Below are positions 1 through 64,000 of a DNA stretch of 64,000 nucleotides, one piece after another. Position 1 is the first letter of the stretch. Each line of letters begins with the position of its first letter. The stretch comes from Candidatus Micrarchaeota archaeon (GTDB lineage Archaea > Micrarchaeota > Micrarchaeia > Anstonellales > Bilamarchaeaceae). The DNA lies in assembly GCA_043812915.1 (NCBI GenBank), contig JBDRLQ010000003.1:61870-125869 (forward strand), read 5' to 3'. The notes beneath the pieces are model-generated. The model ran no database searches. It was given only the letters and a program-made list of their open reading frames with translations, and was not told where the DNA came from. The translations under genes and the position numbers were made by a program.

Positions 1-438
1 CGGGCAACTGATGAATCTGCTAGCGTGATGGCTGACCTGCGTTCCGATTCTGATGCGAGGAGGACTGCTGAAGTGGTTGGCCAGGCGCCCGAGCCTGAGA
101 AAACACCTGCAAGGGCAAGGAGGCCTGAGCCTGAGAAGCACCCCGAGGACATGACAATTGATGAGCGGCGCGAGGCGAGGATGATTCGCGAGGAGCAGCA
201 GGCCGAATGGGCGCGCGCAAGGGACCAGAGGCGCGCCGAGCTCGAGGAAGAGCGGAGGAGGCAGGCTGTCGAGAAGCAGGCCGTTGCGAGGGCGCCGCCT
301 GTCAAGAGCCCGCCGCCAGCAGCAACGTCCGAGCCAACTCCTGAGGCAACCACAGAAAAGAGGGCAGAGGCTCCAAGGCCGAAGGAGAAGCGCCGCCGCA
401 GAAGGGGCACTGACGACGATGACGATTCGGAGGCCTGA
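1..438 (+). CDS. hypothetical protein, 5'-partial (charged, low-complexity C-terminus)
   Basis: Frame is open from the window start to the stop at 438. R/E/P-rich coiled-coil-like sequence; 6 nt from the next gene. Confidence 0.6.
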   Translation, partial: RATDESASVMADLRSDSDARRTAEVVGQAPEPEKTPARARRPEPEKHPEDMTIDERREARMIREEQQAEWARARDQRRAELEEERRRQAVEKQAVARAPPVKSPPPAATSEPTPEATTEKRAEAPRPKEKRRRRRGTDDDDDSEA

Positions 439-444
439 TAGCGA

Positions 445-777
445 ATGTCCAAATCCTGGGTGGAGGTCCTCAAATCAAAGCCGGTTCGAAGGCTGAAGAA
501 CCTGCTCACAATCGGCAATCTGTGGCTTTACATTTTGTCGCTTATCCGGAGCAAGGGCAAGGTGTATGCCTATGCGCTCGATGAGCAGATTGAGGAGGAA
601 TTTTTCTTCAGGCCCGGAAAGCCGATGATTTACCTTGTTTTATACAAGCTCGAATCAGAGAAGCTGATAAAATCCGAATATGAGGAGCGCAGGAAATATT
701 ATGCCATAACGAATAAGGGCGAGGAGGCCCTGGAGACAGCAAAGGATTATTTCAGCGTGCTATCAAAGAAACTGTAG
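445..777 (+). CDS. PadR family transcriptional regulator
   Basis: Winged-HTH pattern IYLVLYKLESEKLI...RRKYYAITNKG. Confidence 0.9.
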   Translation: MSKSWVEVLKSKPVRRLKNLLTIGNLWLYILSLIRSKGKVYAYALDEQIEEEFFFRPGKPMIYLVLYKLESEKLIKSEYEERRKYYAITNKGEEALETAKDYFSVLSKKL

Positions 778-787
778 GTGCATTTTT

Positions 788-1327
788 ATGAGGATTATCA
801 TTACCGGGGGGCCTGGGACCGGAAAGAGCGAAATCGCAAGGCTCCTTGCCAAGCAGCTTGACTATCCGCTGATAGACATCAAGAGGATTGTGAACGAGCG
901 CGGGATGTTCGAGAGCAGGGAGAATACCAAGATTGTTGATACCTCCCGCCTGAAGCGCACCCTTGACTCCATGCTCAAAACGAAGGAATGGTATGTTCTC
1001 GAGGGGCACCTTGCCTGCGAGGTGAAGCTGCCTGCCGATTACGTGTTCGTACTTCGCACCCATCCCCATGTGCTTGCGGATAGGCTCGCAAAGAGGAGGT
1101 ATCCGAAGAAGAAGCGGGAGGAGAACCTGCTCGCTGAGATGCTTGACTACTGCACACAGAGGGTGCAGAATGTATACGGGATTGAGCCGCTGGAGCTTGA
1201 TACTTCGGAGCGGAGCGCGGAAGGGAGCATGCACGAGCTGCTAAAAGCCCTGAGGAAAAAGAAGAAAAAGCTTGACGTAGTAGACTATTCCAGTGAACTT
1301 AAGGATTTCCTGAGGCTGAAACGATGA
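788..1327 (+). CDS. archaeal adenylate kinase (AK6/Fap7-like)
   Basis: Walker A ITGGPGTGKS; EGH motif; LADRLAKRRYP..K.REN..AE signature. Confidence 0.9.
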   Translation: MRIIITGGPGTGKSEIARLLAKQLDYPLIDIKRIVNERGMFESRENTKIVDTSRLKRTLDSMLKTKEWYVLEGHLACEVKLPADYVFVLRTHPHVLADRLAKRRYPKKKREENLLAEMLDYCTQRVQNVYGIEPLELDTSERSAEGSMHELLKALRKKKKKLDVVDYSSELKDFLRLKR

Positions 1328-1878
1328 CTAGCGAGAAGAGACTGATAGAAGCCGCGCTGTTTATAAGCGCGAGGCCGATGAAGCTTGAGGAGCTGCGCAC
1401 CCTGACCGGAATCGGCGCACTTGGTTACCTGAGGAAGACTTTGGAGAAGCTCAGGGACGACTATGCCCAGATGGAGAGCGCGATAGAGATTATCGAGATG
1501 GACGGCAGGTATGAGATGCGCGTCCGCTCTGAATATACCGGCCAGGTCAGGCAGTTTGCGCAGGATGCTGAAATCAGCAAGGCGGCCCTCCGGACCCTCG
1601 CATACATCGCCAAGAATGATGGCGTTCTCAAATCCTTATTGGCAAAGAAAATCGGCTCTTCCGTATATCAGGATGTCAAAGAACTGGCTGAAGCCGGATT
1701 CGTCAAGCCAAAGAAGGCCGGCAGGAGCTCCAAGCTTTTCCTGACCGAGAAGTTCAAGAGATATTTCGAAATGAAGAAGGGAGCGCCCACTTCAGTTCCA
1801 GTTTCGCTGGATGATGGGCCGCTGGAAGTTACTGAGCCGGAGCCTGAAGATTCGGAAGGGGCGCCACCTGAAGAATAG
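1324..1878 (+). CDS. scpB: SMC-Scp complex subunit ScpB
   Basis: IEAALFIS..PM, ISKAALRTLAYIA and LFLTEKFKRYF motifs; acidic tail. Confidence 0.88.
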   Translation: MTSEKRLIEAALFISARPMKLEELRTLTGIGALGYLRKTLEKLRDDYAQMESAIEIIEMDGRYEMRVRSEYTGQVRQFAQDAEISKAALRTLAYIAKNDGVLKSLLAKKIGSSVYQDVKELAEAGFVKPKKAGRSSKLFLTEKFKRYFEMKKGAPTSVPVSLDDGPLEVTEPEPEDSEGAPPEE

Positions 1879-1943
1879 GCCGAACCGTGCCGGCAACCTC
1901 ATTTTTCATCTGCCCCTGGCGCTCTTGTTTTTTTTAAAAAAGA

Positions 1944-2025
1944 CGCCGAGAGCAGGATTTGAACCTGCAATCCCGGAGGGACCGGTTTTCAAGACCGGCG
2001 CACTACCAGATTATGCGATCTCGGC
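1944..2025 (-). tRNA. tRNA-Ser(UGA), no encoded CCA, no intron
   Basis: Reverse complement GCCGAGA...CCGGT-CTTGAAA-ACCGG, long variable arm, GCAGGTTCAAATCCTGC, TCTCGGC-G. Confidence 0.95.
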
Positions 2026-2114
2026 AAAAGAAAGCGTATCTCTAACTGCGCGAACTTTTTTTATTCCCTTCGCTCGAGCGCACTCCTGGATATATGCGCC
2101 CCTCCCCGGTTAAT

Positions 2115-2167
2115 GTAAAGTTTTATATACTTTTTGTTAAATATACTTTACGTAAAGAAAACTTTAC
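2115..2167. promoter_or_regulatory. three 16-bp palindromic operator-like sites (GTAAAG-N4-CTTTAC) overlapping a TATA-like box
   Basis: GTAAAGTTTTATATAC (2115), GTTAAATATACTTTAC (2136) and GTAAAGAAAACTTTAC (2152), upstream of a membrane protein + XRE-HTH pair. Confidence 0.7.
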
Positions 2168-2180
2168 TTCGGTGATTGCA

Positions 2181-2621
2181 ATGATTGGAAAACCGGAATG
2201 GTTCACAACAAGGAAATTCGGATGGGGCCTTGGGATTCGGTCAAAGGAGGGGATTATCTATATCGCAGCGGCCCTGGCGATAGTATTTGCGCTAGCCGTT
2301 CTTCCTCTTGATGGCACTGTGAGGCTGGCCGTAATGGCGCTCGTTATAGGAGCCCTTCTGGTGGATACCCTCCACATAATGGTGCAGATATATTCCAAGC
2401 TTGACGAAAGGGAGCAGAGGCACCAGATGCTGGCCGAGACAAACGCCGCGTATGTCGGGGTAATAGGCATCGCCCTTTACATCGTCTACCTGATAGTGGA
2501 CGCCGGCCTTAAGGATGGCCCTCCGGACCCATCGGTTATTATGCCCCTGGCTGCGATACTAATCCTGATGTCTGTGGCAAAGGGAGGGACATTCCTCTAT
2601 CTATGGCGCGGTGGGCACTGA
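2181..2621 (+). CDS. small multi-pass membrane protein (DUF2178-like)
   Basis: About 4 TM segments with an internal DERE motif; start reassigned to ATG 2181 after GGTGA; coupled to the HTH gene. Confidence 0.7.
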
Positions 2622-2809
2622 TGAAAAACAGGCTAAAGGAACTGCGGGCAAGGGATTCACTCACCCAGGAAGAACTGGCTTCGAAAGTGGGGGTCAGCCG
2701 GCAGACCATAATAGCTATAGAGAATGGGAAGTACGACCCTTCCCTTTCCCTCGCTTTCAGGATTTCCAGGGTGTTCAAGGAGAGGATAGAGGGGATTTTC
2801 CAGTACTGA
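2621..2809 (+). CDS. XRE-family helix-turn-helix regulator
   Basis: MKNRLKELR...[26 protein letters not shown]; TGATG overlap with the upstream gene. Confidence 0.93.
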
Positions 2810-2848
2810 CCAGCGAGCTTTTATTCACTTCGCTGCTTCTTTTTCCTC

Positions 2849-4117
2849 ATGTCGGTAACTATAGTTCTTGGTCTTCAGTGGGGCGACGAGGGGAAAGGGA
2901 AAATTGTCGACCTGTTCGCAGAAAAATATGATTATATAGTCAGGTTCAATGGCGGGGACAATGCTGGGCACACGGTGATAAAAGGGGATGAGGAATTCAA
3001 GCTCCATCTAACCCCCTCAGGCGTTTTCTATCCGGAAAAAACGAAGATAATCGGAAATGGCGTCGTGGTAAATCCAGAAACTTTCGTCAAAGAGATTGAG
3101 ATGATAGAAAAGCGCGGATACTCCATGCAGAACCTTTATGTCAGCTCATGCGCCAACCTGATACTCCCCTGGCACAGCGCGATGGATGGCGCCCTGGACA
3201 AGTCAGGGAAAATCGGGACAACGAAGAAGGGGATAGGCCCGGCGTATTCGGACAAGGCTTCAAGGACTTTCGCCCTCCGGGTTATGGACCTGCTTCTTCC
3301 CGAGAAGGAGCTTGTGGCTAAAGTGAAGAAAATCGCAGAGCACAAGAAGAGGCTCTTTGCTGCGTTCGGCTATCCTGATTTCGATACGGATGAGATTATC
3401 AAGAACCTACTCGAATATGCCAAGAAAATCAGGCCGCACATTAAGGACACGCAGTTCATGCTGAACGAAGCGGCATCGAAGATTGAGAAAAAAGTGCTTC
3501 TGGAAGGTGCGCAGGGCGCCCTTCTGGACATCGACCATGGCACATTCCCGTATGTCACTTCCTCCAATGTCACGGCAGGCGCCGCGTGCACTGGGACAGG
3601 AATCCCTCCCGAGTGGGTTGGTCGTGTTGCCGGAATCACGAAGGCATACACTACCAGGGTCGGTGAAGGGCCATTCCCGACCGAGCTGAAGGACAAGGCG
3701 GGCGATGAGCTCAGGAAAGCCGGAAACGAGTTCGGGACAACGACCGGCAGGCCCAGAAGGTGCGGCTGGCTGGACCTGGTCCTGCTCCGCTACACCTGCA
3801 TGATTAATGGTGTCACCGAGATTGTGCTGACCAAAGTTGACGTTTTATCCGGGCTGAAGGAAATCAAGGTCTGCACCGCTTATGAGATTGATGGCAAAAA
3901 AGTGAAGAACTGGCCACTCCAGATAGAGAAGCTGGAGGAGGCAAAGCCTGTTTATGAAACCCTTCCTGGCTGGAGCGGCGACATCTCAAAAGTGCGGGAC
4001 ATGGACCTGCTTCCTGAGAATGCGAAGAGATATGTCAGGTATATCGAGAAAGCCCTTGGGATAAACGTGAGTATAGTCTCGGTCGGACCAAAGAGGGATG
4101 ATACAATAACTGCCTAG
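2849..4117 (+). CDS. purA: adenylosuccinate synthetase
   Basis: QWGDEGKGK, GGDNAGHT, IGTTKKGIGPAY, EFGTTTGRPRRCGW. Confidence 0.98.
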   Translation: MSVTIVLGLQWGDEGKGKIVDLFAEKYDYIVRFNGGDNAGHTVIKGDEEFKLHLTPSGVFYPEKTKIIGNGVVVNPETFVKEIEMIEKRGYSMQNLYVSSCANLILPWHSAMDGALDKSGKIGTTKKGIGPAYSDKASRTFALRVMDLLLPEKELVAKVKKIAEHKKRLFAAFGYPDFDTDEIIKNLLEYAKKIRPHIKDTQFMLNEAASKIEKKVLLEGAQGALLDIDHGTFPYVTSSNVTAGAACTGTGIPPEWVGRVAGITKAYTTRVGEGPFPTELKDKAGDELRKAGNEFGTTTGRPRRCGWLDLVLLRYTCMINGVTEIVLTKVDVLSGLKEIKVCTAYEIDGKKVKNWPLQIEKLEEAKPVYETLPGWSGDISKVRDMDLLPENAKRYVRYIEKALGINVSIVSVGPKRDDTITA

Positions 4118-5061
4118 GCGCTCCTGCTGATAAAAACATCGATGCATTTCTGCAGGACTTCCTCGGTGTGCGCTTTCACTGACGCGCCGGCCGCCTTCGC
4201 GTGGCCGCCGCCGGCTCCGCCAAGCTCTTTTCCTACCTGCGCCAGAACCTCATTCAGGGGAATGTGGACGTGCTTTCTCGCTCTTGCAGACACCCTGCAC
4301 TCCTGTTCCCTGTCCTTCCAGCTCGCCACGAAAGCGACATCTGCTGCCTCTGAAATCAGCGCCGCGGCATCGCTCTCATTGCTTCCGACCTCGCTTGTGG
4401 CTATTATATAGCCTCCTGCGAACACTGTCTGCACTCTGGAGAACGCCTTAAGAACCGCAATCTTCGCCTCCGCCTTCATCTCGGGTTCGGCAATAATCAG
4501 CATGTCCCTGTACTGCCTTCCAGATTTCTCCATAAGGGGTCCGAGTGTGCTGAATGTATTGGCGCGGGCGGACTTGAACCTGGCGCCGTCAGAGATTATC
4601 GCGACGCACAGGGCAAATGCGGTATCAGAATCAATTTCCCCAACCAGGGGAGCAATCAGCTCCGCAGTTGATGGCGAGTGCATGTCTATTATGTTGAACT
4701 CGGCCTTCAGGTCCCTGCCGGTATCCTGGTGATGGTCGATAATAAGAAGCAGTTTCCAGCCTTTGGCCTCCGGGACAAGGGTGGACGAGCTGGTGTCAAC
4801 GAGCACCAGGCCCTCATAGTTCCCTTTGTTCAGCGAGGATAATTCCCTTGGCTTCACGCCAAGTTTCCCATTGAGCTGCCTGGCAGCCTCATTCATCTCC
4901 TCGCCCACACAGAGTTCAGACTTGGGAAAGATCTTGCTGAGAGCAAAAGCAGAGGCCAGGCCGTCTGGATCGGCCTTGCCGTGTGTTGTTATTACGAACT
5001 TCTTGTCTTTGTATTGCGCCAGGAATTCCTGGAAAACGGAGAGCGCCTCACTTCTTTTCAT
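4114..5061 (-). CDS. DHH/DHHA1 phosphoesterase
   Basis: H..ADPD, IIDHH and GGGHAKAAG motifs; conserved position in the exosome superoperon. Confidence 0.92.
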   Translation of the reverse strand: MKRSEALSVFQEFLAQYKDKKFVITTHGKADPDGLASAFALSKIFPKSELCVGEEMNEAARQLNGKLGVKPRELSSLNKGNYEGLVLVDTSSSTLVPEAKGWKLLLIIDHHQDTGRDLKAEFNIIDMHSPSTAELIAPLVGEIDSDTAFALCVAIISDGARFKSARANTFSTLGPLMEKSGRQYRDMLIIAEPEMKAEAKIAVLKAFSRVQTVFAGGYIIATSEVGSNESDAAALISEAADVAFVASWKDREQECRVSARARKHVHIPLNEVLAQVGKELGGAGGGHAKAAGASVKAHTEEVLQKCIDVFISRSA

Positions 5062-5398
5062 GGCTTTTCAGGCTCTCCTGTATTTTCTTCTGTCTGTCCA
5101 TTACGATGCCGCGCAGTTTCTCCTCCTGCTTCTCAAGGGCGCCGAGCTTGACCTTAATAAGTTCTGACCTCTCGTTTAGCTCTTTCTCGGCATCTCCCTT
5201 GCTGCTCTGCATCATGATTGAGCCGATTGAGCGGTAAATGTTGCCATCTGCCTTCTTGAGCTCTTCGGTTGCATGCTTGACCTCGTTTGACTGTATCTGA
5301 AGCTGGTGCTTCTGGATGAGCAGCACCTCGAGCTGCTTTTCAAGATTCTCATATTCAATCAGTTCCCTGTTCAAATCCTGTTCTTCCTTCCTCATCAT
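5048..5398 (-). CDS. pfdB: prefoldin beta subunit
   Basis: Coiled coil with IYRSIGSIMM hairpin; conserved gene context. Confidence 0.9.
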   Translation of the reverse strand: MMRKEEQDLNRELIEYENLEKQLEVLLIQKHQLQIQSNEVKHATEELKKADGNIYRSIGSIMMQSSKGDAEKELNERSELIKVKLGALEKQEEKLRGIVMDRQKKIQESLKSHEKK

Positions 5399-5411
5399 AT
5401 CGACCTCTGGA

Positions 5412-5678
5412 TTATTTCATGTCTATCTCGACCGACTCGAATACCTGCAAGGCGCGCAGGAAGCCGTTGACGGTCGCGCGGAATGACGCGGTGTCATCCG
5501 CCTTAATCGTTATCTTTATCGAATCATTCTCAAGGGCAGTTTCCGAGCGGCACCTCTTGCTGATGTTCCCCTCGCCACCGAGCGACCTGTTGGCGGCGGC
5601 TGCGGCACTCCTGTCCGCGAACCTGAAGACCATCTGCGCCTCAGCGCTCAGAGCTCCTTTTTTCCCTTCCACTTCCAA
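5412..5678 (-). CDS. pcc1: KEOPS complex subunit Pcc1
   Basis: ITIKADDTASFRATVNGFLR signature; position upstream of pfdB. Confidence 0.85.
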   Translation of the reverse strand: MEVEGKKGALSAEAQMVFRFADRSAAAAANRSLGGEGNISKRCRSETALENDSIKITIKADDTASFRATVNGFLRALQVFESVEIDMK

Positions 5679-5896
5679 CCCCCTGTTCCAAGAACTTCCA
5701 GGCGGGAGAGCGTCGAGGGGATCTTTCCCTTCTCACCGATTATGGAGATGCTCTCCTCCCCGCGCCTCCTTGCCAGCAGCACCAGATCCCTGACGGTCTT
5801 CTTGCCCCGGCTTAGATAAATCTCTCCGTTATCCCCGGAGAGCCTTCTTGCCAGCCGGCGCGTCTCAAGCGAAGCATACCTGCTGGTGGTGTACAT
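5648..5896 (-). CDS. short Brix/Imp4-like ribosome biogenesis protein
   Basis: MYTTSR..S..TRRLAR.L...Y.SRGKKT motif; start reassigned to ATG 5896. Confidence 0.8.
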   Translation of the reverse strand: MYTTSRYASLETRRLARRLSGDNGEIYLSRGKKTVRDLVLLARRRGEESISIIGEKGKIPSTLSRLEVLGTGGWKWKGKKEL

Positions 5897-5897
5897 T

Positions 5898-6041
5898 TTA
5901 GTCGGTCCGCACTTCCTTTGCAATCGGAGGCCTTGTCTTGAGGAGGATCTTCGCTCCCGATGACGGGAATGCGAATGCCTTGTCCTTGCTGGCAATAACG
6001 GCGGCACCTGTCTTGAAATCCTTATATTCTCCCATATCCAT
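5898..6041 (-). CDS. rpoP: RNA polymerase subunit Rpo12 (P), cysteine-free variant; not in ORF track
   Basis: Manual translation MDMGEYKDFKTGAAVIASKDKAFAFPSSGAKILLKTRPPIAKEVRTD. The C-terminal GAKILLKTRPP..K.V matches Rpo12; canonical slot between rpl37ae and Brix; GAGGT RBS. Confidence 0.82.
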   Translation of the reverse strand: MDMGEYKDFKTGAAVIASKDKAFAFPSSGAKILLKTRPPIAKEVRTD

Positions 6042-6045
6042 TACC

Positions 6046-6303
6046 TCATGAGGATGAATCGTACTCATTGATGGTCCTGGCGACTATTTCGCCGACCTCG
6101 GTGCGAAGCGCGTATGTCCCCCCGGCGAACTGCGCGCCGCATGATTTGGCCTGGCATGTCCATATGGAGTTGCCCTCCCTCTTCACAGAGTGCTTGCCGC
6201 ACTTGGGGCATTCATACCTCTTGTTCTTCGAGTCGATGGCCTTCCTTGCGAGCTTCCTGTTGCTTGCTCCGAATCTAGGCGTTCTTAATGTCACATTACT
6301 CAC
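6046..6303 (-). CDS. rpl37ae: 50S ribosomal protein L37ae
   Basis: RFGAS.RK, YECPKCG..SVKR...IW.C...CG..FAGG.Y. Confidence 0.95.
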   Translation of the reverse strand: MSNVTLRTPRFGASNRKLARKAIDSKNKRYECPKCGKHSVKREGNSIWTCQAKSCGAQFAGGTYALRTEVGEIVARTINEYDSSS

Positions 6304-7097
6304 CCTTGCACTATTTTTCTTTGTTCATTGCCTTTATTAAAGGCGGTGTCAATATTGGCCATAAGTTCTTCCCGCGTCAGTGAGCCCTTGCTCTTCTGGG
6401 CGGCGCACACATGTTCCTCCGTAGTCGCGATGGTGATGCTGCTGTCTTTCACCAGCTCCTCATCCCTCGTCGGGTCGACAAGCCAGTGGCCGCCGACGTT
6501 CACGAACGTGGTTGAGAATGGAAGCGCCTTCAGGTTGAGAGCCCCGATGTACTCGCCGCGAACAATCTTTCCGTCCTCCACCTTGGGGACCTGCGTGTCC
6601 ATTAGCGCAGCTGTCGCCGCCATGGTGGATGCATCCGTGTAGTTCCCCGCGTGGTTGAGCACATAGAGGTCAATGAATAACCCGAGCACCTTGTCCTCCT
6701 CGATATAGAAGCTCTCGAGGTCGATGATTTCAGCGCTTCTAATTGCCCGATCGACAACTCTGGCAAGCTCGATTGCGTCCTCTCTAGGCGGGCCGGTCTC
6801 GAAAATCGGCGAAGCCAGCGGGAGAAGCTCCGAGTTGGTCATGAAAACTCCCAGGTTCGGCCTGTCCGGGAATGGGGTCATGATATCGAACTTCACTGCC
6901 GCAAGGACCTGCGTCTGCCCTATGTTCGCAAGCGCGGAACCCTCGGCGGTCGTGATGACTCCTTTGTGGACCTCTGCGGGCCTCATTTCATCCAGTGCCC
7001 TGCCGTCATACCTCTTTCCCTGCGCTAGGGTATTGAGCATGACGTCCTTCCTGACGTTTGCCATGATTAAATCCTTTGTTTCTGACATGAATACCAC
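6300..7097 (-). CDS. rrp42: exosome complex component Rrp42
   Basis: GKRYDGR, AEGSA, FETGPP.E.AIELARVVDRAIR. Confidence 0.95.
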   Translation of the reverse strand: MVFMSETKDLIMANVRKDVMLNTLAQGKRYDGRALDEMRPAEVHKGVITTAEGSALANIGQTQVLAAVKFDIMTPFPDRPNLGVFMTNSELLPLASPIFETGPPREDAIELARVVDRAIRSAEIIDLESFYIEEDKVLGLFIDLYVLNHAGNYTDASTMAATAALMDTQVPKVEDGKIVRGEYIGALNLKALPFSTTFVNVGGHWLVDPTRDEELVKDSSITIATTEEHVCAAQKSKGSLTREELMANIDTAFNKGNEQRKIVQG

Positions 7098-7832
7098 CTA
7101 AAGACTGAAGGGCTTCTTGCCCTCCTCATAAAACTTCCTCAGAGCCGCTTCCTGCTTCTCATGGACCATCTCCGAGCTCCTTTCTGCCATGTCCAATGCG
7201 TCGGAGATTTCCTGCTTAGTTAGCAGCCCGTCCATCTGGAAAAGAAGCACTTTCTTGTCCCTGTGGGAAAACGCCAGCGGCATATCAGACTGCCCAGCGT
7301 TGTCCTCATACTTCGAGAGGTCCGAGAGCAGCACGCCATCCGCCTTTCCGACCGCAACTGCAGAGACCATATCCCTCATCGGGATGCCTGCGTTTGCAAG
7401 GGCAACTGCGGCCGCTGCTACTGAAGCGGTCCTTGTTCCGCCGTCTGCCTGCAGCACATCAATGAAGATATCGATCTGCGTGTTCGGAAACTTCTCAAGG
7501 AGAACAACGTTCTCGAAAGCCTCCTTGATTACCTTGGAGAGCTCGGTGCTCCTCCTTGAGGGCCCGCTCCTTCCATGCTCCTCCATAGAAGCGAATGGGG
7601 ACATCATATACCTGCACTTGAGCACCGCCTGGTATGGGCTTGCCCCGTGCCTTGGTATGCACTCTCTTGGTCCGTGGACACCGCAGACAATCTTGTTTCC
7701 TCCCCATTCGACGAATGCGGAGCCGTCTGCCTCTGGTATGACGCCTGCCTCAATCCTTAGGGGGCGAAGCTCCTCCGGAGTCCGGCCATCAAGCCTCTTT
7801 CCATCGATTATCAGCTTGTCAATTTCAGCCAT
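7098..7832 (-). CDS. rrp41: exosome complex exonuclease Rrp41
   Basis: RLDGR..ELRP, GPSRRSTE, QADGGTR, DMP.A. Confidence 0.96.
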   Translation of the reverse strand: MAEIDKLIIDGKRLDGRTPEELRPLRIEAGVIPEADGSAFVEWGGNKIVCGVHGPRECIPRHGASPYQAVLKCRYMMSPFASMEEHGRSGPSRRSTELSKVIKEAFENVVLLEKFPNTQIDIFIDVLQADGGTRTASVAAAAVALANAGIPMRDMVSAVAVGKADGVLLSDLSKYEDNAGQSDMPLAFSHRDKKVLLFQMDGLLTKQEISDALDMAERSSEMVHEKQEAALRKFYEEGKKPFSL

Positions 7833-8487
7833 TCATTTCACCTTCTTCAAAATTCTCTTCTTCAGCCATCTCTGGCATTGTCCTTCCGGTCGTCGTCTCC
7901 AGGAGTTCTTTCACCCTGTCGGTCAGGCCGGATGTGTGCGCCTGCACTTCGATAAGATCTATCGTCTTCAGGAGCAGGGGGATATCGCATTTCTCGCTCA
8001 TCCAGACATAGCCGTTGTTTCCGACGACGATGTCCCCACCGACGAATTCTTTTAGCATGTTGATCATGCTGCTCTTCCTTCCGATGAGCCGTGGCACCTT
8101 CGCCGCGGGGAAAGCGATAATCTTTCCCTTTGGAAGCCTCCTTACTTCAGAGAGCTCCACATCCCTCGTCTCGGTGACTTCCCTGATTTTGCACACAACG
8201 AAGTCCCCGTAATCCAGCTTGATTTTCATCATCCTGGTGGATATGAACCCTCCCTCAGGGAGGTTGAGGTCCACTTCGTAGCCCGCATGCCGGACGTCAG
8301 TCACCATGCCGACCACTATGTCGCCCATGGAGGGGCCGTAGCGGTTCTCCAGCGCAATATACCTTCCCTTGTCATCGAGCATGCCGATGACTGCCGCATA
8401 GGTTGAATCGCCGTCGATATACGTGTTCGGCGCCCTGATTCTGCCTTCGGCTATTTTTTCTCCTGGCAATACTATTCTTTTATCCAT
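7825..8487 (-). CDS. rrp4: exosome RNA-binding protein Rrp4
   Basis: IVLPGE, S1 domain, KH motif KVPRLIGRK.SMI, VGNNGYVW. Confidence 0.95.
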   Translation of the reverse strand: MDKRIVLPGEKIAEGRIRAPNTYIDGDSTYAAVIGMLDDKGRYIALENRYGPSMGDIVVGMVTDVRHAGYEVDLNLPEGGFISTRMMKIKLDYGDFVVCKIREVTETRDVELSEVRRLPKGKIIAFPAAKVPRLIGRKSSMINMLKEFVGGDIVVGNNGYVWMSEKCDIPLLLKTIDLIEVQAHTSGLTDRVKELLETTTGRTMPEMAEEENFEEGEMNG

Positions 8488-8648
8488 TAATACACCTCGA
8501 GTCTGTGATAGAGGTAGTCCTCGCTTTGTTTGTCTTAAGTACAGAATATAGCATCAAAATTCTCTCGCTATCTTCTCTCTCCAGACATAAATACATAAAG
8601 AAAAGTTTAAAAATCAGCCATTAGCGGCGGAATGAGCCAAATTCGCCT

Positions 8649-9695
8649 TCATCGCAGCTGAAAATCCAGGTGATAACATTTGTTCGGCGCCTGTATTGCG
8701 ATTTCGTATTCAGCTTTCTGCCATCCCACATTGGATATAATCAGCTTCCTGCCCCTTGGAAGGTCAAATACAGTATCCTCATCCTCAGTCGGAATTCTTA
8801 CAATATCTGGGAACAACCCGAATCCGTTCAGAATGTGGAACAGTCTTTCTCCCATCTCAGCATATGTTCCTTCGAATACGGTCTCTTTCGGGCATTCTGA
8901 ATTTTTTGTCAGTGCCATTCCCCTAATCCTCAGCCTACCGGCGCTCCCGACTCCAGTTTCAAGAATCTCACCGACTTCGGGCAGCCTGAAGCTCTCAAGC
9001 GAGCGGATTTTCCCAGTCATCCTTGCGATAATCAGCTCAATCTTATACTTGGTCCAATTATCGTCCACTTCTGCCTGGACAAAGTGGCACGCAAGCGGGT
9101 CCTCCCCCATCTCCTCCATCATGCTGATTTCATCATCGGCATCAAGCGACGTATAAAAATCCGCTCCTGACCCGAGGATTTTTCTGATTTTGTATATCTG
9201 TTCAATTAGTATTAATGCTGCCTTTAGGCTCCCGCCCTTTTCGTTGTCAAGGAACCTGAGCTCTTCTTCAACTGCCTCCTTGACCATCCTCTCCAGGATT
9301 TTTCGGAGTGTCCTTCCGGCGGCTTTGTCCTCCGCGAACAGGGCTGATAAGGATTGGTAGTCCCGCTTTGTGATGATTCTCCTTGCGTTGCTCAGAAATC
9401 CCTTTTTTGCCTCTTGCTGGATCCTGTCCTTTTCCCTGCTTCTGACTGGCAATTGGAATGCTATTGGGTCTGCCCTTTTTTCTGGCCCCTCCTTGGATAC
9501 CCAGTCCAGCGAGTCTCGCACTTCTGCCATTGAAGGCTCTATGGTCAGGTAAATCATTCTTCTCCTGGGCCTGTCTCTCCCGCTTCTCCTGCGCTTCTTC
9601 TGGGGTCTGTCTCTTGGCGATTCAATCCAGGATGCGTTGAGGCTGCGCCTGAAGCCCTCTCGATTGGTAAACCTGGTACCCTTTGTAGCGTGCAT
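8649..9695 (-). CDS. hypothetical protein (orphan)
   Basis: 348-codon ORF with its own TATA-like box near 9722; no recognisable motif. Confidence 0.65.
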   Translation of the reverse strand: MHATKGTRFTNREGFRRSLNASWIESPRDRPQKKRRRSGRDRPRRRMIYLTIEPSMAEVRDSLDWVSKEGPEKRADPIAFQLPVRSREKDRIQQEAKKGFLSNARRIITKRDYQSLSALFAEDKAAGRTLRKILERMVKEAVEEELRFLDNEKGGSLKAALILIEQIYKIRKILGSGADFYTSLDADDEISMMEEMGEDPLACHFVQAEVDDNWTKYKIELIIARMTGKIRSLESFRLPEVGEILETGVGSAGRLRIRGMALTKNSECPKETVFEGTYAEMGERLFHILNGFGLFPDIVRIPTEDEDTVFDLPRGRKLIISNVGWQKAEYEIAIQAPNKCYHLDFQLR

Positions 9696-9765
9696 ATCAG
9701 GATAGTATACAGCATTTCCTCTTTATAAATGTTATCCTTTATGTGAAATGGTGTATCTAATGGGC

Positions 9766-10461
9766 CTAACGCTCAATCTGCTTGGTCTCAACCTGGCCCG
9801 CAGTCATCTTGTTTAGCCTGTCAAGGAATTCTCCCTGCATGCCGGCGAAAATCTCGATAACCACAATCAGCGAGCCGTCCCCTCCCCACTGCTCCTTCTT
9901 TATGCCGTAGTTCTTGAGAACTCCGTATGAGCGGTGGGCGAATGCAGGCGGAACTTTCACCGCGAGCTGCACCCTCTCGAACTTCAGCGGAAGAATGGGC
10001 AGGAGCTTCTTGATTATATCATCAATCTGGTCTCTCGGGTCCTTGAACGGGTCAACATGCACCCTCGCGTCCTTGAGCGCCTGCTCAATCCTTATCTGGG
10101 TGTGCGGCGCCTTTGTCCTGGGGTCTATTGATTCTCTAAGCAGTATGGCGACTATCTGCTTGTACCTCTCCGCCTGCTTCTTCTTCCGCTGCTCGGTTGT
10201 GAGCTGCACCTCTCCGTCTTTCAGGATTATCTCGAGTATCTCAAGGGCATCAGTGGTGCCGAAGGCCTTCTGCAAGTCCGTGGATTTCGCCCTCTCCCCT
10301 TTCTTCGCGTCGCTGTAGATTTCATCCGCGACCAGTATGTTCTTGACATCCGTCTTCCTTCTCTCAAGGAAAGCGTATGTCGGTTCGGGGTCGACATATA
10401 CCTCGAAATGTTTTCCATCCCTGTCATAATAAGCGATTATCGATTTGTCAAGTGTAGTCAT
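9766..10461 (-). CDS. ribosome maturation factor SBDS/Sdo1
   Basis: HFEVYVDP, IYSDAKKGERA, VQLTTEQR, DPRTKAPH. Confidence 0.96.
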   Translation of the reverse strand: MTTLDKSIIAYYDRDGKHFEVYVDPEPTYAFLERRKTDVKNILVADEIYSDAKKGERAKSTDLQKAFGTTDALEILEIILKDGEVQLTTEQRKKKQAERYKQIVAILLRESIDPRTKAPHTQIRIEQALKDARVHVDPFKDPRDQIDDIIKKLLPILPLKFERVQLAVKVPPAFAHRSYGVLKNYGIKKEQWGGDGSLIVVIEIFAGMQGEFLDRLNKMTAGQVETKQIER

Positions 10462-10564
10462 CTCCCTCTCCTCATGACAGTAACATTTGGCAACCTTTAA
10501 ATAGTTAATCGACTCCAGTTACAACACACTGAGAAATGCAGTCTTACTTTAGAGGAGAGGTGAT

Positions 10565-11452
10565 TTGTTGACGAAAGAAGAAGGGGCACCATCCCCAAAA
10601 AATGACGACAGCGTAGCAACGCTGGATAAAGGTACTCTTTATGGTGGAGTGATTGTTCTGCTTGTCGCTCTGCTTAGCGTTTCGGTCTTCACAGGTGGAT
10701 TCGGAGTGCATGCCGCCGGCGGAGAATGCGTGGAGTGCACGGAATGCCAGGTGTGCCCTGCTCCGGGCGAGTGCCAGGTCGGGGACACTGACCCGTATTC
10801 CGGAGTGCCCAACCTCGCGGTGAGCGTTGGTGACCTGCCGGCTTTGGGAGATGCCAATGCGCCAGCAACGCTCATAGAAGTGAGCGACTATCAGTGCCCT
10901 TACTGCTCAAGGTTCCATATGCAGACATCTGCCCCGCTCAAGCTGAGCCATGTGGATACGGGTCTGCTCAAGGTGCATTTCAGGGACTTCCCGCTCAGCT
11001 TCCACAACCATGCAATGGATGCTGCGATTGCAGCAAGGTGCGCGAATGCGCAGGGCCAGTTCTGGGATATGAATTTCATGCTCTTTGAGAATCAGCAGGC
11101 ATGGTCAGGAGCGCCAGATGTCCGTGAGACATTCTCCGGATATGCAGGAGACCTCGCGCTTGATGTGTCTGCCTTCCAGGCATGCTATGATTCGAGGGAG
11201 CACGAGGCCGCCATCAACTCCGACATGACTTCTGCTTCACAGTCAGGAGTGCAGGGAACGCCCGGAAGCTTCATCGTTATCCCGAAGGAGAACGTGGATG
11301 CGCTCTCATTCAAGAGCGCCGTTAGCGGCCTTCAGGGGATATACGGCTCTGACGGCATCAGGCTCTATCAGGATGCCGACAACGTCATCGTATTCGTTGG
11401 AGGGGCATATCCGCTTGATGTGTTCACGACCGTGCTGAGTGAAGTGAATTAG
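10565..11452 (+). CDS. membrane-anchored DsbA-family thiol:disulfide oxidoreductase
   Basis: N-terminal TM segment, SDYQCPYC, RDFPL, GVQGTP. Confidence 0.92.
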   Translation: MLTKEEGAPSPKNDDSVATLDKGTLYGGVIVLLVALLSVSVFTGGFGVHAAGGECVECTECQVCPAPGECQVGDTDPYSGVPNLAVSVGDLPALGDANAPATLIEVSDYQCPYCSRFHMQTSAPLKLSHVDTGLLKVHFRDFPLSFHNHAMDAAIAARCANAQGQFWDMNFMLFENQQAWSGAPDVRETFSGYAGDLALDVSAFQACYDSREHEAAINSDMTSASQSGVQGTPGSFIVIPKENVDALSFKSAVSGLQGIYGSDGIRLYQDADNVIVFVGGAYPLDVFTTVLSEVN

Positions 11453-11481
11453 TTTTTTTCTTTTTTCTTTTCCTTCCTTTT

Positions 11482-12321
11482 CTATAATGCGAAAATGCAT
11501 ATCAGCCCAATTACCATCAGGGCTATCGCCGCGTATTTATGCGCATCCAGCCTCTCTCCTAGCAGGAAGTAGGAGGCGACTGCGTTTATTATCGGGGTCC
11601 CTGCGCTGACTGCCGCTGTCAATGCAGCGCCTACCATCCCGACCGAGATGCTATATAATAAGGAGCCTGAGAACGCCAATGTGCCTGCCAGTGCCGGGAA
11701 GATGCCCTGCCTCAGGCTTGGAGGGGAGATGTCTCTGCCCCGTATCGCGTGGAATGATATTACGAATACAGTAATCCCAAGCTCAAGCAGCACCGTCGCC
11801 TCAAAAGCCCCTAGAGCGAGAACGAAGTTCTTTATGAAAGTATAATAGAAGGCCCTGCACAGGATTGCAAAGCCCAGGTAAAGAAGCCAGGGGCCGGATT
11901 TCAGCCCTTTCCCGTCCATTGCAAGAATGAGCGTTGCAATAACCATTATCACCGAGCCTGCAATCTGCCCAAAACTGAGTTCCTCCTCAAGGAATGCTAT
12001 GCTCATCACGAGCACTATCAGAACGTATGATTTCGATATCGGGGCAGTCAGGCTTGACTCGCCGTAATGCAGTGCCTTGTAGGAGGCCATCACGCCAAGG
12101 CTTCCGATGATTACTTCTGCAGCATACAATGGCATGAGGTCCTGCGGAAGATGGACGTTCAGCCCCATCAGGAATGCGCCTGCAAGAAGCAGGGCAATCA
12201 TCACAACATACGCATACACAATCGCGCGGTGCCTGCCAATTTCAGTTATCGCCTTCTTTGAAATCGCGCTGAGTGTACCGAATGAAAAGAGGGAGCTGAT
12301 GGATGGAAGGAATTCAAGCAT
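11482..12321 (-). CDS. DMT/EamA family transporter
   Basis: About 10 TM segments in two repeats (FLEEEL / LLGERL). Confidence 0.9.
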   Translation of the reverse strand: MLEFLPSISSLFSFGTLSAISKKAITEIGRHRAIVYAYVVMIALLLAGAFLMGLNVHLPQDLMPLYAAEVIIGSLGVMASYKALHYGESSLTAPISKSYVLIVLVMSIAFLEEELSFGQIAGSVIMVIATLILAMDGKGLKSGPWLLYLGFAILCRAFYYTFIKNFVLALGAFEATVLLELGITVFVISFHAIRGRDISPPSLRQGIFPALAGTLAFSGSLLYSISVGMVGAALTAAVSAGTPIINAVASYFLLGERLDAHKYAAIALMVIGLICIFAL

Positions 12322-12330
12322 GACTTGCCC

Positions 12331-12867
12331 TCATCCTGGAAATCTTGCAACTACCGAGTATGCCGGCCCTTCCCTCGAGAGCATGCTCTTCATGAGCTGG
12401 AATCCATTAACCTCGAATTCCCCGAACTCATCATCCTTGTGATTCGCGACAAATTCCCTGACGTCTATCTTTTTTCTCACCCTTGCGAGGGTGAGGTGCG
12501 CCGAGAACCTGCTGTCCCCCCCGAACCTGACAAGGGCGCTTATGACGTCTTTTGCCAGGCTGTCCAGCTCCGGGCTTTCCACGCCCGCCCATACCACGCG
12601 GATGTAATCCTCATTCGGGAATACGCCAACCCCATTTATCCTGCATTTGAATGGGGAGAATGAGATCTGGCGCAATGCCTCCTTGATTTCTTCCAGCTTC
12701 TCTTCAGAGGTTTCCCCTATGAATTTCAGCGTGAGGTGCATATTCTCGGGCATCACCGGCTTAATCGAGTCTTCAGGAAGCTCCTTTGCCAGCAGCGCGA
12801 CTTTTTTTCTGATTTCCTGGGGGACTTCAACTGAAACAAAAAGCCTGAGTTCCCTTTTTTCATTCAT
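12331..12867 (-). CDS. thpR: RNA 2',3'-cyclic phosphodiesterase (2H family)
   Basis: RLFVSV, HLTLKFIG and HLTLAR motifs; start reassigned to ATG 12867. Confidence 0.93.
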   Translation of the reverse strand: MNEKRELRLFVSVEVPQEIRKKVALLAKELPEDSIKPVMPENMHLTLKFIGETSEEKLEEIKEALRQISFSPFKCRINGVGVFPNEDYIRVVWAGVESPELDSLAKDVISALVRFGGDSRFSAHLTLARVRKKIDVREFVANHKDDEFGEFEVNGFQLMKSMLSREGPAYSVVARFPG

Positions 12868-12942
12868 GCATCCCACCCAATGAGCGTTTGAACAAATAAT
12901 CCGCAGAATGATATATAAACTATCTCGCAGCAACTCAAAACG

Positions 12943-14196
12943 ATGTTGCGGCCCAAAACTATTGGCGTGGACCACTACGAGGTCTTCCACAACAGCAGCA
13001 AATCCCTCAGCATGGGCTTTTCCGGAGGGCAGACCAAGACGCGTGAGTATGAGGGGGATGTCGGATTCGGCGTGCGGGTGCTCAAGGGAGGCAAGGTCGG
13101 ATTCGGCTACTGTGAAAAGAGTTCGGCCCTAAAGGGCGCGATAAGAAACGCCCGCGAGATTTCCAGATTCTCCCCTAAAACCGGATTCTCTTTTGCCGAA
13201 CCTGCCAAATGCCCGGCCGTCAAGATTATTGATTCGAAAGTGCGGGACATGGGTGCGCAGGAGCTTAAGGAACTGCTTGATCAGGTCCGGGACGGCGCGG
13301 AGAAATTTTCCCCATTGTCAAGAGTCATCCTGTCGGCGGAGACCGAGACTATTTCCCTGGAGAATAACAAAGGTCTGCACAGCTCTTTTGATAGGACTGA
13401 GCTTTCAGGATATGTGGAAGTGATGGATGGGAACGGCTCGGGCTTCTCCCAGTACGGCTCCAACTTCATGATTGAGAATCCTGTTGGGATGGGCCTTGAA
13501 GCTGCCGAGATGGCCAAATCCATGAGGCATCCGAAGAAGCCTCCAGCCGGAAAGCACACGGTGGTTGTCGAGCCTGAAACGCTCAGCTCCCTCCTCGACA
13601 TATTGCTCCCCTCCTTTTCAGGCGACTGGGAGCGCAGGGACATATCGAAGCTCTGTGGAAAGAAGGGCAAGAAAATGTTCTCGAAATCATTCACGCTTGT
13701 GGATGACGGCACCTGCCCGGGCCTTGCATCAAGGCCTTTGGATGATGAAGGCGTTCCATCTAGGAAAAGGCCGCTTGTGCAGGACGGGCTCATCAAGCGC
13801 TTCGTATATGATAGGGAGACTGCCGCGCTTGCCAGGAAGAAGGCCGATGGCCACTGCAACCGAACGCACTATTCCATGCCCCCCGTTGCCGGGGTTTCCA
13901 ATCTTATTGTTGCTCCTGGCAGGTACACCAATCTTGTTGATGAGCTCAACGGCTGCATTGTTGTTCACTCCGCGCATGGCTCGCACACGGCGAACGTCAC
14001 AACCGGCGATTTCGGCCTTGAGGTGACGGTTGCATTTATGAAAAAGGGCAGGAAGATGATTCCTGTGCGGGGCTTCATGCTTGTCGGCAATGTCTTTGAT
14101 TTATTCAGGGACATAGAGGGAATCGAGAAGGACCAGCAGACCTATGGCAGCCTGATTACTCCCAGGATTGCGTTCAAGGGATTGAGGGTTGTCTAA
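12943..14196 (+). CDS. TldD/PmbA family protein (PmbA-like)
   Basis: GFGVRV..GG.VGFGY, DDEGVP, TTGDF, GFMLVGNVFDL. Confidence 0.92.
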   Translation: MLRPKTIGVDHYEVFHNSSKSLSMGFSGGQTKTREYEGDVGFGVRVLKGGKVGFGYCEKSSALKGAIRNAREISRFSPKTGFSFAEPAKCPAVKIIDSKVRDMGAQELKELLDQVRDGAEKFSPLSRVILSAETETISLENNKGLHSSFDRTELSGYVEVMDGNGSGFSQYGSNFMIENPVGMGLEAAEMAKSMRHPKKPPAGKHTVVVEPETLSSLLDILLPSFSGDWERRDISKLCGKKGKKMFSKSFTLVDDGTCPGLASRPLDDEGVPSRKRPLVQDGLIKRFVYDRETAALARKKADGHCNRTHYSMPPVAGVSNLIVAPGRYTNLVDELNGCIVVHSAHGSHTANVTTGDFGLEVTVAFMKKGRKMIPVRGFMLVGNVFDLFRDIEGIEKDQQTYGSLITPRIAFKGLRVV

Positions 14197-14293
14197 GCTT
14201 AAGGGCGGGCCGGGATAATTGTTGTAATTTGAGGAAGACTACTGATTATAAACTGTTTTAGCCCTAATTATCTACGCAAAAAGAGATGGAAAA

Positions 14294-15103
14294 ATGAAGA
14301 ATTTACCAAGAGAGCCTAAAGATTATGGGCCAGGTCAGATGTCAGACGAACTGCTGAACGTTGTTGCAAACCTTCAAATCGCATTTGATGCTAGCATCAG
14401 GAGAAAAAACTTTCCGATTTCAGTACGCACTGAAGAGGGGTTGAACATTTCCGTAGTTGGGCCTGAAGATGCTATAAAGCTCGCCGCCCTGGATGCCAGG
14501 ACTTTATCAGAGCAGGGGATTGAGCTTCTTGTCAATCCAAAAGAAATCCCGAATTATTCAACCCAGCGTGGAGCGCTCGAGAGCGCCTGCCGCGCTGCCG
14601 CCGAGCTCTCAGGAGACTATGATGTCGGAATCGGAATCGCAAAGAAGGGCATGTGGCTCTCCTTCATCTTTTCCACCCTTGGGCTGACAACCTATGATAT
14701 CATGGTTGTTCGTGATGGGGGCAATCGCACCATGATGCCAATGGACAGGCTTTCTCCGGATGTTCTGGATGGCAGTAGGGTACTGCTTTTCGATAACGAT
14801 GCCATTACCGGCGGCTCAGCGAACGCAATAGCCGCACTAATAAGGGCAGCAACAAATCCCAAGCATATTGATGTGCTGCTCGTCAATGGCTATGCGCATC
14901 TGAAACAGAAGGCCTTCAAGCCAGTAAGGGACCAGCTGGCACAAGGCCAGCATCTTGGAGTGACAAAAAGCAAAAGGCATGTAATCGATACGCTGGAATT
15001 CTCCGGGTCTTTAATTAGGAGAAAGATGGCTCTTGATAGGCATTTCAAAGGAACGGCCATGCATCTCAATCCGCTCAAGGTGAGGCTAGGTGTCGCAAGA
15101 TAA
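14294..15103 (+). CDS. type I phosphoribosyltransferase-like protein
   Basis: PRPP-loop-like VLLFDNDAITGGSA; GIAKKG loop. Confidence 0.7.
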   Translation: MKNLPREPKDYGPGQMSDELLNVVANLQIAFDASIRRKNFPISVRTEEGLNISVVGPEDAIKLAALDARTLSEQGIELLVNPKEIPNYSTQRGALESACRAAAELSGDYDVGIGIAKKGMWLSFIFSTLGLTTYDIMVVRDGGNRTMMPMDRLSPDVLDGSRVLLFDNDAITGGSANAIAALIRAATNPKHIDVLLVNGYAHLKQKAFKPVRDQLAQGQHLGVTKSKRHVIDTLEFSGSLIRRKMALDRHFKGTAMHLNPLKVRLGVAR

Positions 15104-16241
15104 GCCGAGGCTGATCGTCTCCACTGATATCGGAACTGACTTCGATGACGCAGCGGCAATCCGAATCGCGATGAATTCCTCATTTCTCGAGCTTGTCGGC
15201 ATATACACAACCAATGGCCCGGCAGAGCTTCGTGCAAGAATCGCAGATTGCATGCGCAGGCTCGATAATCACGGCGCCCTTGTGGCCATCGGCGAATCAA
15301 ATGCCCTTGGAACCGCTCTTCCTGTTTACACAACCGGCCTGGAGGCATCAATGCTGCCACCCTGCATGGATGAAGCGACGCCCAAGAGCCTTGGGATAGA
15401 AACCGACTGGCTGGGCGCGATTTCCAACCAGCTTTCCGGATTCAGGAAGACGATAATTGCCAGCCTTGCCCCATTGACCAATATCGCAAGGCTTCTTGGG
15501 GAAAGGCCGGAGCGCGCCAAGAATGTTGGTGCCCTATACATCATGGGGGGGAGGGAAGGTGAGCTTGAGCATAACTTCTCGCATGATTCTGTTGCCGCAA
15601 AGCGCGTTCTGGAATCAGGATTGAACATCATAGTTGTGCCTGCCGAGGTGTGCTCGTTGTATGGCGCAGACCTGTCTTTCTTGACCAGCCTGAACGGAAC
15701 TCCTGGAAACAGCCTTCTTGGAAGGATGGCCAGGCTATGGAAATTGGGCCATGATGCGCAGTTCTTCAGAAATTCGGAGCTTCTTCGCGATATTCTCAGG
15801 ACGAAGGCGGCAGGCTTTTTCGACGGGGATGAATTCTTTTACAAGACGCTTGAGCACATGTCCAGCACCAGGCGCATATTCAGCGATCCAGATTCTTTTC
15901 TGGAAACCTTCGGCGCTTGGATGGAACTTGTTTCCACTATGGAGGCGCCAGTAGTCCGGCAGCTGCGTGGGCACATCCTGGAAAATGAGATGACGACCAC
16001 CAAGGTTTCCGACGCGGTCGTAATATATGCAATCGAGCATCCTGAGAGAATTGATGTGGAAAGAGCGAATGTCTCATGCGATGATTGGGGGAGGATGAAA
16101 CTCGAGAAAGGGAATCGGCATGGGATTGTGCGGGATTTCGATGTCCGGCACTTCGAAACCTATTTCAAAAGGCGCTTGGTGAGCGCACATAAGCCGAAAT
16201 CCGTCAACCGTACGATGGAGAGAAAAAGGCAGGTCGCCTGA
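15090..16241 (+). CDS. nucleoside hydrolase (IU-NH family), with insertion
   Basis: TDIGTDFDDA.A, APLTN.A, IMGG, EHNF.HD..AA..V. Confidence 0.85.
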   Translation: MSQDKPRLIVSTDIGTDFDDAAAIRIAMNSSFLELVGIYTTNGPAELRARIADCMRRLDNHGALVAIGESNALGTALPVYTTGLEASMLPPCMDEATPKSLGIETDWLGAISNQLSGFRKTIIASLAPLTNIARLLGERPERAKNVGALYIMGGREGELEHNFSHDSVAAKRVLESGLNIIVVPAEVCSLYGADLSFLTSLNGTPGNSLLGRMARLWKLGHDAQFFRNSELLRDILRTKAAGFFDGDEFFYKTLEHMSSTRRIFSDPDSFLETFGAWMELVSTMEAPVVRQLRGHILENEMTTTKVSDAVVIYAIEHPERIDVERANVSCDDWGRMKLEKGNRHGIVRDFDVRHFETYFKRRLVSAHKPKSVNRTMERKRQVA

Positions 16242-16243
16242 TT

Positions 16244-17239
16244 TCATCCGTTGGCAGTTAACTGCCTGAACGGGTTCGGAAGGTGCTCCCGCAGTATCGC
16301 AAGCGCCGAATGGCCCCGCACGACCTCTGGGAACTTGTTCCTTATCGTTTTCACAATCATGTGAAGCTCCTGGATATTTTTCGCGTCGAAATCCACTTCC
16401 AGGTCCCATTCTGCAACCACCCTGTTGATATAAGTCGAGTTCGGATGCCGTTCGCAATACCGAATCAGCTGCCTCTCCCTTGCCCCCGCGCTATGCCTCA
16501 GCCAGAGAAGCACCTTGTATCTTTCATAGCCGAGCGCGTGTGAATTGAAATAGGTGCCAAAGAACCTGATTATGCCTTTTTTCCGGAGCTTCTTTATCCG
16601 GTACTGCACCGTGTCTGGAGAGAGATTGAGCCTGGATGCGATATCAACTGTTTTCATCCTCGCATTCTCGAAAAGCAGTTGCATTATCTGCTGGTCGTAC
16701 TCATCCAGGTCCTCAACCTTCTCTTCTTTTTTATGGGGGATTTGGTGCACCTTGCCTTGTTTTCCTGTAAAGTGCTCAAGCGGAAGAAATGCCTGCTGGA
16801 GGGTGATTACGATGCTTTTCGCCTTGATGAACTTGCCGAATCTCCCCATCATCCTTTCCATCTCTTCCTTGAATTCATTTTCATCTTTGAGCGTGAGCCT
16901 TAGCGTGAAGTCCCATTCCCCCTCGAATTCCGCGAACCATTGCGCTTTCGGATGGTCTTGGAAGAAAGAAACGAGCTTCTCCTCCTCCTGGTCAGTCATA
17001 TTCTCTGTCTTGATGTAGATCCTGAACGTCTTCAGGCCGAGCTTGGAAAGATTCGGTTCTGCGAACATCCGGATGATTATCCCCGCCCTCTGGAGCCTGT
17101 CTATCCGGTATTCCACCGTCTCGCTGCTCAGCTTCGCCTTCCTTCCTATCTGCGAATATGACTGCCTGGAGTCCTCCTCCAGCTGCCCCATAATGAATTT
17201 GTCTTTTTTATCAAGTTTTATGGGGATGCCCGTCTTCAT
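16244..17239 (-). CDS. Lrp/AsnC family regulator, tandem duplicated
   Basis: Two LD..D..I...L..(D/N)(S/A)R HTH + RAM units. Confidence 0.92.
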   Translation of the reverse strand: MKTGIPIKLDKKDKFIMGQLEEDSRQSYSQIGRKAKLSSETVEYRIDRLQRAGIIIRMFAEPNLSKLGLKTFRIYIKTENMTDQEEEKLVSFFQDHPKAQWFAEFEGEWDFTLRLTLKDENEFKEEMERMMGRFGKFIKAKSIVITLQQAFLPLEHFTGKQGKVHQIPHKKEEKVEDLDEYDQQIMQLLFENARMKTVDIASRLNLSPDTVQYRIKKLRKKGIIRFFGTYFNSHALGYERYKVLLWLRHSAGARERQLIRYCERHPNSTYINRVVAEWDLEVDFDAKNIQELHMIVKTIRNKFPEVVRGHSALAILREHLPNPFRQLTANG

Positions 17240-17247
17240 TATCCTAG

Positions 17248-17290
17248 ATTTCCGTAAAAAATTTAAATATCTTTCGTTTTTTTCGGAAAT
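17248..17290. promoter_or_regulatory. inverted repeat flanking a TATA-like box in a divergent promoter
   Basis: ATTTCCGTAAAAAA / TTTTTTTCGGAAAT (13 of 14 complementary) around TTTAAATA. Confidence 0.5.
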
Positions 17291-17364
17291 TTATCTCAGT
17301 AGAATATATATTCCTCGATTGCCACAAATTATTTACAAAAATAACAAAAGGAGGGCTGACACCA

Positions 17365-18099
17365 ATGAACAAACTATCGAAAACCAGGCCGGGAAACGTA
17401 CGGGAGCGCTGCAGAAGGACATTTCGGGGAGTTGCCGCGGCGACAGTGCTGGCAGTTGCCTCATTAATGCCTATGCGGACTGCGCATGCAGAGGCCGCCG
17501 CAGAACCGGAAGCCGTCTGTGAACAGGCTGAGGAAGAGGGCGCAACAGGATGGTTCGCGTTCCGTCCGGGCTACGTTATCGGCGCCAACCAGCTTATGCT
17601 GAAGATTGAGGGCGGAATGTCGGCTCCGACTGGCACCTCTATGTACGGCTTTGCGGAAATCCGGCCATCGGAGGAGGATTCGGCTTCCCTTGACAGCTTA
17701 TATTCTGAAATGAGGGTTATGCAGAGGCTGTATCGCGGCCTCAGGCTGTATGCCGAGCTGGACTTCGGGAGTGGGCTGGAGCCAATCGTGCGGCCAGGCC
17801 TGATATATGTTGCGTCGGTTGGGGGCTGGAATATAATGCCAAGGATATCTCCATGGAGTTTCGGAGGGGCAGGGGAGGTGCAATTCAGCATCTATCTCAA
17901 CAGGGCTTTTGGCGAGCGGATTTTTACCGAGTTCCTGATTGATATGAATTTCATCCAAGCCACAATCTACGCCGAGGTCGCAGCCGATGTTCTCATGCCA
18001 AGGGGCTTTTCAGTTGGGCTCTTTGTCAGCGTGTTCTCGGATTTGAGGATTGGGGAGGCAAGCGTTACGCCAATTGTGAGGGCAGGCGCTTCCTTCTGA
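17365..18099 (+). CDS. exported protein, predicted membrane beta-barrel (Tsx/DUF5020-like by eye)
   Basis: Signal peptide ending AHA; alternating amphipathic beta-strands; C-terminal IVRAGASF. Confidence 0.6.
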
Positions 18100-18196
18100 T
18101 TCTTTTTTCTTCTTTCTCTTCGGCAACCGTTTGAAGCCCGAGCGAACATTTAAAAATCATTACCGGCTTTCTTTAAACCCATTTTCGGTGCATCCC

Positions 18197-20194
18197 ATGA
18201 GAAAATTCAAGACCACTGCCGAGATAAATGTCTCTGATAGGCTGATTGACCAGATTATCGGCCAGGACAGGGCAGTCGACATAATCAAGAAGGCGGCAAG
18301 GCAGAAGCGCAACGTGCTTCTTATCGGCCCGCCTGGAACCGGGAAGAGCATGCTCGCCCAAGCGATGGCAGAGCTGATGCCCCCCCAGGAACTTGAGGAT
18401 GTGCTCATACTCCCGAATCCGAACAACGAGAACCAGCCGCGCGTAAATGTCGTGAAGACTTACCCTGATGAGGAGTACCTGGCAAAGCATCCTGCCTCCA
18501 GGGGGCTCTATTCACGCAAGGAACAGGCGGGAATCAAGAAGTTTTCTGATGGCAAGCAGAGGGCGAAGCTGCCGCAGATGCTTGGCATGGGCCTTGGAAG
18601 GAGAATGACAAGAGTCCGAAAGAAAGATGAGGAGGAGAGCGGCATATCGCCCATCTTTCTTCTGGTTGTTCTGGCAGCCGCGATACTTGCACTGATATTC
18701 ATCGTTGAAATTGAGGAAGGCCTCAAGACCCTCCTTATCATAGGGGCCCTTGGAATCGGCTTCCTTTATCTGATTGCCAATGCCACTTCCGGCCTCGGAA
18801 AGCGGATGTCCCCGAAAGAGCAGACCACTCCGAAGCTGGTTGTCGATAACAGCGGGAAGACGACTGCGCCTTTCATTGACGCAACAGGAACCCGCGCAGG
18901 AGCCCTGCTTGGCGATGTCAAGCACGACCCGCTTCAGTCCGGAGGGCTCGGGACTCCCGCGCACCTCAGGGTTGAATCCGGCGCTGTCCACAGGGCGAAC
19001 AAGGGAGTTCTTTTCATTGATGAAATCGCCTCGCTCAAGCTCAACTGGCAGCAGGAGCTGCTAACAGCCATGCAGGAAAAAAGATATCCGATTACAGGGC
19101 AGAGCGACATGAGCTCCGGTGCGCTTGTGAAAACAGAGCGCGTTCCAACGGACTTCGTCCTTGTCGCCGCCGGGAACCTCCCTGACATGAAGCAGGTGCA
19201 CCCCGCACTGCGCTCCAGAATCCGCGGTGGCGGGTATGAGATATATGTCGAGGACAGCATGGAGGATACCCCCGAGAACGCAGACCGGATAATAAGCTTC
19301 GTTGCCCAGGAAGTGAAGAAGGACGGGCGCATCCCCAATTTCGATAGCACCGCGGTCGCTGAAATCCTGGAGGAAGCGCGAAAGATGTCCGGCAGGAGGA
19401 AAAGGATTGCGCTCAATCTGCGTGAACTAGGCGGCCTTGTGAGGGCGGCCGGAGACATCGCAAGGGAGAGGGATATTGACGTGGTCACTAAGAAGGAAGT
19501 GATGGAGGCCAAGAAGATATTCAAGTCAATTGAAAGCCAGCTTGGCGCGAAGATTATCGAGCGCAAGAGGGAATACCAGACAATAATAACAACCGGTGCT
19601 GAAGTCGGCCGTGTGAACGGGCTGGCAGTTCTAGGCGATTCGCAGGCGGGCCTTGTTCTCCCGATTGTCGCCGAAGCAACTCCTGCCGCTTCAAAGAGCG
19701 AAGGGAAAGTGATTGCGACCGGAAAGCTAGGCCAGATTGCCAAAGAGGCGGTCGAGAATGTATCAGCGATAATCAAGAAGTATATAGGAACAGACATCTC
19801 CAAGATGGATTTGCACATCCAGTTCCTGCAGACCTATGAGGGGCTGGAAGGGGATAGCGCATCGATTTCCACCGCTCTGGCGGTAATTTCAGCTGTTGCT
19901 GGCATCCCGGTCCACCAGAACCTTGCCATGACCGGCTCTCTTGATGTCCGGGGCAGGGTCATGCCTATTGGCGGGGTAACTGCGAAGATTGAGGCCGCCG
20001 TTGATTCCGGAATAAGCAAGGTGCTGATACCAAAGGCCAATGCGCAGGATGTTTATCTTGGCAAGAACACTGAGGGCAAGGTGAAGGTAATCGAGGTGAC
20101 CAGCATAACGGAAGTGCTTGATTACGCCCTAAAGGACTGCAAGGATAAGAGGGCTCTTCTTGCGAAGATGAGGCGCCAGAGCAAAGGCGGCTGA
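18197..20194 (+). CDS. lonB: ATP-dependent protease LonB
   Basis: GPPGTGKS, 2 TM insert, LFIDEI, EGDSAS, IGGVTAK; start reassigned to ATG 18197. Confidence 0.97.
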
Positions 20195-20250
20195 TTCCAC
20201 ATTTTTACTGAAAGGAATATTTTATATTTATTACCATATAGTATAACAGT

Positions 20251-20973
20251 ATGGCATTAGCTTCCACTATTACCGCTGAACCCCCAAGGCCTGGGAAAAT
20301 GTCAAATCTAATCAAGAAAGCAACCGCATTGGTAGATGCATTGCCCGAGAGAAGGCGAGAAAAGAGGGCCCGGCAGATGCAAATGCCGCTTATCCGGCCT
20401 ATGCTAAAGGAAATCCGGCTCTGCAGGATTCTAGAGGAAAAAACTGGAATCCCTGTTGCAAGCTATCAATCACACCTGATTGCGCTTTATCATGCTGGCT
20501 CCTCCGAACTTGGGCTGGAAGGCGCTGCCAGGGCGGTTCTTAGTGCCGGTGAAAAGCCTTTTGATGAGGAGGCTATCCAGCACCTGGGAGGCGAGGCTTT
20601 CCGGCGGATTGGGGAAGGCTCAGGCGCAATTTTCAATGCAACCAGCCTGCTAGGGTATAATCCCTATGCTCCTGCCAACGGGGCGGCATTCCCGGTCAAC
20701 ATCTCCAGGAATCCCATTGCCCACATACCAATCACGACTGACCCGGACGGGTGGACAATCCGCTCCTTAGGGCATCAGAAACTCGAAACGGATTTCACAT
20801 ATGCATATGTGCGCGTTGATATGCCAAGCGGTAGAATCAGGGGGTTCATCCTCAAGGACGGTTCATCTTTCAATAAGCCTTTTCTTGCCCCTCTAATCGG
20901 GCTAAAAGTTATCCACAGCGTCCTATTCCCCGGTCCGGAGAATAACATTCTCCTCGACGGAAGTGACTGCTGA
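20251..20973 (+). CDS. hypothetical protein (orphan)
   Basis: 240-codon ORF with TATA-like TTTATAT about 30 nt upstream; 3' overlap with the convergent gene. Confidence 0.6.
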   Translation: MALASTITAEPPRPGKMSNLIKKATALVDALPERRREKRARQMQMPLIRPMLKEIRLCRILEEKTGIPVASYQSHLIALYHAGSSELGLEGAARAVLSAGEKPFDEEAIQHLGGEAFRRIGEGSGAIFNATSLLGYNPYAPANGAAFPVNISRNPIAHIPITTDPDGWTIRSLGHQKLETDFTYAYVRVDMPSGRIRGFILKDGSSFNKPFLAPLIGLKVIHSVLFPGPENNILLDGSDC

Positions 20974-22164
20974 GACTGGCATCGTGTACTTCTTCTCGAA
21001 CATGGTCTGGATTACCAGCTTGCCCTTGCGGCCGTCGACGCCCACTATCTTTCCAAGGTAGGTGCCGTGCTCGCTGATTGCCTCCTTGCCCTCGAGCTTC
21101 ATGCGCACAAGCATATCTGTCCGGATTCCATTGATTATCTTGGTGCTGACATATGCCATTGCGATTGCCAGGATGAGAGTCAGAAGGAAATCCGGGAAAT
21201 AGACGAATGGCTCGAACAGGTTGAGCACCCAGTCGCTGCCCACTTTCAGCACGAGCATCGCGAGAGTGAATCCCACCATGTACAGCGCATATTTGGTAAC
21301 CTCGTACTTCCTCTTCTCGCTGATTGCGTCTATGGCCTTTCCGCTAAGGAGCAGCACGAATGCGACAAGCAGCACCATCACCACATTGCGTATCAGGTAT
21401 GCCACGAGCTTCTCCCCCCCAAGTCCGAGGAGCGTTGCCTCACGGAAAGACTGGGAGGCCATCAGGATGGAGATTATGAACAGGGCAAAGCCCGCGATAT
21501 ATGTAATCCAGCTCGTTTTCTCCACCGAGAACCGAACATCTCGGATGAAGTTGCCGATGTGCTCATCAAGCCCCAGCAGACGGACGAACAGATAAAGGCC
21601 GACTATTATGCCGACAGGCTCCCATCCAAGCCGGAGATAGCTTGAGACCGAGAGCAGAAGTATGAGCAGCGCAGGGATCCCAAGGACCGTCTTTGCATAA
21701 TACGGGTCCTTCAGCTTCTCAATAAGCACGAAATAAGTCTTCTCAAGCTCTTTGGCCTGCTTTATGAACACGATCTTCGTTGAATCAATCTTCAGCCGGG
21801 ACTTGATTATCGGGGTTATCTCCTCATCAGAAGCGCCATCGGAAACAAGCACGCAGGAAGTCGGGTTGAATTCCCGCACTACCTTGTCGAGCTGGTTGCT
21901 GATTTCCTTGTCTGCCTTGAAACCTAGCTTCTTGTCTCCGGTCAGCGTGACGACTTCCACCTCATGGCCATCTGACTTCATCTGCTCGAAGACCTTGATG
22001 GCGTAGAAAATTGCGTTGGAATCAGGATCCTCAGGATCTGCGATCGCCAGCTTGAGCGCCCCATCGATATTCTTCTTCCTGCCGATAAGGGGCCCGCTGA
22101 CCTTGCCTTTCTCGTAAAGGTCATTGTCCCGGTCTATACAGAGCACCAATATCGGTCTTTCCAT
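20923..22164 (-). CDS. DUF373 family membrane protein with C-terminal PRC-barrel
   Basis: LVLCIDRDNDL, DPEDPDSN, VSDGASDE; C-terminal GKEAISEHGTYLGKI. Confidence 0.9.
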   Translation of the reverse strand: MERPILVLCIDRDNDLYEKGKVSGPLIGRKKNIDGALKLAIADPEDPDSNAIFYAIKVFEQMKSDGHEVEVVTLTGDKKLGFKADKEISNQLDKVVREFNPTSCVLVSDGASDEEITPIIKSRLKIDSTKIVFIKQAKELEKTYFVLIEKLKDPYYAKTVLGIPALLILLLSVSSYLRLGWEPVGIIVGLYLFVRLLGLDEHIGNFIRDVRFSVEKTSWITYIAGFALFIISILMASQSFREATLLGLGGEKLVAYLIRNVVMVLLVAFVLLLSGKAIDAISEKRKYEVTKYALYMVGFTLAMLVLKVGSDWVLNLFEPFVYFPDFLLTLILAIAMAYVSTKIINGIRTDMLVRMKLEGKEAISEHGTYLGKIVGVDGRKGKLVIQTMFEKKYTMPVSAVTSVEENVILRTGE

Positions 22165-22260
22165 GTCCCCAGCCTTGAAATAGTCTGTCTCCGCTCATTT
22201 AAAAAATCATCGGACTATTAAAATGTTCCCTAATTACTGAATATTGAGAGGTAAAATTAC

Positions 22261-22980
22261 ATGGAAGAGAAGAAGCGGGTTCTCCCCGGGGAGCACCTCG
22301 CCAGCTGCGAGGAATTCGAGCCCGGAGAGAATACTTTCACTGATAATGATGAGACGTATTCATCAACCTACGGAGAGGTTGAGGTCAATGAGGGCGCAAT
22401 CTCAGTCAACAACAAGGGCAAGACAATAGTCAAGCCCGATGTGGATGCGAAGGTCTACTGCATCGTCACCAGGGCTGATCCGAACAAGGCCCGCCTCAGC
22501 TGCATGCTCGAGAGCGAGGTGGATGGCAACGGAAGGGGCCCTGACCTGGACGCTGTGCTGCTGGTCACAAACATAAGCCGCGCGCACGTTGAGACCATCC
22601 GGGATGCAGTTAAGGTCGGTGACATCATCAAGGGCCGCATCTATAAGATAAAGGAGGGCGGCGAGATTGAAATTAGCATTCTCGGAAAGGATTTCGGGGT
22701 GATCAAGGCTTTCTGCGGAAAGTGCCGGAGCGAAATGTCTTTAAATGGCAGCATCTTCATCTGTAACAGCTGTGGCTGGAAAGAGCGGAGAAAAATCCCC
22801 GGAGGGGATGATTCGTTCACCCGGAGCGGCGGGCGTGAGGGCGGTCGTGACCGCCGGAGTGACCGGGGGAGTGACCGCGGAAGAAGGCCTTTCGGGGAGC
22901 GCCGCGAAGGAGGCAATTTCAGGAGGCCCTCTGGTGCAAGGCGCGGCCACCGGGAAAGGCCGTTGGGCGATAGGAAGTGA
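22261..22980 (+). CDS. csl4: exosome RNA-binding protein Csl4 with RG-rich tail
   Basis: VLPGE.L...EEF.PG, S1 domain, C..C...C..C ribbon, ERRK. Confidence 0.93.
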   Translation: MEEKKRVLPGEHLASCEEFEPGENTFTDNDETYSSTYGEVEVNEGAISVNNKGKTIVKPDVDAKVYCIVTRADPNKARLSCMLESEVDGNGRGPDLDAVLLVTNISRAHVETIRDAVKVGDIIKGRIYKIKEGGEIEISILGKDFGVIKAFCGKCRSEMSLNGSIFICNSCGWKERRKIPGGDDSFTRSGGREGGRDRRSDRGSDRGRRPFGERREGGNFRRPSGARRGHRERPLGDRK

Positions 22981-23261
22981 TGATTATGGCAGTTGAAATA
23001 ATCAAGCAGGAAAAGAACATGATTGAAGTCGATTTCGGAGAGGTTGACCACTCCATTCCCCACCTCATGGTGGAAAGGCTGAATGATAATGATGATGTGG
23101 ATTTTGTCGCATACAAGGTTGAACACCCGATTATTGGTTCGCCACATCTGATACTCAGAACGAAGAAGGGAGACGCACTGAAGCTTTTCACAGACACCCT
23201 TGAGGCAATAAAGACCGATGTTGACACGTTCAAGAAGCAGTTTGCTGAAATAACCAAGTAG
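22977..23261 (+). CDS. rpoL: RNA polymerase subunit Rpo11 (L)
   Basis: DHS, VDFVAYKVEHP; csl4-rpoL synteny. Confidence 0.93.
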   Translation: MMIMAVEIIKQEKNMIEVDFGEVDHSIPHLMVERLNDNDDVDFVAYKVEHPIIGSPHLILRTKKGDALKLFTDTLEAIKTDVDTFKKQFAEITK

Positions 23262-23269
23262 GGTTTCTC

Positions 23270-24265
23270 ATGAATATCGAGAAGTTACTTGAAAAGCCAC
23301 CCGTGGAGATACTGGTGCTTTTCGCCACCCTTTTTCTTTATATCCTGACTGACAGGCTGCTCCCGGAAGAAAGCGAATGGGGCTTCCTGCGCATCCTCTT
23401 TGCACTATTGGTACTCGCCCAGATGCTTTTCATACTCGGAACAGAGATCAAGCACAACACAAAGAAGTTCGGCTGGAAGCACGAGGTGGTTGACACCGCC
23501 GTTGCCCTTGCGGTTGCGCTTATCATCTGGTTCGGCGCGATGTATTTCCTGAATACCAGCTCTCCTGTTTCAGGTGTGGTTTCATGCAGCATGCTCCCCA
23601 ATCTTTATCGGGGGGATTTCGTTGTTGTGCAGGGCGCTGACCCTGCGGCATATCACATTTCGATGGCCAAGGAGGATTTCGCCCTCTTTGAGAACGAGTT
23701 CTCGACAGTGTTCAATTCGCATGACAATTATACTGTCCCAGGCTCGCTCTATGCATACTGCATATACAGCCCTGCCGCCGATTTCTGCCAGGAGTTCTCC
23801 GTTAATCCCGACGATTTCCTGGAAATGCGGGGGCCCTTGTCATATAGGTACACGATGTGCACAATAACGCCCCAGGAGGGGGAGCTGGCCTACAGCCCCT
23901 GCCTGAAGTCCATAAGCTATGGGGGGACCGAGTACCTCACAAACTTCAATAATGATGTCATAGTGTACCAGCCGGCAGCAACCGACCTCTATGGCCGCGT
24001 TGGCGATATAGTCCACAGGGTCCTGTTCGTGCTGAATGTCGAGGGGGAGAAATACTACATCACCCGCGGGGACAACAATCCGGTCCTTGACATTCAGGTC
24101 TATGATTACCGGGGAAGGATGGGCAACCATCCGGTTTCCCAGGAGAACTACAAGGGCAAGGTCATTTTGAGAGTGCCTGTTCTTGGCTACTTCAAGCTTC
24201 TCATCTCGGGCTTCTGGGAAGAGGATGAGCAGTGCAAATGGCAGCTGGAATATCCGCATGTCTAA
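23270..24265 (+). CDS. signal peptidase I (S26B) with Cys-containing insertion
   Basis: VVSCSMLPNLYRGD, IVHRV, TRGDNN, VPVLGY. Confidence 0.9.
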   Translation: MNIEKLLEKPPVEILVLFATLFLYILTDRLLPEESEWGFLRILFALLVLAQMLFILGTEIKHNTKKFGWKHEVVDTAVALAVALIIWFGAMYFLNTSSPVSGVVSCSMLPNLYRGDFVVVQGADPAAYHISMAKEDFALFENEFSTVFNSHDNYTVPGSLYAYCIYSPAADFCQEFSVNPDDFLEMRGPLSYRYTMCTITPQEGELAYSPCLKSISYGGTEYLTNFNNDVIVYQPAATDLYGRVGDIVHRVLFVLNVEGEKYYITRGDNNPVLDIQVYDYRGRMGNHPVSQENYKGKVILRVPVLGYFKLLISGFWEEDEQCKWQLEYPHV

Positions 24266-24804
24266 AGCTTCAGGACAACGCTGTCAAGGTATTTCCCGTT
24301 GTATTTGATCCACTTGGGCCAGACGGCAAATTCCCGGAACCCTACTTTCTTATAGAGTGAATATGCCGGTCTATTGGGCCGGAGGACGCTGAGCCAGATG
24401 TTCTTCGGCTTTGGCCTGAAGAATTTTCTGGCGGTGTTTATGTTGAACCTGAGCAAGGCCTCTCCTAGGCCGAGCCTGCGGTAGGGCTTCACGACTGCCA
24501 GGCCGAGCATGACGCTTTCCCGCTCCCTGCCAATCCCGCAGCTTGCATGGGATGAGGCGGCAATCTTCCCCCCGATGCGGGCAATTAGCGTGTATTTCGC
24601 CTTTTTCCGGAAGCCTTCAAGCTCTCCCTTTTTCCACTCTTCCTCCTGTGCAAGCGTTAATTTCTTGTCGAGCAGGATGTATGCCTTCTCGGCAATAAGC
24701 CTGTTGATGAAAACCAGCAGCTCACCTGTGGAATCGGCCCTGCTGAGGAATGATACTTCTGCAATCCGGCCATCTTCGAGCCTGATTGACCCGAGCGTAG
24801 GCAT
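24262..24804 (-). CDS. GNAT family N-acetyltransferase
   Basis: V..PYRRLGLG..L and N.PAYSLYKKVGF motifs. Confidence 0.9.
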   Translation of the reverse strand: MPTLGSIRLEDGRIAEVSFLSRADSTGELLVFINRLIAEKAYILLDKKLTLAQEEEWKKGELEGFRKKAKYTLIARIGGKIAASSHASCGIGRERESVMLGLAVVKPYRRLGLGEALLRFNINTARKFFRPKPKNIWLSVLRPNRPAYSLYKKVGFREFAVWPKWIKYNGKYLDSVVLKL

Positions 24805-24808
24805 GCGA

Positions 24809-25552
24809 CTACCCGTACTGGGTTCCGCCCAGTTCACGCGTCATCACTTCAGTGAGGCTGGAGCGGAGCTTTTCCTTGTGGGCGTCCGTTGTATCGAGGT
24901 TGTCAATTTTCTCGTCCCACTGCGCGAGCGAGGCTAGTATCCTGTGCAGGAGCCTTTCATTGTCCGTGTACTTGGCGTAGCTGAGCAGGGAATCCAGGGC
25001 ATACCCTGATTCCGAGTCCCCCAGCGCATCGATTATCGCGTTACGCAGGACATGGTTGGCCTCATTCTCCATTGTGCAGAGATGGGCGTAATGGTATGTC
25101 AGCACCTTTGCAGCATCATCGCCCTTGTTGAAAGCGCCGAGCATCTTGATGAATTCCACAAGCCCTTCCAGTGAGGTGTTGTAATTGAACATCGCGCGGT
25201 AGACATTCATCCTCAACTGGGTGGCCTCTCTGTTGGGTGTCCTGGCCCTGAAGTGCTCGTAGTTCCTCATGAACTTGAGCTCCGAGCTTGTTGCCAATGC
25301 CTCGTGAATCATATAGAGCAGGAGCTGGCGGATGTTCTCATCGCCCTTCATGTATATGCTCCTGATTTTCTCAACAGCATCCCGTTTTTTCTCCTCACTG
25401 ACCGCAACAGGATAGAACTTGATCGAGAACATCGCGGTCTCAATCTCCTTGACTATGTCCCCCATTTTCGTATCAGGAGCCGTTTCATCTTTCTTCGGAG
25501 CTTCCTTCTTTTTCCCGCTCCCGGTCTTTTTTTTGCCTGCCAAGCCTATCAC
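24809..25552 (-). CDS. hypothetical helical (HEAT-like) protein
   Basis: LRNAIIDALG...ALDSL pattern; start uncertain. Confidence 0.6.
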   Translation of the reverse strand: MIGLAGKKKTGSGKKKEAPKKDETAPDTKMGDIVKEIETAMFSIKFYPVAVSEEKKRDAVEKIRSIYMKGDENIRQLLLYMIHEALATSSELKFMRNYEHFRARTPNREATQLRMNVYRAMFNYNTSLEGLVEFIKMLGAFNKGDDAAKVLTYHYAHLCTMENEANHVLRNAIIDALGDSESGYALDSLLSYAKYTDNERLLHRILASLAQWDEKIDNLDTTDAHKEKLRSSLTEVMTRELGGTQYG

Positions 25553-25599
25553 CAGTATTTTTTACTCTTTCATTTATTATTAATAAATCAGGTGGTCAC

Positions 25600-26151
25600 T
25601 TGGAGATTCATTTTGCGACAAGCAATGTCCATAAGTTCAAGGAGGCGCAGGAGATGCTGAAGGATGCCAGGGTTGAGCTGAAGCGATTCGGGTTCGAATA
25701 CCGCGAAATCCGCTCGGAGAGCCTTGAGGAAATCGCAAGGGATGCGGCGGCAGCGGCCTTCGGGCGCCTGAAGAAGCCGGTTTTCGTGGAGGATTCCGGC
25801 CTGTTCATAGATTCCCTGAACGGCTTTCCCGGAACTTACTCCGGATGGACATTCGGGAAAATCGGCTCTGGCGGCATGCTGAGGCTGCTTGCAGGGGCCA
25901 AAGAGCGCTCAGCGCACTTCGGAAGCTGCGTTGCATTCGCCGATGGGAAGGGGGTAAAGACCTTCAGCGGCACCTGCAGGGGCACAATCTCCCCAGAGGC
26001 GCGCGGAACAGGCGGCTTCGGGTACGACCCCATCTTCGTTCCCGAGGGCCACAACGAGACTTTTGCCCAAAGCATAATATTAAAAAACAAGCTCTCACAT
26101 AGATATAATTCTCTTTTGAAATTCTCAAATTATCTGAGAAAGACACAGTAG
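25600..26151 (+). CDS. rdgB: non-canonical purine NTP pyrophosphatase (RdgB/HAM1)
   Basis: FATSN.HK, EDSGL, GFPG.YS, GFGYDPIF, KN.LSHR. Confidence 0.95.
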   Translation: MEIHFATSNVHKFKEAQEMLKDARVELKRFGFEYREIRSESLEEIARDAAAAAFGRLKKPVFVEDSGLFIDSLNGFPGTYSGWTFGKIGSGGMLRLLAGAKERSAHFGSCVAFADGKGVKTFSGTCRGTISPEARGTGGFGYDPIFVPEGHNETFAQSIILKNKLSHRYNSLLKFSNYLRKTQ

Positions 26152-26161
26152 GTGAACTGTC

Positions 26162-26620
26162 GTGGCTAGATTGCATTCCAGAAAGAAAGGAAAATCCGGA
26201 ACGAAGAGACCAAAAAGCATGGTCTCCCCAGAGTGGGTAGAAGCAGATGTCAATGAGATTAAGAGGCTCATCGTGAAGATGGCAAAAGAAGGCGTTCCGC
26301 CTTCCAAGATTGCCCTCATGCTAAGGGACCAGCACGCGATACCGAATATCCGCGCGTTCCTTGGCATGTCGATGACCGCATTCCTCAAGAGTGAGGGCGC
26401 GCTTCCTGAGTATCCCGAGGATCTCATCAGCCTTATCAAGAAGGCAATCCGGATGAGGGAACACATCAAGAAGGATGGCAAGAGGGACACGCACAACAAG
26501 GTGAAGCTCAGGCATGTGGAGTCCAAGATTATCCGCCTTGTCAACTACTATCGTAAGAACGGCGCTATTCCTTCGGACTGGACCTATGACGCAGAGAAGG
26601 TTGCGCTACTTGTAAAGTAA
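26162..26620 (+). CDS. rps15: 30S ribosomal protein S15 (archaeal)
   Basis: MARLHSRKKGKSG.KRP, LRDQH, PEDL, ESKI.RLV.YY. Confidence 0.97.
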   Translation: MARLHSRKKGKSGTKRPKSMVSPEWVEADVNEIKRLIVKMAKEGVPPSKIALMLRDQHAIPNIRAFLGMSMTAFLKSEGALPEYPEDLISLIKKAIRMREHIKKDGKRDTHNKVKLRHVESKIIRLVNYYRKNGAIPSDWTYDAEKVALLVK

Positions 26621-26641
26621 ATATCACACGGGTAATATTCT

Positions 26642-27235
26642 ATGGCAGGCAAGAAAACAAAAGTCGTTGACAAGTGGAAGAGCAAGAAATGGTATACAGT
26701 CATTGCACCTTCTATGTTTGAGGGCAAGGAGATTGCCGAAGTGGTCGCAAGCGACGACAAGTTGCTGCAGAACCGAATCGTCAGGAAGAGCCTGATGGAG
26801 CTGGGGACTGGCGGCGCTTCGCAGCTGGCAATGTTCACGAACCTTCGATTCAGGCTCACCGACGTGAGCGGCGCGACTGTGCACACCAAGCTCGTCGGAT
26901 ATGACATCGCATCCTCGTACATAAAGACCTTCGCGAGGAGGGGCAAGTCGCTCATCCACCAGATTGTGGATGGGAAGACCAAGGACAATGAGGAGCTCAG
27001 GCTCAAGATTATCGCGGTCACCGGCGCGAGGGTGAGCGAGAACACAAAGAGGAACATCAGGCAGGCACTCGTCGAGGAGACGCTCAAGGGAGTTACCGAG
27101 GGCAACTTCGAGGATGTCATGCAGGACCTGCTTTTCGGAAAGTTCTCCTCGAGGATTTTCACCAGGCTCAAGCAGATAACGCGCATGAGGCGTGTCGAGG
27201 TCTGGAAGTCCGAGAGGAAAGAGAACTTCAAGTGA
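26642..27235 (+). CDS. rps3ae: 30S ribosomal protein S3ae
   Basis: DKWKSKKWY.V.AP.MF; rps15-rps3ae context. Confidence 0.93.
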   Translation: MAGKKTKVVDKWKSKKWYTVIAPSMFEGKEIAEVVASDDKLLQNRIVRKSLMELGTGGASQLAMFTNLRFRLTDVSGATVHTKLVGYDIASSYIKTFARRGKSLIHQIVDGKTKDNEELRLKIIAVTGARVSENTKRNIRQALVEETLKGVTEGNFEDVMQDLLFGKFSSRIFTRLKQITRMRRVEVWKSERKENFK

Positions 27236-27239
27236 TGCT

Positions 27240-27569
27240 ATGATGCCTCCGGGGATGGATCCTAGGAAGATGCAGCAGCTGATGAAGCAGATGGGCATCC
27301 AGCAGAAGGAGATTGATGCCAAGAGGGTCGTCATCGAGACCGATGATGGCAATTATATAATCACAAACCCCCAGGTTACCGAGGTAATCATGCAGGGGAG
27401 CCGCTCATTCCAGATTGCAGGGGATGTCAACCTGGAGGATTCCATCAGCAAGGAGGACATCGAGATGGTGATGTCACAGACCGGTTGCGAATGGGAAGAG
27501 GCCGAGAATGCCCTGAAGAAAGCGAATGGCGATATCGCGCAGGCTATCCTCGATATCAAGCCTGAGTAG
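27240..27569 (+). CDS. nac: nascent polypeptide-associated complex protein
   Basis: GMDPRKMQQLMKQMGI; UBA domain EDIEMVMSQTG...GDIAQAI. Confidence 0.95.
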   Translation: MMPPGMDPRKMQQLMKQMGIQQKEIDAKRVVIETDDGNYIITNPQVTEVIMQGSRSFQIAGDVNLEDSISKEDIEMVMSQTGCEWEEAENALKKANGDIAQAILDIKPE

Positions 27570-27610
27570 CGCAGGAACCAATAAAAATATTCATTGCTAT
27601 TCCCTTGCTT

Positions 27611-28198
27611 ATGGGTATCAAAAGGGAATGGCAGCTCATCGTAGTGCTGCTCATTCTGATTGTTCTTCTGGTCAAGGCAGTCGAGTTCTTCAAGGTCGAC
27701 GTGGTGGAGGCGGATGCCAGCAACTTCGTCATGGAGGATTTGACCAGCAGGTACCCGGAGGCGGATATCTCGATAATGTCAATCCGCGAGATGACCAATG
27801 ACGCCGGGGACAACTATTTCGAGGTCAAGGCGAGAGTCACCGAGGGCGCGGCAACTCCATGCCCCGGGAGGATGCACATATACTACAATTATCCTGAGCA
27901 GAACTTCATCTCCCAGCCAAGTGAGGTGATAACCATGGGCTGCGAGGTATGCACCGAGGGGATTTGCACGCTCGCCTTCCCCGAAGAGGCGGTCATCGCA
28001 TCACACACTTTCGAAGGCACTGATGACATATCTTCCTACCTTTCCCTATACCCTTCCGCATATCCGTCCACAACAGAGAGCAAGGATTCCTGGCTGGTAG
28101 TCTGGAATTCGCCGCTCGCGCTGAACACGTACTATGTTGAACTTGGAAAGGACGGATCGGTCCATTCAGTTGATAGCCGGGAGAAGGGCGGTCAGTAG
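27611..28198 (+). CDS. membrane-anchored extracellular hypothetical protein
   Basis: N-terminal TM segment; acidic domain with 4 Cys. Confidence 0.7.
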   Translation: MGIKREWQLIVVLLILIVLLVKAVEFFKVDVVEADASNFVMEDLTSRYPEADISIMSIREMTNDAGDNYFEVKARVTEGAATPCPGRMHIYYNYPEQNFISQPSEVITMGCEVCTEGICTLAFPEEAVIASHTFEGTDDISSYLSLYPSAYPSTTESKDSWLVVWNSPLALNTYYVELGKDGSVHSVDSREKGGQ

Positions 28199-28199
28199 A

Positions 28200-29162
28200 T
28201 TATTCTATCCTTACTTTCCCCCCTTCATGGGAGATTTTCCTTTCCACAAATTGTGAGATCACTGACGCGTTCGTCCTGAAGTGCTCAGTGATTTCTGATG
28301 TTGCGAATGAGGTTTCCCCCTCTGCCAGGGCAGCGTAGATGAGGATTTGGTCCGCGAGGTGCCTGTCTAGATCCCAAGTTTCCTTTTTCAGCTCATCGAT
28401 TGCCTCCTGGGCGACAGCTTCAGCGCGCTTTCCCCTCTCTCCTGGAACGTATGAGCCCCTCAACCCCTGCCAGCAGGTTACAGCGTTTCCAGGGGATAAC
28501 GCTTCCTCCTCCCTTATCCTGACATCCTCTATCTTATTGTTGAGGAATATCTTTTTTTCTCTCATCGCAATTGCGAGCGGGAGGTTTGCAACCCTTATAA
28601 GGGCCTTGACGTCCGTCCCTTTGTGCCAGGCTTTTACGCCTTTGAGGCTGGAGGGTGTAATATCGAACCTGATTCTGCCGCCCCCTTTCGGATAATATCC
28701 AGGCTTCAGGAGTTCCGCCTCAACTTCGGCGCCCATATTCCTTATCGCTGGCAGGAAGACATTCTCGAAATAGTCATAAGAAGGGGATTTGAGGACATGC
28801 GTACCCCCGCTAATCGTGATGGAGCTCTTCTTCTCCGCTTTCAAGAGAATGGGTATTATGGTCTCTGCGACCAGTGTTACCGAGCCGGCGGTCCCGATGT
28901 CAAAATCGTACTTTCCGCCCACAATCTTTCCGGGATTGAATGCAAGCCTCCGGCTCTCGAGTTCGTCCCCCTCAAGCGCTCCCCGGCAGACCTTCCTGAC
29001 AGCCCTGGCGGCGGTCAGGTGCTGCATCTTCAGCCCCGGCCTGCCCCTCTTTGCGCGGACATTCACCATCTCAACAGTATTTCCGGTTATTGCAGAGAGG
29101 CTGAGCGATGTCCTTATCATCTGCCCTCCGCCCTCTCCTATCGAGCCATCTATAGTAATCAT
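28200..29162 (-). CDS. rtcA: RNA 3'-terminal phosphate cyclase
   Basis: IDGS.GEGGGQ, GGTHV, GYYPKGGG, HLADQ, HFRTN. Confidence 0.96.
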   Translation of the reverse strand: MITIDGSIGEGGGQMIRTSLSLSAITGNTVEMVNVRAKRGRPGLKMQHLTAARAVRKVCRGALEGDELESRRLAFNPGKIVGGKYDFDIGTAGSVTLVAETIIPILLKAEKKSSITISGGTHVLKSPSYDYFENVFLPAIRNMGAEVEAELLKPGYYPKGGGRIRFDITPSSLKGVKAWHKGTDVKALIRVANLPLAIAMREKKIFLNNKIEDVRIREEEALSPGNAVTCWQGLRGSYVPGERGKRAEAVAQEAIDELKKETWDLDRHLADQILIYAALAEGETSFATSEITEHFRTNASVISQFVERKISHEGGKVRIE

Positions 29163-29227
29163 AAGTATCCACAGGAATAGTAAGCGTGAATCATTATAGC
29201 GCTAACGCTAGAGAAATGAAGCGTAAG

Positions 29228-29320
29228 GAGAAAAAGGCCAGCGCATCGCTGCGCTGGCAAGGCGACCAGTTATCCTCCCATGCACTAAAAAAGAGCGTGA
29301 GGATTGTAGATGGGTAACAA
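29228..29320 (-). ncRNA. possible small structured RNA or leader upstream of rtcA
   Basis: Minus-strand TTTATATA near 29325-29335; perfect 9-bp hairpin GCCAGCGCA-GCGA-TGCGCTGGC followed by a T-tract. Confidence 0.3.
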
Positions 29321-29502
29321 CTACTATATAAAGCTTTGTGCGATTGTGGCAATTTTTAGTTTTTAATGTTGTTTTCCTCGGATATTTCCAACACTTTGTG
29401 TGAATTCACATACTTTTTTTGTAATTTTATTGTCACTTTGGGTGTTTCTGTGATTCTAGCCCTTGCGATAACTATTTAACCTCATTTTGTTATCAATACT
29501 TT

Positions 29503-30168
29503 ATGGTCGGGAACAAGGGGAGCAAAAAACCCGTTGTGGTCAGTCTTGCTGAGCGCAGGGATGCTGCAAAGGCGGTTCCGTCGCAAGGCAGGAGGCGCGC
29601 AATCGGCGGCCTCCTTTCAGCAGAAGCTGGGGATGTGCCTCTGGGCGCAAGGGATGCCACAGTATACTCATTCAATACCGGAAAAGTAGTGCCGCCAAAC
29701 AAGGGCAAATCTGGAAATTCCTACCCGTTTGCCGCCAGTTCAGGCATGTGCGCCGATCTTTTGTCCGAGGCCGTTTCGCACGTTGGCGAGAGGCTGACGA
29801 AGTTGCTGGCAGTCCCCCAAGAAATCTACATACGCCAGCAGCAGCCCCCACTCATATCAAATGAGATGGTCCGGGATGCCGCAACAGTCGCAATCTGGCT
29901 GGTGCATGGGGGCGCCATTCCATCCAAATTCCCCTCCTATGGCATCGTTGTTAACTCCCGAGGGGAAAACCAGTTCTGCACCCTTGTGGACATGCGGCGA
30001 AAGATTATTGCCTGTGCGTGTGTTAGGACCATGCAGGGCGGCCAAGGCCACTGGGATGAATTCGAGACCGCGATAATGCGTGCAGTAACCCTTGCCAGGA
30101 AACACCAGCAGGACGGGCGCGATTTCAATTTCGTTCTGGCTAAGGATAGCTCTCTCAGGACCTACTAA
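29503..30168 (+). CDS. hypothetical protein (orphan)
   Basis: 221-codon ORF; AT-rich promoter region upstream. Confidence 0.65.
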   Translation: MVGNKGSKKPVVVSLAERRDAAKAVPSQGRRRAIGGLLSAEAGDVPLGARDATVYSFNTGKVVPPNKGKSGNSYPFAASSGMCADLLSEAVSHVGERLTKLLAVPQEIYIRQQQPPLISNEMVRDAATVAIWLVHGGAIPSKFPSYGIVVNSRGENQFCTLVDMRRKIIACACVRTMQGGQGHWDEFETAIMRAVTLARKHQQDGRDFNFVLAKDSSLRTY

Positions 30169-30208
30169 TTGTGGTTATTTTTTAATGTTTGCGATACATT
30201 ATACACCC

Positions 30209-30655
30209 ATGAAGTGCAAGGAGGGTTTAGGCGTTGGCATTTCCAGGAGCTCCGTCGTCCATATATCAAGGGCCCGGAGGCCGCGAAATGGCACCGAGCC
30301 GAAAATCGAACCTCCAATGGACGTTCCGCAGATGCGCACAGAGCTAGGAGAACATAAAAGGGCTGTGATGGTCGATGCGCACATAGGAGCGCTAATCGAG
30401 GCTGGCGACCCTGGGGGCTGGGTTCTCCGGAAAGTGAACTTTGTCCTTCAGAATGCCGATACTTATTTTACCGACCCTGATGCCCTGGAGCATCTGATTA
30501 GGTTCATGGTCGAGAGGGTCCGGGATTATGGGGCCCATGAGGGCGTGCCTCTGCTAATTATAGCTCATCGGTCTTTCGGGCACCTTGGGCAGGTACGAGA
30601 CTCTTTGAATGAGGCTATCAGCCGCCTTGGAATAGAAGATTTCAGGGATGGCTGA
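30209..30655 (+). CDS. hypothetical protein (orphan, helical)
   Basis: TTTTTAA box about 30 nt upstream of ATG 30209; convergent with the giant gene. Confidence 0.6.
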   Translation: MKCKEGLGVGISRSSVVHISRARRPRNGTEPKIEPPMDVPQMRTELGEHKRAVMVDAHIGALIEAGDPGGWVLRKVNFVLQNADTYFTDPDALEHLIRFMVERVRDYGAHEGVPLLIIAHRSFGHLGQVRDSLNEAISRLGIEDFRDG

Positions 30656-30658
30656 CCT

Positions 30659-33600
30659 CTATTCTTCACCAAAGAAGCGGGTTCCCATCCCGGTATCCAG
30701 GCCGCCGGTTCCTCCGTCGCCTCCGGTTCTTCCGCTTGCAAGGAATTCCTCGAGCGAGATGGCCCTGCTACCGGCGGGGAACAACTCCTGGAAGCCCACT
30801 CCCCTCTCAACGTTTCCACGGCCCGTAATCTGCAGATAGAATCTCTCAATCATATTCTCAAGCCTACCAACCCTCTCGGCAATTGCCTCAGGGCTGTCCG
30901 GGGCAACGCTTCTCCTAAGTAGCCCTCGCCTCTGGATTTCCGGCCGCGGCCCGAATGCGCTAAGGACGTGCTGGAATCCTCCCCTCCATGTCGCCCCTGC
31001 CTCTCGCGAGCCCTCCTCCAGATAAGCATAGACCTCTGAGAGCGGCCTTCCGGATTCAATCATGCTTATCATCTCCCTTGCGATTGCTGTTGCTTCAGTA
31101 TACTGCATATAGCCCGGGTTTCCGTGCGTGGCAATTGCCATGCCGATGAATCCGCTTGCATCATCAACCAGGTGCTGCAGCTCGTGATTGTACTTGCGCT
31201 GCATATGGGATTCGTGCGGCTCTCCGCTCGACCTTGGCCTGGATCTTGGGCTCCTGAGCACAATCATGCCGGAGTGCGATGAGAAAAAACCCCCAACGTC
31301 CTGGCGCAGTACGCTCGGCTCCCCTGGCAATGGGCTGACAAAAATGCCATTGACTCTCTGGCTCTCGCCAGCGCTCATCTCGTGCGATATTCTGTAGATT
31401 GCCATCCGCCCATCGAACTCTATCAAAGCCAGGCCGTGCCTTCCGAGCATCTCGTTTATTGCAGCAACCGCCCTCCCCCGTGATTCGGATTGGCTTGCCA
31501 TGGCAAGAAGGCGATTGCGGCTCTGTTCGATGGAACCTCCAAACATCTCATCCGGCATGGAATTGAGGATGGCGGTCACCATCTCACGCCTGGAGTCTCC
31601 TCCGGTACTTTCTCTAATAGGTCTTATTGCCCCAAGCAGCCTGTCTGCCAGTGCCTGGTCCAAAGTGCCTGAATACTCCCTTATCCTCACCTCGCCGCCA
31701 GGCCGCAGAAGCCTCCTGGATAGCTCTGAAATAACAATCGGATTGCCATGACCCAGCAAGACATTGTTCAGGTACTCGACCCTTCTCCTTGCGACAACCG
31801 GATGGTGCGCCGTTACCTGCCCTTCATGGGAGCCGAGCATGGCCCAGCTAGCAAAATGCTCGACAGCGCGGGTGAGTACGCTTATTCTCTGAATCCTCTC
31901 GAGTGGAGGCATATGCCGATCATTTCTGATTCTCTCAAGCTCATCTACAAACATACGATTGAATGTCCTGCGCGCCAGTTCCCCATCCTGGTATCCAGTG
32001 AAAACGCGCCCTATCGTCTCATCAACATTCCGGAGCACCTGCATGTCCGCCTGGAGCGTGGCAAGCTGCTCCGGGTCAATGTATCCTCGTTGGACATCAT
32101 GGTACACCCGGTCATAGAGCTGCCTTGCCAGAGGGCTGCTCTCAGGAGGCCTCTCCAAAGGAATCCTTGTTAGTGCCTCTTGCCTGAGTTTCCCAACCCT
32201 CCTGGAAATCAGTGTTCTCTCTGCATCCAGCCTTCCTTCCTGGGCATATAACCTTGCCCTGGCCTCAGGGTCGGTCTCCATGCGCCGCTCCCGTTCCAGC
32301 CCTATAACCTCCTGCATCAGCGCATCTGCCCTTGACTGGAGCTCATTAGCGCTTCCATCTGGCATGCGGAATGTGCCGTCATTCTGCAGGGCGGCAATCT
32401 CAAGCTCATTTGCCCCATGCCTCAGCTCCCCTTCTCTTGCCATTGCGATATTTAGCGCAAGCGCATCATCCATACTGACTCCGTTAATTGCATCATCAGC
32501 CTCTCCCCTTAGCTGCGCTGCAGCTTCCCTCATCGCCTCGCCAATCAGGAGCGCCTCAGCCCTCCTCTGGGCGTTTCCACGTATCCTACTTGCGCTCTGA
32601 TCCTCATGGATAGGGGCGGGGAAGCGCATCTCCCTTCTTTCCTGCTCATGCAGCTCCTCAAGCCTGGCGACCATCCTGTCCCTGTACTCCTGAGCGCCCT
32701 CCCCTTCCGCGCGCCTTATCCTCGAGACCACTTCAGGGTCCTGGCGCATAAGGGAAATCTCTGCCTGCAATCCCTGCTCAGCAAGAGAACGCATCTGCGC
32801 ACTCAACCCTGCATCCTGGTATACCCCCAGGCCATGCTCAAGGAAAAGCGCGCCTGCCCTGCGATGAATCCCGTCGGCGTCTTGCCTTGGGGAATGAGTA
32901 TCAACCCTGAGGGCCGGCTCCTCTGGAGCTGGTGCGGCAGCCCGCCTGCCATCAAGGACCTCGCGCATGAGCCGGAGCTGCACCCTTCCTTCGGCCCGTT
33001 GCCTGATTGCATGCATCCTATCTGAGTGTGAGCCGCTCCTTACATGCTCGGGGTCGTGCCATCTTGTAACTGCCCTCTCGACAGCCCCCTTCCTCTGCTC
33101 AAGGCCGGGGTCTTCCCTCAGCCCCCGCATGTACTCTTCATCTGAGCGGAAATTCCGGAGCTCGATTTCCTCAATCAGACGTTCTGTTTCCATAAGAAGC
33201 CGGTTGTACTCGTCGCTATTGATGCGGCCTGCCCCGGCCAGCTCCTCAAGCTGCGATACATTTCCGGCAATCTCCCGCTGGATAACCCGGGGGGTTCTGG
33301 CTGCACCGCCAGCCTCTTCCACAGGAGCTCTAGTCCTCGCTTCAATTGCCAAGTCCCTCAGATACTGCGCTTCGGCGCTGCGCTGGCCTGCGATGTTCGC
33401 CCGCTCGGCAGGGCTCATCTCAATCATGCCGGGCCGGGGGTTCATCATCTGCTCTGCCAGCTGCTGCCTCTGCTGCGCAAAAGCTTCAAGCTGCTCCGGC
33501 TCAGCGCTGCGGAGCCTCCTCACCAGTTCCTCGGCCGGAGCGTCCTGGCCAGCCTGAAGGAGCTGGCGCGCAAGCTCTGCCGGCTCCTGTATAATCGCCT

Positions 33601-36600
33601 GCAAGTCAAGGGCTTCAGCCTCTCGCATCAGGCGGCCGAACCTTTCATTGGCGGCGCGGACATCGTCCATGCTGCTCAATCCGCTCTCATACATCCTGTA
33701 GGCCTCGGTGCGGAGCCGTCCTGCCTCGGCCTGCAGCTCGGCTGCGGTGCCCTGGCTGATTCTGGCTTCAGAAACCGGAGGGGTAGCCTGCTCTGGCGAT
33801 CCCCGATTCCGCTGCTCATAATTTTGGAGGAATGTATCAACGCTGAAGGCCTGCATTATCTCCGGCGAAACATCCCTTCCCTGGGCATCTGCCCTCTGAC
33901 GCTCGACCTGGAGCCTTCCCCTAGCCGCGCGCATCTCGCTGTAGAAATGTCCGAAAGCGGCAGCGACTTCAGGCGTCATGAAATCCGCGTTGTCTGCTAA
34001 TGCCTGCCTGGCTTCCTCTCTTTCAGTGTCATTGCCGAACGCCATCCGGTGGGCGATATCCGCGACATCCTCAAGGGTGACAACCAGCACCTCGTCAACC
34101 TGGGGCGACCCCTGCCTGGCCGAATCGATGCTTCCGCCCATACGGTCTGCGACCATGAGCATGCGGTCAGGGTTGCCGCTGAATTCGCTGCCAGGTGTTA
34201 TCATATACATAACCGCATCCTGCATGTCTCGGCCCATCCCATTGAACCTTGCCCGGCCGCTTGCCCTTACAGTATCATCGTTTGAAAGTAGCTCTGTTGC
34301 TGCCAGGTAGAGCTCCCTGGCAGTAACGCTGAGCTCCTCGGATCTCTGCGGCGCGCTCTCCTCGAGGGCCTGCCTTGCGGCAGCTGCGCGCTCAGCGTCA
34401 GTTGGGACCCTGTCCCTTGGAAGCAGCTCATCCATGCGGGCGAACCTGCGCCCCCTGGGGCTATCATCCCGGCCTCCCCTGTCAAGGGGTGTGTATTCGG
34501 TAGCCAGATTCCCGACAATGTTTGGCGGGATTGCGCGCTCGCCCATCATCGCATAAAATTGCGGTGAGTGCCCGAAAGCCCTGGCGCCTTCGAACTGCCC
34601 TGGAATCAGCTGACCGACAGCCTCAGCGTGCCCGCCACCCGCTGCTGCAAGGGGCATCTGCTGCACTGCAGGCTGCATCTCAGGAAGCCGGGGGATGGTC
34701 TCATGGGCGCGTGATACTAAATCCCGCAAACTTGCCCTGGCCCTTGCATCTCCGATTTGTGCTACTCCTCCTCTTCTGCGGGGGCTCTGCCTGACTGCGG
34801 CTTCAATTGCGTCTGAATCATGGGACTGGGCGAAAGAAGCGAAATCTCTATTGCGAACAAGCATAGTTACTGCATCCTGAACTGCGGGTGGAAGCGATTC
34901 GACAGTTGCATCTCCGCGCGCGACTTCCCATGCGTACCTTGCAAGGGAGACCTGCGCTTCTGTCGCATCAGGATTGAGTATTCCCGCCTGCTGCGCGGCT
35001 TCTATCTGCGGCGGCATTGGAATCTCGGTTGGAGCTTCCCTCCTTGCAGGCGCTCTTGATATCGGTGTCGGGGGCCTTATTGTTCTCTCAGGCGCAGGCT
35101 CTGGCGCTGGGGTGGGGCTGCCCCGTTCATGCGCGGCTACCAGATTCCCCAGTTGCTCTGCGGAACTGTTCACCCCTCGCATAACGAACCTTCCCAGGTG
35201 GGAATCAGGATCTCCTGAAAAAACAGCCCTTGAGAACGGCGTGTTCGTCTCAACGGTACCATCACTTCTAATTTCAATCTCCCCGACCAGCCTCTCCACT
35301 TCCCTCCTTATCGGGTCTGCCAGGTTCATGCCATCGAGCGCGGCAAGGGCTCCTGTGCCCTCCCCTTCGAGCTGGCCAGCCCTTGCAAGAGCGACTTCCC
35401 TAGCGAAATTAGCCAGCTCGGTTGGATTTGTGAGGTTCCTGTCAGTGACAACTGTGGTGCTGGCATCTGTTGTGCCTATCGATAATGGCCTGGTGACTTC
35501 TCCTCGGTCCGCTGCCGGAGTCTCAAGAACCGGCTCGGGGGCAGGCCTTGGCTCTCCGCCTCCAGGCCCTCCGCCATCGGGTGGCGGGCGCCTCCTTGCG
35601 AGCGTCTCTGCAACATCAATGATTGTTTCAGCTTCGTTTGCCTCGCTGCCGCCTCGGCGCATCCTCTCTTCGATTGTGCCAAGGTGAGGCGATAGGCTCT
35701 CATCGAACCCTTCCTGCCGGTATCTTCCCTGGAGGAGCTGCCTGGCAATCTCCGCAACCGGGGCGTCTATCGCCTCATCCGCAATTAGCGAATTGAGTTC
35801 ATCGGAAGATTGCCTGAATAGGTGGTCATTGATTTCTGAGGCTGCCCTTCCAACCGCAGCTTCATCAAAGTCCGGAGTCCCTCCTGATGTCAACTCCTCG
35901 ACATGCTGCCTCACAATGTCGTTTGGCGGCAGCGATTCCAGCTCCTGCCTCGCCCCAGTTCCTTGCGTATCAAGCAGCACGCTTCTTGCGAATTCTCCGA
36001 GGCCCCCATCGCTGTTCAGCCTCCTGCTCCGCGCAAGCTGGGAGCCCCCGCTCTCTTCTCCAGCAATTACGGGGGCGGGTGTCTCATCCACAAGATCGAA
36101 TGCGAAGTCAAAATCATCGCCACTATCCGCAGCGAGGCGGTCAATTCCTGGCTCCTGCTCTGGCTGAATTGGCCTTCTCCCATAGTTCTCCTCTAGTACT
36201 CTATTGAATAAGTCGGAATGCAATCTAACCCGTCCATCCCTCCTTGAAATCGGCGTGTCCATGCCGGCAAAGGCTATCGGATGCCCTATTGATGGCTGAC
36301 CCGGATCCGAGGTATCAAGCCCGGCCCCGATGAAGGCATCCTGCCCCCGGTTTCTTTCACCTTCCACGTATCCGGACACAATTTCCTGGGCTGCCCGAAG
36401 CCTTTCATCTTCTAATGGTATGGCGTCTGCTGCCGCTCTTGCCTCATCGCTGTTCAGCCCTCTTAGTATCTCAGGGGCTGTCACTGCTTCATCCGGCGCT
36501 GAGAATGCACTTTGGTCCCTGGCAAGGCGGAGCGCCCTTGAGAAGCGGTCAGCAAAATCTTCGGTAACGCTGAAGAACTCCTCATCAAATCCGCGGTAGT

Positions 36601-39600
36601 CCGTTCCTTCTGGGCCCCTCCCAATCCTGGCAGCCACAAGGTCCAGGTCAATTGGCTGGAATGTCAACACTAACTGTCCGTCCACTTCAAGGAATGCTAC
36701 CACAGTATTTCTTGGATACCGATCAAGAAGCAGCGCCCTTCTTGATAGCTCGATGTAAGTATCCCAGGCTTCATAAACTTGCTGCCTTCCTTCGGGCGTT
36801 TGCATAAGGCCAATCAGCTGGCTCATGGCAGGGTTGCTCTCATGCTCTGACATCCACCTATCAAGGGATCTCTGGTATTCGGCCATGTCCTGCCTGTAAG
36901 CTTCATGGGATTCGGGAGTGGCATCATCTGCAGGGCGCCTTGGCGGTTCAGGTATGCTCAGGACATCATCCAAAAGTGCAACGCTCTCCACCCTGGCCCG
37001 CTCAACAAAGCCTCTTCCTGGAATTGCCACATCCCTGACTTCCGTTCCCACCAGTGAGCGGAAATCATCCGAGAAGCTGATTGGCTGGAGCACTGGCTCT
37101 CCATCAACCCTTACTCCTGAATCATAATGTTGGACCTGGTGGATGTCAGAGCTTATCATGCCTTGGCTTCTTGATAGGCCAAGCCCAAGAACCGCTGCCG
37201 AGGAATCCTCCATCTTCAGGAACAGGTTTCTTGAAGTCCCATCTGGCATATCGAGCCTCAGCCTGAAGATGCCTGAGATGCCCCCGAGCCGGTCTACCCC
37301 AGATATTCTTGCGCCATCATAACCGTCCAGGGCAGAGACCCTGTCCTGGACTCTGCCTCTGAAAACCAGGTCATAAACTGTTCCTGCCCTTGCCTCTATT
37401 GCCTGCATCCGCGCCATTCTTAGTGCAATCTTTTCCCTAAGACCTGCAAGGACATGTACTCTTAGTTCGGTGGGGGTCGTTACACGCGTGTCCGGTCTTA
37501 TATGGAACACATGCTCGTATTCCCGGGCAAGAGCAGCGACTGCCTCCGGCTCTGTGGTTGCCGCCAGCCTGTCGACTGCGCGCTGCAGGATGTCTATCTC
37601 CGCTGGCAATTCCTGGTGCCTTCTTGCCTCGCCCACTTCTATTCCAAGCTCTTCAAGTGCACCGATGCGGGCCTGGAAAAGACGCTCATTCGCGCTCCTG
37701 CCGCTGATGAATGCATGACGGATATTGCCTTCGGATACCCCCCTCAATTCAGTACCCGTATCTCTTAGCGCGGCAATCGCTGCCTCTGGAAGCTCGGCGC
37801 CCCCTTCCAGCTCGCGCAAAAGGCTCCTTGAAAATCTGTCCCTGTCAACAGAAACGCCCAGCCCCTCAAGCTCTCTCACAACGCCGTCAACCAACCCCCT
37901 GTTGTATGCTTGTGCAACATCAGTTCCGGTTTCCTCCCTGAACTGCTGCATCGCTTCCATTTCGCTTCCTGTTATCTCGGGGATTGTTCTTGCACTTATT
38001 ACTGCTTCTTCTGCAGCAACAGCTCGCGCGTCTCCCTGCGCAAGCCCCCAGTCATTTACCATCCTGTCCCTGATTTCCTGGGGCAGGCCAGGCTCACTAA
38101 GCCGGTGTACCATCTCATTGAGTTCAGGGGGCCCTGAACTTACCATCATCTGAAGCAGGCCCCCTTCGTTCTCTTCCATGTATCTGACAAGATTCCTCAA
38201 GCCGTCAGCTGTGGATGCCCAGTCCCGTGGCAGGCTCTCCATCGCGCCTTCAAACCTCTCTCCCCTGGCAAGTCTTTCCAGAATCATGACCTGCGCATCT
38301 GCCGGGAGCCGGCCGAATTCCTGCGTCATTGGGTGGTTGGCATCCTGCAATTCAGGCGACATGCTGACAATCCGCTCAAGGGCTCTTGCCCCTGGAAGCC
38401 CATCGTGAAGCGCCTGCTCAAGGACATCCCTCAGATTATTCCCATATAAATTCGCAAGCAGGCGCTCTCTCAATGCAGAAGAGAGCTCCTCCGGCGTGCC
38501 TGCAAGTGCTTCCCTCCTGGCAGGCGCTCCGGGCAATCTCCTATCCTCACCCACTGCTAGCGGGATTTCCTCTGCATCAGCATCGGATAGCGCCTGGTCA
38601 ACCGCCTGCCTTGCGCCATCCCCCCCGATTAATGCAGAAGGTCTTAACCTGGCTCTCTGGGCCGCGACAGTCAGCTCCGGATGCGTCAGGACTGCTGCCA
38701 GGATTTCAGCCTCGGAAGAATCTGCGGACAATCCTGCCCTCCTGACAACTGCCGCATCTAAATTGCCTTCCCTGATTGCCTCAACGGTATCCCTGATTCT
38801 TGCCAAATTTCCTTCGGTATATGCCCTCTCTCCAGTATCTGTGTGGAAAATTTCTCCATCCTCATTCGCGCGGAATCCTAGCGCTTCATAATTTCCATCC
38901 TCTAATATTGAGATTGCCTCATCAAGGTTCCCACTCCTGCGCAGAAGGTCTCCGGATGATACCTCTCCTGCTGGAAGGGCGCGTATCTGATCCATAAGCT
39001 CCGCACTCGCAGCTCTCAGTTCGTCAAGAGAAAGCAGGTGCATCTCCCTTCTTGCGGGCGCCGGGCCGCGCTCTTCCCTAACTTGCGGAGTCGGCATCCT
39101 GATTCTTCCGGTCCTTTCCCCTTCAGTAATTGGCGGCGGGGCTCTGTGAGGGCGTGTTCCATCCTCTTCTCTTTCGGGCCGTGGGGCCCTAATCCGTGCA
39201 GTTCCACCTCCATCCTGAGCCGGTCTTGGGGCTCTTGCCGGAACCGGCTCAATCACTTCCGGAGATGCGGGCGGCCTTGCCATCCGCTCTGGCCTTGGAG
39301 TTGGTCTCCTTATCCTTGCGGTTCCTCCGATATCAGCTTCCGGCTCGGGCGGCGCAATCGGCTGCTCGTCTGCCGCCAGTTGCGCAAGAGTCTCCAGGAC
39401 AATTTCCGGCGGCTCCGGAACCGGCTGGGCAACCGGCGCTTCGCGCCTTGGCGCTCCGGGTTCGATTGGATGCCTAACCCTTCTTGCAGCTTCTGCGGTG
39501 ACATGAATCCGGGCTTCCATATCATCCCGTATCCTGCCTATCCTCGCTCTTGCCGCCCTCCTGAAATCGAGCATTGTCGGTGACCTGCCGCCGGTAATCA

Positions 39601-42600
39601 TCCCAAGCGTCAGCATGTCCTGCCTGTAATCCTCGGGCATCTCTACTCTCCCCCTGTAGATATCGCGCATCTGCCTGGCAGTATCACGAACAGCCGCTTC
39701 TTCCCTTCCCCGTCTTGCAAGTTCTCTTCCTGCCCTGCCAACATATCTTTCGAGTGCCCTCACAACCCTCTGGGGCAGCGGCCCTTCGGCTATCGGAAGC
39801 TGTCCCTGGCCAATCCCAAGCGCCCTTGCGGCAAGCGCATCGCTAAGCCCGAGCTCCTCCGGAGTATAAAGAATCCTTCCCCCCTCCCCGGTCCGGGAGA
39901 GCATCCTTGCCGCAGCAAGTGCCCTTGCGTCATCTAGGGAGCTGCCGTACTGTTCCCGTATCGCCAGCGCCTCCACCTCAAGGCTGTCCCTGATCCGGTC
40001 TATCCTCCCCTCTGCGACCCTGCGCAAATCCTCTTCGGTTGGCCGCCTTCCGCTTCTTGCGATGTCCTCCAAAGCCTCGATTTCCTGCCGGAATTCAGAG
40101 GGAATTTCCCCCTGCCCGCGCCTGCGGTCCCTTTGGTATGCCTGGTATGCTTCGCGCAGCCTTCCAATGCTCAGAATGGCAACTTCCTCGCGCATCCTGG
40201 GAGCCGAGACATCTATCGGAACAGGCTCAATTGTGGCTGGTAGCGGCCCTTCGGCCTCGGCCATCGCCCTGATGTCCTGCGCTGCAGCAGCCCTTCTGAA
40301 ATCATCGCTGCCAAGGAGCATGGTCGCCCGGATTGCGACGTCCGCATCAATCCCAAGCTCCTCCGCAGTCGCTCCCCTTATCATGGCCTCGGCGGATGCC
40401 ATCGTCCGCGCCCTGTCGCTGTTCAGCCCGGTCTCCTGCATTATTGCATCCTGGCGCGCCCCCGTTCCAGCGCGCGTTCTTCTTACTCTTCCCCACGCGG
40501 CGATTTGAAGGTCCTCCTGGTTCGGAGCGATTCTTCCCCCTGCTCTCATCAGGGTCTGCAGAGCCCGCATATCCTGCTCGAAACCTTCGGGAACCACCCC
40601 GCTTGCATGGTAATCCTGAAGCCTCCCCTGGTTCAATTCAAGCGCCAGAGTATCATTCGTATCCATCTGCTCTGGCAGCCTTGCGGTTAGCGTTTCCAGG
40701 GTCTCATTTGCAATCCTGATCCTCCCGTCAGTATCCGCCTGGCTGAATTCAGGATTTGCCAGAAGGAATCTTGCGACCCTTTCGGTGTCCTCACGTATTC
40801 CCTGGAGTTCTGCGCTCTCTCCGCGCGAGAGGCCTTCTGCCGCCGCGATGAGCTGGGCCTCCGCATCTCCTGCGCCATCAGCCCGGAGCTCCGTCCTTCT
40901 CCTCATGGCCCGGAGGCGGATTCCTTCAGTCTGTGCGAACTCAGTTCTTGTTTGCTGCAAATCCCTGACGAGTACGATGTCAGCCCCTGTCAGCCCGAGC
41001 TGCGCAGTGTCCGCCCCCTCATTCAGCATGTCAATTGCCGCAACCGCGCGCGCTGCATCAGTCATCGCCTCAAGCCGTATCTGGTCTCCCTCCGCACTGC
41101 CAAATAATGTTCTTTGCGCCTCATCAATCGCCTCGGCCCTTATCTCCTGAAGCGTCCTATGCTCATCCCTTGTCGCTGCGAACTCCCTCTGCCCCTGCGG
41201 TCTTGCAAGGTCTCTATAAACCTCATACATGGCCTGGTTGTTTGCGAGGGTGGTTGGCTCTCTTGGCAATTGGTCTTCTGGAACGCCCCTTGCCCTTGCA
41301 TCCGCAATCTCCTGCATTCTTTGTGCTCTGAGTTCCTCGGCCCTGCTTCGGATCATTCCGATAAGGCGCTGTCGGACTGCCATGTCGGCCATCTCCTCAG
41401 CCCTTTCCCTCATCCTCAGCTCTGCGAGGGCATCCCCGACCATCAGCACTTCTGGGTCCGAACCTTCAATTCTTTCCCGGGTCCTTCGCATCAGTTCCAT
41501 GCGCCGCGGGGCAACCGTCTCAGAAACGGGTGTCGCTCCCTCAAGCCTTGCGGCAATGGCCGTTTCCGTTATATGGGGCGCGATTGTGCGCATTAACTGC
41601 GCATCGTCCATCTGGCGGAGGTGCTCCAGGGCCTGTTCCCGGGTCGCTATCCTGCCTTCGCTATTGTCAATTGTGCTTTGGATAATGGCGTCAAGCTCTG
41701 CCCGCGCCTGTATGTCCAGTTCTATCCCGCGCAGGAACTGTGGTGTCTCAGCGCCAATTGCCTCAGCAAGGTTCATCGCCCTTGTGGCATCCATCCTGGT
41801 CAATGTAATGTCCGGGGCACCTTCCATCCTCAAGATATAATGGACTCCATCATCCTCGGTTTCCATGCCATATCTCTGGGCAGTGCGCTCAATTGTGGGG
41901 GTGACTTCAGCCCGTACTGCTTCCCCTTCCCGGACTCCTATCCGATGCCCTCCCTCGTTTAGGGAACGGGTCAGTTCCGCAACGAGCCCTGGAAGCTCCG
42001 AAGGGTTCGCAGCGGCAATTCTTTCCCTGAGTCCTGGGGCATGCTGCTCCACAACCGGGTAGAGATGCGCAACCATCGGATTGGCAATGTCCTGGTCCAG
42101 GCCTGCCCTGAAAGAGCTCATGAGGCTCTCGATGGTGTTGAAGTCTGATTCACTAAACTCAATTCCCGCAAGGCGCTCATCCTGGTGGCTGAGCCGGAGC
42201 TGGCTATCATCATCAACGCGGAAACTGTTGAAGCCAAGATGCTCCCCTTCTTCAAGGAGATATCGCCCTTCTGTGCTAAGGTCCTCTCTTCGCGCCCTTG
42301 ATTCCTCGCCATCAGACGCCTGCATGAACGATTCAATGACATCATTGAGCGAGGATATCCTGCGCTCAAGCGACTCCGCCTGCATCATTAATGCTTCACT
42401 ATCCCCGCCTGCCCTTAGCGAGTTCACTTCGTCAAGGCGGCGCCGCAATCCCGCAACCGCGCGCCTTGCCCTTTCCCTGTGGCCATCCAGGATATCGGCA
42501 TCAAAGCGCAACCCTCTCTGGTCAGCGTCGGAATACCATTGCCCTAACCTTGCCAGAGCCGCTTCTTGGGAGGTTTCCATCCTCTCAATCCTTTGATCCA

Positions 42601-45600
42601 GGAGCTCAGCATAGCGCTCGAGTATCTCCACCCTTCCGCGGGCCTGTCCCTCAAGAACCTGTGCATTGGCCCTTCCGGCAGCTTCGCCTTCGGGAAGCAT
42701 CTCCAGAATGCTAAGCATATCCTCATGCATGGACCTTGCAGATTCCAACTGCTCACGGATGTTATCCTGAAGGGTTCTCATATCGGCGCTCGACATGCTC
42801 ACCCGGTATCCTTCAAGGGCATCCTGCGCGCTGAGTATCAATGCCCGCTCAGTGTCCGTTGCAGCATCAGGAATCGGCTCCGCCCTTCCGACATGGACTG
42901 CGATTGCATCCAGGACCTCCCTGGAGCTGCCAAGCCTCTCCAGGTTCGCGACCTGCTCATCAGAGAGAAGGCGTGTAATCTGTTGATAAACCTGGAGCGC
43001 TGGGCTTCCTTCCTCGAAGTTTGCGCGCGCCCCGGTTCCATGATTTGCAACCGTCTCCGCAATTTCCACCATGATATCCATTTCATCCTCGGTGAACCTC
43101 CTGGTCGGAACGTCCTCATGAACGAATGACTGCCCGTCCTCGCTTACCCTGAATCCAAGTTCCGCATAAGTCTGCATCCCCTCAAAGAGCGACTCGTTTA
43201 GAAGCTCCTGCATCTCCTGCGAAACGGGCTCCGGAGCGGGCCTTACAACTTCCGGCTGCGGAGGCGGGGGTGCGCCGGTCAGTTCCTCTGCCCCGGCTGC
43301 AATCTGCTCTGCAACAGGCTCAACTTCGGCCTCCTGGCGCACAATCGCCTCCGGTTCAGGCCCTGTAATTATTTCGGATGGCGCGCGCAGCAGCCCTTCT
43401 TCCCTTGCAGGAGCCCTTGCCATACGCTCTGCCTCCTGGCGCAAGGCACTGGCCGAGCCTTCAAGTATTGCCGCCTGCTCATTGAGCCTCGAAGCCTCCG
43501 ACTGCAGTGGCGCTGCGCGCTCGGGGTCGCTCCTTGCCAATATCGCATCTTCAGCAAGGCTGTCCGCGCGGGCGCGGAGCTCAGCGGCATCTTCAGTTCT
43601 GGAGTCCGCTAGCCTTGTCAAATAATCAGCATCGATTCCTTCTGTTCCTGCAAGGCGCCTTGCTTGAACCGCGTATGACAAGTCCCGGATATCGCGTGAG
43701 ACCCCCCCAACATAACCAGCCCTCTCAAGGCCGAGCATTGCTCTCGTTCTGGAATCGCCGTCACGCACTGCCATCCTGAAAACCGGGTCGGTGACAAGCT
43801 GCTCCATCTGCCTCCTGTATCTTTCAGGAACTGTGTTCGCAATAGCCTCTGTCCTCTGCTCTCGTGGGAGTGCAAGTATCCTCTCTCCATTAGTCACCAA
43901 TTCGGAAGCAATGCTAAGATGCTCGGGAGCAATTGGAATTGCCTGACCACCATCTCCGAGCGCAAGCCCTCCGCCCTCCGCCATTGGGGTGAGCTGCTCT
44001 TCTATGCTGGCGCGCGTTGCCTGCACTGCCATCTCCTGCTCAACTTCAATCCTTGCCTGCGCTTCCTCGCGCAATTGCCCTGCGGAATACTCAAGCGTCT
44101 GCGCGCGCTCGTTGAGCCTTGATGCCCTGCCTCTCATCTCCTGCGCCACCTCAGGCTGTCCCGCTCTCTCATGCATCAGGGCTTCTTCGGAAAGACCATC
44201 TGCCCGTTCCCTGAGCTGCGCAGCCTCTTCAGTCCTGGAAGCGGCAATATCGAGCATGTGCGATGCCAATTCATCCGGGCTCTCGGCAATCCTCCTTGCC
44301 TCCACAGCGTAAGCGCTGTCAATTACCTCGCGCGATACTCCCTCTACATATCCTGTCCGCTCAAGCCCGAGCAGAATCTGCTCCCTCCTTTCGGGGCCGC
44401 CCTCGGCACGTGTGGCCCTCCTGAAATGAGGGTCTGTGGCCAGGCGCTCGACCTGAGCCCTCAGGCTCTCTGGCACCGCGGCGAGTGCGGCATCGCGCTG
44501 CTCTCCCCTTGGCGTGCGGAGAACTCTCTCAGTATACGCAACAAGCTCTGATGCAATCCGGACGTGCTCAGGAGTAAAATGAATCGCGGTATCGCCTTCA
44601 CCCAGCGTGAATGTCCGGACGTCTCCTGCAGGCGGAATAAGTACATTCTGCTCAGCAGCGTCCATGCGAACGGCAAGCGCATCCCTGCGGATTGCCATCG
44701 CTTCTGCCCTCGCTGCGCCTGGCGGAGGTGCCGGAGCCGCCAGGGCTGGTTCAGGAGTGACATCCGGGGCTGGAGCAACTTCGAGAGTTGGCGTAGTTGG
44801 TGTGGGCGGGGCGGTTGGCGGGGTAGGTGGCGGTTCCCCTCCTCTGCTTACCTGGTCAAGGGCGAATTGGTAAGCTTCTGCCTCACTCATCGGCCCGCTC
44901 TCAATTGGCCTGCGGATTCCGTCATCGCCGACCCGCATCCCTTCGCGCGCATCAGCGTATCTTTGCTGGAATTCAGAGAGGTCCTGATATGGCATGCCAC
45001 CTTGCGCATAAGCATCGAAATGGGATTCAAGTATTGAGATTCTGGCTTCAGTCGCCCCCGGACTATCAGCCCTCAGGAACGCATCGAAAGCAGGAACTGG
45101 TTCTCCTGACCGAACAGCGGCATCGCAATGTTCCCTATAGGAAGTAAGGACATCCGCTTCCTGGGATTCGGTGAGGCGGATTCCCCGGCCGTCCAGCTCC
45201 CTCACGTATGAAAGATAGCTCTCCTGCGCATCGGATAATCTTACCCCTTCATGGGCCCTGCGCCCCGGCAGCGCTCTTCTCTCGGCTCCGGGAAGCCTCG
45301 AGAATTCCATGTTCGCCCGCATGCCAGAAAGAGCCGCGGCATGGGCCTCCCGGCTGTCAAACGGAGTTCCGAAAATCGCAGCCTCGAAGAACTGTGCTGT
45401 CCTTGAGCGGTAAACTGGTGTGCCCCTCCTGCCTGCAATCGCGGTGCGCCTTGCCTGCATGCCGAACTGAACCGGCTGCAGCACTGTCTGCGCGAGGGAA
45501 ACAATCGCGACCATCATATGGGTCTGCCCGCTGCGGACCGCCTCAATCATGCCCGGGGCCTCGATTATCGCCTGCATCGTTCCTCCTGCCATTAAGCCCA

Positions 45601-48600
45601 TTCCGGCTAAGTGCACAATCCGTTGGGCCCTGCTCATCTGCCCCCAATGAGGTGTGAAAACAGCGGCCGCGAGCCTCTGATTGAATGTCGCCGTCCTCGC
45701 AAGCGGAGACACAACGCTCGGCGCAGACCTAAGCGCGGCCTGCTCCGCAAAGGCAACAGGCATGGTCGCAGCTGAAGCGAATCCGAGCCCCATGGAAGCT
45801 ATCATCATCCCGGTCTGCATATAAAGCTCCGGTGTCATAACTCCTGTCTGCTGGTACTGCTGCGCAATCCCTGGCAGCTGGGTAACCAGCGGAATCTCGG
45901 CTGCGATAATCATTCCGAGCGGGTTGCCGGTTGCAATAAGCGCTCCGGAGAGTACGACCTCGCCGACAATCTTGCTCGATTCGTATACTCCTCTCCAGAA
46001 TCGCATCTCTCCAATCGCAGCCCGTGTTGCTGAATCAGCGTCTTCCATCCGCCAGGTCACTCCACTAGGACGCCTGACGAACTCACCGCTATTGCCAAGC
46101 GCGATGCGGGAATCGCGAAGCGCTCTTTCTAGAGGTACGGGCTCTTCCGCGACCTCCCTCATCGTGACTGCGCTCAATGCGTCATTTGCGCGCCTGTGCC
46201 GGTACTGCATCCTGCGCAGGAAGCTGTCCATCCCAGCGCTGCCTATGCTGACATTGTGCTCAAGGAGGGTGTCAAGAAGAGCGCCGTTGAGCAGTCCCGT
46301 TTGCTGGCGGATTTCCCGTATCCTTGCCCGCTCCTCATCGGTTAGTTCGGAGAGTGGCATGCGCCCAAGCCCGTATGTGCCATCGCCATGGTCATAAACG
46401 CGGACGCCTAGCATGGTCAGGTCCATGGTGGTCCTTCCCTCAGCGATTTCGCGCATCGTGGCCCCGACATTCACTTCCTCAGCGGCCTCTGCATAATCCT
46501 CATATTCGCGGAATCTCCTTATGTTGAGCTCGCGCATCGCGCTGGCGACCCCGCTTGGCATTCCCCCCATCCCGCGCGTGGATACTAGCAGCCCGCCATC
46601 AGGGGTTGCGTGCCACGAGCGGCTGACCCCCCGGTGCTCGAACATCTCAATATAGAGGGGCTCGTTGTTGACCAGCATGTCGTAGAACCTGGCATCAACG
46701 CCCTCGCGCATCGCGCCCCTTGCCAGCGCTATCGCCCATGCCGCATGGCTCCTGTGGGCATCGAAGTTGAATCTTCCGTACTGGTCCCTTGCCCCCTCGA
46801 CCCTTGAGAGCTCGACACGGTCGGCCAGGCGCAAATCCTCCTGCGCGCTCGAGAGCATCATCCTTGCAAATGACCAGGCAACTTCCCTCTGCCTCTCCCT
46901 GCCGCTTGTCCTGTGCGCGGCCAATTCCGCAGCAAGCTGGAACTGCTCGGCTATGGAGAATCCTGTTTCGTGCGGCGGGGAGTCCGCTATACTCCCAACA
47001 ACCGTGCCAAGCAGCTCCGCATTCCTGAGAATTCCCTGGAAAATCCGGTTCGCAAGCTCTGCTCCTCCCCTCGGGTCTGAAATGCTGGTTTCATCCATCT
47101 GCCTTGCCAGCTGCGCATAGGTCAGCTCGGTTCCAGGAACCAGCTGCTCCCTCTGCTCATCGGACATCCTCGAGACCATCTCAAGAACGCTGTCCGTGGT
47201 TGCCGCAAGGATGGCGCCGCCAGCAAGCAATTGATTCCGTGCGGATGCGAATTCCCCTGCAGTGCCCCTCAGATCATCCGCGCTGCGCAGCATGCTGCGG
47301 CGCATGTCCTCAAGAGGGGTTTCGAACACTTCATTGCGGTCCTGCCTCTGCGCCCTTGGGGTCGGGTCCTCGCTGGTTGTTGGAGCGCCCTCCATCAGCT
47401 CTCTCCTCAGGCCGATTGCCTCCAGCTCGCGCCTCCATGCCTGATATCTGAAGCCGAGCCTCCTGCTGTCAGCGCTCTGCGCAGCGGCCGCTCGCATCCT
47501 GTCTCCGGTTACTGCCGCGAGCGCGGACTGGGCATCCCCGAGCCTGCCTGAATCTGCAAGCTGCAGGGCTGAAACAACCCTTCCATCCAGCCATTCCCCA
47601 TCGTAGTAGACCGTATCCCTTCCGACAACCTCGGACATCGGCCTTGCCGGAGCCCCTGGGAATCCGACCCTCTCGCGCAGCAGCTCCCTGCGCAGGGCAA
47701 GAAGCTCGCGGTATTCCGGGGAGCCGGGATTGATTGTCGGTGGGAGGCGGCTGAGCCTCCCGGCGTATTCTCCGGAATCGCCCAGGTACCCTGCCATCGT
47801 GAGCACTTCATCCCTCACCCTCGCAATATCCTCCGTGGTGGCAGGCTCCCAATCCGATGCTAGCCGGTCAAGGTATTCCTCTTCTCCGGGTGCGCCGGAA
47901 TAAATCGGAACTTCCTCTCCGATTGCGACCGGCCGGTCAATTGCCCCGAAGAACTCGGTCCTTGCAGCGCGGCCGGTAATCCTGATGTCAACCCTCTCAT
48001 GCGCTCCCCTAAGCCTGAATGCGACAAGGCCGGTCTGCTCACTTGCCTGCCTGAAGTCTTCTGCTAGCCATATGCCTCGGACGCGCTGGTACTCTGATTC
48101 GAAATGCGCTGCATCGTAAATCTGCCTTCCCCGCTCATCGACTACGTGGAGGTGCCCCATGCTAGCAACATCATCATAGAGGCTCTGGAGGGAAGCAAGG
48201 TTGCCTCTTGCCCTCTCAAACATTCTTTCATACTGTTCGCGGCGGACTCTTCCCTCTCCGGTTGCCGGCAGGGTGCTGATCATCCTTCCGATCCTATCCT
48301 CAAGGCCCTCGATGTTCCTCTCATGAATGCTTTCCCTGGCGTTCCGGAGGCCGCGGTCACGTGTCGCCTGCGTCGCCTCGAGCGCACGGACTGCAACGGT
48401 GCCCAGCCCAACAAGGCTTCTTGCGTGCGCATCCAGCGTCCTCTCCCTCTCCTCGGTCAGCTCAACCGGCTCCCCGCCCCTGGCAATCTCGTTGCCAAGA
48501 AGGTCCACATCATGCCCTCTTGCCAGCCCGATTGCGACATGCGTTCCGGTGTAGAGCTCAAACCTTCCGCGGTGCCTCCTGCGCACAGTGAGCGCAACGC

Positions 48601-51600
48601 TCCGGTCGAATGTCTCTGCTCCATCGAGCACCTGCGCCGCGCACTCGAAATGCCCATCCGCCTCCCGCATGGCCATCCCTCCATGAACCTGGAGCAGCTG
48701 GTCATATAATGTTCTGAGGGCATCCTCTCTTCCATCCGAATCCTCAATCGCCCGTGCGGATTCCACCTGCTGCGAGAACTGGGCCCTTGCCCGCTCGGGC
48801 AGCGCGGCGGTTAGTTCCTCTATCCTGCTGTTTACTGTTTCCATGTCAGCGGTGGCAGAGCGCTGCGCCTCGTCAAGGAATCCGTGCGCCCTCTCTCGCG
48901 CCTCCGCGCCAGAGCGATAAGTGTCTCTTGCGACAGTCGCGGCAAGCCCGGTAAACTCAGTTGAAACCATTGATGCCTGGAAATCATAATGCCTGGCAAG
49001 GGCATCACCGCCTCCCCCTCTCACCCTTGCAGCAAGCTGGCCAAGCCTCGCAGCTTCCCTCTCATATCTGGTAGAGTCAGCAGACTCAAGGCCGCGGCAG
49101 CGAAGCTCGAAGCTTGCCCGTTCAAAGCCCCTCATGTGCATTCTTGTGGTCGATGCGAACTGCTGGACCTCTGCGAGCGCGCCCTGGGCGTCCCCATCTG
49201 CAAGCGAGCCGACAAGCGAGTTCCTGCCCATTGCCTCTTCGATTAGCGCCGAGCCTAGCGGGGCATCAACAGAGCCTTCATCCAGGCGTAATGCCTCCCT
49301 TCCTTCAGCCCCAAGGTCAGCAATCCTCCGTCCTCCTAGCAGCCTGCCGCTTCTGTAATCTCCAAGCTGGGACTGCACGAATTCCATCGCTTCTGTGCGC
49401 GCACTCCTTTCCTCATCTCTCAAACCGGAGACATCCTTGTTCGCCCAGGAAGCGTACATCACTGCAGCTTCGCGGACCGCCTCCGCAGTGTCCGGGCTCC
49501 TCCCGGAGGCTGCCTGCAGGGCGAAATCGAAATACGCCCGCACGTTGCGCAGCTCCCTTGCATCGGTTGTATTGCTCTCATGCTCTGCCCTCAGTCGCTG
49601 CACTTCAAAAACGGATGCGGCAACCTGGCCGTCAATCCTGCCTTCATGCAGCTGCCTGGCAGTATCAAGAACTACCGCGCGCTCGCGAGCCTCTGTAACT
49701 GAAGATCTCCCCAGCTCAAAGTATGCGGTGGCCGCCTGGCGGTATGTAGTGCCAGAATCGAAATCGCCATCAATAATCGCGTCGATGGAAAATCCGTAAA
49801 TTTCTGAAATCTCGCTCCTGAATTCCGGCTGCCTGGTGCTGCCAAGCTGCTCCAGCATCGCGGTTCCGCTCTGCACTAGCTGGTCCACACGGTCATTCGC
49901 CTCAGCAATCAGGTTCTGCCTGGCAATCTCGTCTAAGGCCTGGTCCTCGGTCATCTCAGGGTTGCTTCCTCTGATCCTTTCGACCATCACTTCGGTTCCC
50001 CGCCTCACTCCTGCATCCTGATCCATCTGCTGCTCGAGTTCCATTCTTCTGGCTGTCACCTGCTCATCGGTGACAAGTTCCCCACTGGCAATTCCGGCTC
50101 TTGCTTCCTCGAGTGCTGAAACCAGCCTTCCCATCTGCTCGGCGCCTGCCGTGTGCCGCAGGAGCGCCCGCGCATTTCCAGAAGTGAATTCCCGAATCTG
50201 ATTATCAAGCATGAAGTACTGCTCCGCGCTGGCAAGAACCTGCTCACCGCCGCTCTGGAGCCTTCCTGAGAGCTGCTCAATCTCGACCCTCTGCACGGAT
50301 TCGGCCTCTACAAAACGCACTGCCAGGTCCATCTGGGCCCTTGCGACCCTGACGTCTCCTCCATCCTCAAGGACCTGCAGGCCGCGCGCGTATATAGCAG
50401 TTGCTCCTTCGCTCACTTCTGGCGAAGGAGAACGTGCGGCCCCAAGCCGCGCTGTCACGCTCTCGGCAATATCGAGCGCTGCCCTTGCCCTCTGCAAGTC
50501 CGCAAGACCGTCGGCGTCTCTTGCCGATGCCGCGATTCTACCCAATCTCTCCCGCGCGTCCCCTGCCAATGTCCCTGCGCTCTCTTCCAGCCTTCCTGCA
50601 AAACGTTCTGCGAGCGTGGAAACAAGCGCCCCCTCTGCCGCTGTGCGCTGTCCCCTTATCGCGTCCGTTGCTTCCTCTTCCGGTCTGTACAGCTGCCTCA
50701 CTGATGCAACCCGGGATGCGAGCTCTCTCCTGTAAGCGGAATCTCCTCTTTCCTGGTGCCGCACCATTTCATCAGAAGCCAGCATGAGCGTATCATAAGT
50801 TTCCATGCCCCCCCCGGATGCAAGGACATCTAGCGCGGCGCCGTAAGTCCTTTCAACCTGCTGCCTTACCGCGTCGGTGCGGATTGTGGCCAGGTCATCA
50901 ACCATCCTGCCAATATCGAGTGTGCGCCTTGACATCCTGGCAATCTCATCCGCACCCACCTGCGACGCATCTTCCCTCAGGCGCGCAAGCATGCCGTCCA
51001 GGTCGCTGATTGCCCTTTCAATCTGGCTGCGCATCTCGCCCTGGCGCATGCCCTCCAGGCTTTCCATGAGTGTCTGCCTTTGGTAGCCAAAGGCGCTCTG
51101 GACCGCCTCCGTCCTCTCGGTGCGCAGCTCCTGCATTGCGTCCGAGAAGTTGTCCATCGCGGCCCCTGCCTGCCCAGTGTCCAGCTCAGCCTCGGGGGTT
51201 GCGAACCTTTCCATACCGGCAGTCAGCTGCATGAGGGCCGTTGAACCTGCTGGGCTGAGCAGTATCTCCCGGTTCTCTATGAATGTGTGGGCGCCGCGCA
51301 GTATCAGCTCTCCCCTTGCCTGCTCTTCTGTTCCGAAAAACTGAAGGCCTGCAGCAGTGTGCTCTATGAAACTCTCGGGGGCTCCTGCGACAGAGAGTTC
51401 CCGTATTGTGCGGACGATGTCCGGAAGCCTCTCAATCCTGAGGCGCGCCTGCTCAAGAAGCTCGTTTGCGCGCTCTCTATCTTCTGCAGAAACCCTCCCT
51501 TCCTCAGGATGGAGCAGTGTCTGCGCTTCGGTAATCTGCTCTCTTAGAATGTCAAGCTGCTGGTCCAGCCCCGGCACATGCTCGAACGCGTCCAGGCTTC

Positions 51601-51835
51601 CTAGCAGCTCATCAGCACCTTCTCTCCTTCCTATCAACTGGTCGAAATGCTCGCCTATGTCGGCGACCTCGTCAGCGCGCCTTTCTGCCTCTTCAAGCGC
51701 CCTTAGCAATTCAGGGGAGACTTCCTCCCGGCGAATCGGGACTGCTGCTGCCATCTGGCCCAGAATCTCCTCTGCTGCGGTGACCTGGTCATCCCGTCCT
51801 TCGGGCCTCCCTCGTGTTCTGTCCCTGAAAACCAT
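30659..51835 (-). CDS. giant (~7,058 aa) lysine-depleted multidomain protein: helical N-region, hydrophobic segment, repeats, atypical kinase, C-terminal zincin
   Basis: Uninterrupted 21-kb ORF. Preferred start ATG 51835 after GAGGA, 4 nt after the upstream stop. Motifs GGISGIF/LFLK/DRYPRN/IDLD and HELQH...E. Confidence 0.92.
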   Translation of the reverse strand: MVFRDRTRGRPEGRDDQVTAAEEILGQMAAAVPIRREEVSPELLRALEEAERRADEVADIGEHFDQLIGRREGADELLGSLDAFEHVPGLDQQLDILREQITEAQTLLHPEEGRVSAEDRERANELLEQARLRIERLPDIVRTIRELSVAGAPESFIEHTAAGLQFFGTEEQARGELILRGAHTFIENREILLSPAGSTALMQLTAGMERFATPEAELDTGQAGAAMDNFSDAMQELRTERTEAVQSAFGYQRQTLMESLEGMRQGEMRSQIERAISDLDGMLARLREDASQVGADEIARMSRRTLDIGRMVDDLATIRTDAVRQQVERTYGAALDVLASGGGMETYDTLMLASDEMVRHQERGDSAYRRELASRVASVRQLYRPEEEATDAIRGQRTAAEGALVSTLAERFAGRLEESAGTLAGDARERLGRIAASARDADGLADLQRARAALDIAESVTARLGAARSPSPEVSEGATAIYARGLQVLEDGGDVRVARAQMDLAVRFVEAESVQRVEIEQLSGRLQSGGEQVLASAEQYFMLDNQIREFTSGNARALLRHTAGAEQMGRLVSALEEARAGIASGELVTDEQVTARRMELEQQMDQDAGVRRGTEVMVERIRGSNPEMTEDQALDEIARQNLIAEANDRVDQLVQSGTAMLEQLGSTRQPEFRSEISEIYGFSIDAIIDGDFDSGTTYRQAATAYFELGRSSVTEARERAVVLDTARQLHEGRIDGQVAASVFEVQRLRAEHESNTTDARELRNVRAYFDFALQAASGRSPDTAEAVREAAVMYASWANKDVSGLRDEERSARTEAMEFVQSQLGDYRSGRLLGGRRIADLGAEGREALRLDEGSVDAPLGSALIEEAMGRNSLVGSLADGDAQGALAEVQQFASTTRMHMRGFERASFELRCRGLESADSTRYEREAARLGQLAARVRGGGGDALARHYDFQASMVSTEFTGLAATVARDTYRSGAEARERAHGFLDEAQRSATADMETVNSRIEELTAALPERARAQFSQQVESARAIEDSDGREDALRTLYDQLLQVHGGMAMREADGHFECAAQVLDGAETFDRSVALTVRRRHRGRFELYTGTHVAIGLARGHDVDLLGNEIARGGEPVELTEERERTLDAHARSLVGLGTVAVRALEATQATRDRGLRNARESIHERNIEGLEDRIGRMISTLPATGEGRVRREQYERMFERARGNLASLQSLYDDVASMGHLHVVDERGRQIYDAAHFESEYQRVRGIWLAEDFRQASEQTGLVAFRLRGAHERVDIRITGRAARTEFFGAIDRPVAIGEEVPIYSGAPGEEEYLDRLASDWEPATTEDIARVRDEVLTMAGYLGDSGEYAGRLSRLPPTINPGSPEYRELLALRRELLRERVGFPGAPARPMSEVVGRDTVYYDGEWLDGRVVSALQLADSGRLGDAQSALAAVTGDRMRAAAAQSADSRRLGFRYQAWRRELEAIGLRRELMEGAPTTSEDPTPRAQRQDRNEVFETPLEDMRRSMLRSADDLRGTAGEFASARNQLLAGGAILAATTDSVLEMVSRMSDEQREQLVPGTELTYAQLARQMDETSISDPRGGAELANRIFQGILRNAELLGTVVGSIADSPPHETGFSIAEQFQLAAELAAHRTSGRERQREVAWSFARMMLSSAQEDLRLADRVELSRVEGARDQYGRFNFDAHRSHAAWAIALARGAMREGVDARFYDMLVNNEPLYIEMFEHRGVSRSWHATPDGGLLVSTRGMGGMPSGVASAMRELNIRRFREYEDYAEAAEEVNVGATMREIAEGRTTMDLTMLGVRVYDHGDGTYGLGRMPLSELTDEERARIREIRQQTGLLNGALLDTLLEHNVSIGSAGMDSFLRRMQYRHRRANDALSAVTMREVAEEPVPLERALRDSRIALGNSGEFVRRPSGVTWRMEDADSATRAAIGEMRFWRGVYESSKIVGEVVLSGALIATGNPLGMIIAAEIPLVTQLPGIAQQYQQTGVMTPELYMQTGMMIASMGLGFASAATMPVAFAEQAALRSAPSVVSPLARTATFNQRLAAAVFTPHWGQMSRAQRIVHLAGMGLMAGGTMQAIIEAPGMIEAVRSGQTHMMVAIVSLAQTVLQPVQFGMQARRTAIAGRRGTPVYRSRTAQFFEAAIFGTPFDSREAHAAALSGMRANMEFSRLPGAERRALPGRRAHEGVRLSDAQESYLSYVRELDGRGIRLTESQEADVLTSYREHCDAAVRSGEPVPAFDAFLRADSPGATEARISILESHFDAYAQGGMPYQDLSEFQQRYADAREGMRVGDDGIRRPIESGPMSEAEAYQFALDQVSRGGEPPPTPPTAPPTPTTPTLEVAPAPDVTPEPALAAPAPPPGAARAEAMAIRRDALAVRMDAAEQNVLIPPAGDVRTFTLGEGDTAIHFTPEHVRIASELVAYTERVLRTPRGEQRDAALAAVPESLRAQVERLATDPHFRRATRAEGGPERREQILLGLERTGYVEGVSREVIDSAYAVEARRIAESPDELASHMLDIAASRTEEAAQLRERADGLSEEALMHERAGQPEVAQEMRGRASRLNERAQTLEYSAGQLREEAQARIEVEQEMAVQATRASIEEQLTPMAEGGGLALGDGGQAIPIAPEHLSIASELVTNGERILALPREQRTEAIANTVPERYRRQMEQLVTDPVFRMAVRDGDSRTRAMLGLERAGYVGGVSRDIRDLSYAVQARRLAGTEGIDADYLTRLADSRTEDAAELRARADSLAEDAILARSDPERAAPLQSEASRLNEQAAILEGSASALRQEAERMARAPAREEGLLRAPSEIITGPEPEAIVRQEAEVEPVAEQIAAGAEELTGAPPPPQPEVVRPAPEPVSQEMQELLNESLFEGMQTYAELGFRVSEDGQSFVHEDVPTRRFTEDEMDIMVEIAETVANHGTGARANFEEGSPALQVYQQITRLLSDEQVANLERLGSSREVLDAIAVHVGRAEPIPDAATDTERALILSAQDALEGYRVSMSSADMRTLQDNIREQLESARSMHEDMLSILEMLPEGEAAGRANAQVLEGQARGRVEILERYAELLDQRIERMETSQEAALARLGQWYSDADQRGLRFDADILDGHRERARRAVAGLRRRLDEVNSLRAGGDSEALMMQAESLERRISSLNDVIESFMQASDGEESRARREDLSTEGRYLLEEGEHLGFNSFRVDDDSQLRLSHQDERLAGIEFSESDFNTIESLMSSFRAGLDQDIANPMVAHLYPVVEQHAPGLRERIAAANPSELPGLVAELTRSLNEGGHRIGVREGEAVRAEVTPTIERTAQRYGMETEDDGVHYILRMEGAPDITLTRMDATRAMNLAEAIGAETPQFLRGIELDIQARAELDAIIQSTIDNSEGRIATREQALEHLRQMDDAQLMRTIAPHITETAIAARLEGATPVSETVAPRRMELMRRTRERIEGSDPEVLMVGDALAELRMRERAEEMADMAVRQRLIGMIRSRAEELRAQRMQEIADARARGVPEDQLPREPTTLANNQAMYEVYRDLARPQGQREFAATRDEHRTLQEIRAEAIDEAQRTLFGSAEGDQIRLEAMTDAARAVAAIDMLNEGADTAQLGLTGADIVLVRDLQQTRTEFAQTEGIRLRAMRRRTELRADGAGDAEAQLIAAAEGLSRGESAELQGIREDTERVARFLLANPEFSQADTDGRIRIANETLETLTARLPEQMDTNDTLALELNQGRLQDYHASGVVPEGFEQDMRALQTLMRAGGRIAPNQEDLQIAAWGRVRRTRAGTGARQDAIMQETGLNSDRARTMASAEAMIRGATAEELGIDADVAIRATMLLGSDDFRRAAAAQDIRAMAEAEGPLPATIEPVPIDVSAPRMREEVAILSIGRLREAYQAYQRDRRRGQGEIPSEFRQEIEALEDIARSGRRPTEEDLRRVAEGRIDRIRDSLEVEALAIREQYGSSLDDARALAAARMLSRTGEGGRILYTPEELGLSDALAARALGIGQGQLPIAEGPLPQRVVRALERYVGRAGRELARRGREEAAVRDTARQMRDIYRGRVEMPEDYRQDMLTLGMITGGRSPTMLDFRRAARARIGRIRDDMEARIHVTAEAARRVRHPIEPGAPRREAPVAQPVPEPPEIVLETLAQLAADEQPIAPPEPEADIGGTARIRRPTPRPERMARPPASPEVIEPVPARAPRPAQDGGGTARIRAPRPEREEDGTRPHRAPPPITEGERTGRIRMPTPQVREERGPAPARREMHLLSLDELRAASAELMDQIRALPAGEVSSGDLLRRSGNLDEAISILEDGNYEALGFRANEDGEIFHTDTGERAYTEGNLARIRDTVEAIREGNLDAAVVRRAGLSADSSEAEILAAVLTHPELTVAAQRARLRPSALIGGDGARQAVDQALSDADAEEIPLAVGEDRRLPGAPARREALAGTPEELSSALRERLLANLYGNNLRDVLEQALHDGLPGARALERIVSMSPELQDANHPMTQEFGRLPADAQVMILERLARGERFEGAMESLPRDWASTADGLRNLVRYMEENEGGLLQMMVSSGPPELNEMVHRLSEPGLPQEIRDRMVNDWGLAQGDARAVAAEEAVISARTIPEITGSEMEAMQQFREETGTDVAQAYNRGLVDGVVRELEGLGVSVDRDRFSRSLLRELEGGAELPEAAIAALRDTGTELRGVSEGNIRHAFISGRSANERLFQARIGALEELGIEVGEARRHQELPAEIDILQRAVDRLAATTEPEAVAALAREYEHVFHIRPDTRVTTPTELRVHVLAGLREKIALRMARMQAIEARAGTVYDLVFRGRVQDRVSALDGYDGARISGVDRLGGISGIFRLRLDMPDGTSRNLFLKMEDSSAAVLGLGLSRSQGMISSDIHQVQHYDSGVRVDGEPVLQPISFSDDFRSLVGTEVRDVAIPGRGFVERARVESVALLDDVLSIPEPPRRPADDATPESHEAYRQDMAEYQRSLDRWMSEHESNPAMSQLIGLMQTPEGRQQVYEAWDTYIELSRRALLLDRYPRNTVVAFLEVDGQLVLTFQPIDLDLVAARIGRGPEGTDYRGFDEEFFSVTEDFADRFSRALRLARDQSAFSAPDEAVTAPEILRGLNSDEARAAADAIPLEDERLRAAQEIVSGYVEGERNRGQDAFIGAGLDTSDPGQPSIGHPIAFAGMDTPISRRDGRVRLHSDLFNRVLEENYGRRPIQPEQEPGIDRLAADSGDDFDFAFDLVDETPAPVIAGEESGGSQLARSRRLNSDGGLGEFARSVLLDTQGTGARQELESLPPNDIVRQHVEELTSGGTPDFDEAAVGRAASEINDHLFRQSSDELNSLIADEAIDAPVAEIARQLLQGRYRQEGFDESLSPHLGTIEERMRRGGSEANEAETIIDVAETLARRRPPPDGGGPGGGEPRPAPEPVLETPAADRGEVTRPLSIGTTDASTTVVTDRNLTNPTELANFAREVALARAGQLEGEGTGALAALDGMNLADPIRREVERLVGEIEIRSDGTVETNTPFSRAVFSGDPDSHLGRFVMRGVNSSAEQLGNLVAAHERGSPTPAPEPAPERTIRPPTPISRAPARREAPTEIPMPPQIEAAQQAGILNPDATEAQVSLARYAWEVARGDATVESLPPAVQDAVTMLVRNRDFASFAQSHDSDAIEAAVRQSPRRRGGVAQIGDARARASLRDLVSRAHETIPRLPEMQPAVQQMPLAAAGGGHAEAVGQLIPGQFEGARAFGHSPQFYAMMGERAIPPNIVGNLATEYTPLDRGGRDDSPRGRRFARMDELLPRDRVPTDAERAAAARQALEESAPQRSEELSVTARELYLAATELLSNDDTVRASGRARFNGMGRDMQDAVMYMITPGSEFSGNPDRMLMVADRMGGSIDSARQGSPQVDEVLVVTLEDVADIAHRMAFGNDTEREEARQALADNADFMTPEVAAAFGHFYSEMRAARGRLQVERQRADAQGRDVSPEIMQAFSVDTFLQNYEQRNRGSPEQATPPVSEARISQGTAAELQAEAGRLRTEAYRMYESGLSSMDDVRAANERFGRLMREAEALDLQAIIQEPAELARQLLQAGQDAPAEELVRRLRSAEPEQLEAFAQQRQQLAEQMMNPRPGMIEMSPAERANIAGQRSAEAQYLRDLAIEARTRAPVEEAGGAARTPRVIQREIAGNVSQLEELAGAGRINSDEYNRLLMETERLIEEIELRNFRSDEEYMRGLREDPGLEQRKGAVERAVTRWHDPEHVRSGSHSDRMHAIRQRAEGRVQLRLMREVLDGRRAAAPAPEEPALRVDTHSPRQDADGIHRRAGALFLEHGLGVYQDAGLSAQMRSLAEQGLQAEISLMRQDPEVVSRIRRAEGEGAQEYRDRMVARLEELHEQERREMRFPAPIHEDQSASRIRGNAQRRAEALLIGEAMREAAAQLRGEADDAINGVSMDDALALNIAMAREGELRHGANELEIAALQNDGTFRMPDGSANELQSRADALMQEVIGLERERRMETDPEARARLYAQEGRLDAERTLISRRVGKLRQEALTRIPLERPPESSPLARQLYDRVYHDVQRGYIDPEQLATLQADMQVLRNVDETIGRVFTGYQDGELARRTFNRMFVDELERIRNDRHMPPLERIQRISVLTRAVEHFASWAMLGSHEGQVTAHHPVVARRRVEYLNNVLLGHGNPIVISELSRRLLRPGGEVRIREYSGTLDQALADRLLGAIRPIRESTGGDSRREMVTAILNSMPDEMFGGSIEQSRNRLLAMASQSESRGRAVAAINEMLGRHGLALIEFDGRMAIYRISHEMSAGESQRVNGIFVSPLPGEPSVLRQDVGGFFSSHSGMIVLRSPRSRPRSSGEPHESHMQRKYNHELQHLVDDASGFIGMAIATHGNPGYMQYTEATAIAREMISMIESGRPLSEVYAYLEEGSREAGATWRGGFQHVLSAFGPRPEIQRRGLLRRSVAPDSPEAIAERVGRLENMIERFYLQITGRGNVERGVGFQELFPAGSRAISLEEFLASGRTGGDGGTGGLDTGMGTRFFGEE
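39525..40605 (-). repeat. three diverged ~45-aa repeats within the giant protein
   Basis: VPEGFEQDMRAL..GGRIAPNQEDL / IPSEFRQEIEAL..SGRRPTEEDL / MPEDYRQDMLTL..GGRSPTMLDF. Confidence 0.75.
43420..44620 (-). repeat. tandem duplication of a ~190-aa unit within the giant protein
   Basis: PEHVRIASELV..VPE..TDPHFR..LGLERTGYV.GVSR..SRTEEAA..ASRLNE versus PEHLSIASELV..VPE..TDPVFR..LGLERAGYV.GVSR..SRTEDAA..ASRLNE. Confidence 0.9.
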
Positions 51836-51839
51836 CTGC

Positions 51840-52172
51840 TTATCCTCTGCGGTATGTGCGGCATATGTCACTGAATTCGCACAGCCTCTGCACTCTCTCG
51901 GTATATTCGCTCTGGCTGGCGATGTCGCTTAGCATCTTCTTTTCCCAGTTTGATAACGCCTGGTGGAAGTACCTTAGCCTGTTTATCCTGATTTTAATGT
52001 CTATGGGCTTCTTTTCTGAGGCGTCCCACACTGCAATCGCGTTCTCTATGGCGGAGATTGCCTTATTGGTTTTTTCCAGCGTCTGCTTCTCTATTTTCTG
52101 AAGCTCAGAACTAGCAATTTTCACCTGTTTACTGCTGCGGCTGGGGCTGCTTCTAGCCTTCTTTTTTGCCAT
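51840..52172 (-). CDS. small helical hypothetical protein co-transcribed with the giant gene
   Basis: TTTATAAA box near 52195, GAGGTG RBS; stop 4 nt before the giant gene's ATG. Confidence 0.75.
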   Translation of the reverse strand: MAKKKARSSPSRSSKQVKIASSELQKIEKQTLEKTNKAISAIENAIAVWDASEKKPIDIKIRINRLRYFHQALSNWEKKMLSDIASQSEYTERVQRLCEFSDICRTYRRG

Positions 52173-52319
52173 GTAAAAGCACCTCGACGGAGCTTTATAA
52201 ATGTTTTGGCTGCCTTCCGAAGGCTTTCTGACGTGGGGCTGTGCCGCTGTCCTTTTTTGCGGAACCTATTTAGAACACTAATAACCGTTTTTAAACATTA
52301 TGCAACATATTACCACTGT

Positions 52320-53075
52320 ATGAGTGGGGACAAAGGGCCAAAAGTTATCGGCTTCACAAAACTGCGGGAAAAGATGCGGATTCCGCCAACCGAGACCGGA
52401 ATGCTCAGAATCCATAAGCTGGATGAAATGCGGAGGACCGCCCCTCCTGGCCAGCTATCAGGAATCAGGCTTCTTGATGGGGGCAGCAGAATAGACATTC
52501 TTAAGTACGAACTGAAAAACAAGATGAGGAGCTTCAGGGAGCTGAACGGGAAAAACTTCCGCGGGGCAATCAAGAAGCACGCCTGGGGATTCCACACCGG
52601 CGAGTACCCGCTGGCTAGCGGGCCAATCGCAAGCGGATCATCAATGGTGAATCATCGCACGAACTCGCTTGTAATAGGCCTGCATATCGCGCGTTGTTTA
52701 GAGCTTCTTTATGAGCAATCATTGGAGCAGGAAAAACTCAAGGGTAATGAGAAGTTCCTGGCTGATTTTGCGAAACTGGTTGACTCGGCAACTTCAATCA
52801 TGGATGAGGATTTTTACCAGCAAGTCACCCGGGCAACTATCCAGGCCCATTCTTTTTTGCAGCCGCGGCTTTTCGAACTTCTTGACAAGGCGGGGCTCTC
52901 AAGACACAAGCTCACTCCGCAGACAATCGTCAGCATGAGGGCAAAGAGGCCTGACAAAGAGGATGATTCCAGTGGCACCCCTGATGGCATGCCCGATCCT
53001 TCCTACGATGTTGGCAGGCTCGTCGACCGGGAATATTACAGCATGAGGCGCATGAAAGTTCCGGATGGCAAGTAG
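52320..53075 (+). CDS. hypothetical protein (orphan)
   Basis: TTTTTAAA box about 30 nt upstream of ATG 52320; divergent from the giant-gene operon. Confidence 0.65.
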   Translation: MSGDKGPKVIGFTKLREKMRIPPTETGMLRIHKLDEMRRTAPPGQLSGIRLLDGGSRIDILKYELKNKMRSFRELNGKNFRGAIKKHAWGFHTGEYPLASGPIASGSSMVNHRTNSLVIGLHIARCLELLYEQSLEQEKLKGNEKFLADFAKLVDSATSIMDEDFYQQVTRATIQAHSFLQPRLFELLDKAGLSRHKLTPQTIVSMRAKRPDKEDDSSGTPDGMPDPSYDVGRLVDREYYSMRRMKVPDGK

Positions 53076-53114
53076 AGCCTGAAGACTTTAAAAGAATGCG
53101 GGATTATTTACGCC

Positions 53115-53789
53115 ATGGCAGATTTCAGGGGCTCTCTGGCCGAAGGCACGGGAAGGGAAAACGTCCAGTTTTACCAGGCGCGGCTTTTTTCGATGCAGTT
53201 TGAGCTCTACAAGAGAATCGCCGGTGAGAACTGGAAGCCTGCAACGACTGCCGAGAAAAGGATGCAGCATAAGAAAATAGAGAAGTTTCGGGAACTGCGA
53301 AGCGTGCTGAAAAAGGAGATTGCCGATTTCTCAAGAACTGATTTTACCCGGCACGCCGCTGAAATAAACGGCAGGATTGTCTCCATAACCCTTTTCATGC
53401 ACCTGCTTGACCTTGTTGACAAATTGCACCCTGGCGTTATGAAGGCGAACCGGACCGGCCTATTTGAGATTTTCGACGGGGCAACCAACCAGCTCTATGT
53501 CCTTCTGGCATCCGACTATTTCAATCGGCCACACACTGTGCTAATTAGGAATTACCTCCAATTGGAGCCTGCAATCTCAGCAATCGCCGACCTTGCAGGT
53601 GTTCCTATGATTCCGGTCCAGCAGGCTGTGCGGGATTACCAGCCGAAGTTATCCAAAGTGGTGGACGCTCTCAATGCCCCTATGCCGGAAAAGAAGCCAA
53701 AGATGAAAGCTAAGGCTATGGAAGCAAAGAAACCCGAAAAGAAGCCGAAAACCGGAAAACCAAAGAAAAAACAGAAAAGAAAAAGATAG
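53115..53789 (+). CDS. hypothetical helical protein with Lys-rich tail
   Basis: 224-codon ORF; TTTAAAA box upstream. Confidence 0.65.
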   Translation: MADFRGSLAEGTGRENVQFYQARLFSMQFELYKRIAGENWKPATTAEKRMQHKKIEKFRELRSVLKKEIADFSRTDFTRHAAEINGRIVSITLFMHLLDLVDKLHPGVMKANRTGLFEIFDGATNQLYVLLASDYFNRPHTVLIRNYLQLEPAISAIADLAGVPMIPVQQAVRDYQPKLSKVVDALNAPMPEKKPKMKAKAMEAKKPEKKPKTGKPKKKQKRKR

Positions 53790-53791
53790 GC

Positions 53792-54148
53792 TCAGATTTC
53801 CTTGATTGCCTTGATTCTCTTTCTAGATTTCTGGAGCAGCGCGTAGCCGAAGAGCAGGAACAGTATCCCGAATATTGTCGAGCCGGTTCCCGGGATTCCA
53901 GCGTACATGTCGATGATTACTGTCAGCCCGGCGCCCACATAGAAGAATCCTATTACGAACAGGAAGCCGATGAGTATCGTTTCAAGGAGCATCATCTGCG
54001 TCGAATACAATCCGACCGATAGCATCTCCTTGAACTCAACGCGCGCCTCTTCCATGGTGGCCTCCACTTTCAGGAGCGCCGCTTCGGTGGTCAGTTTCAC
54101 TGCCTCGGTTATTCCGCCTGCTACTGTCTTGAGGATGAGTTCAATCAT
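53792..54148 (-). CDS. two-TM membrane protein (YqjE/phage-holin-like)
   Basis: Amphipathic N-terminal helix, 2 TM segments, basic tail; follows a DUF883-like gene. Confidence 0.55.
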   Translation of the reverse strand: MIELILKTVAGGITEAVKLTTEAALLKVEATMEEARVEFKEMLSVGLYSTQMMLLETILIGFLFVIGFFYVGAGLTVIIDMYAGIPGTGSTIFGILFLLFGYALLQKSRKRIKAIKEI

Positions 54149-54157
54149 TCAAACACC

Positions 54158-54388
54158 TTATTTCAGGAGCTTCCCGATTACAAGGCCCACGATGAAGGCT
54201 CCCGCGACGTATTCCAACGGATTCTTCTTCACGTTCCTCTTGAACTCCTCAGTTTCATCATCAATAAGTTCCTTGCCAATCTGCATTTCCCTGGCAAGCT
54301 TCCTCTCGAGATCCTTCTCCCTTGTGTGGAGCTCTGCTTCCCCCTCTTTAATAAATTCCTTAATCCTGTCCGGTTTTTTCTTTACCAT
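54158..54388 (-). CDS. DUF883/ElaB/YqjD-like tail-anchored protein
   Basis: C-terminal VKKNPLEYVAGAFIVGLVIGKLLK. Confidence 0.7.
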   Translation of the reverse strand: MVKKKPDRIKEFIKEGEAELHTREKDLERKLAREMQIGKELIDDETEEFKRNVKKNPLEYVAGAFIVGLVIGKLLK

Positions 54389-54549
54389 CTTAACACCCCG
54401 CCAGCCGGCTTTTTTGGTATATGATAGCATGACCAGACAACTTAAGCTTTATATCTTTTTGCAAAAGAAAACCACATACTTTGGCATGTGGATGAATTTT
54501 GCTCATTTCCGCGGAAATAAGCTGTCTTTGAGCATATAAAGAGCCTTTG

Positions 54550-54811
54550 CAATCCCTTTATTATAGGGATCATAGGGCATGGCAATGCAGACATATCCTT
54601 CAAAAGCCCAGGAAAAAGGACTAAATGCAGCAAGAAACATACTCGCAAGATGTTGGAAAGCAAAGCTTTCCGACAGGCAGGGAGCGAAGCTCTCTGGAGC
54701 TACCTCGGGAATTGGGGGAAGTCAAGCCTGCTTGAGAAGAAGCCTCTACCTCTCGGGGCAAGCATCTTCAATGAAACAGGAAGCCTACGGCTTCAGCCCT
54801 TGGTAATTCAC
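54550..54811 (+). mobile_element. IS200/IS605-family remnant: tnpB 3' fragment plus right end/omegaRNA scaffold
   Basis: Translation LNAARNILAR (RuvC-III-like); AAGTCAAGCCTG...TCAATGAAACAGGAAGCCTACGGCTTCAGCCCTTGGTAATTCAC resembles typical right ends. Left boundary approximate. Confidence 0.75.
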
Positions 54812-54889
54812 ATTGATTACTTACGCCTGCTTCGCTCCGCACTAAGTTTTTATAGTTTCGCTTAGCAGTCATTCTAAGAGGGGAGTTTC

Positions 54890-55630
54890 ATGCCGCAGAA
54901 CTTTTTCATAACTGGAATGCCGAAAGCCGGAAAGACTACTTTGCTAAGAAGACTGATTAAGGAGATGAAATCCAAGGGGCTCAAGGTGGGGGGGTTCGTC
55001 TCTCCAGAGGAGAAGCACCATGGCACCAGGAGCGCTTTCTATGTAGAGGATGTCGGGAGCGGTAAGCGTGCTGTTCTGGCTTCGGTGGATGGGGATGGTC
55101 CGAAGGTTAGCAAGTACCATGTCAATGTAAAATCATTCGAGAGCATCGCACTGCCGGCTATGAAGAATATTGGAAAGTACGATGTCGTAATAATCGATGA
55201 AGTTGGCAGGATGGAGATGAAGAGCGAGAAATTCTCAGACCTGCTTGACAAGGCATTCGAAGCCCACACACCGGTCATTGCCGCGCTGCATAACGATTAC
55301 CTGCGACGCTATTCTTTTGAGGGTGAGGTTATGATGCTCACCCAGTCCAGCAGGGAGGCGGTCTTCCTCACCCTGCTCAAGAAGGCGAGCGCGGAATACT
55401 CCAAGGCGAAGATGCCCACGAAAGGGAAACCGAAGCTTTCCAGGAAGCCTAAAATGAAAAAGAAGGCAGGTTTAAAGAAAAAGGCCGGGAAGAAAAAAGC
55501 CCATGATAAGGCACGGGCAAAGGCAAGCAGGAAAGCCCCGCGCGAAAACGGGCGCGAAGAGGCGCCTGCAGAAAAGCCCAGTCGCAGGAAGGGCATTTTA
55601 AACCATTTCAGGGACTTCCTGGGGTTCTGA
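54890..55630 (+). CDS. nucleoside-triphosphatase (THEP1/NTPase_1) with Lys-rich tail
   Basis: ITGMPKAGKTTL, VGGF, KY.V, IIDEVGRME. Confidence 0.92.
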   Translation: MPQNFFITGMPKAGKTTLLRRLIKEMKSKGLKVGGFVSPEEKHHGTRSAFYVEDVGSGKRAVLASVDGDGPKVSKYHVNVKSFESIALPAMKNIGKYDVVIIDEVGRMEMKSEKFSDLLDKAFEAHTPVIAALHNDYLRRYSFEGEVMMLTQSSREAVFLTLLKKASAEYSKAKMPTKGKPKLSRKPKMKKKAGLKKKAGKKKAHDKARAKASRKAPRENGREEAPAEKPSRRKGILNHFRDFLGF

Positions 55631-55703
55631 TTTTTTCCCGGGAAATGAACCCTCCTGCTAAACACTTATTTTCATCCAGTGTGACCACTTCCTTGGTGGT
55701 CCA

Positions 55704-55799
55704 ATGGAAGAATACGAACTTGAATTATCTGAGGATGATGAAAAGCTGCTCAAGGAGATAAGAAGCTGCAGGGCGAGGGAAGCCGGCATAGTCTGCTAG
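55704..55799 (+). CDS. putative 31-aa small protein
   Basis: GGTGGT RBS then MEEYELELSEDDEKLLKEIRSCRAREAGIVC. Confidence 0.35.
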   Translation: MEEYELELSEDDEKLLKEIRSCRAREAGIVC

Positions 55800-56374
55800 C
55801 GCGCTCTGCGTTCCTTTCCCCACTCAACTATCAGTGCGTGGAATTCCTTGTACATGCCAAGGCTTTTCGGAAGGTTTGATTCAAAGAACTCCTGGTAGTC
55901 CTCATAGTTCTTCCCCTCGAAGAGCCCGTGGTGGGCGCAGAATCTCCTAGTGTACGCGTCTATGACAAACACTCTCAAATCAAAGGCGTAAAGGATTATG
56001 GAATCCGCAGTTTCCTTTCCCACCCCATTCACCGAAAGTAGCTCTGCCCTAAGGTCATCCGCCTTCCACTTCTTTTTCCTAATTTCTAGGTATTTTTTGG
56101 TGAGCAGTTTCAGCCTCTCCGCCTTCTGTCTGAAGAATCCGCTCGGCCTTATCAGGCTCTCGAACCTTCCTCTGGGCATGGAAAGAACCTTTTTCGGATC
56201 CATGCACTTGGCCTTCTTTAAGTTTGCAATCGCAATCCCTACGTTCTTCCAGTTCGTGTTCTGGGTCAGCAGCGCCCCCACAACGACCTCATACCTTGAA
56301 TCCGCAGGCCACCAGTGCTGGCGCCCGTGTTCCTTCAGAAGCTTTTGGTAGAGGTTTTTCAGCCTTTTTTTCAT
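55796..56374 (-). CDS. HhH-GPD endonuclease III-related protein (no Fe-S cluster)
   Basis: WWP, LTQNT.W.NV, GVGKETADSI.LYA, FVIDAYTRR. Confidence 0.92.
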   Translation of the reverse strand: MKKRLKNLYQKLLKEHGRQHWWPADSRYEVVVGALLTQNTNWKNVGIAIANLKKAKCMDPKKVLSMPRGRFESLIRPSGFFRQKAERLKLLTKKYLEIRKKKWKADDLRAELLSVNGVGKETADSIILYAFDLRVFVIDAYTRRFCAHHGLFEGKNYEDYQEFFESNLPKSLGMYKEFHALIVEWGKERRAR

Positions 56375-56427
56375 GGAGATCAACCTGCAGATAAGTCTTT
56401 TAAAAACATGGCTGCTGAAACCTGTGC

Positions 56428-57510
56428 ATGCAGAACCTGAGTATATTTGAACCCTATGTTGGAAGTGAAATGATAACACAATTGAATGCCATTGACCCCG
56501 TAACAGTCTCAATCGGCTTTCTCGTGCTCTCGTTTATTGTCGCGACGGTAGTGCTTACTATCCTCAAGATGATTACAAGGCAGGTCGCAAAAAGGACGAA
56601 GACCGATCTGGACGATAAGCTTCTGGAAGCTATGCAGACGCCTTTATTCAGAATCATAATCGTATTCGGCCTGTACCTTGCGGTCATGAACCTTGAGCTG
56701 GAAGGCGGGATTGTGGACATTGCGCTAAAGCTCATACTTACGATAGCCTACCTCGTCACTATCGGCTTTGTCGTAAAGATAATCAATGTCCTGATAATGG
56801 ACGGGCTAAGCAAGTTCGCGGACAAGACTGACAGCACCCTTGACGATGAGATAATCCCGATATTCCACAAGACCTTGGTCGTTGTGACCTGGGCATTTGG
56901 CGTGATAATGATTCTGGGCGTCTGGGGGGTGGATGTGGCACCGTTCCTTGCCGGGCTTGGAATTGCGGGCTTGGCAGTGTCATTCGCGCTGCAGCCGACA
57001 CTATCCAATGTCTTTTCGGGGGTTTCCCTGATTATCGACAAGACCTTCAGGGTCGGCGACAAGATTCAGCTCGATTCAGGGGAAGTGGGAGAGGTTTATG
57101 AAATCTCCCTCCGGAGCACCAGGATAAAGACATATGACAACGAGATTATCGTGCTTCCCAATGACAACCTGGCAAAGGCCAAAATAAAGAACTACACCCA
57201 GCCGGACCACAGGGTGCGTGTTGTTGTGAACTTCGGCGTCGAATATGGCAATGACCCATCCAAGGTCATCAAGCTGATTGAGGGCTCCATAAAGAATGAT
57301 GTGAAAGGAATCCTGGATGATCCAGCAGTATCGGTCGTCTTCACAGAGATGGCCAGTTCATCCCTGAACTTCAGCGCGAGGTTCTGGGTGCCCAACTACC
57401 AGGATGCCTATGACAAGAAGCTCGAGGCCACCAGCCTCATCTACAACGAGCTCAACAAGGCAAAAATCGGGATACCGTTCCCGACACAGACGGTGCATCT
57501 CAAGAAGTAG
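56428..57510 (+). CDS. mscS: small-conductance mechanosensitive channel
   Basis: LAGLGIAGLAVSFALQ, FRVGD.I, LRSTRIKT, IPFPTQ. Confidence 0.95.
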   Translation: MQNLSIFEPYVGSEMITQLNAIDPVTVSIGFLVLSFIVATVVLTILKMITRQVAKRTKTDLDDKLLEAMQTPLFRIIIVFGLYLAVMNLELEGGIVDIALKLILTIAYLVTIGFVVKIINVLIMDGLSKFADKTDSTLDDEIIPIFHKTLVVVTWAFGVIMILGVWGVDVAPFLAGLGIAGLAVSFALQPTLSNVFSGVSLIIDKTFRVGDKIQLDSGEVGEVYEISLRSTRIKTYDNEIIVLPNDNLAKAKIKNYTQPDHRVRVVVNFGVEYGNDPSKVIKLIEGSIKNDVKGILDDPAVSVVFTEMASSSLNFSARFWVPNYQDAYDKKLEATSLIYNELNKAKIGIPFPTQTVHLKK

Positions 57511-57541
57511 TCTCTTTTTTTTTCCTTCTCTTTTTTATTAT

Positions 57542-58858
57542 TCAGAGCGTTTTGGGGGTCAAGTCATTGCGCTTGCTTGCGCACTCATCCCTCATTATCT
57601 CAACAGCCTGTTTTTGGGTGAGCACAATCTCATTGTTCTTCTCAAGAATGGCGAGATACTCCAGGCAGAACGGGTTGTCCCTGTAAGCGCCTGTGCACCT
57701 TGAGTCGAGCGTGCCGAGGGCCTCCATCATGTCCCCGAGCTCCCTCGCCTGCTCCCTGATGTCCGGGGAATGGGGGAAGGGTATGAGCGGAATTTTCTCA
57801 TCCTTGCCTTTTTTCTTCAGCTCCCCGACTGCCTGCCCGAAGGCCTCGGAGGCGACCTCCTTCGTGACGATTCCCGCGTTCGCGAGCATCGCGTAGTATG
57901 TGCCTGCAATCTCCAGCATTTCCGAAGCTGTCGCAACCGGCTCGTCAGCCCTTTCGATTCTCCGGACAGCCAGCATTTGCGGCATGTGCCTGCCCCAGGG
58001 CTCCCTACACTGCACAAGCGGCAGCGCGCTCATACCGAGCCCGCGCCCGAGGAACATAAGCCTGCCAAGCGTCTGCTTCACCTTCTCCTGATTCTCAAGG
58101 CGCGGGTATTCAGTCGTGAGCATCACGTAGTCCAGCTTCATCTTCTCAGCACTGCCAAGGAGCGCCGATACCAACGCGCAGTACAATAGCTGGTGGAAAT
58201 ACTTCCTTTTCATCACCTTTTCGCTGAGGGAGCTGTGGAGGATGATTACGCTGTTCTTTCCACCCGAGCTAAACAGGAATCCATCTGTCGAGCCAAGCGC
58301 GTTTCCCTTGGAATCCTTCGCCAGCACCATCGCGTATTTCATCCTGTTGCTGCCGAAGGCCCCTGGAAGGAAGTCGCTAACGCTTTGCCGCCTTATATCC
58401 CCGTAGAAAATCCTGTTCGAGCCGAGCATGAGCTTCTGGTTCCGGTCGTCGGTGAAGGGCCCTTCCTTGTAATTGGCGGAAATGAGGTCATGCGCCGCGT
58501 CGAAGTTCCTGCAGCCGTATGCGAAGAACGAGAGGCATCCAATGCCTTCTTCCCCGGTTTCCTTCTCAAGGATGGCATGGTCCTCCCATCTTGGGAGCGC
58601 CCAGTATGCGGGCTTCACGGGGTTTGCGCAGGGGACTTCCCTCACCCCGACATGCTCCTCATGCTTGCCCGGCCACACGCCGAGCGGAGCCGGAGCCTTT
58701 TCCGGATGCGGGACCCTTCCCTTTGCCGCCATCTTTTTTGCGGGCTTTCTTTTAGCAGGCGCATTCTTTACGCTCTTCTTTGCAATTGCCCTGGGCTTCC
58801 GCTTGCCGGGTCCTTTCACGGAAGTCTTCTTTTTCTTAGCAGCCTGCTTTTTCGCCAT
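57542..58858 (-). CDS. hypothetical protein with histone-H1-like K/A/P N-terminus
   Basis: 438-codon ORF; alpha/beta core of unknown family. Confidence 0.7.
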   Translation of the reverse strand: MAKKQAAKKKKTSVKGPGKRKPRAIAKKSVKNAPAKRKPAKKMAAKGRVPHPEKAPAPLGVWPGKHEEHVGVREVPCANPVKPAYWALPRWEDHAILEKETGEEGIGCLSFFAYGCRNFDAAHDLISANYKEGPFTDDRNQKLMLGSNRIFYGDIRRQSVSDFLPGAFGSNRMKYAMVLAKDSKGNALGSTDGFLFSSGGKNSVIILHSSLSEKVMKRKYFHQLLYCALVSALLGSAEKMKLDYVMLTTEYPRLENQEKVKQTLGRLMFLGRGLGMSALPLVQCREPWGRHMPQMLAVRRIERADEPVATASEMLEIAGTYYAMLANAGIVTKEVASEAFGQAVGELKKKGKDEKIPLIPFPHSPDIREQARELGDMMEALGTLDSRCTGAYRDNPFCLEYLAILEKNNEIVLTQKQAVEIMRDECASKRNDLTPKTL

Positions 58859-58889
58859 GGCACATAAAAGAAGGTAAAAGATAAAAGTA

Positions 58890-60107
58890 TTATGCTGCCT
58901 GCTCCCTCATTTTTCCATTGAGTTCGGGGTTGTGGTGAATGGCCTCCTCAATCAAAGGGAAGTTCTGAGAGGTAACAATCCTTGTCTGGGCCGCACTATG
59001 TATTAATCCCATATCAAATATCTCGCCCGGCTCCATTCCGTAGAATCGACTGCAGAGTTTCCGCAGCTCCTTGAATGCCCACCTGCGCAACACAGTCTCA
59101 TCCTCAAGGAGGGCCACCAGCCCGAGCCTGTCAATGTCACGGTCAAAAGAGGACAGGTCGAACTCAAGGTCAATGTCTTTCCTATCTGTCAGCATGCGGA
59201 AGGCCAGGCCGGAATTGAGGAAACATGCCTGGATAAGGTAAGCGAAAAGTTCCCTGTGCACATCAGTTAGCGTAAACCATCTCTCATCTGCATTCGGCAG
59301 CGCCCTATTCGCTTTCCTCTCAAGCAGGTGGGCCAGCTCATGCACTTTTGCCGAGCGCAGGTGAAGGTCGGCAATGTCCATTACCGCCGCTTCGGGGGTG
59401 TCGCTTCTTTCCTTGATTTCCCTGTACTCATCCAGAAGCTTCCTGTCTGACCACATACGCAGAACTTCGGCAGTGCTGACATCTGGAAGGTCAATTATCC
59501 CAGAAATGATTTCATCAATCTTGCGCTCCATCGGCTCGTCCTTCCAGCATGCGAATTGCGCTTCCAGGGACATTCTATTAAGGTTGATGAGCGGGGAGAG
59601 CCAGAGCCTGAACATCTCGGTCATCTCCTCTATTGCAGCAGTCGCATAAACCACTGCCGAATCTATTCCGGCACTGTGATCCAGCGTGACCCTCCCGGAA
59701 TACACGTTCTTATCACTCTCATTAATCTCGCCAAGTACAATAAGGACTGGAACATCTCCAACCATGTCCGAATTTATTACAATTCCGGAGCTGTTTGGCC
59801 TGTTGAAGTCCGCGAATACTCCATGCTCAAGCATGCAAATCTGGCTGAACATTGCGACATCGACCGGGTCTTCATGCATCTGGTATACCCTTCTGATATC
59901 ATCAGCAAAAGACTCATCCGCTTCGTTGAGCGCGCCGATGAATCTCTCTTTCATCCCCTGCCCGCTCTTAAAGAACCTGAGGGCCTCCAGCTTCCTTTGT
60001 TCCTGCCCTGAGATAATCCCTCGGCGCACAAGCTGGTCGTACCTGAATTCCTTTCTAGCCAATGGTTTTTTGCAGTACCTATATACTGCTGGAAGGTCGA
60101 TTGCCAC
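58890..60107 (-). CDS. hypothetical protein with HExxH zincin-like motif
   Basis: VHELAHL followed by HRELFAY (candidate third ligand Glu). Confidence 0.65.
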   Translation of the reverse strand: MAIDLPAVYRYCKKPLARKEFRYDQLVRRGIISGQEQRKLEALRFFKSGQGMKERFIGALNEADESFADDIRRVYQMHEDPVDVAMFSQICMLEHGVFADFNRPNSSGIVINSDMVGDVPVLIVLGEINESDKNVYSGRVTLDHSAGIDSAVVYATAAIEEMTEMFRLWLSPLINLNRMSLEAQFACWKDEPMERKIDEIISGIIDLPDVSTAEVLRMWSDRKLLDEYREIKERSDTPEAAVMDIADLHLRSAKVHELAHLLERKANRALPNADERWFTLTDVHRELFAYLIQACFLNSGLAFRMLTDRKDIDLEFDLSSFDRDIDRLGLVALLEDETVLRRWAFKELRKLCSRFYGMEPGEIFDMGLIHSAAQTRIVTSQNFPLIEEAIHHNPELNGKMREQAA

Positions 60108-60141
60108 GTATGTATTAGCGCAGGAAAAGCTTATAAAAGTG

Positions 60142-60369
60142 TCAGGAATTTGAACTTGGTGGCTCCCTCAGGCCTCTCCGGACCTCTTCTACAAAAACTT
60201 TGAGCTCCTGCTGGAATCTCGTCGGTGGACTTGGGGGTACATCTCTCCTTTCTTCAATCCTTTTCCTTGCTATCTCCCGAAGCTTTTGGAACATCGCGCC
60301 TTTTTGGAGCGGGTCGCTGGGGCGGCCGTTCTTCTCGCCTTTGGGTGTACTGGAGGGTGGCTTGTGCAT
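60142..60369 (-). CDS. small hypothetical basic protein
   Basis: Short ORF filling the intergenic gap; no motif. Confidence 0.4.
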   Translation of the reverse strand: MHKPPSSTPKGEKNGRPSDPLQKGAMFQKLREIARKRIEERRDVPPSPPTRFQQELKVFVEEVRRGLREPPSSNS

Positions 60370-60446
60370 TGCTATCAACTTTTTGGGATACTGGTGAGTT
60401 TCCCACGTTGATGAACTTTAAAAACTTATGCACGGTTTTTCCGTTT

Positions 60447-60692
60447 TCAGAACGCAATTCCAAGAATTTTTAAGAGAACGACCAGCAAAAGGCCCGGCAG
60501 CCCTCCGATTGCGACTATCAGTATGCTGAAGATGTTCACATCAATGCCCAGCCCGAATACCGCGTTCAATATCCAGAGCACAATCAGCGCAACAAAGGAG
60601 TTCAGAATAAGGGGCCCGAATCTCTTGAGCATCTTGATTGCGACAACAGCAAACAGAATGACGAGTATCAGGAGGATTATCTCAGCTAGCAT
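60447..60692 (-). CDS. pro-sigmaK processing inhibitor BofA family membrane protein
   Basis: LILNS...L.ILN...GIDVN.FSIL.VAIGGLPG pattern. Confidence 0.8.
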   Translation of the reverse strand: MLAEIILLILVILFAVVAIKMLKRFGPLILNSFVALIVLWILNAVFGLGIDVNIFSILIVAIGGLPGLLLVVLLKILGIAF

Positions 60693-60784
60693 AGTCTCAC
60701 AGAGCGCATACTCCAACAAAGAATTAAAACCAAACTGCTTTTCGGGCAATTTGCATAGTTTTTTATGAGGTATGTGATAAGAAA

Positions 60785-61750
60785 ATGTCGTTGGTGTCAT
60801 TAATGGCAATGATCGCTCCTTCTATGGACGAGGGCAAAAGGCGCCTGAGGCATGAGGCGCTGCGCCCACCCAGAACAATCCCTGATTCCAGGAGGGTTTC
60901 AGTCTCAGGGCCGCGCGCAGTCCTCAGGAGGGCATCATTCTTTTTCCTAAACGGCAAGATTGGCGAGGCGGAAAGCCGGCTCAGGATGATTGTGCAGGAG
61001 ATGCCGAAACTAAAGCTGCCAAGAAGGATGCTGGCGGAAATCTATTGCAGGGAGGGAGAAACCAGGAAAGCACAGTTCCTCTTTGGCCGCCTGTGCAATT
61101 GTGGCATTTTTGACAAGGACATCGGACTGATGCTTATCAAGGCCGCCTATCGCGAAGGCAACCTGAGGCTTGCGGATTCGGTTTTCCAGAAGCTCTGCGA
61201 TGAAAAAGAGACTGACATATTCTGGCGCCCCCATCCAACAGACATCCTCACGGGCAAGGAATATCCTGCCCTGATAGCAATGAGCTCTGAAAGCGGGGAT
61301 TTGGGGAAGGCCAGGAGATATTTCGAGCATGCTGCCTGCAACTGCCTCCTGAGCGCACGGACCTTCGCGAGTATTATATCAGCTTGCGGCCGGGCAGGAG
61401 ATGTTATTAGCGCCGAAAAACTCCACCAGCTTTCAGTCGACAGCCGGATGGACAGCAGGGGCGTCCACAAGGCGATGCTGGAGGTATATAGGGAAGCTGG
61501 GGATATCGGAAATGCCCTTGCGGTTCTCGACATCATGTTCTCCCGCCGTGTGCTTGATGTTTCATCCATTGTTGAGATGGCCGTCTACTGCATCTCCAGA
61601 AAGGAGTTCGGGAATGCGCTTGTCGCTCTTGAATTGGGGCACTATGCGAAGATGATTCAGGATCCGGACTTGGCGCTGGACCTGCTGCGCTTTCCGGTAA
61701 CTCTCTGGCCCACCCCTCCCCGTTCAGGGAGGTTTGCTTCGACTGGCTGA
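60785..61750 (+). CDS. pentatricopeptide-repeat (PPR)-like protein
   Basis: 35-aa-spaced repeats YPALIAMSSESGDL.KA...F / FASIISACGRAGDV.SA / HKAMLEVYREAGDI.NA. Confidence 0.7.
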   Translation: MSLVSLMAMIAPSMDEGKRRLRHEALRPPRTIPDSRRVSVSGPRAVLRRASFFFLNGKIGEAESRLRMIVQEMPKLKLPRRMLAEIYCREGETRKAQFLFGRLCNCGIFDKDIGLMLIKAAYREGNLRLADSVFQKLCDEKETDIFWRPHPTDILTGKEYPALIAMSSESGDLGKARRYFEHAACNCLLSARTFASIISACGRAGDVISAEKLHQLSVDSRMDSRGVHKAMLEVYREAGDIGNALAVLDIMFSRRVLDVSSIVEMAVYCISRKEFGNALVALELGHYAKMIQDPDLALDLLRFPVTLWPTPPRSGRFASTG

Positions 61751-61837
61751 TTTTTGATATACTTTTTCCAGGAACTAGGAAAGGATTATAACTCTCGCTG
61801 CGGTAGTGGAGTAACAGGTGTTGTTGTGCTTTTTGAG

Positions 61838-62608
61838 ATGATTGTGCAGACTTTTCTCGGTATTTTGGCAGTCTACTTCTCCCTCATTCTTCTTGGGACC
61901 AGAAAGCCCTGGAAGATGATTCTTGGCATTGTCCTTATGGCAGGAGGCCTTGCTTTCACCCTGGATGCTGGCGAGTTCCTGATGTGGCTTCTCGGTTATG
62001 TGCCGGCTATGGGCGTGGTGAAGTCGTTCCTTGCCTCGGCCTTCCCGATAGTTGTCGCCGGCTCGTTCCTGGCGTGGCTGGCATATGTCTTCCTTGCGTA
62101 CATATCAAGGCTGAGCACCCTTCGCATCCTCTGGGCGGCGTTCACATCAAAGGCCCCGAGCAGGGCTGACCACCTGGAAGCCGCGAAGAACAATGCCCTC
62201 AAGGACCAGTTCTTCTGGCTTGTCGCATCATTCGTTGTTGTTCTAATCGGCCTGATAATAAGCATCCAGATCTGGACGCGTATCGATACGTTTTACACGA
62301 ACAGCTCGGTTCTAATAATCGCGCTCGTCTGGGCGTATGTAATCCCGCCGCTGGTAATCCACACCTGGCTACGGAAGCCTGATGAGATAAATGCATTGAA
62401 AGAGCTCAAGAATTTCCAGGGTCTGCCCGTCAATAAGATATCCGATTACAAGGAGCTTATCGCAGTTATGGACGAGATAAAAGACGAGCGCTTGAAATTG
62501 CGCCTGGATGAGATAATCGTTGACGGCTTGAGCAAGGCCCTCATCGACAGCTCGGATTCGAAATCGCAGAAACCAGAAGCTAAGAAACCAAAGCCCGAGA
62601 ACCGCTAG
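61838..62608 (+). CDS. multi-pass membrane protein, unknown function
   Basis: About 6 hydrophobic segments; start uncertain. Confidence 0.7.
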   Translation: MIVQTFLGILAVYFSLILLGTRKPWKMILGIVLMAGGLAFTLDAGEFLMWLLGYVPAMGVVKSFLASAFPIVVAGSFLAWLAYVFLAYISRLSTLRILWAAFTSKAPSRADHLEAAKNNALKDQFFWLVASFVVVLIGLIISIQIWTRIDTFYTNSSVLIIALVWAYVIPPLVIHTWLRKPDEINALKELKNFQGLPVNKISDYKELIAVMDEIKDERLKLRLDEIIVDGLSKALIDSSDSKSQKPEAKKPKPENR

Positions 62609-62650
62609 GGTCTTATTTTTATTGCGCGCAGTCCCTTAAGGGGAATTACT

Positions 62651-63274
62651 ATGGCAGCTTTTGAGGAATTTCTGAAGGAATATTTCAAGGCCATCGAGGC
62701 TGGGGACAAGGAGTTCGTTAAGAAGGTCTATTCGGACTGGCTCGAGACCTCAGGCATGGTTCCAGAGGATAAAATGGACTTTTTCCTGAGCGCGGTCTTT
62801 GGCGATCTGAAGCAGATGGTTGGTGCCAAGCTTGTCAAGACAGAAAATATCGATGATTTTAATGTCGCCCATTACAAGGATGAGAATGGGGAATTCACCC
62901 TTTCTTTCATGAAGAAGGACGGCTCCTGGGTGTTCTTCAACGAGAGGTCGAACTTTTCCTTGTTCAAGAGGGCGTACGCAATCAACTACAATGTCAAGGG
63001 CGGCAGGCTGAGGATTCTTTTCAACGGGAAGAGGTTCCCCCTCATTTCAGATATTGAGGATGGTAGGAACGGGGTGATAACGCTAATCAACTGCGCCCTC
63101 AAGCCAGGTGAAAACGAGGTTATACTGCAGTCCTTGGACGGCACTTCGTTAGAGGTTTCGCTGCAGATAAGCAGCGGCAAGGTAGGGGAAGTGATGAATA
63201 GCGCCCAGGGCGATAGCCTTGATTACAATGGCAGAGTGAAGGAGCCTGTCGTTCTCAAGTTCAAGGCCGAGTAG
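62651..63274 (+). CDS. hypothetical two-domain protein
   Basis: 207-codon ORF; NTF2-like N-half (F.K.DGSW) and beta-rich C-half (LKPGENEV). Confidence 0.65.
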   Translation: MAAFEEFLKEYFKAIEAGDKEFVKKVYSDWLETSGMVPEDKMDFFLSAVFGDLKQMVGAKLVKTENIDDFNVAHYKDENGEFTLSFMKKDGSWVFFNERSNFSLFKRAYAINYNVKGGRLRILFNGKRFPLISDIEDGRNGVITLINCALKPGENEVILQSLDGTSLEVSLQISSGKVGEVMNSAQGDSLDYNGRVKEPVVLKFKAE

Positions 63275-64000
63275 CCTTCTCTTTCTTTCTTTTGCTTGAT
63301 ATAAGGAACAGCGCGAGCCCTATGGCAATTACGAGCATTTCCATCAGCCACAGTTCCAATTCGAAGCTAAGAAGCATGAACAGGGATGAGATTATGCCAA
63401 GCCATGCCAGGATTGGAACCCCCGCAACTCTCGGGCTTGTGAACTGCCTCCCGAGCTTCTTTCCTGCAAGGCCTATAAGGGCCGCATTCACCGCGACATA
63501 CGCTATGAACACGCCTAGGTCGGTCAGCTGCGCGATAGTCTTTATGTTTCCTGACAGCGCGATTACTGCCGCAGCAACTGCCACAAGGAGGATGGAATAC
63601 CTGGGCGTTCCATGTGAATCTGTTTCTGAGAATAGCTTTGGAAGAGAGCTGCTGCTTGCCATCCCATAAAGAATCCTGGATGCAGCGATGAGGAAGATGA
63701 GGACAGTGTTTCCTGTCGCGAACAGCGCTATCACTGAAAGGGTATACGCATATCCTCCGAGCCCTCTTGCGACAACTTCAGTCAAAGGCGCGTCCGACTG
63801 CGCAAGGGCAGAGGCTCCAACTTCATCAACCGCGGCAATTGAGACTAGGACATACAGTATCGTAGAGACTACCAGAGAAAGTATCAGGGCAATCGGGACA
63901 TTCCTCCTGCTGTCCTTCACTTCTTCGGCTAAATTGGCGATATTCTCGAATCCGATGTATGCGAAGAATATCACTCCTATGGCGCCAATCACCCCTGCCC
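63261..64000 (-). CDS. APC family amino acid permease, 5'-partial
   Basis: FFAYIGFE....AEE, SRILYGMA, LP.LF. Confidence 0.93.
   Translation of the reverse strand, partial: AGVIGAIGVIFFAYIGFENIANLAEEVKDSRRNVPIALILSLVVSTILYVLVSIAAVDEVGASALAQSDAPLTEVVARGLGGYAYTLSVIALFATGNTVLIFLIAASRILYGMASSSSLPKLFSETDSHGTPRYSILLVAVAAAVIALSGNIKTIAQLTDLGVFIAYVAVNAALIGLAGKKLGRQFTSPRVAGVPILAWLGIISSLFMLLSFELELWLMEMLVIAIGLALFLISSKRKKEKATRP

Follow-up and report, generated by a model that had tools for sequence, protein, structure and literature searches.

A 7,058-residue archaeal protein with seven lysines, and the lysine-free, arginine-rich class to which it belongs

What could deprive a protein of some 7,000 residues of almost all of its lysine? 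The question is raised by a gene on the reverse strand of the window, by which we mean the whole stretch of 64,000 nucleotides that was analysed. The home genome is archaeal (1.3 Mb, 53% GC, 89.6% complete) and the named relatives of the giant protein are Micrarchaeota. A first-pass annotation had counted about seven Lys residues from the ATG at 51835 and had attributed the deficit to selection rather than to GC bias. The count is exactly seven (7 of 7,058 residues, 0.10%), at residues 800, 1955, 4802, 4874, 6249, 6549 and 6881, and all seven of the sequence contexts listed at that stage were found. The features to which we refer are the following.

30659..51835 (-): giant gene of 7,058 codons and a stop, encoding 7 Lys, 12.0% Arg and 3 Cys
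44936..51835 (-): N-terminal module spanning about residues 1-2300, with homology to the N-termini of both Lys-free and Lys-normal giants
45458..45970 (-): residues 1956-2126, where about four hydrophobic helices form the sole membrane-like segment of the giant
36086..37468 (-): predicted PI3/PI4-kinase-like (atypical protein-kinase-like) domain, residues 4790-5250, from AF2, Foldseek and VIA-align
37214..37216 (-): Lys 4874 codon (LFLKMED); no other Lys of the giant is conserved among Lys-free homologues
30662..32053 (-): residues 6595-7058, the C-terminal region, in which an HExxH motif, HELQH, occupies residues 6884-6888 (nt 31172-31186)

Extent of the lysine deficit and its basis in selection

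The reading frame is open as far as an upstream GTG at 51871 (7,070 aa), and its eighth Lys lies upstream of the ATG at 51835. As the orthologue P0002 begins at the equivalent Met, we favour ATG 51835 as the start of the giant. Counted on the 7,070-aa frame, there are 849 Arg (12.0%) and 3 Cys (0.04%). The successive Lys-free runs measure 799, 1154, 2846, 71, 1374, 299, 331 and 177 residues, so that the longest is 2,846 residues. Across the genome (1,146 crude ORFs of at least 100 aa), Lys makes up 6.0%, Arg 5.8% and Cys 1.3% of residues, with a median of 6.9% Lys per ORF, and the ORFs flanking the giant in the window contain 2.6-15.9% Lys, in agreement with the earlier description of an Arg-rich protein in a Lys-rich neighbourhood. 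The binomial probability of seven or fewer Lys in 7,058 residues is 1.6e-175 at 6% Lys, and 3e-22 at 1%. Total K+R (12.1%) nevertheless matches that of the genome (11.9%). Ile, Phe, Tyr and Asn had also been described as common, which they are, yet together they reach 10.6% as against 17.4% in the genome, each being about 1.5-1.9-fold below average; Lys is about 55-fold below. Metatranscriptomic contigs from one library cover 28 of 30 bins of the giant gene and leave two bare, which hints at expression.

Base composition does not explain the deficit. GC at the three codon positions is 0.668, 0.488 and 0.605 in the giant and 0.552, 0.397 and 0.655 in the genome on average; with GC3 below the mean and GC1 and GC2 above it, the GC excess is found only at positions that determine the amino acid. 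AAA and AAG occur seven times in frame, where positional base frequencies predict 258, and are plentiful in the other frames (234 and 280). When Lys-normal homologues are aligned, their Lys sites pair most often with Arg (22.8% of 1,902 positions), whereas the same measure in a Lys-normal control pair gives 23.6% Lys and 14.8% Arg. AGG and AGA account for 63% of Arg codons in the giant and for 49% genome-wide. Furthermore, the loci of Lys-free giants have 39-51% GC and those of Lys-normal giants 58-62%. The depletion of Lys is the result of selection rather than of base-composition bias, as had been proposed, and neither GC nor lineage predicts the Lys state. GC-biased mutation, or recent acquisition from a donor rich in GC and poor in Lys, could be read into the 55-61% GC of the giant gene between flanks of 49-55%, but this reading is refuted, and its probability made negligible, by the low GC3, by Lys-free homologues in loci of 39-40% GC, by orthologues that are all Lys-free at 34-41% identity and by the presence of the Lys-free class at several loci amid housekeeping genes.

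Domains of the giant protein

Over residues 101-2300, BLASTP coverage amounts to 5-9 Lys-free and 4-13 Lys-normal HSPs per 100-aa bin, and the N-terminal module is 36-41% identical to P0002 and to the orthologue in genome G001. Lys 1955 immediately precedes the hydrophobic helix cluster; crude hydropathy scans flag one 19-residue segment in that cluster (1972-1990 in the 7,070-residue numbering), the other helices having been recognized by eye.

An AF2 model of residues 4790-5250 (pLDDT 84.4, pTM 0.85) gave 44 Foldseek matches at E<=1e-3, with PIKK and PI3K chains on top (E about 1e-4), and VIA-align superposed it on PI4KIIIbeta (Z 12.8, rmsd 4.7, 251 residues aligned), PI3Kgamma (Z 12.2) and CotH (Z 12.1). 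The modelled region is predicted to be a two-lobe kinase fold of the PI3/PI4-kinase-like type. Searched as two halves, the giant matched no Pfam family at E<=0.01, and so not PI3_PI4_kinase; ten 770-aa pieces at E<=1 produced only sub-threshold noise and no kinase family. PHROGs returned no family for the giant, NCBIfam two matches far under the cut-off, and a PDB sequence search with the kinase-like domain chance matches only. Glu 5029, DRxxxN (5038-5043) and PxDxD (5061-5065) are invariant in this domain, as are domain positions D249, R250, N254, D274 and D276 across 17 sequences; we take DRxxxN to be the catalytic loop, the Asp to be metal-binding and the Lys to be that of the N-lobe, all of these being predicted roles.

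One retained Lys had been assigned to the catalytic site of a kinase. Lys 4874 indeed falls within the predicted kinase-like fold and is kept in six of the seven aligned Lys-free homologues (P0010, P0008, P0006, P0009, P0016 and P0005, with Arg in P0002), and the Lys-normal P0003 and P0012 have Lys there too. None of the other six Lys of the giant is conserved. P0002, with its Arg, is itself a Lys-free orthologue, and the N-lobe Lys is absent from five small family members (A1).

At the C-terminus, the HExxH motif and a following Asp are common to four giants (the present one, P0003, P0016 and P0031). The region was compared with zincin metallopeptidases, in which HExxH is on an active-site helix beside a beta-sheet. 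In a low-confidence AF2 model built from a three-row alignment (pLDDT 62.8), HExxH would lie on a helix after a sheet; Foldseek found nothing for this model at E<=1e-3 (best E 0.28), and no shorter homologue of the region was present among 8,000 scored candidates.

Lysine state among homologues and across the genome

Lys stands at 0.11% in P0002 and at 0.43% in the G001 orthologue, and the persistence of the Lys-free state in all orthologues at 34-41% identity suggests that it has been maintained over the long term. Within the kinase-domain family (52 proteins), 13 members have at most 0.43% Lys, three have 1.1-2.9% and 36 have at least 3.1%; a second, unrelated giant family (29 loci) divides into 14 loci at or below 0.92%, one at 1.47% and 14 at or above 3.6%. 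Each family is bimodal, with Lys at 0.4-0.9% or less in one mode and at 3-11% in the other. Both states can occur together: genome G176 has kinase giants with 10.8% and 5.8% Lys alongside second-family giants with 0.14-0.38%, and one MAG (by locus tags) carries both P0008 (0.31%) and P0012 (6.6%). The Lys state is set per protein, not per organism or by GC.

The state has also switched repeatedly. An AU test on a quick tree of the kinase-like domain rejected a single Lys-free clade with a p-AU of 1e-62, a value that is partly due to paralogy because the tree mixes duplicated domains within proteins; the mixtures of Lys states within clades are the better evidence. Cys is near zero throughout the kinase-domain family, Lys-normal homologues included. 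Lys-normal paralogues have the same architecture (hydrophobic cluster, kinase-like domain, HExxH region), so that architecture alone does not predict the Lys state, and a BLASTP coverage map disclosed no domain exclusive to Lys-free members. The idea that Lys is lost only in the context of a giant protein did not survive, since proteins of 188-803 aa belong to the Lys-free class and the giant's own family includes many Lys-normal giants.

Defined by Lys below 0.6%, Arg above 8% and a length of at least 180 aa, this Lys-free, Arg-rich and Cys-poor class comprises 14 ORFs in the home genome (19,240 aa, 25 Lys, 19 Cys, 4.4% of the DNA), of which some small members may be spurious, as the ORF calling was home-made. 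K/(K+R) had been suggested as a marker, and it does single out this discrete class, within groups that are defined by the same feature that is later counted and among related genomes that are not independent. Housekeeping proteins, which might have been equally Lys-poor, are Lys-normal. The class sits at several loci, each flanked by Lys-normal genes, and BLASTP at E<=1e-3 matched the giant with none of the other ORFs of the genome. Among 25 other Lys-poor or neighbouring proteins, Pfam recognized a GDSL esterase domain only; it lies in a Lys-free protein and is kept in the syntenic cluster of genomes G363 and G390. Separately, an N-terminal motif near residue 30 (two hydrophobic residues, Pro, x, Arg, then Arg or Glu) is found in both Lys-free giants and in five of the 1,146 ORFs; the pattern was written after the giants had been viewed and is a lead only.

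Where class members have a signal segment, Lys is kept to one side of it. All three Lys of C17:6036 are at residues 4, 7 and 10 of 1,282 (post hoc P 5e-7), both Lys of C12:19787 at residues 6 and 9 of 312 (post hoc P 8e-4), and five of the nine Lys of C12:60033 inside the first 52 of 1,912 residues (post hoc P 2e-6); in the orthologue from G260, three of five fall inside the first 31. Among the 25 signal-class proteins with mature parts below 1.5% Lys, the n-regions (318 residues in all) contain 41 Lys and 27 Arg, by a home-made signal prediction under which three of ten scanned high-Lys 'signal' proteins are plainly cytoplasmic enzymes. Thus, the proposed tie between Lys loss and export is upheld by the signal-bearing members, which keep Lys to the cytoplasmic n-region, and in members with a Sec-like N-terminus the restriction applies beyond the hydrophobic segment. 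It is not a general extracellular effect, as the mature parts of recognizably extracellular proteins contain 4.6% (Beta_propel) and 3.9% (fn3/Big_7) Lys. A crude hydropathy scan found no N-terminal signal or hydrophobic segment in the giant itself, and its internal hydrophobic cluster is Lys-free on both flanks.

Possible explanations and known systems

The explanation that we tentatively favour is that exported host-interaction proteins have been purged of Lys, which spares them a Lys-directed hazard where they arrive; both their delivery to or into a host cell and the kind of hazard we infer. The giant would belong to the exported host-interaction set of a host-dependent Micrarchaeota-type archaeon, a set whose members are long and helical, with a hydrophobic cluster inside the chain and modules that resemble enzymes (the PI3/PI4-kinase-like domain and HExxH region in the giant and, in a sister cluster, a GDSL esterase). 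The kinase-like fold, the GDSL esterase and the near-absence of Cys would be in keeping with effectors. Purifying selection would, in some lineages, strip Lys from the portion that leaves the symbiont cytoplasm, with Arg substituting where positive charge is needed and Lys staying only where it is catalytically indispensable. An exposed Lys would be a liability at the destination through tagging, cross-linking or Lys-specific cleavage by the host, the candidate tagging being ubiquitin-like, SAMP or Urm1 conjugation that leads to proteasomal removal; the logic would be that proposed for the Lys-poor A chains of AB toxins. Against this explanation count the giant's want of an N-terminal signal, the Lys-normal paralogues of like architecture and the Arg of P0002 at the supposedly catalytic Lys. 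Genes for a ThiF-type E1-like protein, a ThiS-like small protein and a 20S proteasome are moreover present in the symbiont's own genome, so that the hazard could also be self-directed.

A more specific proposal, about which we are doubtful, is that the Lys-free state is a repeatedly evolved counter-defence against Lys-directed attack by archaeal hosts, for instance by cross-linking or by ubiquitin-like conjugation that feeds the proteasome, on proteins that DPANN archaea insert into them, with lineages that face such hosts purging Lys from exactly the proteins delivered. If so, the Lys fraction would reveal the injected repertoire of an uncultured symbiont, and the patchwork of Lys-free and Lys-normal paralogues would be a record of host switches or of an arms race.

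Alternatively, the symbiont may be protecting its proteins from itself, by co-delivering its own Lys-directed activity (a protease specific for Lys, a cross-linker of the transglutaminase type, or an acyl- or Ubl-transferase) that obliges all travelling proteins to be Lys-free. This would suit a co-located class that is Lys-free as a whole, the two Transglut_core proteins of the genome (one in the signal class) and the HExxH motif of the giant, and lysine deserts are described, in the part of the source available, as shielding E3 ligases from self-modification (PMC13696103). However, we consider it improbable. Transglut_core occurs in four of five genomes with Lys-free giants and in five of five with only Lys-normal ones; its presence does not track the Lys-free state, and it was rejected as the self-hazard. 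Of the Lys-specific peptidase families, Aspzincin_M35 was not found in the genome (89.6% complete), and neither was Peptidase_C25, a blank that is weak since the C25 control matched in no control genome. Furthermore, the HExxH region is also present in the Lys-normal giants P0003 and P0031, and the coverage map offers no domain unique to Lys-free members that could be the hazard.

No more probable is a physical constraint, in which the guanidinium group of Arg would be needed for membrane crossing or binding, or for the stability of long charged helices. Arg-rich cell-penetrating peptides are a precedent for Arg over Lys at membranes, and the exchange of Lys for Arg with total positive charge kept, the helical, Arg/Glu-rich character of the proteins with their hydrophobic clusters, and the limitation of the depletion to the part past the signal segment are all in keeping with it. 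However, a mere preference for Arg should not bring Lys down to 0.1% and leave hardly any intermediates, and Lys-normal paralogues of the same architecture exist in the same genomes.

We give little credence to evasion of the symbiont's own cytoplasmic SAMP/Urm1-proteasome system, as a means to a long life for large, costly proteins, even though ThiF-like and ThiS-like proteins and two proteasome subunits are encoded and the giants lack an obvious signal and are Lys-free from end to end. The cytoplasm-facing n-regions of signal-bearing members use Lys freely, large Lys-normal proteins are present in the genome (1,596 aa with 7.4% Lys; 1,283 aa with 8.6%), and, judging from control genomes, nearly all archaea have ThiF, ThiS and proteasome genes. 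A chemical effect of the environment on every exposed protein, either alkaline pH, at which Lys loses its charge and Arg keeps it, or amine-reactive compounds, is largely refuted and very improbable. Median Lys is 3.2% in predicted exported and 7.9% in cytoplasmic proteins, and Cys, the other strong nucleophile, is near zero too, but Arg is also lower in exported proteins (K/(K+R) 0.46 vs 0.56), recognizable extracellular proteins retain 3.9-4.6% Lys, one genome can hold Lys-free and Lys-normal giants together, and Lys-normal homologues equally lack Cys. Still less probable is a translational or nutritional cause (Lys sparing in an auxotroph, depletion of tRNA-Lys, or immunity to ribonuclease toxins specific for Lys codons): the avoidance of Lys codons is strictly in frame, and amino-acid biosynthesis is generally missing in DPANN archaea as far as the accessible text goes (PMC12892359), yet the same mRNAs cluster Lys codons within their first 10-52 codons, equal-sized Lys-normal giants occur in the same genomes and Arg, which is costly as well, is raised to 12%.

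To our knowledge, almost nothing is known of the means by which DPANN archaea affect their hosts, and recognizable domains are missing from their giant proteins. Near-zero Lys with 10-13% Arg beyond the signal segment appears to mark a discrete exported set, and this signature may provide a sequence-only route to effector candidates in uncultured symbionts. On the explanation that we favour, escape from a Lys-directed hazard, the signature would imply such a hazard at the symbiont-host interface and would extend the logic of AB toxins and lysine deserts to archaea. As Lys-free and Lys-normal paralogues coexist in one genome, the idea can be tested on natural matched pairs. In the parts of the literature that our search reached, neither DPANN nor Micrarchaeota were found linked to Lys depletion.

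The catalytic A chains of ER-routed AB toxins (ricin A, cholera toxin A1, pertussis toxin S1) are roughly 200-250 residues long. These chains are reported, in the available text, to be Lys-poor, with a near-total exchange of Lys for Arg, in the portion that reaches the cytosol of the target cell, that GC does not explain, as in the giant class, and their paucity of Lys is interpreted as dodging Lys-directed tagging and proteasomal loss (PMC13696103). AB toxins are directed by bacteria and plants against eukaryotes, whereas the present proteins are archaeal, reach 7,000 residues and make up a whole class in one genome, and no relation in sequence or fold was seen between the two. A second parallel is provided by the lysine deserts of eukaryotic ubiquitin-proteasome components and of pupylating Actinobacteria and their phages, which likewise are long Lys-free stretches, some of them Arg-enriched, according to the accessible portions of these studies (PMC10665810, PMC13696103). 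The giant falls within the definition given there (Lys-free for 150 aa or more, or for 50% or more of the protein; PMC10665810). However, the actinobacterial deserts are described as confounded by high GC, while 2,846 Lys-free residues in a 53% GC genome are an extreme case for that literature. As far as the available text goes, the archaea considered were halophiles only, in which GC was the explanation (PMC10665810, PMC13696103), and bimodality of Lys within protein families distinguishes the giant families from the deserts described.

The SPEARE surface proteins of Nanohaloarchaeota are also DPANN giants (8,880-9,409 aa), thought to mediate host interaction or effector delivery; they combine Ig/fibronectin-like domains with a Sec signal and a VirB4/TraG-like ATPase, none of which was found in the giant by Pfam or hydropathy, no similarity between the two was detected, and the accessible part of that report makes no mention of Lys depletion (PMC10266531). 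The PI3/PI4 and CotH-type atypical kinases share their fold with residues 4790-5250 (Z 11-12.8), as well as DRxxxN, DxD and a conserved Lys on an N-lobe strand, although the giant's predicted domain has no Pfam or PDB sequence match and its Lys is missing in part of the family. The bacterial Bil defence attaches a ubiquitin-like protein to one of the invader's structural proteins, a hazard of the sort from which invader proteins free of Lys would be safe; in the text available, it is known from conflicts between phages and bacteria, with no link to DPANN hosts (bioRxiv 10.1101/2023.09.04.556158).

The giant protein and its lysines

The window is part of a 256-kb contig, one of the 26 that make up an archaeal genome of 1.30 Mb (SSU rRNA match to the archaeal model, 1,363 bits; completeness 89.6%, contamination 0.24%, overall GC 52.9%). 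The first-pass annotation had counted about seven lysines in the giant protein encoded here, and translation from ATG 51835, the matching Met where the orthologue P0002 begins, gives exactly seven, in all of the contexts it had listed. The protein is rich in Arg (12.0%), Ala (13.2%) and Glu (10.6%), has three Cys, includes a run of 2,846 residues without Lys and belongs to no curated family in the libraries searched. Its neighbours are ordinary genes with normal Lys content (RNA 3'-phosphate cyclase, LonB, DUF373, adenylosuccinate synthetase), with 2.6-15.9% Lys in the flanking ORFs. Contigs of one metatranscriptomic library, labelled groundwater metagenome, cover 28 of the 30 bins of the gene, contig cover being no proof of transcription. 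The ORF, the sole RNA gene found in the window and two features of the giant noted by eye are as follows:

30659..51871, minus strand: giant ORF, 7,058 residues from ATG 51835
1942-2026, minus strand: tRNA-Ser (anticodon TGA), ARAGORN and Rfam
~43400-44650, minus strand: residues ~2400-2800, ~200-residue unit in two copies side by side
~39100-39350, minus strand: residues ~4170-4240, Pro-rich linker with three short repeats, ending Thr-Ala/Gly-Arg-Ile-Arg

Lys and Arg average 6.0% and 5.8% over the 1,146 crude ORFs of the genome; in the giant their sum, 12.1%, is the same but consists almost wholly of Arg. The GC excess of the gene is confined to codon positions 1 and 2, its GC3 (0.605 versus a genome mean of 0.655) being lower, and AAA and AAG together occur 234 and 280 times out of frame but only 7 times in frame, where 258 are expected from positional base frequencies. 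Furthermore, Lys-free homologues are found at loci of 39-40% GC (relatives G273 and G260) and Lys-normal ones at 58-62% GC (G176, G258 and G390). Composition is therefore ruled out as the cause, as the first-pass annotation had argued; neither outcome that it had named as refuting, a Lys frequency expected from GC and lineage or equal scarcity of Lys in many housekeeping proteins, was observed. The synonymous codons of the giant are also unusual, with CAA at 11% of Gln (49% in the genome), CGA at 2% of Arg (14%) and TTG at 9% of Leu (23%), although GC3 is below average.

At the 1,902 Lys positions of 36 Lys-normal homologues, Arg is the commonest residue in the giant (22.8%); a Lys-normal control comparison at such positions gives 23.6% Lys and 14.8% Arg. 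The codons AGG and AGA, each a single transition away from a Lys codon (AAG, AAA), supply 63% of Arg codons in the giant and 49% genome-wide. Its N-terminal 2,300 residues, hydrophobic cluster included, are homologous to Lys-free and Lys-normal giants alike. Lys 1955 (codon at window 45971-45973, minus strand), not conserved in orthologues, directly adjoins the first helix of that cluster, a placement recalling the Lys-rich n-regions (ahead of the hydrophobic segment) of signal-bearing Lys-free proteins.

Of the seven, only Lys 4874 is conserved, being Lys in six of seven aligned Lys-free homologues and Arg in P0002. An AF2 model of the surrounding domain (pLDDT 84.4) matches PI4KIIIbeta (Z 12.8, rmsd 4.7, 251 residues aligned), PI3Kgamma (Z 12.2) and CotH (Z 12.1), with Foldseek matches to kinases at E about 1e-4, and DRxxxN and DxD motifs are invariant. 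Sequence searches of the giant and the domain matched no kinase family model; the modelled fold and the motifs nevertheless support the earlier proposal that one retained Lys is the predicted catalytic residue of a kinase.

A Lys-free class and two giant families

Fourteen ORFs of this genome (Lys <0.6%, Arg >8%, length >=180 aa) form a Lys-free class; they take up 4.4% of the DNA, and their 19,240 residues include just 25 Lys and 19 Cys. Of these ORFs, eight reach 700 aa or more (17,469 aa, 23 Lys); some small members may be spurious, as ORFs were called by a home-made longest-first rule. BLASTP of the giant against all other ORFs of the genome gave no match at E<=1e-3. The class is spread over several loci with Lys-normal genes between them. 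At the largest of the other loci, four genes stand in a row (3,373, 737, 1,590 and 1,912 aa), broken only by a 164-aa opposite-strand ORF and syntenic in relatives G363, G260 and G390; the 737-aa protein carries a GDSL esterase domain, as do its tested orthologues (G363, G390).

Ahead of this cluster, several genomes encode a conserved protein with normal Lys content, 1,100-1,350 aa long and without a Pfam family, which is a candidate for a partner or for part of an export machinery; in this genome (G000) it is apparently split (543 and 898 aa). Another Lys-poor kind, of 1,500-3,800 aa, is signal-bearing and Cys-rich (1.3-6%), with Lys ~1% and Arg 2-3%; these are presumably surface proteins, distinct from the Arg-rich class.

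G000:C12:83980-88304; orthologues L103:4385-8209 and L105:12991-17046: Lys-normal protein before the cluster
C25:20123-31594, C16:7145-15901, C11:10523-17761, C3:215571-224817 (outside the window): second Lys-poor kind
Window 26624-27352, minus strand: second Lys-poor kind

A complete HMMER scan with the kinase-like domain (residues 4790-5250) recovered 51 proteins, most of 3,000-7,300 aa, and every one with a source name was labelled Candidatus Micrarchaeota or Micrarchaeia. The domain is encoded in 22 of the 401 genomes sampled from the phylum, each of them in the same family as the window's genome (21 of its 75 other members have it, versus 0 of 325 genomes of other families). Lys is bimodal in this first family (<=0.43% in 13 of 52, 1.1-2.9% in 3, >=3.1% in 36), and Cys is nearly absent in both states. 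A second, unrelated family, around the 3,373-aa protein, is present in 32 of 99 family genomes and splits similarly when Lys is counted in partial frames some 500-1,570 aa long (<=0.92% in 14 of 29 loci, 1.47% in 1, >=3.6% in 14). Five Lys-normal proteins of 780-860 aa (P0036, P0038, P0039, P0043, P0046) form a small subfamily with the domain; having Ser, Asn or His at the conserved N-lobe Lys position, they may, from sequence, be pseudokinases.

Twelve genomes hold both families:

Both Lys-free: G000, G001, G260, G363
Second family alone Lys-free: G176, G390, G348
Both Lys-normal: G164, G080, G293, G143, G250
First Lys-free, second Lys-normal: 0 of 12

G176 has giants of 10.8% and 5.8% Lys alongside giants of 0.14% and 0.38%; judged from locus tags, P0008 (0.31%), P0012 (6.6%) and P0003 (5.1%) come from a single MAG, and P0016 (0.08%) and P0034 (7.9%) from another. 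Lys state is a property of the protein, not of the organism. A quick maximum-likelihood tree was built from 53 domain copies; its 15 Lys-free rows require 11 changes, and well-supported branches force at least 5 of these. The Lys-free rows cluster hardly more than they do when labels are shuffled (47 of 500 shuffles gave a value as low), and both states are mixed within several small well-supported clades. A single Lys-free grouping costs 217 log-likelihood units (p-AU 1e-62), part of this rejection reflecting within-protein domain duplication. Once reached, the state is long maintained, because the giant and its orthologues (P0002 and that of G001), at 34-41% identity, are all Lys-free.

Lysine placement and possible causes

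In several class members with a Sec-like N-terminus, Lys lies ahead of the hydrophobic segment: at residues 4, 7 and 10 of 1,282 in C17:6036 (3 of 3 Lys; post hoc P 5e-7), at residues 6 and 9 of 312 in C12:19787 (2 of 2; post hoc P 8e-4), and in the first 52 of 1,912 residues in C12:60033 (5 of 9; post hoc P 2e-6), with the same placement in the G260 orthologue. In 25 signal-class proteins (mature part <1.5% Lys), the 318 n-region residues include 41 Lys against 27 Arg; the signal class was defined by hydropathy and is noisy (3 of 10 scanned high-Lys members were cytoplasmic enzymes). Thus, class mRNAs readily use Lys codons and the cytoplasmic side tolerates Lys.

About 30 residues in from the N-terminus, both Lys-free giants share the short motif hydrophobic-hydrophobic-Pro-x-Arg-Arg/Glu. 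It matches 5 of 1,146 ORFs, with looser forms in many homologues of both families, and could be an export signal, although its pattern was defined post hoc.

Window 51730-51760: motif in the giant, residues ~26-36
G000:C12 near 83350: motif in the 3,373-aa protein, residues ~30-35

Where the content of the class can be read, it looks like a set of tools for acting on another cell: there are an esterase, the kinase-like domain and an HExxH region, and the very long helical proteins have hydrophobic clusters inside them. The best-supported reading, held tentatively and with both delivery into a host and the nature of the hazard inferred, sees the class as exported proteins directed at the host, for which exposed Lys is a liability at the destination: the symbiont would export them toward its host, where exposed Lys would be harmful and so be purged from the exported part. 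It is by elimination that we arrive at a hazard for Lys beyond the symbiont's membrane, striking particular proteins only. Its rivals are a self-inflicted Lys-directed activity, a translocation step that needs Arg, avoidance of the symbiont's own proteasome, an environment acting on Lys, a cause in translation, and GC. The depletion is not general among exported proteins: as a group they have less of both Lys and Arg (K/(K+R) 0.46 versus 0.56), and recognisable extracellular proteins retain Lys (Beta_propel 4.6%, fn3/Big_7 3.9%).

The idea that the proteins evade the ThiF/ThiS-like/proteasome system in the symbiont's own cytoplasm has the presence of its genes in its favour, but signal-bearing members tolerate Lys on exactly that side of the membrane. 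These genes, and those of two transglutaminase-core proteins, are located as follows.

G000:C1:35450-36085: ThiF-type E1-like protein
C20:26399-26539: ThiS-like protein (64 aa)
C5:13885-14433 and C12:25368-25907: two 20S proteasome subunits
C1:44347-44640 and C1:53001-53321: two transglutaminase-core proteins

The n-region lysines likewise argue against Lys sparing and against a tRNA-Lys or codon-level cause in translation, as Lys codons are used early in the same mRNAs.

Relation to known systems

In the portions of the literature covered, we found no work linking DPANN or Micrarchaeota with Lys depletion, and the SPEARE giants of Nanohaloarchaeota do not resemble the giant (PMC10266531). Our reading of the class follows reasoning already put forward for the Lys-poor A chains of AB toxins, in which exposed Lys is a liability (PMC13696103), and for lysine deserts (PMC13696103, PMC10665810), whose sequence definition the giant exceeds many times over (PMC10665810). 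The principle of Lys avoidance is therefore already known; what we rate as new is its occurrence in a new domain of life and at unprecedented scale, together with its switch-like, recurrent distribution and its topological signature.
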